Assembly: GCA_963924565.1 (NCBI GenBank)
Contig: OZ004607.1
Location: forward strand, 33,480,001 to 33,544,000
DNA from: Ascidiella aspersa
Taxonomy: Eukaryota
Length of the DNA stretch: 64,000 bases
Reading direction: 5' to 3'
In this document: positions 1-64,000 of the stretch, piece by piece
How the letters are laid out: each line of letters starts with the position of its first letter
Numbering within the stretch: position 1 is the stretch's first letter
Program-made: the position numbers and the translations under genes
The notes under the pieces: model-generated
What the model was told of the DNA's origin: nothing
The model's database searches: none
What the model saw: the letters and a program-made list of their open reading frames with translations, nothing else

Positions 1-441
1 AAAATCGGAGAAAGCCAGGGAGACCTTGATTTTTCCGTAGACACCAGTGAAGGAAGATTGGTCCTTTGCAAAAATTATTATCACCAAGCCGTTTCCGAAA
101 AGCACTCCCAGTCCAACCAAGACTACAATAGCTCCAAAGATGGCGGCTCCAACCATACTGCATTCATCGCATTGCTTGATTGGAGTGTACATGCACATCT
201 GTACCGCTCTGTTTTCACAGAAGGGCAAAAATATTGCCATTCCGATGCTGTCATCCTCCGTGGTGCTTTCAAGGGAAGAGTTACTGGGTTTGCCTGTTCC
301 ACTGATTTCACTTGCAGTTGTATCTTGATTTATAGATGACAAAGTTGTGTCTATAGGAGTAACTCCGACAGATGTTTGCTGTCCGAGACTTGGAAACAAA
401 ATCTGTGCCATGATCATGAAAACAGCGACCCATTTTTCCAT
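1..441 (-). CDS. Orphan class A GPCR paralog G0, exon 1 (gene continues off the left edge)
   Basis: ATG at 441 with an open frame to base 1: MEKWVAVFMIMAQILFPSLGQQ...IFLPFCENRAVQMCMYTPIKQCDECSM...GNGLVIIIFAKDQSSFTGVYGKIKVSLAFSDF. It has a signal peptide, the Cys motif, TM1 GNxLV and TM2 SLAxSD, and is homologous to exon 1 of genes A-E. Confidence 0.9.
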   Translation of the reverse strand, partial: MEKWVAVFMIMAQILFPSLGQQTSVGVTPIDTTLSSINQDTTASEISGTGKPSNSSLESTTEDDSIGMAIFLPFCENRAVQMCMYTPIKQCDECSMVGAAIFGAIVVLVGLGVLFGNGLVIIIFAKDQSSFTGVYGKIKVSLAFSDF

Positions 442-2210
442 ATTTATGAACATTGCTAATTACCTGAAACAACATAAAAATGCATGTAGTGTACGCTAAA
501 TACACATTAAGTGCACTTAGCCTGACGTATATTGCCGACAGGTTTTATATAGTGTTGTGGTCATGATTAGCAATACACATAATGTACCTATAATGATTTA
601 TGTTGTTAGTCTACAGATACACGGCATGTACGCATATTGAAATTTATACATTTGACTATACGTCAAGAACAATGCTATACATTATCAAATCTAACTCGCC
701 CCTTAAGCTTACTTAAATATAGTTGTAGCAAGTTTAAATACTGTGAGTTTATCAACGTTTTGAACGTTATTTGGGTTTCTAACGCCTTCTATTTCATTTA
801 AAGCTTAATTATTCTTTTCGAACATAACAAAGTTTGACTATACCCAAAATAAATCCGCATCAGAGCTAAGCCCTTTCTAGTAAACCAAGTTCAACCAACT
901 CATGCCATACTCGAGAAACAACTTTCGATTCTACCGGACCTTTTTCACCTGACCAATTATACTGCTGCTGCCAGACTTTGCGTCAATTGTGAAAATGTTC
1001 TTTCGCCAAAATTTATTAAAGTGAACGTTTCGACTACCTGTTCGGCGAAAATTAATATACCAGACAAACTAAAAAGGTTTACATGCAACAGGACATACGG
1101 TCTGCTTCACTATAAACGCTACGAAGTTTCTGCGGATACAAGAATGACGATGTTCATGTTTTCGACCAGCACTGAGCTACATCCGCTGTTGCAGAAAGGA
1201 AACAGAGGTAATCAATATTCCTTGGTGACTGAGGTCCTAGTTGACGTTGTCTGCGCTTGGCAAATTTTGTTGCATTGAAGAGCACGTACCAGCAAATCGT
1301 ATTTCCCCATTTTAAAGCCCAATTTGTCACCTTATAGTTCAGTATTTCGCAACCCTGTGGCGACCGAAATACTAATCATAGACCTAATTCAATTTTGACT
1401 GAAATTTTAGGTGAACCATACACATATAAGACAACTGTATGAAACAGTTATAAAACAACTGTATGAAACCGAAATAAATTAACATGAGCCATATCTTCCA
1501 ATTCTCCCCATGGTTTGGATCAGGTTAAGAACCAATCTTAATAAATCTAACCATATAAACTACAGTCGGCAACCTAACCAAATCAAAGCACCACCCAAAC
1601 TTATTTGACTATTTGTTTAATAAATTTAAACATGGCTCATAATCAATCGATATCGAGCAATTAAAAGTATTCCTGAAATGTTTTCTAGACAAGTCTCTTT
1701 GTTCTTAAAAGTAAGCTTTGGACGAAACTAATGCTGTTTTAACCGACTAAAAAGTTTTAGGAGACGAAAACACCGTTCCCTCTTTCAGACGGTCTTCTTA
1801 AAAAAAGGGAAAATACAGTCAAACGACACAAAGTGTGACAGTTTGAACAACACAAACGACTGCTTAAGAAAACATATATCATCAGATCTTGTCAAATTCG
1901 CATTTGTTTAGGCTAGCTAAAATCTATGGCTCGTTTAATTTTGCATTTTATTCCAGTTACGGCCTTTCAATATAAGTACACATGCAAACTCAAGGGTGTG
2001 TACATAATGTAGAACTTTTAAATAATGGCTAATAAACTAAGTAAGCAAATCCTCCTAAGTTGCACACTTAACATTTTATCATTTATTAATTATAACAACT
2101 GAAATATTAGTGAGTATTCAAACTGAGGCATGGAATCCACATGTGTAGCCTATATATACAATCAGCCCTGCCAAAGCAGTACTGAACAACGATCACGCCA
2201 TACTCATAAC

Positions 2211-2806
2211 CAGGGAGTCGAACCGGAACCGAACCGGAACTTTATTAACCGGTTTTGGGTAAATTTTTTCCGAACCGTAACCGAACCTGAACCGTTTTTT
2301 ATAGGATTTTAAGGAGCCGAACCGGAACTGAACCGAATAATTTGAAAGTACCTGAACCTTAACCGAACCCGAACCTGTAAACAAAAGCGGTTCGCTCCAG
2401 CATGACGTCACAACTTCTATTTTAGAGAGTCAAGTTACGCCATGTTCGAAATTTTATGAAAAAAAATACGAATATTGAATGAAAAAATTGTTGATTGTTT
2501 ATTTTTTAGATATTTACATAATGAGTTGCTGTTTTTTTTAATAAGTCACGTAACTTAGTTTAAATGACTTCCAATTCAAAGATTATTCTCTACATTTATC
2601 GACCCACATTTTGAGATTTAACGCAAATTATATTGTATCTGAACCGGAACTTTATGAACCGGTTTTGAAATAGCGATGGTCGAACCAGAGCTAAACCGGA
2701 ACTTTTAAATTCCTCCGAACCGAAACCGGAACTGAACCGGATTCCGAAAAAATCCTTGAACCAGAACCGAACCTGAACCGGAAAAGTCAAACGGTTCGAC
2801 TCCCTG
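2211..2806. mobile_element. hAT-type MITE with GAACCG subterminal repeats
   Basis: TIR cagggagtcgaaccg/cggttcgactccctg and 8-bp TSD ctcataac/ctcatacc. The empty site is present in the duplicate unit at about 11159. Confidence 0.9.
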
Positions 2807-3743
2807 CTCATACCAATAAACCAGGAGGCTTATAAAACATGTTTTATTCGATTGAAGTAATCATGATCAAGACATCTAGTGTGCGGTGAGGCTTGAACTC
2901 TTGTTTTTACAAAGTTGAAAACGCTTGTACAAAATTACGCAACTCATACCTTTTGTATTCTTTACATTGAAACCAACAAGAAATATCTGCATAAAGAGCC
3001 AGCCACAACCCGACAAAACTCAATTTACTAGATCACTTTATAAATATTTAAAGCTAGCTAAAATTGCATGTAATAGATGTGTTAAGCACTAATTTGGTAG
3101 TTGCAAAGAATAGCATCATGTTTCAGTGAGTTGAATTTAAAGGGGTTCGCAGAGATATTTTGCTCCTTCTTTTTTTCTGGCTTGACGTTGAAACTCGCCT
3201 CTTCTCTTTTTCTTTTAGATGGAAAAACTTTCGGAGAAGTTCTCGCGACGCTTTTCGAAACTTCTTGTCCATTACACTGTAAACCAGCACGTTGACTATG
3301 CTGAAGGAAAACAAAAAATTAGAACAATCAAGATTAATTGAACACTGTTTTGCAAGTTCGATCTATATCGTCAACCCTTTCATTAAATTAACCAATGAAC
3401 TATTTACAAGTATTATTGAACTGACGAAATACTTGGCCTATAAACATTAAGTAAAACAGCTTTCTAATGTAAGTAGATTACAGCCCATTTAACGTCAACA
3501 TGACTAAAGTATATAATTAGATGTGACAATTATACGATAATTAGATTTGAGAAAATGGAACTTAGACAATTGCAATTGTTACAAGTAGCAGTATTTTTAT
3601 TCTTAATATGAACTAGAACCAAGAAGTGGACTCTATTATTTACAACTTTAAACTTCCTTTGTAAGGTCAGCAATATGGAAGGTACGGTAGTTTATCCTAT
3701 GCAGTTTGGTATGCACTTTATATAATGAAATTACAATTTGATT

Positions 3744-3954
3744 AATGGTGAAAATAACGGCCCAAATAGACGTAAAAAGCGACATGCTTTATTGTTCAAA
3801 CGTTTCGGCAGATGCCCATGCCATCATTAGTGATATGAAGGCCACAACAGTTACACCTTGGTGGCATCCTTTATGCGTTTGAACAATAAAGCATGTCGCT
3901 TTTTTTCACCATTAAACTTACGAACAGATCCGTATATAGTTTTGCAATTTAGTG
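3744..3954 (-). mobile_element. Penelope-like pLTR-derived fold-back insert (copy in gene A intron 5)
   Basis: 13-bp TSD ttacaatttgatt (3731-3743 and 3955-3967), an internal inverted repeat and a hammerhead-like motif with a mutated core. Absent from gene E. Confidence 0.7.
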
Positions 3955-4308
3955 TTACAATTTGATTGTTGTCAGTAAACCAAAACTTTGACAGTTCGTC
4001 TGTATTGGTTCACCAAACCTTCTTTCAAACCATTAATATTACAAAATGGTTTTAACGCCCTAGATAAGCCCTTATAGCTACAAGCTATTTAGTGTTACTT
4101 TACTAAGCTTACCCGTTTGTTAAGGCTAGGTAGTAGCACATGGTGAAGGCAAGCTGAAACTTGGGTAAATGAGTATATCTATGCCATGACAAGAAAACTG
4201 CAATCACGTATGGACCTAAAACAGAGGTATGAATTTAAACGAGTTAGTATAGCTACAAAGTAAAGTCACTCTAGTGATAACTAACAACGAGAGTGTCATA
4301 CGCTAAAA

Positions 4309-5338
4309 CAGAGAGGCAGGCAACTTCTCCAGTCCGCGGGCCTGATATGGGAAACTGAAGTACTTGTCGGGCCGGATTCTGATCGATATATTATTATTAA
4401 TTGTACTGCCATGGCCCGTTTTGTCGCATAATGGTGGCTATTGTTCTACTCTTTGAACACTGCAACACTTCCATTGTCCTGTCAACAACTAATTTTTTTT
4501 CTTGCCGACTTGAAAAAGTACTTCGGTATCCAATCGTTCATAAACTTTACGTTTCTCGGCAAAATACAAGGAATAATATTGATGTAAACTCTAAATTTAA
4601 ATATGGAACACACAATAAGACCTAAAAAATCAATAATACCATAGTTTTAACCAACGACACAATAAAGCCAAACACGCAGTAATACCTACGACAGAATAAT
4701 AACTATATCTAAATAAGACACAAATCTGTCGGAATAAGTCCTAAATTCTAAGGCCTATATGACCAAAACCACGCCTGAAGCTGTAGGGAGAGGGTATGGG
4801 ACGATGGCGGCCATGACATTGGCCGCTTTGGTGTTGAATTTTGGGCGCCCTGGTTTGAAGCCGCTGTTATGGCACCTGATTTTCTGGCCCTATTGGGGGT
4901 TATTGGTAGCTGGTGGGTAATGGTGGAGTTGGTGATTTACTTCGGGGTGAGGTTTGGGGTTAGGTAAAATGTTTTATAGGCATGATTCTGGTCATTTAAG
5001 TCTTATTCCGATGGGTTTATGACTTATTCCGATTTAGACGGTATTACGACTATTTGATATTAGTCCTATTTTGGTCTTATTCCGTACTGTGTGTTAGTTT
5101 TATTTCCGAACTGTGTGATATTTATGTTGCTTTTATTTCGAACTTACGGCTGGAAATCTCTAATTTTAACCCAAAACAGAAACTAAAGAATAACTAACAA
5201 TCACTATTATTTGACGTAGTAAGATAGGAATTTTTGATTGCGGTAGACTGTGGCCGCGGGCAACATTATCATGTAAAACCGGAAACTGTCTGCGGGCCGC
5301 TCAAAATCCTGTCGAGGGTCGTATGTTGCCCGCCCCTG
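4309..5338. mobile_element. Non-autonomous hAT element with nested fold-back MITE (gene A intron 4)
   Basis: 8-bp TSD cgctaaaa at 4301-4308 and 5339-5346, with ends cagagaggcaggcaac and gttgcccgcccctg. Absent at the equivalent site in E. Confidence 0.85.
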
Positions 5339-6394
5339 CGCTAAAAGATTGGGGTCAGTACAATAAACCTAATAAGAGTAACAATACAAGTCCGATTGTG
5401 GGGTATTATTAACACCGATTCGATGACAATTTGATATCGGCGTTTTTATCATTGTTATTTTTCAGAAAATACTGCAGTATTTGTGCATTTGGAGGTAACT
5501 AAATATTTTAACAATAGGGTGCGACTTCCTTTGTTTCAATCACTATGACTTCCTTTGTTTCAATCAACCGTTTTTTCTTTTTGATGAATATTTTCTTTAT
5601 AAATCAATGATGTTATTAGCGTTAGATTAGACAGAACTAACTTAAACCCAAAACACCGGAATCGTTGTTGAAATAACATACCCTGTAGCCTATCTGGCAT
5701 TCTTAGTAAGAACATTTTCTAGTAAGTACACATTCAGACAGGCACGTTTTGAAACACACACCAGCAACGATATATTAACAAAACGTTTTGAAACACACAC
5801 CAGCAACAATATATTAACAAATTGTTGCATAAAAATATGTCCAACCTGTAGTGATGGTTAATCCCAGGAGCATAAAAACCAACGTGAAATATATCATGAT
5901 TTCCCGTTTCTTCCAATCTCGGTTACCCGAAGCAAACCGTTTGCGGTAAAGACAAATGCCAGTGACCAGGGTATAAATTACCTGAGACATAAAAACAACA
6001 TTGAGAACAGATTTTCTTCTGTATACTTTACACTAAAATGCGGTGATGCAAAAAAGTAACATGGCGAAACTCGACAATTAGTTGTTATATGTATACGCTT
6101 TTGCTATAGGCACTGGAAAAACATGGAGGAGTTTTCTTTAATTTTGTTTAGTCGTTTTGTTTAGCCGCAAAGCACTTAGGAAAGGAGCGATAACTAAGGA
6201 CCCATAATGTCAAACAAATTTCAGCTGTTGTACTTAATTATATTTGTGTTCTTCGGCAATTGTAGGTAACAATATTTGCATATCGAGTTTTGTTTTTTCA
6301 TAAAAGCTGTATACGTATATCACATGACTGCTTTATCAAAGTTTAAACATCTGAAGCAGACTTGGAAAAGTAGATTGTTTTAGCTTTTTATAAT

Positions 6395-6850
6395 AAGATT
6401 AGAATTAAAATTACATCATTTCAGTTTTTCTATAGACTAAACTTAGAAATAGATCATTTTAGTTTTTCCAAATAGATTAGATTTAGAAAAAGATCATATT
6501 AATTTTCTCAAATTAGATTCGAAAAATTAGAATTACAGAATTCTTTAAAAAACGAATTTCCACTAGAATTACATAAAATTATTCATTTAAATCGCAAATT
6601 ATTCTAAAATGAATGTTAATGGTAAATATGTGTGTCCCAAATGTTATGCCTTTCAGCATAACATATGCTTTTCAGTCTGTAAAAATTACCTACATTTTAA
6701 TTCAGATTCTTTGTTATGACTGAGAGACTCAAAATGGCCGTTGGACAAAGTAGTATTTTTGATCAAATGCGAATTAGATTAGGACTACAATTAAACGAAT
6801 TTAGAACTAGAATTAAACGAATTTAGCTCTAACTCATTGAATTAGAGAAC
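6395..6850. repeat. Interspersed repeat with many (A)TTAGA subrepeats in intron 3 (also about 14755-15190 and 43245-43665)
   Basis: Dense attaga/ttagaa motifs. Boundaries are approximate and no TSD was resolved. Confidence 0.45.
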
Positions 6851-9800
6851 TAATATTATCCAGTTGTACATGTCTGATTTTGGGTCCTACAGCTTTTTAG
6901 AACTTAACACTTCTTACCATCATTGTATAGGGGACGACAGCCACGAATGAAAATAATATCGTAATATAATAGTAGTTGCTGCCTGCAGTGTAGAGGAATG
7001 TGGGACAATCGTACATGTATATCACTTTTCGATCGGTCAACACTGTAAATACGTTTCAAATTAAGTTTATTGACTTACATAAGCATGACACTTTTAAATA
7101 TTTTGAACAACAAATGACGCATTATGTATTGAACTTCCATTATATATTTTTTTGATATCAAATCGGTTCGGTACCACATATTGTGCACTATAGTGACTAG
7201 CAGGCCAGAGCTTCATGGATTTTTACCATTGATTTTGTACATTTTTTTATTTAGTAAACATGGCAAAAGCAAAATTCGGAATAAAAGACAGTTAGGAAAA
7301 GGCGTAAGGAGTTAAACCTAATAGTCGTCATAATGACGAAATCGGATTTAAACCAAATGGCCAAAATAAGGCCTATACAACCTTTTATCTAACCCAAAAC
7401 ACCATCCATAACTATCAATAACTTCCAGAATATGTTCAACCCTAACCCAATTGCTAACACCACCAACTACCCGCCCATAAGCCCAAACAGGGGAAAAAAT
7501 CCGGGGCCAAAACAGCGGCGCGCAAAGGCCACAGCAAAAAACAGGGTATCCTCCAATCATTCCATATCCTTTCGCTACAGTCCTGGGCTTAATTTTGTCC
7601 ATTTACGTCTAATTCCGATTAATTTTGGGCTTAATTTGACATGTTTAGATCTTATTTAGTCTATTTTAGATTATACTCTGTCGTGGTCATTATAGTCTAC
7701 TGCGAATTTGGTGTTGTTATGTCGGTAGTCTAAGTACTATTATAGATTATTATCTGACTTAGATGCTGTTGCTTTGTAGGTCTTATTGTGTTTTCTACTT
7801 AAAAGTACTGTGGAATCAATGAGCTAAGTTTAACAGAAACGTATAAATATATGTTGTATATATTATTTTTTTCCCTTTTGCTTACGGCGCACCTGGCAGC
7901 CTTCCATGGCGCACCAGAAAGAAGTGCTGCATTAGATTAACAACTGGAGGTAACCAAATTTCGTAACGTTAATAAACATTATATCTCAATAACCTGAGTT
8001 ATAACGACCTTTTAAAGTTTCAATTTTATCTATTTTGCCTGTTGAGCATTGTATAAGGTCATTTATGAGATCGGATTGGCATTGTTTTTGTGCGAAATAT
8101 CGGGTATCGACATCGCAGTAAAATGACAAATATTAAAGGTCCCTGGTTTAAATTAACCAATTGTTTGTAACTTACCCGGAGCTATCGCAACTAGAAACGA
8201 TGCAAACCATGCAAGTGCAATGCCCAGGCCCACAGTTATTGGACTTTGTAGTCGGTATCTCATTGGAAATGCAACGGCGTAGAGACGCTGTTGTGCTAGT
8301 AGCACAAGGTGATAGAATGATGCTGTGTAAATAAAGATGTGGAAAAATCCGGCCCCAAAAGACCCCGGTGTTCCTTGGGAACGCCAGAGTTTCTGAAAGA
8401 TCTCGTAGCTCGTTTGATTCAGGCTTTCAACATAGTTTGGAAATATTATACCAAGAAACAGAACACCTGCGAAAACGATAAATTCAAAATGAAAATGCAT
8501 GTTAAAAAATTTCGTAAAAGTGCATATTAGTAGTAGACTTAGCTTTATCTTTAAAATAATGTTATTTCCATTCTAAAACGTTGTTTCTTATTATGGTTTC
8601 TTATAGTTTGAAAATATTATAAGAATAGAACACCCGCTAAAAAGATAAGTTTAAATTTAAAATGCATGTCTTTTGTAAATAGTCTTTGCCATGTTTATTT
8701 TGATATTCTCAGGCATTAGTTGATATGTTAAGCAAAACGGCTACTTGGATTTGAAACAAAATAACTCACCCGCCAAAATGTCGGAAACTGCCAATGAGAC
8801 CTTGATTTTACCGTAGGTGCCATTAAAGGAAGATCTATTCCTTGCAAAGATCCAAATCACCAATGCGTTGCCGAATAGCGCTCCTAGTCCAAGTAAGACG
8901 ACGGCAAACCCGAAAAAACCCGCAGCCGCCATACTGCAATACTTGCATTGCTTAATTGGCGTCTTAGTACAGGATTGCTTTGCTTCCTTCTGACAAAAAG
9001 GTAAGAAAATTGCAATATGTAAACGGCTCTTGTGCCGTCTAGGAATCGTTGAAAGCTTGGAATCGTTGAATCCATTGATCTTAAATGCAGATATATCAAC
9101 GAAGTAAGTCTCGTTTAGGCCCGGCAGGATCAGGGCATAATCAGCATCTGTTGTTGCTTGCGAATCTTGCAGCGATGCGTTCAATGAGACAACTTTGCTT
9201 GATGTCTCATGCTGCCCCAAGGTTCAAAACAGCGCCTGGGCTATTATTGGTAAAACCGCAAAGATTTTATACATCAGAATGTTTCAGTGATACTACCATT
9301 TATTGCGTATAAGAGCTATACTCAATAATTAGGGAAGAACCTGTAACATTATTTTGGAATAAAATATGTTGTTACTTTGTGCTTTCAGGTACTTCATAAA
9401 TGGACTATCTTGTCGACCAATAGCTTGACAAGTCGTCAATTAACTCTGAGCTGTAAGGCATAACATTTTTGCATAGCATTTTCGTTTTACGTTTGTCTAA
9501 ACTGAATTCTACATTTTATTGTTGATGCAAATCCAGTTACGCACGACATGAAAATAGTAGCACATGAGTGTATGACATACTTCCGATAAAAGGGTAGGAT
9601 ATATCAATCTTAAAATGTTTTTTAAAGGTAACGTCCGTGAATAAATTTTATATTAAACAAACGTTTAATTGTGAGATTTAGTTGACGTACGTCTTTAGCC
9701 TTCTGTACGTTTTCCGCCTTCATTAACTAAATGGACTTCCCTTTCTTGTCGACTTTAGTTTGATAAATCGTCAATCCCCTACGAGCTATAAAGGCGTACA

Positions 9801-11474
9801 TTTTATTCGATTTTAACCAACGTTTTCACGTGCAACTTTAGTTACCCTTTGTCGTATATCTCATCACACGGCATTCTATATCTTGTGACTTTGTAGCTGC
9901 AAAATCCAGTTACACACGACTGAAAAAGTTACCCCGCGATTGTTTTAAACTGAACGGCACGACTTCTTCTAGTAGCACACCTTTCTGTAAATCCTACTAT
10001 ACTGCTATGCTATTTTATGAAAATCTCCTATCATCGTCAAATGACACAACCTAAGGCGATCAATTTTGGAAGGGGCACATTTTAAGAAAGACTCTTTCAA
10101 CACATAATACTTTCCTGTGACCACTTCACACGTGGCCACGGTAGAAACATGACCACAGTATTTACATGCGCTGGCAACGATACATCCGCTTTGTTAGGGA
10201 GGATAAGGCGACCATTAATCTTCCTAGTTTATACGGCCTTGTTTTGCCTTGCTGCAGTTGGCTTTGAGTTGTTATGCTTTGGGGAGGCCAAATCCCGTAT
10301 AAACAGCATTACAATTTCTGCTAAAACAATAAATATGACTATCATAAATTTATTAAAACGGTTATGGCTACTTGGAAACCATACACACATAAGACAACTG
10401 TATGAAAACAGTTCGAAATGAATTAACATGAGCCATGTCTTCCAATTCTCCCCATGGTTTTCTTAAGTTTTGGATGAGGTTAAGAAACAATCTCAATAAA
10501 TCTAACCATATAAACTACTGCAGTCGGCAACCTAACCAAATCAAACACCACCCAAACTTATTTGACTATTTGTTTAATAAATTTAAACATGGCTCATAAT
10601 CAATCGATATCGAGCAATTACAATTATTTCACAAATGTTTTCTAGACAAGTCTCTTTGTTCCTAAAAGTAAGCTTTGGACGAAACTAATGCTGTTTTAAA
10701 AGACTAAAAAGTTTTAGGAGACGAAAACACTGTTCCTTCTTTCAGTCTATCTTCTTAAAAAAAGGAAAAATACAGCCAAACGATACAAAGTGTGACAGTT
10801 TGAACAACACAAATGACTGCTAAGAAAACATATATCATCAGATCTTGTCAAATTCGCATTTGTTTGGGCTCGCTAAAATCTATGGCTCGTTTAATTTTGC
10901 ATTTTATTCCAGTTACGGCCTTTCAATATAAGTACACATGCAAACTCAAGGGTGTGTATATAATGTAGTACTTTTAAATAATGGCTAATAAACTAAGTAA
11001 GCAAATCCTCCTAAGTTGCACACTTAACATTTTATCATTAATTAATTATAACAACTGAAATATTAGTGAGTATTCAAACTGAGGCATGGAATCCACATGT
11101 GTAGCCTATATATACAATCAGCCCTGCCAAAGCAGTACTGAACAACGATCACGCCATACTCATAACAATAAACCAGGAGGCTTATAAAACATGTTTTATT
11201 CGATTTAAGTAATCATGATCAAGACATCTAGTGTGCGGTGAGGCTTGAACTCTTGTTTTTACAAAGTTGAAAACGCTTGTATAAAATTACGCAACTCATA
11301 CCTTTTGTATTCTTTACATTGAAACTAACAAGAAATATCTGCATAAAGAGCCAGCCACAACCCGACAAAACTCAATTTACTAGATCACTTTATAAATATT
11401 TAAAGGTAGCTAAAATTGCATGTAATAGATGTGTTAAGCACTAATTTGGTAGTTGCAAAGAATAGCATCATGTT

Positions 11475-14400
11475 TTAGTGAGTTGAATTTGAAGGGGTTC
11501 GCAGAGATTTTTTGCTCCTTCTTTTTTTCTGGCTTGACGTTGAAAATCGCCTCTTCTCTTTTTCTTTTAGATGGAAAAACTTTCGGAGAAGTTCTCGCGA
11601 CGCTTTTCGAAACTTCTTGTCCATTACACTGTAAACCAGCACGTTGACTATGCTGAAAGAAAAAATAATTTAGATTACAAAGAATCGAAAGCAATTGAGC
11701 AGTGTTATACAAGTTTGATCTTTAGTCAACATTAACCAATGGATTATTTATTTACTATTAATATTGAACTGACCAAAATCTATAAACATTAAGTGAAACA
11801 GTTTTCTAATGTAAGTATATTGGTAAGTAGTTTAAAGCCCATTTAACGTCAACATGACTAATATATAATTAGATGTGATAATTATACGATAATTAGATCT
11901 GAGGAAATGGAACCTAGACAATTGTAATTGTTACAAGTTAGCAGTATTTTTATTCTTAATCTGAACTAGAACCAAGAAGTGGACTCCATTATTTACAACT
12001 GACTTTAAACTTCCTTTGTAAGGTCAGCAATATGGTAGGTACGGTAATTTATCCTATGCAGGTTGGTATGCACTTTATATAATGAAATTACAATTTGATT
12101 AATGGTGAAAATAACGACCCAAATAGACGTAGAAAGCGACATGCTTTATTGTTCAAACGTTTCGGCAGATGTTCATGCCATCATCAGTGATATGAAGGCC
12201 ACAACAGTTACACCTTGGTGGCATCCTTTATGCGTTTGAACAATAAAGCATGTCGCTATTTTTCACCATTAAACTTATGAACAGATCTGTCTATAGTTTT
12301 ACAATTTAGTGTTACAATTTGATTGTTGTCAGTAAACCAAAACTTTGACAGTTCGTCTGTATTGGTTCACCAAACCCCCTTTCAAACCATTAATATTACA
12401 AAATGGTTTTAACGCCCTAGATATCCCTTATAGCTACAAGCTATTCAGTGTTACTTTCCTAAGCTTACCTGTTTGTTAAGGCTAGGTAGTAGCACATGGT
12501 GAAGGCAAGCTGAAACTTGGGTAAATGAGTATATCTATGCCATGACAAGAAAACTGCAATCACGTATGGACCTAAAACAGAGGTATGAATTTAAACGAGT
12601 TAGTATAGCTACAAAGTAAAGTCACTCTAGTGATAACTAACAACGAGAGTGTCATACGCTAAAACAGAGAGGCGGGCAACTTCTGCAGTCCGCGGGCCTG
12701 ATATGGGAAACTGAAGTACTTGTCGGGCCGGATTCTGATCGATATATTATTATTAATTGTACTGCCATGGCCCGTTTTGTCGCATAATGGCGGCTATTGT
12801 TCTACTCTTTGAACACGGCAACACTTCCATTGCCCTGTCAACAACTAATTTTTTTTCTTGCCGACTTGAAAAAGTACTTCGGCATCCAATCGTTCATAAA
12901 CTTTACGTTTCTCGGCAAAATACAAGGAATAATATTGATGTAAACTCTAAATCTAAATATGGAACACACAATAAGACCTAAAAAATCAATAATACCATAG
13001 TATTAACCAACGACACAATAAAGCCAAACACGCAGTAATACCTACGACAGAATAATAACTATATCTAAATAAGACACAAATCTGTCGGAATAAGTCCTAA
13101 ATTCTTTCGTCGGAATAAGTCCTAAATTCTAAGGCCTATATGACCAAAACCACGCCTGAAGCTGTAGGGAGAGGGTATGGGACGATGGCGGCCATGACAT
13201 TGGCCGCTTTGGTGTTGAATTTTGGGCGCCCTGGTTTGAAGCCGCTGTTATGGCACCTGATTTTCTGGCCCTATTGGGGGTTATTGGTAGCTGGTGGGTA
13301 ATGGTGGAGTTGGTGATTTACTTCGGGGTGAGGTTTGGGGTTAGGTAAAATGTTTTATAGGCATGATTCTGGTCATTTAAGTCTTATTCCGATGGGTTTA
13401 TGACTTATTCCGATTTAGACGGTATTACGACTATTTGATATTAGTCCTATTTTGGTCTTATTCCGTACTGTGTGTTAGTTTTATTTCCAAACTGTGTGAT
13501 ATTTATGTTGCTTTTATTTCGAACTTACGGCTGGAAATCTCTAATTTTAACCCAAAACAGAAACTAAAGAATAACTAACAATCACTATTATTTGACGTAG
13601 TAAGATAGGAATTTTTGATTGCGGTAGACTGTGGCCGCGGGCAACATTATCATGTAAAACCGGAAACTGTCTGGGGGCCGCTCAAAATCCTGTCGAGGGT
13701 CGTATGTTGCCCGCCCCTGCGCTAAAAGATGGGGTCAGTACAATAAACCTAATAAGAGTAACAATACAAGTCCGATTGTGGGGTATTATTAACACCGATT
13801 CGATGACAATTTGATATCGGCGTTTTTATCATTGTTATTTTTCAGAAAATACTGCAGTATTTGTGCATTTGGAGGTAACTAAATATTTTAACAATAGGGT
13901 GCAACTATGACTTCCTTTGTTTCAATCAACCGTTTTTTCTTTTTGATGAATATTTTCTTTATAAATCAATGATGTTATTAGCGTTAGATTAGACAGAACT
14001 AACTTAAACCCAAAACACCGGAATCGTTGTTGAAATAACATACCCTGTAGCCTATCTGGCATTCTTAGTAAGAACATTTTCTAGTAAGTACACATTCAGA
14101 CAGGCACGTTTTGAAACACACACCAGCAACGATATATTAACAAAACGTTTTGAAACACACACCAGCAACAATATATTAACAAATTGTTGCATAAAAATAT
14201 GTCCAACCTGTAGTGATGGTTAATCCCAGGAGCATAAAAACCAACGTGAAATATACCATGATTTCCCGTTTCTTCCAATCTCGGTTACCCGAAGCAAACC
14301 GTTTGCGGTAAAGACAAATGCCAGTGACCAGGGTAAGAATTACCTGAGACATAAAAACAACATTGAGAACAGATTTTCTTCTGTATACTTTACACTAAAA

Positions 14401-17400
14401 TGCGGTGATGCAAAAAAGTAACATGGCGAAACTCGACAATTAGTTATTATATGTATACGCTTTTGCTATAGGCACTGGAAAAACATGGAGGAGTTTTCTT
14501 TAATTTTGTTTAGTCGTTTTGTTTAGCCGCAAAGCACTTAGGAAAGGAGCGATAACTAAGGACCCATAATGTCAAACAAATTTTAGCTGTTGTACTTAAT
14601 TATATTTGTGTTCTTCGGCAATTGTAGGTAACAATATTTGCATATCGAGTTTTGTTTTTTCATAAAAGCTGTATACGTATATCACATGACTGCTTTATCA
14701 AAGTGTAAACATCTGAAGCAGACTTGGAAAAGTAGATTGTTTTAGCTTTTTATAATAAGATTAGAATTAAAATTACATCATTTCAGTTTTTCTATAGACT
14801 AAACTTAGAAATAGATCATTTTAGTTTTTCCAAATAGATTAGATTTAGAAAAAGATCATATTCATTTTCTCAAATTAGATTCGAAAAATTAGAATTACAG
14901 AATTCTTTAAAAAACGAATTTCCACTAGAATTACATAAAATTATTTATTTAAATCGCAAATTATTCTAAAATGAATGTTAATGGTAAATATGTGTGTCCC
15001 AAATGTTATGCCTTTCAGCATAACATATGCTTTTCAGTCTGTAAAAATTACCTACATTTTAATTCAGATTCTTTGTTATGACTGAGAGACTCAAAATGGC
15101 CGTTGGACAAAGTAGTATTTTTGATCAAATGCGAATTAGATTAGAACTAGAATTAAACGAATTTAGCTCTAACTCATTGAATTAGAGAACTAATATTATC
15201 CAGTTGTACATGTCTGATTTTGGGTCCTACAGCTTTTTAGAACTTAACACTTCTTACCATCATTGTATAGGGGACGATAGCCACGAATGAAAATAATATC
15301 GTAATATAATAGTTGTTGCTGCCTGCAGTGTAGAGGAATGTGGGACAATCGTACATGTATATCACTTTTCGATGGGTCCACACTGTAAATACGTTTCAAA
15401 TTAAGTTTATTGACTTACATAAGCATGACACTTTTAAATATTTTGAACAACAAATGACGCATTATGTATTGAACTTCCATTATATATTTTTTTGATATCA
15501 AATCGGTTCGGTACCACATATTGTGCACTATAGTGACTAGCAGGCCAGAGCTTCATGGATTTTTACCATTGATTTTGTACATTTTTTTATTTAGTAAACA
15601 TGGCAAAAGCAAAATTCGGAATAAAAGACAGTTAGGAAAAGGCGTAAGGAGTTAAACCTAATAGTCGTCATAATGACGAAATCGGATTTAAACCAAATGG
15701 CCAAAATAAGGCCTATACAACCGTTTATCTAACCCAAAACACCATCCATAACTATCAATAACTTCCAGAATATGTTCAACCCTAACCCAATTGCTAACAC
15801 CACCAACTACCCGCCCATAAGCCCAAACAGGGGAAAAAATCCGGGGCCAAAACAGCGGCGCGCAAAGGCCACAGCAAAAAACAGGGTATCCTCCAATCAT
15901 TCCATATCCTTTCGCTACAGTCCTGGGCTTAATTTTGTCCATTTACGTCTAATTCTGATTAATTTTGGGCTTAATTTGACATGTTTAGATCTTATTTAGT
16001 CTATTTTAGATTATACTCTGTCGTGGTCATTATAGTCTACTGCGAATTTGGTGTTGTTATGTCGGTAGTCTTAGTACTATTATAGATTATTATCTGACTT
16101 AGATGCTGTTGCTTTGTAGGTCTTATTGTGTTTTCTACTTAAAAGTACTGTGGAATCAATGAGCTAAGTTTAACAGAAACGTATAAATATATGTTGTATA
16201 TATTATTTTTTTCCCTTTTGCTTACGGCGCACCTGGCAGCCTTCCATGGCGCACCAGAAAGAAGCGCTGCATTAGATTAAAAACTGGAGGTAACCAAATT
16301 CGTAACGTTAATAAACATTATATCTCAATAACCTAAGTTATAACGACCTTTTAAAGTTTCAATTTTATCTGTTTGCCTGTTGAGCATTGTACAAGGTCAT
16401 TTATCAGATAGGATTGGCATTGTTTTTGTGCGAAATATCGGGTATCGACATCGTAGTAAAATGACAAATATTAAAGGTCCCTTGTTTAAATTAACCAATT
16501 GTTTGTAACTTACGCGGAGCTATCGCAACTAGAAACGAAGCAAACCATGCAAGTGCAATGCCCATGCCCACAGTTTTTGGACTTTGTTGTCGGTATCTCA
16601 TTGGAAATGCAACGGCGTAGAGACGCTGTTGTGCTAGTAGCACAAGGTGATAGAATGATGCTGTGTAAATAAAGATGTGGAAAAATCCGGCCCCAAAAGA
16701 CCCCGGTGTTCCTTGGGAACGCCAGAATTTCTGAGAGATCTCGTAGCTCGTTTGATTCAGGCTCTCAACATAGTTTGGAAATATTATACCAAGAAACAGA
16801 ACACCTGCGAAAACGATAAATTCAAAATGAAAATGCATGTTAAAAAAATTCATAAATGAATAATTGTAGACTTAGTTTTATCTTTAAAATAATGTTATTT
16901 CCATTCTAAAACGTTGTTTCTTATTATGGTTTCTTATAGTTTGGAAATATTATACCAAGAAAAGAACACCCGCGAAAAAGATAAGTTTAAATTAAAATGC
17001 ATGTCCTTTGTAAATAGTCTTTGCCATGTTTTTTTTTATATTCTCAGGCATTAGTTGATATGTTAAGCAAAACGGCTACTTGGATTTGAAACAAAATAAC
17101 TCACCCGCCAAAATGTCGGAAACTGCCAATGAGACCTTGATTTTACCGTAGGTGCCATTAAAGGAAGATCTATTCCTTGCAAAGATCCAAATCACCAATG
17201 CGTTGCCGAATAGCACTCCTAGTCCAAGTACGACTACAGCAAACCCGAAAAAACCCGCAGCCGCCATACTGCAATCCTTGCATTGCTTAATTGGCGTCTT
17301 AGTACAGGATTGCTTTGCTTCCTTCTTACAAAAAGGTAAGAAAATTACAATATTAAAACGGTGCCTGTGCCCGCTGTGTTTGGAATCGTTGAAGCCATTC

Positions 17401-17597
17401 ATCTCAAATGCAGATATATCAACGAAGTAAGTCTCGTTTAGGCCCGGCAGGATCAAGGGATAATCAGCATTTGTTGTTGCTTGCGAATCTTGCAACGATG
17501 CGTTCAATGAGACAACTTTGCTTGATGTCTCATGCTGCCCCAAGGTTCCAAACAGCGCCTGGGCTATTATTGGTAAAACCGCAAAGATTTTATACAT
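11475..17597 (-). CDS. Orphan class A GPCR paralog B, intact, 441 aa
   Basis: Exons 17597-17105, 16804-16514, 15382-15258, 14343-14208, 12571-12469, 11652-11475 give 1326 nt with no stops. Seven hydrophobic segments carry GNALVI, SLAVSDIL, QQRLYAVAFPMRY, AWFAS, VPY, TTGPY and NSIVNVLVYS, followed by a helix-8-like FRK. Confidence 0.9.
12101..12311 (-). mobile_element. Penelope-like pLTR-derived fold-back insert (copy in gene B intron 5)
   Basis: Same 13-bp TSD (12088-12100 and 12312-12324), with inverted arms gcgacatgctttattgttcaaacg/cgtttgaacaataaagcatgtcgc. Confidence 0.7.
12153..12190 (-). ncRNA. Minimal hammerhead ribozyme motif (PLE type)
   Basis: Minus strand reads tca-CTGATGA-t-GGCA-tgaacatc-TGCC-GAAA-CGTT-tga: intact core, stem II, palindromic AACGTT stem III and 3-bp stem I. 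Confidence 0.65.
12665..13719. mobile_element. Non-autonomous hAT element with nested fold-back MITE (gene B intron 4)
   Basis: TSD cgctaaaa at 12657-12664 and 13720-13727. Duplicate of 4309-5338. Confidence 0.85.
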
Positions 17598-19380
17598 CAG
17601 AAAGTTTCAGTGATACTACCATTTATTGCGTATAAGAGCTACACTCAATAATTAGGGAAGAACCTGTAACATTATTTTGGAATCAAATATGTTGTTACTT
17701 TTTGCTTTAAGGCACTTCATAAATGGACTATCTTGTCGACCAATAGCTTGACAAGTCGTCAATTAACTCTGAGCTGTAAGGCATAACATTTTTGCATATC
17801 ATTTTCGTTTTACGTTTGTCTAAACTGAATTCTACATTTTATTGTTGATGCAAATCCAGTTACGCACGACATGAAAATAGTAGCACATGAGTGTATGACA
17901 TACTTCTGATAAAAGGGTAGGATATATCAATCTTAAAATGTTTTTTAAAGGTAACGTCCGTGAATAAATTTTATATTAAACAAACGTTTAATTGTGAGAT
18001 TTAGTTGACGTACGTCTTTAGCCTTCTGTGCGTCTTTAGCTTTCATTAACTAAATGTACTTCCCTTTCTTGTCGACTTTAGTTTGATAAATCGTCGACCC
18101 CCTACGAGCTATAAAGGCGTACATTTTAGCCGATTTTAACCAACGTTATCACGTGCAACTTTAGTTAACCTTTGTCGTATATATCATCACACGGTATTCT
18201 ATATCTTGTGACTTTGTAGCTGCAAAATCCAGTTACACACGACTGAAAAAGTTACCCCGCGATTGTCTTCTTCTAGTAGCACACCTTTCTGTAAATCCTA
18301 CTATACTGCTATGCTATTTTATGAAAATCTCCTATCATCGTCAAATGACACAACCTAACACGACCACCTTTGGAAGGGGCACATTTTAAGAAAGACTCTT
18401 TCAACACATTATACTTTTCTGTGATCACTTGCAGGTGGCCACGGTAGAAACATGACCACAGTATTTGCACGCGTTAGCAACGATACATCCGCTCTGTTAG
18501 GGAGGATAAGGCGACCATTAATCTTCCTAGTTTGTACAGCCTTGTTTTGCCTTGCTGCAGTTGGCTTTGAGTTGTTATGCTTTGGGGAGGCCAAATCCCG
18601 GTTAAACAGCATTACAATTTCTGCTAAAACAATAAATATGACTATCATAAATTTATTAAAACGGTTATAGCTACTTGGAAACCTATTTGTCCACTTAGTT
18701 TAACTGGTATTGTCCCTTTGGTACGGATTAATTCATAGAGTGTCTTTACGAACTACTCAAAATTATAACCAAACAAAGATCCCAGAAGTGGTGATTGTTT
18801 AAGGGAAGCTCTTTTGGAATGTATATCAACAGGCGCTCCAAACCAGGTAGTTTTAAACTTCTTAGTATGCCAGCCTTTTAAATTAATAATAATTTTTCTC
18901 AGGGCCGGAACATGCCTTTTAGAGGCCCCAAGCACTTAAGAATTTGGTGCCCTATATGTATAATTTTGAAGTCATGTCATGATTAATTTACATGAATTTT
19001 CTTTTGGCAATTGTTCTCTTATCCTACAAAGATTGATAAACAGGTTTAGGATGCTATTAAAAAACAGGTAAAAAACAATTTCAGCCTCGCCACTATTGAG
19101 ATTTGAGTCGTCTGACCAACTCGAATTATTTCGTTAAACACTCAGACAACATTCAAAATTCCAAGACAACATTAAAAAAGTGCCCGCAAGGTTTTACTCA
19201 AATGTGTTCTTTAGATTATATTTTATTCAAGTAATTTCCCCCAAAAGACTGTAGTCATTAATTGAAAGACTAACTTAAGTCAATTCGTTGGCATGAGTCA
19301 TTAAAACACGAAGACCTGCTTACGACCAATGACCATGAACGTCTGGGTTAAAATCCTAATCTGTGAAGCTCTGTTTAAAC

Positions 19381-19849
19381 TAGTGGTTCTCAACCGCCGG
19401 TCCGCATCAACTTCCCTGGTCCGTCAAATATATTACAATTTTATATCTTAATTGCAAAATGCAAGATGTTGAAGGCTGCTTGTCCATCAAATTTAGAACT
19501 TCGCCAGTTCCGTAATTCTCAGCATTGTTACGTAACATAGAGTTAATGGTTTACATTGGACTTTATTCTACGTCACAATTCTGCAAGTGTTGTGCCAAAA
19601 CTGTTATAAATTAGGCTACAACTCATTTAAGTCTTAAACTTTAAGACCAGTTGTACGTGAAAAACTTCAATAGAACCACGTATAACACGTGTGATATCGA
19701 AAAGACAGCAGCAAATTGCTCATTAAGTTTCGTTTCCGTTGCATACTTTTGGCGTTATAACATTTTGGGTAGATTTTAATTTTTTGAGGTCCGCAAAATT
19801 TGTTTTGAAATTTTACCGGTCCGTATGCTCAAAAGGTTGAAAACCACTG
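19381..19849. mobile_element. hAT (Charlie/Buster-like) MITE
   Basis: TIR tagtggttctcaacc/ggttgaaaaccactg, TSD gtttaaac/gtctaaac with central TA. Confidence 0.85.
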
Positions 19850-22784
19850 GTCTAAACTACTATATTGTTAGCCGTAGCTTTCAGAACGCTGGAAGGATCA
19901 GCAATTATTCATCAGAACTCGTAGATGTTTTCTGGTTCGCTGAACGATCATCAAACAGGCGACGACCTGTCTAAAGACCACGCCGCATTTCCTCTGCGTA
20001 TTTGAGCCGTGACTATATATATAGTCACGTTTAGAGTTTGAATAATGAAACCGGACTTCACCGCAGGTTTTCGCTTGTGGCAAAACAACAACAAACTGAA
20101 ACGACCAAGTTTATCGTTTTAGCCGAAATTGTAATGTATCGGAGGCAAAATTATTGAATGTCCGTGCCAGAAAAATCAATCAAAAAAGGAACTAAATTAT
20201 GACATACATTAATTAATGCAGTTCGTCATGATTGGATGTGCGCTACTAATGCTTTAATTGAAATACATCCACATTTTATTTACAGTTCACCTTGTGAAGT
20301 TAACTTCAATATAGGTTTCAGAAGATACAAATATTACAAAAAGAAAATATATTTTTTGTCCTACCGGTGTATAGTAATAAAAGTACGAAATCTTGAATCG
20401 GTAGCACTTTAACAACTGTGCATTATGATTTTATTGAAGCAAGCACTTATTCCAATAGTAAAATACAAATAAGCACGACTGGAGATATTTTTCAATGCCT
20501 CAAAAACAATTTGAGACAACAGTTAAAAAAAACTATTGCAACGTTTAAAATACTTCTTTGGGTGACGACATGTGGTTGGTAAGGTTATACCGGTTTTAAA
20601 CCACGTATAGGTCTTGTGAAAAAATAAAATAATAAACGACATAAACGAACATAAATAAATAAATAAAAACGATTAAACAAAAAATGACTTTTACAGATGG
20701 TTTGTCGTAATTCCCGGTTTATAAATCGTCGACTTGGTCCTCTGTTCGATATAGGCTACATAAGTCTTACAACTCTATGGTTTAAAGCTAGGCTTAATGT
20801 AGATCTAATACAAAATAATTTAATGCAAATAATTAACTTAACGGGATTGCGGTTATATTTTGTCAGGGGTTATTTTTCAGGACCCTATTTTTAAGGATGG
20901 TTTGTCAATAATTTAAATTGTAACCGAAAGTAATGTTCTGTATTGTGAATAAAATGAGTCGGGTAAATACTTTTTATAATTAATGTAGGATGCGGCCCTC
21001 GTGAAAGCAGCAACAATATTAGGCCGTTCATGTTGGCAAACGCGCTGTGTACAAATTCGTATTCCCGGACCAAATCTTTCTCAAGCATAAGTTGAACAAA
21101 ATGTATGATTCCTTCAAGCTTGCCTCTAAAAACTAATACGTATTATGTTGTACTCTGCGTCTGCGTCATTCGCTTGAGCCGCATGTTATTGCCGATGATT
21201 TAAAAAGGTAATTTACCATGTTACTAAAAAGCAATGTTACGGATAGCGTAATACCCTGGCTTGTACGTTAAATTATGTGTAAAGTCGTAAACATTTTAAT
21301 TTTTTCTAAATAAATCATTTTAATTTCTCTAATCGTTAATTGTTATACAGCATATATGTTGGTCGTCCCTTGACTATTTTTTTGCCTTTTGTGCCTGAAA
21401 TGGGTTAAATAAATTATTCCCCACAAATGGAGTCACATAATTAGCCTGTGTGGAAGCAGCATTTAATCGGAAGGCGTGTTATAAATTATCGCATTCATCT
21501 GCGTGATTGTGAAACATCTAATTGTTGGTCTTCGCAAACTAAACTTTTACATTTTGTTGAAGCAAAATTCCAAATAATGTGTGCTTATTTGCATTGAAAC
21601 GGCTAAATACCCAACGTTTAAGCACGTCAAACATGTTTTACGTAACGAAAACCAGTGACATATATCAATAGGGAACCCCTCAATAACGTAAAACCTTAAG
21701 TTGTATAGCAGCCGTTGTTCGCATTGCGTGATATTCAGCAAATACGTAATCCTGGTACAACGTAAGCAAAATTTCGTTTGAAACTGGAAATTGGTTACGA
21801 TTAAAACCGCCGCATTAAATGCGATGTTTTGCGAACTCTACCTAAATTTTGCGCGGTAACATACTTCAAGAAGTTCTTAAACCTAAAAGCTATTAATTTA
21901 AATTAAGGCAATATTTAAAGCAACAAATTCAATTCTTCGTCTTGTGAGATTAAATTACTATCTTTACACAGTTGTTTTATACAATGCCACAAAGTATGTA
22001 ACCAAAAAGCAATTTTGGAAGCACTCACAAACGTGAGACGTAATCCCTGTACCATATTGCGTCCAACGTGAGTAATATCTTGTTTGAAACTGGAAATTGG
22101 TTACCATTAAAACCTCCGCATTAAATGCAAATAATTCTACCTAAATTTTGCGCGGTTACAGACATCAAGAAGTTTTTAAACATGTAAGTCTTAAGTTGCA
22201 AACATTAAAACTTATTTCTATTGAGGCAATCAGTATATTATAATTGCTAAATGGCTAACTTAAGAGTTTTTACAGTTTTAATTTATTTTTTGTAAATCTC
22301 AAATTGAAAAATGGCGGGACACCGGGACAAGGCCTTAAAACCGGGACTGTCCCGGCTAAACCGGGACGTATGGCAAGCCTATTTAAAGCACAATTGCATT
22401 CACTTAGTCTTATATGTCAGTATGAGCCGTGAAACTAAAGCCACAAACCTTTAAAACGTCATAATACTCTTTATATTAGAATTTCCAAACAATAAAAGCT
22501 ACTTTTTATGTTTTCAAAACGTTTTGAACGAAATTACAGGGAGGTCCCTTGCAAAATATTTATGCGCATGCTATAATAAAAGTAACAATATCCTTAGGAA
22601 AAAGAGTTATATTTGCTTCGACTTTATCAATTCATTTATTTTTTGGGTTTTGTTGTACATTTCCGCAGCTTACGACGCTACAACACGAACTCAGCTTTGA
22701 TAACCAGCGCTATAGACTTTTAAATTACAATTAGGTCAGTTACACATGTTTCTGTACACAGTTAAAACAAGCAGACATCCAATT

Positions 22785-25700
22785 TCAGGACTTGACAGCG
22801 TCAGAGATTCGGTGGAGCGACCTTTCATCGGCACTGCTGACGAATGACGACGAACCGCCACGACGCGGTTCCGCATTTAGGCTGAACAGCTTCCTTAGCA
22901 GCTCTCGCGACGATTTTCGAAACTTACCGTCGATCACGCTGTAAACCAGCACGTTGACGATGCTGGTCGAAAAAGGAGGTTTAAATGTTGATTTTAAAAG
23001 GTGCACGGTATAATTACTTGCTGGATAAGTTAACGATACATGCCGAAAGCATTTTTAATATGTTTTATTTACAGATAACCTCATGTCGTAAAAGTTTTTT
23101 TCAATGTGTAAAGTAGGTCAAATCGTTATTGTTACATTACTTGAACAGCATTTTAAACTGTATTCATTTTTTTATTATTTTGATTTAAATAACAAACATG
23201 CTAGCAATAACTCTGAAAACCCAAGTATAGTATTGGCTGCTAATTACAATAGTCCCCAAAATGCATAACTTTGGTAGATATGTCGTTTTTCAGAGTTTAG
23301 TTGCACAAAATGTGAGCATGAATCTTATAACAAGGGTTAAAACTTTCATGTCGAACAAAACTTTACAAACAAAAACAATGTGCTTTGCCTGATGAAGGTT
23401 AATTTAGTTTACAACTAGTACCTGTTTGCCAAGGACAGGTAATAGCATATGACGAAACCAAGTTGAAAACTCGGCTGGTCTGCATATTCATTCCATGAGA
23501 GAAATACAATCATCACATAAGGACCTGTAATATAGGTTACATTAATTACATTAATTCTTGGAACATCCATAAGAAGGGTAACACCATGAACGTCAAAACT
23601 GACGTGATGCTTTCTGCATGCTACAAGCACCTGCTGAAGGACTAGAGGCAGTCGCTAATTATTTTCTTATCGTTTCGTTGCTCGCGTTTATTTCTGCTTT
23701 TTTCCTTTTTTGCTTTCCATTTATTGTACGAGCGTTCAGTGTCATTCACCCTGACGAAGGCGGCTTGTATAGGTTGCCGAAACGTTGGTTAACAATTACA
23801 ATTACCAGAAGAGCTGTTTTTGATTTATATTACCATGCCTGGTAGCAACAGTTTATATATAGGTTATATTAATGTTTCTCAACCTTTTTTCGTTGTGCTC
23901 ACGTCCTAAGTTTAAGCAGAAGAGCGATACTTGCATGGCGACTCAATTTCTTCACTGAAATTTTTATATTTACTGTGTGGCCTCTTCCAAGCAATTTATG
24001 CTTACCTGTAGTAAGTGTTAATCCCACAACCATGAGAACCAAGGTGAAGAAGATCATGTTCTCGCGCTTTCTTCGTGATCCAAGTATTTTGCGGTGAAGG
24101 CAAATACCAGTGGCTGCAGCTAAAATCACCTGCGTAAATTAAATACACGTTGGGCTTTGCCCAGTCTTAATAAGTCTTAATATGTTAATGTCACTGTGAC
24201 AAAGAGAAGCACAAAAAGCATTGGATGAGTTACTAAACAAAAATTTACACTTTAAGAATGGGATCAAAATCAATAAGGTTAACATATGAGGTTAATATAC
24301 CTATATATTGTTTAGCATGAACCAGAAACCAACATTTGACGCGGTGGTTCAATAAAGGCAAAATCAATAAATTTTAAGTTGTTTTTATTAACTAATTAAT
24401 TTTGCAACCCATCGGATTTAAATCTTACCATCAATGTATATGGGACCATGGTCATGAATGAAAAGAGTAACGTGATGTATCTGTTTGGGCTGCGTGCCGC
24501 GAAGAGAAAAATGACACAGTCGTACACGTAGTCGATTGTAGGATGCCACACTGTAAAAGAAGAAAATAGTGGTAAATAACAAACTGCCGCTTTAGGAAAG
24601 TCTTGGCTGAATCCAAGGCATAACAACATTTGTAAAAGCAAGCAAGTGTAAAAATGTTAGCAAGTGATGCGATTCGAACCAATCAAACAACTGAGCTAGG
24701 GCGGCGTTCTGACGGCTCTTGGTGTATTTTATCCAGGGAGTAAAATTGTTTGATTTTTCCGGTTCAGGTTCCGTTCAGGTTCAAGAAAATTGCGTAATAC
24801 TGTTCAGTTCGTGTTTAGATTCGGAGCAATTTAAAAGTCGAAAACAATATAAGTTGCGTTTAATCTAAAAATGCGGGTCATTAAATGTATAGAGAATAAT
24901 TATTGAATTGTACTCATTGCTAAAAAAATAAAAAGCAACGTTTTGTTTGTCGAAAATTAATTTATTTCCGTAAAATTTTGAACATGGCATAACTTTACTG
25001 TGTATAACACAAGTGGTGTCGCCATGCCGGAGTGAACCGCTTTTTGACAGGTTCGGCTTTAGTTAAGGTTTAAGTTTATTCACAATATTCTTTTCAGTTC
25101 CGGTTCGGCTCTCGAAAACTTACAAAAATCGGTTCACAGTTTTTGTAGACGGTCCCGGTATGGTCGGAGGCTAGATCACAGTTGTTGAATACATAAGTGT
25201 GTTTATCTTTCATTTAATTACCGAATATAAACTTACTCGGAGTTACAGCAATTAGAAACGATATACACCAGACAAGTGCAATGCCGAATCCTACTGTTAT
25301 CGGACGCTGTTCCCGATACCGTAGTGGAAAAGTCACAGCGTACAAACGTTGTTGTGCGAGCAACACAAGATGATAGAAGGACGCTGTGTAGATAAAGATG
25401 TGGAAAAACCCGGACCCTAAGGCTTCCGGTGTTCCTTGGGTGATTTCGAACTTTAAATAGATCTCGTAGCTCGTTTGGTTTAGCGTTTCGACGAAGTTCG
25501 GTAGAATCACACCGAAAAACAGAAATCCTGTGATGTAAACGAATTTCCGCGTTATAAGATCACTGTACAGTGTTGTGAACAAGAAATATTTAAATTACCT
25601 TAGTCTAAGTCAAGTCATTTGTGAAATAACTCAAATCTAAGTCAAGTCAGTTGTCAAATAACTTAAGTCAAAGTCAGGTCATCTTGAAAAAAAAGTCCCA

Positions 25701-26570
25701 GTCAAGTAATAATTAGTGCAAGTCAATTTCAAGTCAAGCTATTGTCATACAAAATTAAACGTTAAAACATTAAAATTGGTGAACTTGTCCGATTATATGA
25801 CCAATAACCCAACCAAAAAAACAATAAAAACGCAAAGTTTAACAAGAAAATTGTTTTATATGCCAAAATAAGATGAATAAGTCATTTAAAATAGCCACGT
25901 GAAAACCCTTCATTTCAGTCATGTCGTTTTTGCAAATGACCTAAGTTAAAATTGCGTCGTTCACCCAATTGTCTTATGTCAAGTTATTTGTTAAAAGTAA
26001 GTTAAGAGCACTTAGAGTCATTTACCTAAAGTCTTAAGTTATTACTTCAGTGCTAACTAAGTTTCAAGTCTTGTTTTTCACCTGGCATTTTTTTGATTTA
26101 AATATTCAAAACATCTTACCTGTCAACAAGTCTGAAACCGCCAGAGAGACCTTAATCTTTCCGTAGGTTCCGGTAAAAGAAGATTTATCCTTGGCGAAAA
26201 TGCATATCACCAATCCGTTGCCAAACAGCAGGCCAAGCCCGAGTAAGACGACGAAAAAGCCGAAAAAACCCGCAGATATCATGTTACATTCCTTGCATTG
26301 CTTCACCGGTATGGAAACGCAAGATTGCACTGCCGCCTTATGACAGAACGGTATGAATATTTTGATAGCAAAACCAACAGCGTCGCTTGTAGAGCTGTTG
26401 CTTATGCTGGAATTGCCGTAAATGCCTGTGTGCCCAAGGGAAGGGCTAGAAATTGCTGTTGCTTGTGTGTCTGGGGAAGACGAAGTTGCAGCCACTCCGT
26501 TTGAAGTCTGCTGTCCAAGACTAGGAACCAAGACCTGGGATATAATTAGCACCACAAGAAACCTAGCCAT
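22785..26570 (-). CDS. Orphan class A GPCR paralog C, intact, 422 aa
   Basis: Exons 26570-26120, 25527-25237, 24550-24429, 24129-24006, 23524-23422, 22962-22785 give 1269 nt. Each exon lies within an open ORF of the track, and intron phases match B. Confidence 0.9.
23547..23856 (+). mobile_element. 5'-truncated Penelope-like retroelement (GIY-YIG C-terminus plus pLTR) in gene C intron 4
   Basis: 17-bp TSD atataggtta(c/t)attaat at 23530-23546 and 23857-23873. Bases 23556-23645 encode SWNIHKKGNTMNVKTDVMLSACYKHLLKD*, resembling the PLE endonuclease tail. Carries a hammerhead motif and is absent from D. Confidence 0.75.
23748..23789 (+). ncRNA. Minimal hammerhead ribozyme motif (PLE type)
   Basis: acc-CTGACGA-a-GGCGGC-ttgtatag-GTTGCC-GAAA-CGTT-ggt: intact core, 6-bp stem II with two G-U pairs, AACGTT palindrome, stem I acc/ggt. 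Confidence 0.65.
24732..25140. mobile_element. Degenerate relative of the GAACCG hAT MITE in gene C intron 2
   Basis: Starts cagggagt, has ggttc/cggttc subrepeats and an internal segment similar to the reverse complement of 2330-2560. Boundaries are approximate. Confidence 0.55.
25568..26084. mobile_element. MITE-like element with AAGTC subrepeats in intron 1 of C (mirror about 29590-30066 in D)
   Basis: Dense aagtcaagtc arrays bounded by cagtgttgtgaacaag and cttgtttttcacctg. Boundaries are approximate. Confidence 0.55.
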
Positions 26571-29500
26571 GTTGTTTTTCGTACTTAACCTAACAGTAGG
26601 CCTACTGTTACCATAACCTAAATGTGGGTTATCAGGGATAAAATAATCGCGCTAACAGTAGGAATTATATATTTTAAAATAAAAATCTGTTAAGACTGCC
26701 GCAATTTAAGACAAATCCTTGCTTTATACTTTTACTGAAAAATATTGACAAGCTCTTTTCACATGTAATTACATGTTGGACAAAATTAATTTTTAAATTT
26801 ACTATAAATACTGTTAGCTTGTCCTACTATAGCCGCTAACAACCTGTGAAATAATAGCGGTAAAGAGCGTGAAACTCAAGATGTTCATTTACTACGAGAA
26901 TATTTTTATTAAAACACAAACAAAATTTCGAGATGTTATACCAACGTTTTATCTTCTATTTTAAGGTCCTAATTTTCTAAGGCAAATTGTTGCAAATACA
27001 GCAAAATACCCGCGCACGTAGCTAACCTATAGCCTACAGACCAAACTGAAGTATTACAGCAATCCTTTTACAGTGATCGTTTCCGTATTTAACCTAGACA
27101 GCAGTATTACAGCAATCCTTTAAAAGAATTGATTTTAAATTTGCTGAAAGTCATAACAAATCATTTTAATACAGCTATAACTTAATATTCAACAATCGTC
27201 CAACCGCCAACAAACGATTAAGTTGATCAGGTTGTGCTTCAGCCATAACGCTCACCAAATCGCGACATATCCGCTGTTTAAGCGAGCACGGTAAGTAGAG
27301 ACTTCCCTTAAAGTGGTCGCCGTAGACTTAACTGTATTCGACATTTAAGCGCGACTGACTGTTACACCCCACCGCGACTCGTGCATAGGCCCCGACGCCT
27401 GACCCCACACAGTTGCCCGGAAGAGCGCTCTCCAGCGAGTTCGCTCTGTTGGTTCGTGAAGTATTCTGGCTAGATATGCTACCTGTCATAACCACAACTA
27501 AAATACCAATCAAAAGTAGCCTATATAGTTACAATGTGAATTCAAACGTTACCAAAAAGCATTATTGAACGTATATTTGTTTTCAAGTTAATGTGAGATA
27601 GGCAGCCACCGCCTAATGCTTAACAATGCGCGAAAGACTGCGCTCAAAACCGCTAAGATACTGCATGTATATAGCTTATACATAGAAAGAAAGGAACATG
27701 AAAGTTACGTCATATTTGGCCAATAATGCTGGTTCAACTTCGTTAACATAGCTAGGCACTCTTTTCAGATTACGGCGGCCATTCTAAGGCCAATTTGCAG
27801 CGGGAGTTGGACGCCAGCAAATTAAGTGGCTTTTTTGCCTTTTTTGTACAATCCTTTTTGTACGATCACGACCCATAGGTTATGTAATCCTGATTAAAAA
27901 AATTGTACATTTAAGTTACAAGCTTTAGTCGTTTGATTGGTAATGATAAGCAAAACATAATGGAAGTATTTTTAATCATTACTAAATCAGTGCAAAACTT
28001 TGAATTGGTTTTCCTGATTGCAAAACTTTATATTTACTTTGACCGTGAAAAAACATTCTAGAGGCCACAAGTTTTTTTGCAAAATCAATGAAGTAACAGC
28101 ACCTCAAATGTTTTTAGCGCTCACAGAATAATGATTGGTGAACTGGTGATTCTTTTTGTTTTTCCTACGCAGGCGTCTATTGCATAGGTTCTTAAATTGT
28201 GAAGAGCGATCTTAATTCTGTCGGCGACACTTTCATAATTTACATAAAAAATAGTATTTAGGAAAAGGGAAAAGTTACGCCAGTATTACTTTCTTAGTAG
28301 AGTCATTTTCAAGGGGTCACAAACCTAAGTAGTGCACTACTTGGTTTTTCATCACTTGACAAACAACAATGTGCCTATAGGTTAGTTTAATGAAAGTTAT
28401 TAAATCTTATTTTTTATACTGACTTGGACCCAAACATGCAATCACAAAACTGCGTCACGCTTACTTAACCAATCAGTCTATTTTAGTCATGTCTCGTAAA
28501 GTAAGACTTTCAGCAAATTTAAAAACAACTCTTTTAAAGGATTGCTGTAATACTACTGCCTAGGTTAAATACGTACGTAAACGATCACTGTAAAAGGTTT
28601 GCTGTAATACTTCAGTTTGGTCTGTATAGGTTATATTTACGAGCGCGGGCATTTTGCTGTATTTGCAACACTTTGCATTGGATAATTAGGACCTTAAAAT
28701 AGAAGATAAAAATTTGGTTTTACATTTGGTATTACATCTTGAAATTTTTTTTGTGTATCTAATAAAAATATTTTCGTAATAAATGAACATCTTGAGTTTC
28801 ACGCTTTTTACCGCTATTATTTTCACAGTGTTGTTAGCGGATATAGTAGGACAAGCTAACAGCATTTACAGAAAATTCAAAAATTAATTTTGTCCAACAT
28901 GTAATTACATGTGAAAACATTTTATTAATTTGTTTTCAGTAAAAGTATAAAGCAAGGATTTGTCTTAAATTGCGGCAGTCTTAGCAAACTTTTATTTTAA
29001 AATATATAATTCCTACTGTTAGCTCGATTATTTTATCCCTGATAACCCCACATTTATGTTATGGTAACAGTAGGCCTACTGTAGGTTAAGTACGAAAAAC
29101 AACATGGCTAGGTTTCTTGTGGTGCTAATTATATCCCAGGTCTTGGTTCCTAGTCTTGGACAGCAGACTTCAAACGGAGTGGCTGCAACTTCGTCTTCCC
29201 AAGACACACAAGAAACAGCAATTTCTAGCCCTTTCCTTGGGCACACAGGCATTTACGGCAATTCCAGCATAAGCAATAGCTCTACAAGCGACGCTGTTGG
29301 TTTTGCTATCAAAATATTCATACCGTTCTGTCATAAGGCGGCAGTGCAATCTTGCGTTTCCATACCGGTGAAGCAATGCAAGGAATGTAACATGATATCT
29401 GCGGGTTTTTTCGGCTTTTTCGTCGTCTCACTCGGGCTTGGCCTGCTGTTTGGCAACGGATTGGTGATATGCATTTTCGCCAAGGATAAATCTTCTTTCA

Positions 29501-30512
29501 ACGGCACCTACGGAAAGATTAAGGTCTCTATGGCGGTTTCAGACTTGTTGACGGGTAAGATGTTTTGATTATTTAAATCAAAAAGATGCCAGGTAAAAAC
29601 AAGACTCGAAACTAGGTTAGCACTGAAGTAATAACTTAACTTTAAGTAAATGACTCTAAGTGCACTTAAGTTACTTTTAACAAATAACTTGACTTGACAT
29701 AAGACAATTGGATGAACGACGCAATTTTAACCTAGGTCATTTGCAAAAACGACATGACTGAAATAAAGGGTTTTCACGTGGCTATTTTAAATCGCTTAAT
29801 CATCTTAGTTTGGCACATAAAACAATTTTCTTGTTAAACTTTGCGTTTTTCTTGTTTTGATTTGGGTTATTGCTCATATAATCGAACGTGACTTGAAAAT
29901 TGACTTGCTCTAATTATGACTTGACTGAGACTTGACTTATTGTTTATTAAAAGTACTTGAATTGAACTTAAGTTATTTCACAAATGAGTTGACTTGTACT
30001 GAAGTTATTTCACAAATGACTTGACTTAGAATAAGGTCATTTAAATATTTCTTGTTCACAACACTGTGCAGTGATCTTATACAGCAGAAATTCGTTTACA
30101 TCACAGGATTTCTGTATTTCGGTGTGATTCTACCGAACTTCGTCGAAATGCTGAACCAAACGAGCTACGAGATCCATTTAAAGTTCGAAATCACCCAAGG
30201 AACACCGGAAGCCTTAGGGGCCGGGTTTTTCCACATCTTTATCTACACAGCGTCCTTCTATCATCTTGTGTTGCTCGCACAACAACGTTTGTATGCTGTG
30301 ACTTTTCCGCTACGATACCGGGAACAGCGTCTGGTTACAGTGGGCTTCGGCATTGCACTTGTCTGGTGTATATCGTTTTTAATTGCTGTAACTCCGAGTA
30401 AGTTTATATTCGGTAATTGAATAAAATATAAACACGCATATGTGTCCAACAACTGTGATCTAGCCCTTCTGAAACTGCTTTTTGACCAACGATTACGGCT
30501 GACGTATCAATT

Positions 30513-30633
30513 GTACACCGAAAGCGATCGCATACTCGCCAAATCTGTCGATCATTGATGCAAGCAAAGCAGGCTAGAAAAAACAACTAGCCTGCAGTGA
30601 GGTTCAAACTCACGACGACCTCCGGCCAAACCG
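30513..30633 (-). mobile_element. Partial tRNA-derived SINE
   Basis: B-box/T-arm (gtgagtttgaacctcactgcaggc) and 3' body are homologous to the copy at 57600-57747. Confidence 0.6.
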
Positions 30634-32494
30634 AGAACGTGGTTTTTCATGCAGGACCCGTTTTTTTATCAAGATCTTTACTCGACCTTTTTGGTTCGGA
30701 CATTTTTTACAAAATCTATTTAAATTATTTAAAAACATCGAAAATAATGTTATGCTTAGCTATAGTATTGTGTATTGTAGTAATTTATTGTCATTTGATA
30801 CTAAATTTTAGTGGAATTTCGTGCGCTCTCAATTTAATCAGCGTATTTTATTCAATTGTTTGATTTAGTTTGAATCGCATCACTTGCTAACATTTTTACA
30901 CTTGCTTGCTTTTACAAATGTTGTTATGCCTTGGATTCAGCCAATACTTTCCTAAAGCGGCAGTTTGTTATTTTCCACTACTTTCTTCTTTTACAGTGTG
31001 GCATCCTACAATCGACTACGTGTACGACTGTGTCATTTTTCTCTTCGCGGCACGCAGCCCAAACAGATACATCACGTTACTCTTTTCATTCATGACCATG
31101 GTCCCTTATACATCGATGGTAAGATTTAAATCCGATTGGTTGCATCTATTTATTGGCCAAGTCATAGTTGAAAAGTGTTTTATTCCAATACAAAATAATT
31201 AGTTAATAAAAACAACTTACAATTTATTTAATTTGCCTTTATTGAGCCGCCGCGTCAAATGTTGGTTTCTGGTTCATGCTAAATAATATATAGGTATATT
31301 AACCTCATATGTTAACCTTATTGATTTTGATCCCATTCTTAAAGTGTACATTTTTGTTTAGTAACTAATCCAACGCCTTTTGTGCTTCTCTTTGTCACAG
31401 TGACATTAACATATTAAGACTTTTTAAGACTGGGCAAAGCCCAACATGTATTTAATCTTGTTTTAATGCAGGTGATTTTAGCTGCAGCCACTGCTATTTG
31501 CCTCCACCGCAGAAGACTTGGATCAAGAAGAAAGCGCGAGAACATGATCTTCTTCACCTTGGTTCTCATGGTTGTGGGATTAACACTTACTACAGGTAAG
31601 CATAACTTGCTTGGAAGAGGCCACTTATTAACTAGCCCATTCATAAAGATTTGTGTCACGAGTCAAAGTTTGTGTTTTAGTTTTACATAATGTCATGTAC
31701 GATAAGGTAAATCGTTTCAATAAATTCTTAAGCCTAAATATCGAGTGAAAAAGTCGAGTATACATCTTCTTAATAAATAAGTTTCGACACGCAATTTTCC
31801 TTATATAAGTGAAGTTTGAATATGTTTTAGTTACATTAACTGATGATAAAACAAGTGCGTTTTGAAATGTCTTTTTCAAGATGTTATCGATTTTCTCAAC
31901 CATTTTGGATTTAAGAGCATTCATTTACGAGCACTACCTATGTTGTTTTGTTTGGCATATCGCAGAAATTTTGTTAAGTAAAGTTATTCGTGCTTCAATA
32001 TAGGCAAACCCATAATGACTTAAGCAACACGTGCAAATTATGTGTATGTGTGTTGTACGTATACCACACACTATATAAATTGCTGCAATGTCCGTTAATG
32101 ATATTTCGTCACTTTGAGAAGACTTAATCTATGAATTTCCATGCTACCTGCTGTTAGATGTTTTAGGTAACCCAGTGTTTCTCAACCTATGTGTAGAAAC
32201 GCAAATTTGTGTCGCCGCTTGATTTGATTGGCTGACTACAGTAATTCACATGTTTAGATTTATTGAGATTAAATTTAAACGATATTTACAATTGTGAGAA
32301 AACTGTAGGACAAATACGAAGACATGACTCACAATGACTTAACTCAATTTATTTATGCTAATGTTTTAAGTTTTATTCGCTTATAGAAATTTCAGTGAAG
32401 AAATTGAGTCGCCAAGTATCGCTCTTCTATTTAAACGTAGGACGTCAGTCACAACGAAGGTTGAGAAACATTAATGTAACCTATACATAGGTCC

Positions 32495-33804
32495 CAGGGG
32501 CGGATCTAGGGGGGGGCGATATGGCCATGGCACCGTATAATGAATATTTCAAAAAAATGGTAAAATTCGTTTCGCGCACTCGCGCAAAGCACGTTTTTCA
32601 GATTTGCAGAGACGGCTTAAGTGACCATACGCTGCCCTCGACTATATAATAATAACTAACTTATATCCAAGTACAATTAAAAGGTGTTTTGTTGTTAATG
32701 CAATCTGTATCAGAACCAGCCTGCCAAAATACTTCATCCGGCCCGCCGCCTCTTTGACAAATTAAGCACGAGTCCATTTTAAATACTTTTTGACTATTTT
32801 ATGCGTGTAAATGCGAAAAATTTTAGCGTTTCGCGCTAATGATCTTTATGCATCCAGTGTGTTTACGTTTTGATTCCCTTTTTGAACTAGATCAGCGCTT
32901 CTTTGCTGTTGCGCCGTGGAAAGCTGCCAAGTGCGTCGCGGACAAACGAAAAACGTATTCAAACATAATCGACAAATATTTTTTAACCATTTTTTTTAAA
33001 TGTAACAAAACCAAGAAAAAAAAATACCTGTATACTAAATTTATCGCGTTTTTTCAAAGTAGTTTTATTACACTTTTTAATAGTAGTAGGGGGATGGCGA
33101 CGTTTGGGCTCGAATTTTAAACCAAGTATACGCTTTTTTAGCGAATGTGCGCCAAGACACTTTACTGCCTCCTTAAAAGTAATTATAAACACGTTTTTAA
33201 AGTGCAAAAAAATCCGAGGCCCACCTGATTCACAATTGTTATAAAGTTGTAATAACACAAAATCTCATTTAACATATGTTGTGCGGCCCGCAGAGACCTT
33301 TCTGAGTTTGGTTTCAGCCCGCGACTACTACACAAAGGTTGCCGACCCTTGTGTAAGGATTTGAATAACCTATCCAATGTTAGGATTAACTCTGCATAGA
33401 GTTTTGCTCATTTCAGCAACCTTATTTGGCAAAAACCAACTACAGTAACTTAAAAATTGAGAGAAGTGTCATGAAAGAGAACCACAGCTGACCGCAGCAG
33501 ACAACGCTATGGTTTTATTGCGACGTGGCCTCGGCGCTTTTTCGGTGGCATGTGCGGTTGCTCTCGCCTTTTCGAGAAAAAGCAAGATCTGTAGACAAAC
33601 CGGCCAACTGTAGAGGCTAACCTTAATACTTTTTCGTGCTTTCAAAAGGTCTGTTTTTCGCGTTATTTTGCAGGAGTTAGTTTATTCGGCCAGCCGATGT
33701 TATTTTTACCTGAATTATGACGTCACGCAATGGTATACTTTCGTAACGTCATATCGAAAAAATTTCATGGCCCTCCCCAAACTGAAATCCTAGATCCGCG
33801 CCTG
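32495..33804. mobile_element. Non-autonomous hAT element inserted at the exon 5 acceptor of gene D
   Basis: TIR caggggcggatctagg/cctagatccgcgcctg and perfect 8-bp TSD ataggtcc at 32487-32494 and 33805-33812. Absent from C. Confidence 0.92.
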
Positions 33805-35097
33805 ATAGGTCCTTATGTGATGATTGTATTTCTCTCATAGAATAAATACGCAGACCAGCCGAGTTTTCAACTTGGTTTCGTCATATGCTATTACCTGTCC
33901 TTGGCAAACAGGTACTAGTTGTAAACTAAATTAAACCTTCATCAGGCAAAGCACATTGTTTTTGTTTGTAGTATTTTGTTCGACATGAAAGTTTTAACCC
34001 TTGTTATAAAATTCATGCTCACATTTTGTGCAACTAAACTGTGAAAAACGACATATCTACCAAAGTTATGCATTTTGGGGACTATTGTAATTAACAGGCA
34101 ATACTTTACGTGGGTTTTCAGAGTTATTGCTAGCATGTTTGTTATTTAAATCAGAATAATAAAAAAATTAATAAAGTTTATAATGCTGTTCAAGTAATGT
34201 AACAATAACGATTTGACCTACTTTACACATTTTGAAACACTTTTACGACATGAGGTTATCTGTAAATAAAACATACTAAAAATGCTTTCGGCATGTATCG
34301 TTAACTTATCCAGCAAGTAATTATACCGTGCACCTTTTAAAATCAACTCCTTCAGGAGAATCAACATTTAAACCTCCTTTTTCGACCAGCATCGTCAACG
34401 TGCTGGTTTACAGCGTGATCGACGGTAAGTTTCGAAAATCGTCGCGAGAGCTACTAAGGAAGCTGTTCGGCCTAAATGCGGAACCGCGTCATTAGTCAGC
34501 ACTACCAACGAAAGGTCATTCCACCGAATCTCTGACGCTGTCAAGTCCTGAAATTGGATCTCCGCTTGTTTGAATTGTGTACAGAAACATGTGTAACTGA
34601 CCTCATTGTAATTTAAAAGTCTATAGCGCTGGTTATCAAAGCTGAGTTCGTGTTTTAGCATCGTAAGCTGCGAAAATGTACAATTTTGCAAGGGTAATTT
34701 CGTTCAAAACGTTTTGAAAACATAAAAAGTAGCTTTTATTGTTTGGAAATTCTAATATAAATCAATGAGTATTATGACGTTTTAAAGGTTTGTTGCTTTA
34801 GTTTCATGGCTCATACAAAATCAGTTAAAAGTGGGTGGACGTTTTGAAAATTGTATATAGTTTCATTGTAAGTTAAAAATGTAAATTGCTAACTGTTTAT
34901 CACCCATTTAAGTTTGGTTACTGTCATCATAATTCTTCCAGCATAGCATGGATTAATAATAACTGCAACATTTCTTAAGCTGGTAGTTTAATTAGGAATC
35001 TTTTACCTAAAGAAAACAAAAAAACAAGAAAACAATCAGTAATTAAAATACCTAGACACTAACATATAAGACTAAGTGAAGGTTAATGTGCTTTAAA

Positions 35098-35690
35098 TAG
35101 GCTTTCCATATGTCCCGGTTGAGCCGGGACAGTCCCAGTTTTAAGGCCTTGTTCCGGTATCCCGCCCGGTTAACCAATTTGTCCCGGATTTTTCAATTTG
35201 ATATTTACAAAAAAAATGAGAACTGTAAAAACTCTTAAGTTAGCCACTTAGCAATTCTTTCTCAAAAGTAAGTAATACTTTTTACTTTTCATTTTTTACT
35301 TTCAAGCAAATTTTTTTAACATAATTTAATTATTTTTCCAGCGGGTGTTAGGAAATATTTTTCTGGGGGTGAGGTTTCTGGGGCTAGTTTCTTTTTTGTG
35401 TGTGGTGAGTAAAAAAATTAAATGCACATTATCCGGCGGGTGCTGGGAGATATCTTTTTGAGGAAGGTAAGCGAGCGCCGTCGCAAACCGGTCACAGTTA
35501 AGCAATTTTTATTTGAGCAATTTTTATTTAAGATTTTTTTTCACGTATGACGCAGTTTGGTGCCGGTATTATTTGCTCGATCATTACGCAAGTCTAAATA
35601 ATTGCTAAAAATTTTAACGTTTGTCAGTAATTCTGGATCGATAAATGTGGCGGGCTTTCAGCATTACAAATCAAATTGAAGTCATAACAT
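35098..35690. mobile_element. DNA-transposon remnant with GTCCCGG subterminal repeats (shorter mirror at about 22240-22382)
   Basis: End reads taggctttccatatgtcccgg, with repeated gtcccg/cgggac. The far end is not resolved. Confidence 0.5.
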
Positions 35691-36186
35691 ACTGATTGCC
35701 TCAATAGAAATAAGTTTTAATATTTGCAACTTAAGACTTATATGTTTAAAAACTTCTTGATGTCTGTAACCGCGCAAAATTTAGGTAGAATTATTCGCAT
35801 TTAATGCGGAGGTTTTATTGGTAAACAATTTTCAGTTTTAAACGAGATTTTACTTACGTAGGACGCAGTATGTTACCAGGACTACATTTGCTGAACATCA
35901 CGCAATGCGATAGCTGCTATACAACTTAAGGTTTTACGTTATTGAGTGGTTCCCTATTGATATATGTCACTGGTTTTTGTTACGTAAAAGATGTTTGACG
36001 TGCTTAGCCGTTGGGTATATAGTCGTTTCAATGCAAATAAGCACACATTATTTGAAATTTTGTTTCAACAAAATGTAAATTTTTAGTTTGCGAAGACGAA
36101 CAATTAGATGTTTTACAGTCATGCGGATAAATGCGATAATTTATAACACGCCATCCGATTAAATGCTGCTTCCACACAGGCTAAAG

Positions 36187-36517
36187 CACCGGTTCTCAAC
36201 CAGTGTGCCATGGCTCATGGGGTGGGCACAGACCAATTTAAAAAGCTAGATGGTTTGATTTGTGTCACTGTATTTAACTTTACAGGAATAATGGCTTGGG
36301 AATGAATTGAGAAGGATTGTAAATGAACGTAAATTTATTGTTCAGAAGCAAGAACCTCACTAATGCACGGTTGAATAAATAATCTGTATTAACATATTCT
36401 CTGCTATTTTTTGTCCTAAACCTTTTTTATAGTTTCTCTTTCATAAAAATTTACTGGGCCACAGAATTGTTGTGCACCGAAAATGGGCCACGAACGAAAA
36501 AAGGTTGAGAACCACTG
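36187..36517. mobile_element. hAT (Charlie/Buster-like) MITE specific to the right arm
   Basis: TIR caccggttctcaacc/ggttgagaaccactg and perfect TSD ggctaaag. Empty site in the left arm at about 21440. Confidence 0.9.
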
Positions 36518-38116
36518 GGCTAAAGAATGTGACTCCATTTGTGGGGAATCATTTATTTAACCCATTTCAGGCACAATAAGCAAAAAACTAGTCAAGGGAC
36601 GACCAACATATATGCTGTATAACAATTAACTATTAGAGAAATTAAAATATTTTATTTAGAAAAAATTAAAATGTCTACGACTTTACACATTATTTAACGT
36701 ACAAGCCAGGATATTACGCTGTCCGTAACATTGCTTTTTAGTAACATGGTAAATCACCTTTTTTAAATCATCTCAAGAAAATGACGCAGAGTACAACATA
36801 ATATGTAATAGTTTTCAGAGGCAAGCTTGAAGGAATCATACATTTTGTTCAACTTATGCTTGAGAAAGATTTGGTCCGGGAATACGAATTTGTATACACA
36901 GCGCGTTTGCCAACATGAACGGCCTAATATTGTTGCTGCTTTCACGAGAGCCGCATCCTACTTTAATTATAAAAAGTATTTACCCGACTCATTTTATTCA
37001 CAATACAGAACATTACTTTCGGTTTCAATTTAAATTATTGACAAACCATCCTTAAAAATAGGGTCCTGGAAAATAACCCCTGACAAAATATAACCGCAAC
37101 CCCGTTAAGTTAATTATTTGCATTAAATTATTTTGTATTAGATCTACATTAAGTTTATTTGCAGTTTCAATATGCGTCCCGGATTTACGTTTCTAAAAAA
37201 CTACCAAGCCAAGCTTTAAACCATAGAGTTCTAAGACTTATGTATATCGAAGAGAGGACTATAAGTCGACGATTTATAACCCGGGAATTACGACAAACCA
37301 TCTTTAAAAGTCATTTTTTGTTTAATCGTTTTATTTATTTAATTATGTTCGTTTATGTCGTTTATTATTTTAGTTTTTCACAAGACCTGTACGTGGTTTA
37401 AAACCGGTATAACCTTACCAACCACATGTTGTCATCCAAAAAATATTTTAAACGTTGCAATAGTTTTTTTTTAACTGTTGCCTCAAACTGTTTTTGAGGC
37501 ATTAAAAATATCTCCAGTTGTGCTTATTTGTATTTTACTATTGCAATAAGTGATGGCTTTAATAAAATCATAATGCACAGTTGTTAAAAGTGCTACCGAT
37601 TCAAGATTTCGTACTTTTATTACTATACACCGGTAGGACAAAAAAAAATATTTTCTTTTTGTAATATTTCTGTCTTCTGAAACCTATATTGAAGGTATGA
37701 GCGTAAATAAAATGTGGATGTATTTTAACTAAAGCATTAGTACCGCACATCCAATCATGACGAACTGCATTAATTAATATATGTCATAATTTGGTTCCTT
37801 TTTTGATTGATTTTTCTACCACGAACACCGATACATTAGAATTTCGGCTAAAACGATAAACTTGGTCGTTTCAGTTTGTTGTTGTTTTGCCACAAGCGAA
37901 AACCTGCGGTGAAGTCCGGTTTCATTATTCAAACTCTAAACGTGACTATATAGTCACGGCTCAAATACTCAGAGGAAATGCGGCGTGGTCTTTAGACAGG
38001 TCGTCGCCTGTTTAATGATCGTTCAGGGAACCAGAAAACATCTACGAGTTCTGATGAATAATTGCTGATCCTTACTGCGTTCTGAAAGCTACGGCTAACA
38101 ATATAGTAGTTTAGAC

Positions 38117-38586
38117 CAGTGGTTCTCAACCTTTTGAGCATACGGAACGGTAAAATTTCAAAACAAATTTTGCGGACCTCAAAAAATTAAAATCAACCCA
38201 AAATGTTATAACGCCAAAAGTATGCAACGGAAACGACAATTTAATGAGCTATTGGCTGCTGTCTTTTCGATATCATACGTGTTATACGTGGTTCTATTGA
38301 AGTTGTTTACGTACAACTGGTCTTAAAGTTTAAGACTTAAATGAGTTGTAGCCTAATTTTTAACAGTTTTGGCACAACACTTGCAGAATTGTGACGTAGA
38401 ATAAAGTCCAAAGTAGACCATTAACTCTATGTTACGTAACAATGCTGAGAATTACGGAACTGGCGAAGTTCTAAATTTGATGGACAAGCAGCCTTCAACA
38501 TCTTGCATTTTGCAATTAGGATATAAAATTGTAATATATTTGACGGACCAGGAAAGTTGATGCGGACCGGCGGTTGAGAACCACTA
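38117..38586. mobile_element. hAT (Charlie/Buster-like) MITE, mirror copy in right arm
   Basis: TIR cagtggttctcaacc/ggttgagaaccacta, TSD gtttagac/gtttaaac. Confidence 0.85.
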
Positions 38587-40401
38587 GTTTAAACAGAGCT
38601 TCACAGATTAGGATTTTAACCCAGACGTTTATGGTCATTGGTCGTTAGCAGGTCTTCGTGTTTTAATGAATCGTGCCAACGAATTGACTTAAGTTAGTCT
38701 TTCAATTAATGACTACAGTCTTTTGGGGGAAATTACTTGACTTAAATATAATTTAAAGAACACATTTGAATAAAACCTTGCGGGCACTTTTTTAATGATG
38801 TCTCAGAATTTTTAATGTTGTCTGAGTGTTTGACGAAATAATTCGAGTTGGTCAGACGACTCAAATCTATATGATGACGTGGTTGAAATATTTTTTTTAC
38901 CTATTTTTTAATAGCATCCCAAAACTGTTTATCAATCTTTGGAGGATAAGAGAACAATTGCCAAAAGAAAATCCATGTAAATTAATCATAACATGACTTC
39001 CAAAGTTTACTTTGGAATGACACATATAGGGCACCTAATTCTAAAGTGCTTAGGGCCTCTAAAAGGCATGTTCCGGCCCTGAGAAAAATTATTATTAATT
39101 TAAAAGGCTGGCATACTAAGAAGTTGAAAACTACCTGGTTTGGAGCGCCTGTTGATATACATTCCAAAAGAGCTTCCCTTAAAAACCACCACTTCAGGGA
39201 TCTTTGTTTGGTTATAATTTTGAGTAGTCGTAAAGACACTCTATGAATTAATCCGTACCAAAGGGACAATACCAGTTAAATTAAGTGGACAAATAGGTTT
39301 CCAAGTAACCATAACCGTTTTAATAAATTTATGATAGTCATATTTATTGTTTTAGCAGAAATTGTAATGCTGTTTATCCGGGATTTAGCCTCCCCAAAGC
39401 ATAACAACTCAAAGCCAACTGCAGCAAGGCAAAACAAGGCCGTATAAACTAGGAAGATTAATGGTCGCCTTATCCTCCCTAACAAAGCGGATGTATCGTT
39501 GCTAGCGCGTGCAAATACTGTGGTCATGTTTCTACCGTGGCCACCTGTGAAGTGGTCACAGGAAAGTATAATGTGTTGAAAGAGTCTTTCTTAAAATGTG
39601 CCCCTTCCAAAGGTGGTCGTGTTAGGTTGTGTCATTTGACGATGATAGGAGATTTTCATAAAATAGCATAGCAGTATATTAGGATTTACAGAAAGGTGTG
39701 CTACTAGAAGAAGTCGTGCCGTTCAGTTTAAAACAATCGCGGGGTAACTTTTTCAGTCGTGTGTAACTGGATTTTGCAGCTACAAAGTCACAAGATACAG
39801 AATGCCGTGTGATGAGATATACGACAAAGGGAAACTAAAGTTGCACGTGAAAACGTTGGTTGAAATCGGATAAACTGTACGCCTTTTATAGCTCGTAGGG
39901 GATTGACGATTAATCAAACTAAAGTCGACAAGAAAGGGGAGTCCATTTAGTTAATGAAAGCTAAAGACGTACAGAAGGCTAAAGACGTACGTCAACAAAT
40001 CTCACAATTAAACGTTTGTTTAATATAAAATTTATTCACGGACGTTACCTTTAAAAAACATTTTAAGATTGATATATCCTACCCTTTTATCAGAAGTATG
40101 TCATACACTCATGTGCTACTATTTTCATGTCGTGCGTAACTGGATTTGCATCAACAATAAAATGTAGAATTCAGTTTAGACAAACGTAAAACGAAAATGA
40201 TATGCAAAAATGTTCGGCCTTACAGCTCAGGGTTAGTTGACGACTTGTCAAGCTATTGGTCGAAAAGATAGTCCATTTATGAAGTACCTGAAAGCACAAA
40301 GTAACAACATATTTTATTCCAAAATAATGTTACAGGTTCTTCCCTAATTATTGAGTGTAGCTCTTATACGCAATAAATGGTAGTATCACTGAAACATTCT
40401 G

Positions 40402-43400
40402 ATGTATAAAATCTTTGCGGTTTTACCAATAATAGCCCAGGCGCTGTTTGGAACCTTGGGGCAGCATGAGACATCAAGCAAAGTTGTCTCATTGAACGCA
40501 TCGTTGCAAGATTCGCAAGCAACAACAGATGCTGATTATGCCCTGATCCTGCCGGGCCTAAACGAGACTTACTTCGTTGATATATCTGCATTTGAGATGA
40601 ATGGCTTCAACGATTCCAAACATAGACGGCACAGGAACTGTTTACATCTTGAAATTTTCTTACCTTTTTGTCAGAAGGAAGCAAAGCAATCCTGTACTAA
40701 GACGCCAATTAAGCAATGCAAGTATTGCAGTATGGCGGCTGCTGGTTTTTTCGGGTTTGCCTTCGTCTTACTCGGACTAGGAGCGCTATTCGGCAACGCA
40801 TTGGTGATTTGGATCTTTGCAAGGAATAGATCTTCCTTTAATGGCACCTACGGTAAAATCAAGGTCTCATTGGCAGTTTCCGACATTTTGGCGGGTGAGT
40901 TATTTTGTTTCAAATCGAAGTAGCCGTTTTGCTTAACATATCAACTAATGCCTGAGAATATCAAAATAAACATGGCGAAAACTATTTACAAAGGACATGC
41001 ATTTTAAATTTAAACTTATCTTTTTCGCGGGTGATTTTTTTCTTGATATAATATTTCCAAAATATAAGAAAGCATAATAAGAAACAACGTTTTATATTGG
41101 AAATAAATTATTTTAAAGTTAACACTAAGTCAACTATTATGCACTTACGAAATTTTTTAACATGCATTTTCATTTTGAATTTATCGTTTTTGCAGGAGTT
41201 CTGTTTCTTGGTATAATATTTCCAAACTATGTTGAAAGCCTGAATCAAACGAGCTACGAGATCTTTCAGAAATTCTGGCGTTCCCAAGGAACACCGGGGT
41301 CTTTTGGGGCCGGATTTTTCCACATCTTTATTTACACAGCATCATTCTATCACCTTGTGCTACTAGCACAACAGCGTCTCTACGCCGTTGCATTTCCAAT
41401 AAGATACCGACTACAAAGTCCAATAACTGTGGGCATGGGCATTGCACTTGCATGGTTTGCATCGTTTCTAGTTGCGATAGCTCCGGGTAAGTTACAAACA
41501 ATTGGTTAATTTGAACCAGGGACCTTTGATATTTGTCATTTTACTACGATGTCGATACCCGATATTTCGCACAAAAACAATGCCAATCCGATCTCATAAA
41601 TGACCTTATACAATGCTCAACAGGCAAAACAGATAAAATTGAAACTTTGAAAGGTCGTTATAACTCAGGTTATTGAGATATAATGTTTCTTAACGTTACG
41701 AAATTTGATTACCTCCAGTTGTTAATCTAATGCAGCGCTTCTCAACCGGTGCGCCATGGAAGGCTGCCAAGTGCGCCGTAAGCAAAAGGAAAAAAATAAT
41801 TTAATATATACAACATGTATTTATACGTTTCTGTTGAGCTTAGCTCATTTATTCCACAGTACTTTTAAGTAGAAAACACAATAAGACCTACAAAGCAACA
41901 GCATCTAAGTCAGATAATAATCTATAATAGTACTAAGACTACCGACATAACAACGCCAAATTCGCAGTAGGCCATAATGACCTTTGGTTCACGAAACCAG
42001 TTCTCTACCACTGAGTTAAAACGGGGCAACGTTAAACTGCTCGAAATTCATATTATGATCTTCACCGACTGTGCGCACATCTTGCCACACACTTACATCT
42101 TACATCTCACAAACTTTCTCTTTTATTATGTAGACTAGATAAGACCTAACATGTCGAATTAAGCCCAAAATTAATCGGAATTAGACGTAAATGATAAAAT
42201 TACGCCCAGGACTGTAGCGAAAGGGTATGGGATGATTGGGGGACACCTGTTTGTATTGGGGGACACCTGTTTGTATTGGCCGTTTGCTGTGGCCTTTGGG
42301 CGTCGCTGTTTGGCCCCGGATTTTTTCCCTTGTTTGGGCTTATGGGCGGGTAGTTGGTGGTGTTAGCAATTGGGTTAGGGTTGAAAATATTCTGGAAGTT
42401 ATTAATAGTTATGGATGGTGTTTTGGGTTAGCTTAAATAAAAGGTTGTAGGAATATAGGCCTTATTTTGGCCATTTAGGTCTAATTCCGATTTCGTCATT
42501 ATGACGACTATTAGGTATTACTCCTATTTACGTCTAACTGTCTTTTATTTCGAAATTGGCGTTGTTCTTATTTTGGTCACAAGGCTGGAGTCTCTTTAAA
42601 GATATGCAACTATAAAGCCAATATAATAAAAAAATGCATGCAATTTAAGAGAAATAAAAACTTCGCGCTCGCTTTGCTCGCAAAGTGCGCCGCCGCGTTT
42701 TCAAATGTCCCTAGGTCCGCCCCCAAGTAAAATGGTTAAGAAACAGTGATCTAATGTCTTACATTTTAAGATAGAATAACTTCGTTTCGCAAAATCGTTG
42801 AAGAAATTGTATTTGCTATGTTAAATAAATAAATAAATGTACAAATCAAAGGTAAAAATTCATAAAGCTCTGGCCTGTTAGTCACTATAGTACACAATAT
42901 GTGGTAACGAACCCATTTTCTTGGCGATGATATCAAAAAATATACTGGAAGTTCAATACATAATGCGTTATTTGTTATTCAAAATATTTAAAAGCGTCAT
43001 GCTTCATGGCAATGTAAGTCACTAAACTTAATTTAAAACTGATTTACAGTGTGGACCCATCGAAAACTCGAATACGTGTACGATTGTCCCACATTCCTCT
43101 ACACTGCGGGCAACAATAACTATTATACTGCGATATTATTTTCATTCATGGCTACCGTTCCCTATACAATGATGGTAAGAAGTGTTAAGTTTCCAAAAGC
43201 TGTAGGACCCCAGATCAGACATGTACAACTGGATAATATTAGTTCTCTAATTCAATGAGTTAGAGCTAAATTTGTTTAATTCTAGTTCTAATCTAATTCG
43301 CATTTTATCAAAAATACTACTTTGTCCAACGGCCATTTTGAGTCTCTCAGTCATAACAAAGAATCTGAATTAAAATGTAGGTAATGTTTACAGACTGAAA

Positions 43401-45722
43401 AGCATATGTTATGCTCAAAGGCATAACATTTGGGACACACATATTTACCATTAACATTCATTTTGGAATAATTTGCGATGTAATTCTAGTGGAAACTCGT
43501 TTTTTGAAGAATTCTGGAATTCTAATTTTTCTAATCTAATTTGAGAAAATTAATATGATCTTTTTCTAAATCTAATCTATTTGGAAAAAATAAAATGATC
43601 TATTTCTAAGTTTAATCTAATTTGGAAAAACTGAAATGATGTTATTTTAATTCTAATCTCATTTTAAAAAGCTAAAAAAAATCTACTTTTCCAAGTCTGC
43701 TTCAGATGTTTACACTTTGATAAAGCAGTCATGTGATATACGTATACAGCTTTTATGAAAAAAAAACTCGATATGCAAATATTGTTACCTACAATTGCCG
43801 AAGAAGCACAAATATAATTAAGTATAACAGCTGAAATTTGTTTGACAATATGGGTCCCGAATTATCGCTCCTTTCCTAAGTGCTTTGACGAAAACACTTC
43901 ATACAGTTTGCAAACACTTCATGCATTTTGCAAGTCCGTTTTTGTTTGAAATTATTTTTATTCGCGATTTAGATCACCAATAATTAAAGAGGATTTTGTT
44001 TGGAATACCAATACGTTCAAACAAATTAAAGAAAACTCCTCCATGTTTTTTCCAGTGCCTATAGCAAAAGCGTATACATATAACAACTAATTGTCGAGTT
44101 TCGCCATGTTACTTTTTTGCATCACCGCATTTTAGTGTAAAGTATACAGAAGAAAATCTGTTCTCAATGTTGTTTTATGCCTCAGGTAATTCTCACCCTG
44201 GTTACTGGCATTTGTATTTACCGCAAACGGTTTGCTTCGGGTAACCGAACTTGGAAGAAACGGGAAATCATGATATATTTCACGTTGGATCTAATGCTCC
44301 TGGGATTAACCATCACTACAGGTTGGACATATTTTTATGCAACAATTTGTTAATGTATCGTTGCTGTTGTGTGTTTCAAAACGTACTTGTCTGAATGTGT
44401 AATAGAAAATGTTCTTACTAAGAATGCCAGATACAGGGTATGTTATTTCAACAACGATTCCGGTGTTTTGGGTTTAAGTTAGTTCTGTCTAATATAATGC
44501 TAATAACATCATTGATTTATATAGAAAATATTCATCAAAACGAAAAACGGTTAATTAAAACGTGCAAATGACATGAAACAAAGGAAGTCATAGTTGCACC
44601 CTATTGTTAAAATATTTAGTTACCTCCAAATGTACAATTACTGCAGTATTTTCTGAAATATAACAATGACAAAACGCCGATTTCAATTTGGCATCGAATC
44701 GGTGTTAATAACACCCCAGAATCGGACTTGCATTGCTACGCTTAATAGGTTTGTTGTACTGACCCCAATCTTCTCGCGTATGACACTCTCGTTGTTGGTT
44801 ATCACTAGAGTGACTTTACTTTGTAGCTATACTAACTCGTTTAAATTCATACCTCTGTTTTAGGTCCATTTGTATTGGCAGTGAGCATGTCATGGGATAG
44901 ATACACTCATTTCCCCAAGTTTCAGCTTGCCTTCACTATGTGCTACTACTTAGCCTTAACAAACAGGTAAGCTTAGTAAAGTAGCTCTACATAGCTTGTA
45001 GCTATAAGGGCTTATCTAGAGCGTTAAAATTATTTTGTAATATTAATGGTTTGAAAGAGGGTTTGGTGAACCAATACAGACGAACTGTCAAAGTTTTGGT
45101 TTACTGACAACAATAAGATTGTAATTTCATTATATAAGGTGCATACCAAACTGCATAGGATAAATTACTGTACCTACCATATTCCTGACCTTGTAAAGAA
45201 AGTTTAAAAGCAATTGTAAATAATACAGTCCAATTCTTGGTTCTAGTTCATATTAAGAATAAAAATACTGCTATCTTGTAACAATTACAATTGTCTAGGT
45301 TATATTTCCTCAGATATAATTATCGTATAATTGTCACATCTAATTATATACTTTAGTCATGTTGACGTTAAATGGGCTGTAATCTACTTACATTAGAAAA
45401 CTGATTTACTTAATGTTTATAGGCTAAGTATTTCGTCAGTTCAATACTACATGTAAATAGTTCATTGGTTAATGTTAATTAAAGGGTTGATGATATAGAT
45501 CGAACTTGCAAAACAGTGTTCAATTAATCTTGATTGTTATAATTTTATTTTTCTTCCAGCATAGTCAACGTGCTGGTTTACAGTGTAATGGACAAGAAGT
45601 TTCGAAAAGCGTCGCGAGAACTTCTCCGAAAGTTTTTCCATCTAAAAGAAAAAGAGAAGACGCGAGTTTCAACGTCAAGCCAGAAAAAAAGAAGGAGCAA
45701 AAAGTTTCTGCGAACCCCTTGA
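40402..45722 (+). CDS. Orphan class A GPCR paralog E (inverted copy of the A/B type), 436 aa
   Basis: Exons 40402-40894, 41196-41486, 43050-43174, 44186-44321, 44864-44966, 45560-45722 form an open frame. The stop comes 5 codons earlier than in A and B. Confidence 0.88.
41733..42748. mobile_element. hAT element with nested fold-back MITE in gene E intron 2 (partly deleted copies in A about 7270-7930 and B about 15610-16270)
   Basis: TIR cagcgcttctcaacc/ggttaagaaacagtg and perfect TSD atctaatg (41725-41732, 42749-42756). Confidence 0.85.
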
Positions 45723-45740
45723 AATTCAACTCACTGAAAC

Positions 45741-47250
45741 TATAGTATATTAAAACAGTAGTAGCGACACTAGTGGAAGTCACGTGATTTCACGCTTGAC
45801 CGGGCCGAGTCACTTTTAGAAATAATGGCTGGCGGAGATACGAAAACTTGTATTCTTCGACGAAAAACAGGACTTAGCGAAACGCTTTTCCGCGTTTCAC
45901 AATGGATTCTACTATACTCTTCGTCCTGAAAACGTCTTACTAATAGCGGCTTGAACCCCCGCTTCGTTATATCGCGCTCGTGTAGTGAGATCTGCGATGT
46001 AACAATCCCTGAGATGACAGAACAAAATTCCATGTGCAAGTTGACCCACAATAAACTAGAGAATCGACAGCTAATCGTTTCTCTCCGAAGACGCCAGATA
46101 GCTCTCCTATCAGCTACAGGATCGAATAATGTGCAAGAACAGCCCCGAAGATGCTTAACCCTATTCAGCGTTCGTCAGCAGTCTTGCACCTCAAAGGCGT
46201 TCGACGCACTTAAAGTGCTTGGATGGATTATTTCCGAACAAAGATTTCCTCGCTTTGCAGAGGTCTCAGCGAGGGGCCCAGGAGTGAACGCTTACATGGA
46301 ATAAAGCGCAAGTTAACTTAATGCGAATGGAATGGACCGACTAGGATTTCTTTACGACAACTCAACACCCCAGTAAGACATTTAAGTGGTTTGACGCTAT
46401 AAAGACAATGTTTAACCGTGCAAATTTCACGGCAAATGCTATAGCAATTCCACAAATCGTTTTAAACTTTTCTGAAACCATTAAGGGAAAACTTTATGTT
46501 CTCATGATGTAATTTTCAATATATTTAGTGCAAAGTACTACAAAGTACTAAATTGAGATGTAAAAGTTTTTTTTATATCGTGTCCCGATATTACGTTTCA
46601 CACAGTGCATTTTCAAGCGCTCGCCCGCAGCGCCACTAAACCATTTCCTGTTCTCACGCTTTTATAACATTGTGCGCTGTTGGACCAGGACCACATTGGA
46701 GCTGTATTTATGCAGTTTGCTTATTGTTCGCGAACCGAGTTCGAATCTCGGCCGCACCGTACAAACTTAACCCTTCACCTTTTCACCCTACCCTTTGTGA
46801 ACCCGAAACTACCACTGTCATACAAACATGCTGTTTGGTGGCAAGACATATGGAGGCCCTTCTGCAATATCGAAGGTTTCTTTACATGAACATGATCTCC
46901 CACTTAAAAATATTCCGGGCGTCCTCACAGGTCAACCACGCATCGGAACCAGCTTATCACAAGAACAGCTTTCCGACCGCTCATTGGGATCGAATGTGAT
47001 CTCAATCTTAAGTGCAACTCTGAACGCACTTCATCAAACACTGCGTTGAACTTCACAGCACAAGAATACGTGATGCCACGTCTTTGCTTTCCGTTCAACC
47101 AGACGACGCATTTCTACACCTCCTTGCCTCTGACGAACCCAAACCCCTACCAAACACCCTTCTAACACACCACGGTCCGCAGCAATGCCGCTGACATACC
47201 GACACAGGGGCCCAAATTATATGTTTGCTAAATGACCTTTAAAAGCCAAA
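45741..47250 (+). mobile_element. Possible degenerate Helitron
   Basis: Starts ctatagtatattaaaa, like a Helitron 5' end. Frameshifted peptides LLDQD-HW...APYKL...LF...CEP...LIGIECDL resemble the Rep-helicase linker. The 3' end was not found, and about 100 bp (45875-45975) is repeated at about 47787-47886. Confidence 0.4.
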
Positions 47251-47955
47251 TGCTAATCTTACCGAGTTGTGCATGAAATTTATCGCATGTATCGCATTTC
47301 ATGAATGAATATCTGATTTTTATTCGCGTTAGAAGGGTTCGAGAAACCAAGAATTCATTATTTACAAAACAGACAACCTTAGCTGTCCATTTAAGTTTCT
47401 GTGGTCATAGAATGCACAGCCAGCACTTTATTGCTTCCTGTATTGTATTTTTAAATAGTTTGTGTACAATCTTTTAGAAATTCGCCCCCCAAAAAAATTA
47501 TAAAAACACCCATAAAACGTTGCTCTGTTGAGTTGTGTATATATTGTTTTCTTATAACGCCACGCTTGTTTTTCGCTCGCCACTTTTGCATGCTATTTCT
47601 CTCTTCAAGTTTTTGACACGCACCCAAACCATAACCTGATATCAATCTTTCAGATCTCTTTTTTCTTTAATGAACAACCCTTCCTACGTCTGACTTGTTC
47701 ATTGGAAGGGGAGTTCTGTAGCAGCTAGCCTACTTTTACGTGACTAAACAAGTGACCGTTGTCCACTGATGTGTGCCCGCCGCGCCTAGCGAATCGCTTT
47801 TCCGCGTTTCACAATGGATTCTACTATACTCTTCGTACTGAAAACGTCTTACTAATAGCGGCTTAAATCACCGCTCTGTTTATCGCTGTGTTTCTGAGAT
47901 TTGTGAATATACTCAAAGAGCAATTATCTACTGAGTGGATTGTCTTTGCCTAGAG

Positions 47956-61022: not shown

Positions 61023-63513
61023 CTCGACTGACGATGCTATGTGGAAGTGACTCAATTAAGTTTTCGGAATTTTACAAAACGGAGCGGCTAACGTTGAACA
61101 ACACGTACGTTGTCGGGTTGCTTGGCGTTCGGGAAAGTGGATTTTCCGCGAATCGCATTCAGGCGAAATCCCGTGATCGATGACGCCATAAAAAAACGTG
61201 ACGTTGTGGAATATATAAATTCGCCGGTTAAGACCCCACGTGTCAGTCGTTCACAAAAATGGCAGGTATAGACCTAAAAATTCGTGTGGGAATTTGAAGA
61301 CTAAATTTTTTACAGAGAAAAGCAAAATTACGGTAGTTAGTTTAAGTGAACTTGAAACCGCCTTCGAACAGAATTTCACTATTGCTTTTCGAATAAAAAT
61401 CTGTTCCTTAGTAAACGAGAACAATTGAATGTAATTCAACTTATTGCAGGCTGTCCTAAACTTGACATTTGCAGTGTTCATTTGGATCCACTTTTGAGGG
61501 TCTCATGGTTAAATAAATGCGCCTATTTTTTTCTTAAGGCAGTTTGGACATATTGGACCACAACAGATGTATATAAGCAATCCATCCTAATAGAGGCTTT
61601 ACGAAGATGGACACTGTTAGTGTAAATTTGAAGCCACCTTTTGAGGGTCCTTTAGTCTGTCCACTTAAAAAATTGCGAGGAAAGTTTTATCAACTACCTC
61701 ACGTGCCCTATGCTCGGCGATTAGCGCTAATCGTTTGTCATTCAACGGTGCGACTCTCTTTTATCACGTGCGTCTACAGCAATTATAGTCATTGTTATTG
61801 TGTGACAACGCAGCTATCACGAGGCCTCGTCAAACACAGGTGCCCAAAGGCGACCCAGTCAATACATAATAGCGTAATCAGCCTGACTTCGTCGGTTAGA
61901 CCATCTGTGTAAAGCTGTGATCGGCCAAAACTAGGCCCACGATTGCTTGTGTGGGCGATCTCTGCTCAACGTTGCGTTACACTGTGCAAAGCTATAGCAG
62001 TGCATTTAGAAGTATACTGTTTATTGAAGGAAGCACTGTACATGGGATATATTTTAGGGACCGTAGGATAAATTTGAGACACCGTTTACGGAAATAGACA
62101 CACTTTGCAAAACTACTATATGCGAAGGTGTGAATTGCTTGGTCGACGACAGTTTTGTTCAAACCATCAGTTTACACGCGTTAATCCGAAAGCATTAACA
62201 AAGAGTTCGAATTCTATTAACTCAATTAAGTTCAAAAAGGAAGCTAAATTGCTGTCCGACGCCCATAAAGTTTAAAACGCACAGTTTAAGTACAACTTCT
62301 CCAAACCTATGAAATTACCTTGTTTGAGAAATGGCTATTAAGTGTAAGCCCGATTCGCTTGGGTATACCCGTTATGGATTATACATCGATTTAAAACATA
62401 ATGAGTTAGTTAGGCGAATAGCCTTTAGCAATACATAAATATAGGCGTAGTTGTTTAAGGTCTTGTCTAAGAAATAAGTTGTCCGTAAACTTGATAAATA
62501 GAGTTCGATCGGTCTATAGATCATCAAAGTCGGTCTATAGATCATCAATATTAAGTCAAAGGTTATGACGAGTTTCATGGTGGAAATTGACGCCATGCTT
62601 TCATTGAAGTGCTGTATAGTATATACAGCGATCTTGCTAAGTTGTAGAACAGTTACAAAGAGTGAAAAAACGCTTTCCATCCACCGTTTATCCTCATTGC
62701 GCTTACATTAAATATGGTACGTGCGGCTTGCGTAACACATCGCATTTGACGTCATTTCCGGATTAATTACATTGGATCAATAGATGGATGGAGCTAATTT
62801 GAGGTGTAATTGATTGTATGACCAATTAGCATGGACGTAAGGCTGCTTATCTAGAATTTACCCAAATCAAACGGTCATTAACTGCTTCGTATAGTTCTAA
62901 TAATATAATTCGATCAATTAATGCTAAAATAACATTAGTATTGAACAGCAACAGAAACATACGTATACACAAAATAAACAGGAACTAGCTTGCGGTGAGG
63001 TTTGAAGGAAGCTAGTCGAGAAAAAAACACCAATGCCCGCTGCTTCCATGGGATGTATTAAACAAGACATGTTATTATATTTACCACGGACATATTGAGT
63101 TGAAGTTAAACTTTGAAGCTTAGCACGTAACATTCGCCGATTTGAATTTACCAAAAGCTCAAAAAATAAAATTTGGCATTTAAGACCAACCATGATTCCT
63201 ACTCAAGTAGTATTTACTAATCGAATTCGCGCAGATTATACTTTGTACGGCGAAGAGTTTAAATTTGAAGCATAAACGTTGTAGTTAGTCTAACAATTTA
63301 TCAAGCCCGGGCAAAAGGAAGAGGCATTTTGCAAAATTAAAAAAAAAAAAATAGTTATTTTAAACGATCACAAAAAATGATAGTCATACATCTACATGGG
63401 CTTTGATATTCATACTAACAGTTTAAATCATACAGCAGTTTATTTGTTTGTTAGTAGGTTGCTTTAGTTTCAATATTTACGAAAATTTAAAAAGTTAAAA
63501 AAAAGGACCAAGC

Positions 63514-64000
63514 ATGATTCCTACTCAAGGAGTGGTCCTTCAAGTTCAACAAGGAATGAACCAAAGTGGACAAGCAGACCCGAAGCTGAAAAGCTTTAAA
63601 AGGATAATGAGGGGACTGGGGGTGAGATACAGCTCATTACGCTAAAAAAGAAATTATGTAGACCGAAAATTAATTTTCCGGGCATAGCCTATTTTGTTTT
63701 GCCGCTATTCTTTGTCGGTTTGCTTTTGTATGCTACAGATTTCGTCCGGAGCTTTATAAACAAAAGTAGACATCGTAGAATCCTTAAATTTTTAAGCATG
63801 ACCTATTGAGTGGTATGTAGGAGGGCCTTTAGGCGAGGGCCCTTAAGAAAATGCAAACCTGGTATTTTTGTTGCCAGTACCCGTGAATATAGTGACATTT
63901 GTTAACAATTTTTTTGCAGTACGCTGAGCTTGTGATCGGACTGATTTGCTCTGTTCTTGGAATTGCGGTTCTGGCCAATGCATACGGTGCTAAGCACTTC
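63514..64000 (+). CDS. MS4A/CD20-like protein 2 (partial: exon 1 and start of exon 2)
   Basis: Exon 63514-63621 encodes MIPTQGVVLQVQQ...KRIMRGLG followed by gtgaga. The next exon from 63920 encodes YAELVIGLICSVLGIAVLANAYG. It is paralogous to gene 1 with the same intron position. Confidence 0.8.

What the first reader, a model, noticed from the sequence alone, without database searches (positions are those of the whole stretch)
1..45722. Expanding orphan GPCR family with rewired class A motifs and a four-cysteine N-terminal mini-domain
Seen in sequence: all six paralogs have a signal peptide, a Ser/Thr-rich stalk and an invariant PFC-x7-C-x7-C-x2-C motif just before TM1. In the five full-length copies position 3.25 is Ala/Ser instead of Cys, DRY reads QRL, CWxP reads TTGP, NPxxY reads NVLVY, and ECL2 keeps one Cys (YDC). 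Established: C3.25-ECL2 is the near-universal class A disulfide, and D3.49, W6.48 and P7.50 are activation microswitches. Inference: this is a lineage-specific receptor family whose N-terminal Cys module caps the pocket and which activates atypically. Its birth-and-death pattern fits a chemosensory or immune/recognition role.
Basis: partly seen in the sequence, partly recalled or inferred. Interest (0 to 1): 0.75.

Follow-up and report, generated by a model that had tools for sequence, protein, structure and literature searches.

The report
Sea-squirt orphan receptor gene cluster
This stretch of a sea-squirt genome holds six recently copied genes of a large receptor family found so far only in sea squirts, which has swapped several normally fixed receptor features for a small cysteine knot at its outer end; what the receptors detect is unknown.

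Summary
Six paralogs carry PFC-x7-C-x7-C-x2-C just before TM1. The five that lie whole in the window read A/S at 3.25, QRL, TTGP (only across an intron), NVLVY and YDC. Spliced contigs confirm all five introns of copy D. Only C, D and F are open: B has a stop at codon 17, and E has a stop in exon 5 and a shortened tail. C+D and F+E are the arms of one inverted segmental duplication.

The family is not private to this locus. This genome holds about 50 loci. Ciona, Phallusia and Clavelina have relatives with the same motif set, some of them behind Sushi arrays. Every relative whose source I looked up is ascidian, and no solved GPCR family is specifically close. In Ciona the family is auto-named 'relaxin receptor 2', so it is probably among the 'Unclassified LGR-like' receptors of Kamesh 2008.

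A new point concerns relatives that carry a fifth N-terminal Cys. They always also carry an ECL3 Cys (19 with both, about 24 with neither, 0 with only one). This argues that the module sits on the bundle next to ECL3. The window genes lack this tether, and their ECL2 Cys is confined to the A-F clade.

Ligand, coupling and tissue remain unknown. A link to the Ciona LF or YFV peptide receptors could not be tested. This scan has noted other ascidian GPCR families, not this one.

The parts
1..441 (-). Copy A, exon 1 only (signal peptide, stalk, Cys module at 225-160, TM1). The rest of the gene lies left of the window.
   Evidence: its exon 2 lies at G000:C1:33479010-33479297 and its exon 3 with YDC in L009
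3123..9274 (-). Copy B, six exons: 9274-8770, 8466-8176, 7042-6918, 5981-5846, 4215-4113, 3300-3123. TGA at codon 17 (9226-9224). Cys module at 9001-8936. Mosaic: like F in exons 1-2 and like C in exons 3-6.
11475..17597 (-). Copy C, open throughout. Exons: 17597-17105, 16804-16514, 15382-15258, 14343-14208, 12571-12469, 11652-11475. Cys module at 17336-17271.
   Evidence: AG/GT at all internal exon ends
22785..26570 (-). Copy D, open throughout. Exons: 26570-26120, 25527-25237, 24550-24429, 24129-24006, 23524-23422, 22962-22785. Cys module at 26351-26286.
   Evidence: all five introns seen as joints in spliced contigs of run X3 (records 18 and 19)
29104..34495 (+). Copy E. Exons: 29104-29554, 30107-30397, 30997-31118, 31472-31595, 33809-33911, 34390-34495. 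TAG at 33838-33840 in exon 5 and a shortened C-terminal tail: a likely pseudogene. Cys module at 29323-29388.
40402..45722 (+). Copy F, open throughout. Exons: 40402-40894, 41196-41486, 43050-43174, 44186-44321, 44864-44966, 45560-45722. Cys module at 40663-40728. Asp in TM6 (FTLDLMLLG).
11472..27155 (.). Left arm (C plus D) of an inverted segmental duplication.
   Evidence: blastn of the window's left part against its right part: colinear inverted matches at 83-96% identity
28502..45740 (.). Right arm (E plus F) of the same inverted duplication. The spacer is about 27156-28501.

Best explanation
The window holds six members of a large orphan family of rhodopsin-like (class A) GPCRs that, as far as I could see, is confined to ascidians. 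It is a hot spot of recent gene turnover.

Shown here:
- The genes have six exons, and copy D is transcribed and spliced as modelled.
- C+D and F+E arose by one inverted segmental duplication. B is a tandem, partly converted copy. Two of the five whole copies carry premature stops.
- The older split (D versus C/F) evolved under purifying selection (dN/dS about 0.2).
- The family keeps N1.50, D2.50, S3.39, R3.50, W4.50, P5.50, P6.50, N7.45/S7.46/N7.49 and Y7.53.
- Family-wide it has lost C3.25, the acidic 3.49, W6.48 and P7.50 (the pattern is [QE]R[LFI], TxxP, NSxVNVxxY).
- It carries four near-invariant cysteines directly before TM1, behind a variable glycosylated stalk. In some Clavelina relatives an array of Sushi domains stands there instead.

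Inferred:
- The four cysteines form a small disulfide-stapled knot. It takes over the job of the missing TM3-ECL2 disulfide in holding the outer face together, and it lies over the TM1/TM7/ECL3 side of the pocket.
- The argument is that in most relatives a fifth Cys beside it covaries perfectly with an ECL3 Cys.
- The variable ectodomain and the knot would then present or gate the ligand.
- The intact sodium-site and R3.50/Y7.53 residues suggest ordinary G-protein signalling with a shifted activation set-point. A neutral 3.49 usually favours the active state.
- The window genes have lost the ECL3 tether and gained a clade-specific ECL2 Cys.
- The ligand class is unknown.
For: - Gene models and stops.
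- Splicing: records 18 and 19 (joints 24127/24427, 24550/25237, 25528/26122; pieces 22895-22962, 23422-23522, 24004-24076).
- Duplication history.
- Family size in this genome: 53 exon-2 matches and 44 exon-1 matches. 20 of 20 fetched exon-1 pieces keep the four cysteines.
- Relatives: 95 representatives at E <= 0.001 out of 1.84 billion proteins, best 4e-14.
- Sources: I looked up the source of 20 of those 95 representatives, and two more carry a source name. The 12 with family motifs plus P0093 are ascidian. Four are aminergic-like or unnamed receptors of other animals, and three carry no name.
- Shared motifs.
- Pfam: 7tm_1 at 49-70 bits in 8 of 8 full-length relatives, Sushi in 2 of 8.
- Cysteine covariation. 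Public representatives: 16 with both, 5 with neither, 0 with one only, needing 4 changes on the best tree, at least 3 forced by well-supported branches. In this genome, 3 of 3 genes with the fifth Cys have the ECL3 Cys, a prediction made before looking. About 19 genes without the fifth Cys have no Cys in that column.
- Selection: D-C 0.21, D-F 0.24.
Against: - No structure could be predicted, so the disulfide pairing and the cap position are inferred from covariation only. The independent-pairs test has 3 pairs and cannot reach significance.
- The window genes lack the fifth Cys and the ECL3 Cys, so the tether argument applies to relatives, not to them.
- One gene without the fifth Cys (L064) has a Cys five residues upstream of the ECL3 column.
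- Expression evidence is thin. RNA run X4 gave a depth of about 1-2 reads over D, including intron sequence, with 6% of the run read. X3's kind is not on record and is inferred from its spliced contigs.
- Recent copies show dN/dS of 0.3-1.05 on very few changes, which fits relaxed constraint as well as diversification.
- Placement among class A groups is contradictory. The profile against solved structures puts beta-2 adrenergic, adenosine A2A and dopamine D2 first within a flat list of 538. The language-model atlas puts LGR, TSH and relaxin receptor clusters first.
- 'Confined to ascidians' rests on searches with limited reach: one exon as profile, a capped word search that scored only 8,000 candidates, and a word search that yielded 4 candidates.
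Confidence: 0.6

Rival explanations
1. The family is, or includes, the urochordate-only receptors for Ciona-specific neuropeptides (the Ci-LF-R or Ci-YFV-R clades of Shiraishi et al. 2019). The window genes would then be peptide receptors whose ligands are fast-evolving ascidian peptides.
For: Shiraishi 2019 (PMC6475428; sections 7 and 8 and passages read) describes the Ci-LF-Rs as a urochordate-only clade. They share 21-26% identity with cannabinoid, adenosine and adrenergic receptors and multiplied within Ciona. My family profile hits beta-2 adrenergic, adenosine A2A/A2B and dopamine receptors first. A single member also hits cannabinoid receptor 1. Public names for members include 'adenosine receptor A3-like' and 'octopamine receptor beta-like'.
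Against: No sequence, accession or motif of those receptors is given in the main text. Their sequences are in Dataset S3, which I could not see. The paper mentions neither N-terminal cysteines nor a missing DRY motif (0 occurrences of 'cysteine' and 'DRY'). Several ascidian-only GPCR clades exist, so matching descriptions are weak evidence. Mucin stalks of up to 300 residues and Sushi arrays are unusual for short-peptide receptors.
Confidence: 0.2
2. The family is a chemosensory or environmental-cue repertoire (food, settlement or conspecific cues). It would be comparable in genomic behaviour to vertebrate odorant or vomeronasal receptors and to lineage-specific GPCR expansions in other invertebrates.
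For: There are about 50 loci in tandem clusters on several chromosomes. The window shows recent duplication, gene conversion and 2 of 5 copies with stops. The ectodomain is variable. A 36-base patch just before the module has about 10 differences between C and F, against 1-2 in the flanks. The listing abstract of Niimura 2009 concerns odorant-receptor genes across 23 chordates. That ascidians lack them is my recollection and I did not open the paper.
Against: No tissue information was available. dN/dS between recent copies is at most about 1, on few changes. The transmembrane pocket residues are very conserved among paralogs, with the TM3 stretch identical in all five, unlike odorant receptors, which vary in the pocket.
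Confidence: 0.2
3. The family is an immune or self/non-self recognition repertoire on blood cells or epithelia. The mucin stalks or Sushi arrays would bind other cells' or microbes' surfaces.
For: Sushi (complement control) arrays are fused to the same 7TM and Cys module in Clavelina. The stalks are heavily Ser/Thr/Pro-rich and 50-300 residues long. Turnover is rapid.
Against: No expression or polymorphism data bear on this. The window genes have short stalks of 51-70 residues and no recognisable binding domain.
Confidence: 0.1
4. Part of the apparent expansion is an assembly artefact: the two inverted arms, or B and C, are diverged haplotypes of one locus placed side by side.
For: The arms differ by about 4-16% in DNA, which is within the range I recall for ascidian heterozygosity. 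A second individual's contigs (X2) differ from D at 14 places in exon 2.
Against: The arms are inverted around a 1.3 kb spacer inside one contiguous stretch without N, which is not the usual form of haplotype duplication. They differ by large insertions, such as the 300-base repeat in D only. E carries stops that D lacks. The DNA contigs of X1 match D exactly over several hundred bases (records 2-7). The family has about 50 further loci in any case.
Confidence: 0.05

Closest known systems
Ciona 'Unclassified LGR-like' and 'Other Rhodopsin' receptors of Kamesh et al. 2008 (PMC2396169)
   Same: These are ascidian rhodopsin-type GPCRs with short N-termini, no recognisable domain and no orthologs elsewhere. 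Ciona members of my family are auto-named 'relaxin receptor 2'. [quoted passage not shown]
   Different: The paper treats them as possibly fragmentary. It leaves them out of its trees and describes neither motifs nor a Cys module. Which of its categories holds this family is in additional files I could not see. My searches do not support a specific LGR relationship: no LGR appears among the best 60 solved chains, and only the language-model atlas points that way.
Chemokine, angiotensin and apelin-type class A receptors with an N-terminus-to-ECL3 disulfide (recalled from general knowledge, not from a call)
   Same: In most relatives a Cys just before TM1 covaries with a Cys in ECL3. That is the pattern expected of a disulfide tying the N-terminus to the TM6-TM7 loop. 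The apelin receptor is among the profile's matches, and one Ciona member is auto-named 'apelin receptor-like'.
   Different: Those receptors keep the canonical C3.25-ECL2 disulfide and the DRY, CWxP and NPxxY motifs, and they have no four-Cys knot. The window genes lack the tether altogether.
MECA-group receptors (melanocortin, S1P/LPA, cannabinoid) that lack the TM3-ECL2 disulfide (recalled from general knowledge)
   Same: These are class A receptors that work without C3.25 and in which the N-terminus folds over the pocket. Cannabinoid receptor 1 is among the sequence matches.
   Different: They keep D/E3.49, W6.48 and P7.50 and have no conserved four-Cys module. Similarity is no higher than to aminergic receptors.
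Ascidian LDLa-repeat GPCRs
   Same: They are also ascidian-specific, greatly expanded class A receptors with modular Cys-rich ectodomains.
   Different: Per those notes they are intronless and carry LDLa arrays, whereas this family has six exons and no LDLa. They did not appear among the 53 own-genome matches of the exon-2 profile. A direct comparison failed, because the one stretch I could still fetch held no 7TM.

Membership tests
Class A (rhodopsin-like) GPCR, Pfam 7tm_1 | Significant match to PF00001 over seven helices | tested here: met
   Single exons fall below the 30.5-bit cut-off (25.8 and 23.3 bits for exon 2, 13.1 bits for exon 1). This is because the model was searched exon by exon. 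All 8 full-length relatives scanned score 49-70 bits over profile positions 1-260.
Class A (rhodopsin-like) GPCR, Pfam 7tm_1 | Hallmark residues N1.50, D2.50, R3.50, W4.50, P5.50, P6.50, N7.49 and Y7.53 | tested here: met
   Read from the exon translations: GN in TM1, SD in TM2, QRL, VW/AW in TM4, VPY in TM5, TTGP, NVLVY. The numbering was done by hand, counting from the motifs.
Class A (rhodopsin-like) GPCR, Pfam 7tm_1 | C3.25-ECL2 disulfide, acidic 3.49, W6.48 and P7.50 | tested here: not met
   3.25 is A or S, 3.49 is Q, 6.48 is T and 7.50 is V in all five copies. The same holds across the family. These features are near-universal but not strictly defining, so membership stands, as an atypical subfamily.
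LGR / relaxin-receptor group (delta rhodopsins) | LRR and/or LDLa ectodomain | tested here: not met
   No Pfam domain was found in exon 1 of D or F at E <= 1 other than a weak 7tm_1 or YrhC match. Relatives have none, or Sushi.
LGR / relaxin-receptor group (delta rhodopsins) | 7TM domain specifically closest to LGRs | tested here: inconclusive
   The atlas's nearest clusters are GRL101-like, TSH, FSH, RXFP1 and LGR4 at 0.88-0.92. No LGR appears among the best 60 solved chains by phmmer or by profile. The public names are automatic.
Urochordate LF / YFV neuropeptide receptor clades (Shiraishi 2019) | Sequence membership in those clades | not testable with these tools
   The sequences are only in a supplement that is closed. 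Only Ghost database ids appear in the text.
Birth-and-death receptor repertoire (chemosensory or immune type) | Many tandem paralogs with pseudogenes and recent duplication | tested here: met
   53 exon-2 matches in clusters, 2 of 5 whole copies with stops, inverted and tandem duplication and a mosaic copy.
Birth-and-death receptor repertoire (chemosensory or immune type) | Positive selection on ligand-contact parts, and expression in sensory or immune cells | tested here: inconclusive
   dN/dS is 0.32-1.05 between recent copies on few changes. There is a local variable patch before the module. Tissue of expression is not available.

The most novel reading that the evidence does not exclude
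Ascidians evolved their own branch of class A receptors. In it a four-cysteine juxtamembrane knot, ancestrally tied to ECL3, replaced the canonical TM3-ECL2 disulfide. The knot serves as a universal socket on which very different ectodomains (mucin stalks of 50-300 residues, Sushi arrays) are mounted. The family would then be a modular surface-recognition repertoire for conspecific, microbial or settlement cues. Its signal would pass from the ectodomain through the knot into a 7TM core with a reset activation switch (Q3.49, T6.48, V7.50).
Probability: 0.2. Interest if true: 0.7.

Novelty: new variant of a known kind. Interest (0 to 1): 0.5.

Why it matters
Ascidians are the closest invertebrate relatives of vertebrates, and they lack vertebrate-type odorant receptors (recalled, not checked here). 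How they sense chemicals, partners and microbes is poorly known.

A family of about 50 genes that turns over quickly, is conserved in its core and is exposed at the surface is an obvious candidate for such a role.

For receptor biology, the family is a natural experiment. It signals, or at least survives selection, without the TM3-ECL2 disulfide, the acidic residue of DRY, the toggle Trp and the Pro of NPxxY. The covarying cysteine pair gives a concrete, testable picture of how the outer face is held together instead.

For annotation, the public names of these proteins contradict each other and should not be relied on. They include relaxin receptor 2, TAAR9-like, adenosine A3-like, octopamine beta-like, apelin-like and SVEP1-like.

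Tried and rejected
- LGR/relaxin identity. Public names and the atlas suggest it. Sequence and profile searches of solved structures list no LGR among the best 60, and no LRR or LDLa domain is present. I kept it only as 'probably what Kamesh 2008 called LGR-like'.
- Direct comparison with this genome's LDLa-GPCRs. The Pfam LDLa search gave places but no loci. The one small stretch I then fetched ended after the LDLa repeats without a 7TM. I abandoned this line.
- The two weakest own-genome exon-2 matches (C8:26354057 and C9:2692111) are other GPCRs, not family members.
- The word search with the full family alignment was swamped: 8,000 candidates were scored and only 3 family members recovered. 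It is not a census.
- A known domain for the Cys module: none in Pfam. The module-only word search found 4 Ciona proteins, but its reach is short.
- Not in print: three full-text searches and one for the LF/YFV receptors turned up no description of this motif set or module. Subscription journals and supplements were not covered.
  - Kamesh 2008: passages read.
  - Shiraishi 2019: passages and section 8 read.
  - All other papers: search listing only.
  - I did not ask for the supplements of these two papers. They may name the family's Ciona members and settle the LF-R question.
- The ECL2 Cys as the retained canonical Cys: rejected.
- The spliced model was searched exon by exon. I made no joined protein, so there is no Pfam score, fold or tree for a whole window protein. 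Public full-length homologs stood in.

Full report
WHAT IS THERE. The window is G000:C1:33480001-33544000 of a 309 Mb genome. Earlier notes of this scan call it a sea squirt, and my searches agree: the close relatives whose sources I looked up are all ascidian. The window has no N.

Open frames and motif scans show six copies of one gene:
- A: exon 1 only, 1-441, minus strand.
- B: 9274-3123, minus strand.
- C: 17597-11475, minus strand.
- D: 26570-22785, minus strand.
- E: 29104-34495, plus strand.
- F: 40402-45722, plus strand.

By comparing the copies and reading the splice sites I derived a six-exon model with AG/GT at every internal exon end in all five whole copies. The exons hold:
- Exon 1: signal peptide, stalk, Cys module, TM1 and the start of TM2.
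- Exon 2: the rest of TM2, then TM3 and TM4.
- Exon 3: ECL2 and TM5.
- Exon 4: ICL3 and most of TM6.
- Exon 5: the end of TM6, ECL3 and the start of TM7.
- Exon 6: the NVLVY motif and the tail.

Whole-protein statements therefore rest on public full-length homologs.

CHECK OF THE OBSERVATION.
- The motif PFC-x7-C-x7-C-x2-C is present in 6 of 6 copies. QRL, YDC and NVLVY are each present in 5 of 5.
- TTGP exists only across the exon 4/5 junction.
- The exon-2 peptides have no Cys ahead of TM4. Counting back from R3.50 gives S (B, C, F) or A (D, E) at 3.25.
- Contigs of public run X3 from the same organism are spliced exactly at the predicted places for all five introns of D (records 18 and 19).
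- RNA run X4 gave only about 1-2 reads of depth, on the strand expected for a minus-strand gene, with some intron cover.

- B has TGA at codon 17.
- E has TAG in exon 5 and a shortened tail, so three copies are open.
- The stalk is 35-37% Ser+Thr in A, D and E but 17-20% in B, C and F.
- 'Signal peptide' is my reading of the hydrophobic start. No predictor was available.

HOW THE COPIES AROSE.
- B, C and F are about 95% identical in DNA, introns included, and D and E about 93%. D and F no longer match in blastn.
- The block C+D (11472-27155) is an inverted copy of F+E (45740-28502), at 83-96% identity around a 1.3 kb spacer. This points to a single palindromic duplication of a two-gene unit.
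- Synonymous divergence agrees: 0.077 for C-F and 0.067 for D-E.
- B is a tandem copy. It has no synonymous difference from F in exon 2 and none from C in exons 3-6, so it is a mosaic, as gene conversion or unequal crossing-over would give.
- dN/dS is 0.21-0.24 between the two old types. Between recent copies it is 0.61 (C-F), 0.69 (B-F), 1.05 (B-C) and 0.32 (D-E), on few changes.
- This shows long-term constraint. Recent relaxation or diversification cannot be told apart.
- A 36-base patch just before the module is much more variable among B, C and F than its flanks, and B has a 12-base insertion there.

THE FAMILY.
- An exon-2 profile finds 53 places in this genome. They lie in clusters on contig 1 (27.86-27.96, 28.25-28.50 and 33.37-33.52 Mb) and on contigs 2, 3, 4, 6, 8 and 9.
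- The two weakest places that I opened are other GPCRs.
- An exon-1 profile finds 44 places.
- All 20 exon-1 pieces that I fetched keep four cysteines with the same spacing (one has x6 for the first gap). They stand behind Ser/Thr/Pro-rich stalks of about 50-300 residues.
- The exon-2 profile, scored by HMMER against 1.84 billion representative proteins, gave only 95 hits at E <= 0.001, with the best at 4e-14.
- Full-length hits share the module (x7 or x10 in the first gap), [QE]R[LFIV] in place of DRY, TxxP in place of CWxP and NSxVNVxxY in place of NPxxY.
- I looked up 20 of the 95. Those with the family motifs come from Clavelina lepadiformis, Phallusia mammillata and Ciona intestinalis, and Ciona savignyi appears. 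The non-ascidian ones are weak hits with ordinary aminergic-type receptors, three of them unnamed.
- Some Clavelina members carry five or more Sushi repeats ahead of the same module.
- Public names contradict each other: relaxin receptor 2, TAAR9-like, adenosine A3-like, octopamine beta-like, apelin-like and SVEP1-like.

PLACE AMONG KNOWN RECEPTORS.
- Pfam sees only 7tm_1, and weakly nematode Srx.
- Against solved structures, one member reaches only 2e-9 (histamine H4).
- The 17-sequence profile gives a flat list of 538 chains headed by beta-2 adrenergic, adenosine A2A and dopamine D2 (2e-22 to 7e-18). No LGR is among the 60 shown.
- The language-model atlas instead lists LGR-type clusters first (0.88-0.92). 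Its structure search lists assorted peptide receptors at TM 0.62-0.66.
- A word search with the family alignment shows a gap from 1e-114 (family) to 1e-21 (insect D2-like receptors), but it was capped and recovered only three members.
- On a quick tree the 21 family representatives separate from four aminergic outgroups with SH-aLRT 99. That test is trivial with so few outgroups.
- I conclude that this is a deeply divergent class A subfamily without a specific known sister.

LITERATURE.
- Kamesh et al. 2008 (passages read) list 14 'Unclassified LGR-like' receptors in Ciona. These have a short N-terminus, no domain and a relaxin-receptor-like TM region. They also list 23 'Other Rhodopsins'. They call these groups probably ascidian-specific and leave them out of the trees. 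No motifs are described.
- Since Ciona and Phallusia members of my family are auto-named 'relaxin receptor 2', the family was probably counted there. The lists are in additional files I could not see.
- Shiraishi et al. 2019 (passages and section 8 read) deorphanised urochordate-only receptor clades for Ciona LF and YFV peptides. Their description of the LF receptors fits what I see: 21-26% identity to cannabinoid, adenosine and adrenergic receptors, and multiplication within Ciona.
- Their sequences are in a closed supplement, so the link is untested.
- Three further full-text searches found no description of the module or motif set.

HOW IT MAY WORK. What the sequence shows directly:
- The core positions that make a class A receptor signal are kept (N1.50, D2.50, S3.39, R3.50, W4.50, P5.50, P6.50, N7.45, S7.46, N7.49, Y7.53).
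- C3.25, the acidic 3.49, Y5.58, W6.48 and P7.50 are replaced. The numbering is by hand.

The new observation is a covariation:
- Most relatives have a fifth Cys five or six residues ahead of the module (CGFPxFC). Exactly those have a Cys in ECL3.
- Among 21 public representatives with both regions, 16 have both, 5 have neither and none has only one. This needs 4 changes on the best tree, at least 3 of them forced by well-supported branches.
- I then predicted that the three genes of this genome that have the fifth Cys would have the ECL3 Cys, and all three do.
- The roughly 19 genes without the fifth Cys have no Cys in that column. One of them (L064) has a Cys five residues earlier.
- The simplest reading is a disulfide that ties the module to the TM6-TM7 loop. 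This is the kind of N-terminus-to-ECL3 bridge known from chemokine and angiotensin receptors (recalled).
- That places the four-Cys knot on the outer face, next to TM1/TM7.
- One relative (P0032) has lost the second and third cysteines together and kept the first and fourth. This hints at a 1-4 / 2-3 pairing, but it is a single case.

The window genes have neither the fifth Cys nor the ECL3 Cys. Their ECL2 Cys (YDC) is shared only by A-F. The neighbouring genes read YDD and the other clusters H or Q. It is therefore not the retained canonical Cys, and I can name no partner for it. Whether Q3.49, T6.48 and V7.50 change the activation set-point is an inference from what is generally known about these positions.

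WHAT COULD NOT BE DONE.
- Runs are coded, so no tissue can be named.

VERDICT.
- The family is ascidian-wide, large and already sitting unnamed or mis-named in databases.
- The local 'six paralogs' are three sequence types multiplied by very recent duplication, and two copies are already broken.
- The cap idea gains indirect support from relatives.
- The functional guesses remain open, with a peptide-receptor reading as a serious rival.

Noticed in passing
window 11472-27155 and 28502-45740: The two-gene blocks C+D and F+E form a large imperfect palindrome, with arms of about 16-17 kb, 83-96% identity and a spacer of about 1.3 kb.
   Followed up: partly
window 23559-23860 (intron 4 of D): A repeat of about 300 bases is present in D and missing at the matching place of E. 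The first look found 1763 candidate copies in the genome, and the 40 scored are 94-98% identical. Read depth is very high, and reads lie on both strands in RNA run X4. It is a young SINE- or MITE-like element.
   Followed up: partly
window 8936-9100, 17271-17420, 40579-40728: A 36-base patch just before the Cys module differs at about 10 places between C and F, while the flanks differ at 1-2. B has a 12-base duplication there. This may be a local hot spot of change in the ectodomain.
   Followed up: partly
window 57673-57747, minus strand: A tRNA gene, the only Rfam match at gathering score in the window. The hammerhead motif that another note of this scan places at 12101-12311 did not reach Rfam's gathering score in that scan.
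   Followed up: no
public proteins P0001, P0026, P0040, P0041, P0057 (Clavelina lepadiformis where looked up): These are class A GPCRs of this family with arrays of Sushi (complement control) repeats ahead of the Cys module, auto-named SVEP1-like. I know of no described Sushi-array rhodopsin-type receptor (recalled; one search).
   Followed up: partly
L051:1053-2570, minus strand (G000:C8:26353053-26354570): An intronless 505-residue GPCR with no ectodomain. It reads DRL for DRY and NSLWNFFIY for NPxxY, so it is another receptor in this genome without P7.50.
   Followed up: no
window 25216-25519 (exon 2 of D): Contigs of a second DNA sample (X2) differ from the window at 14 places in 304 bases, while those of X1 match exactly. 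This is either a diverged allele or the E copy laid on D. It hints at copy or allele variation between individuals.
   Followed up: no
window 44186-44321 (exon 4 of F): Copy F has Asp where B and C have Val inside TM6 (FTLDLMLLG against FTLVFMLLG). The frame is open but the protein may be impaired.
   Followed up: no
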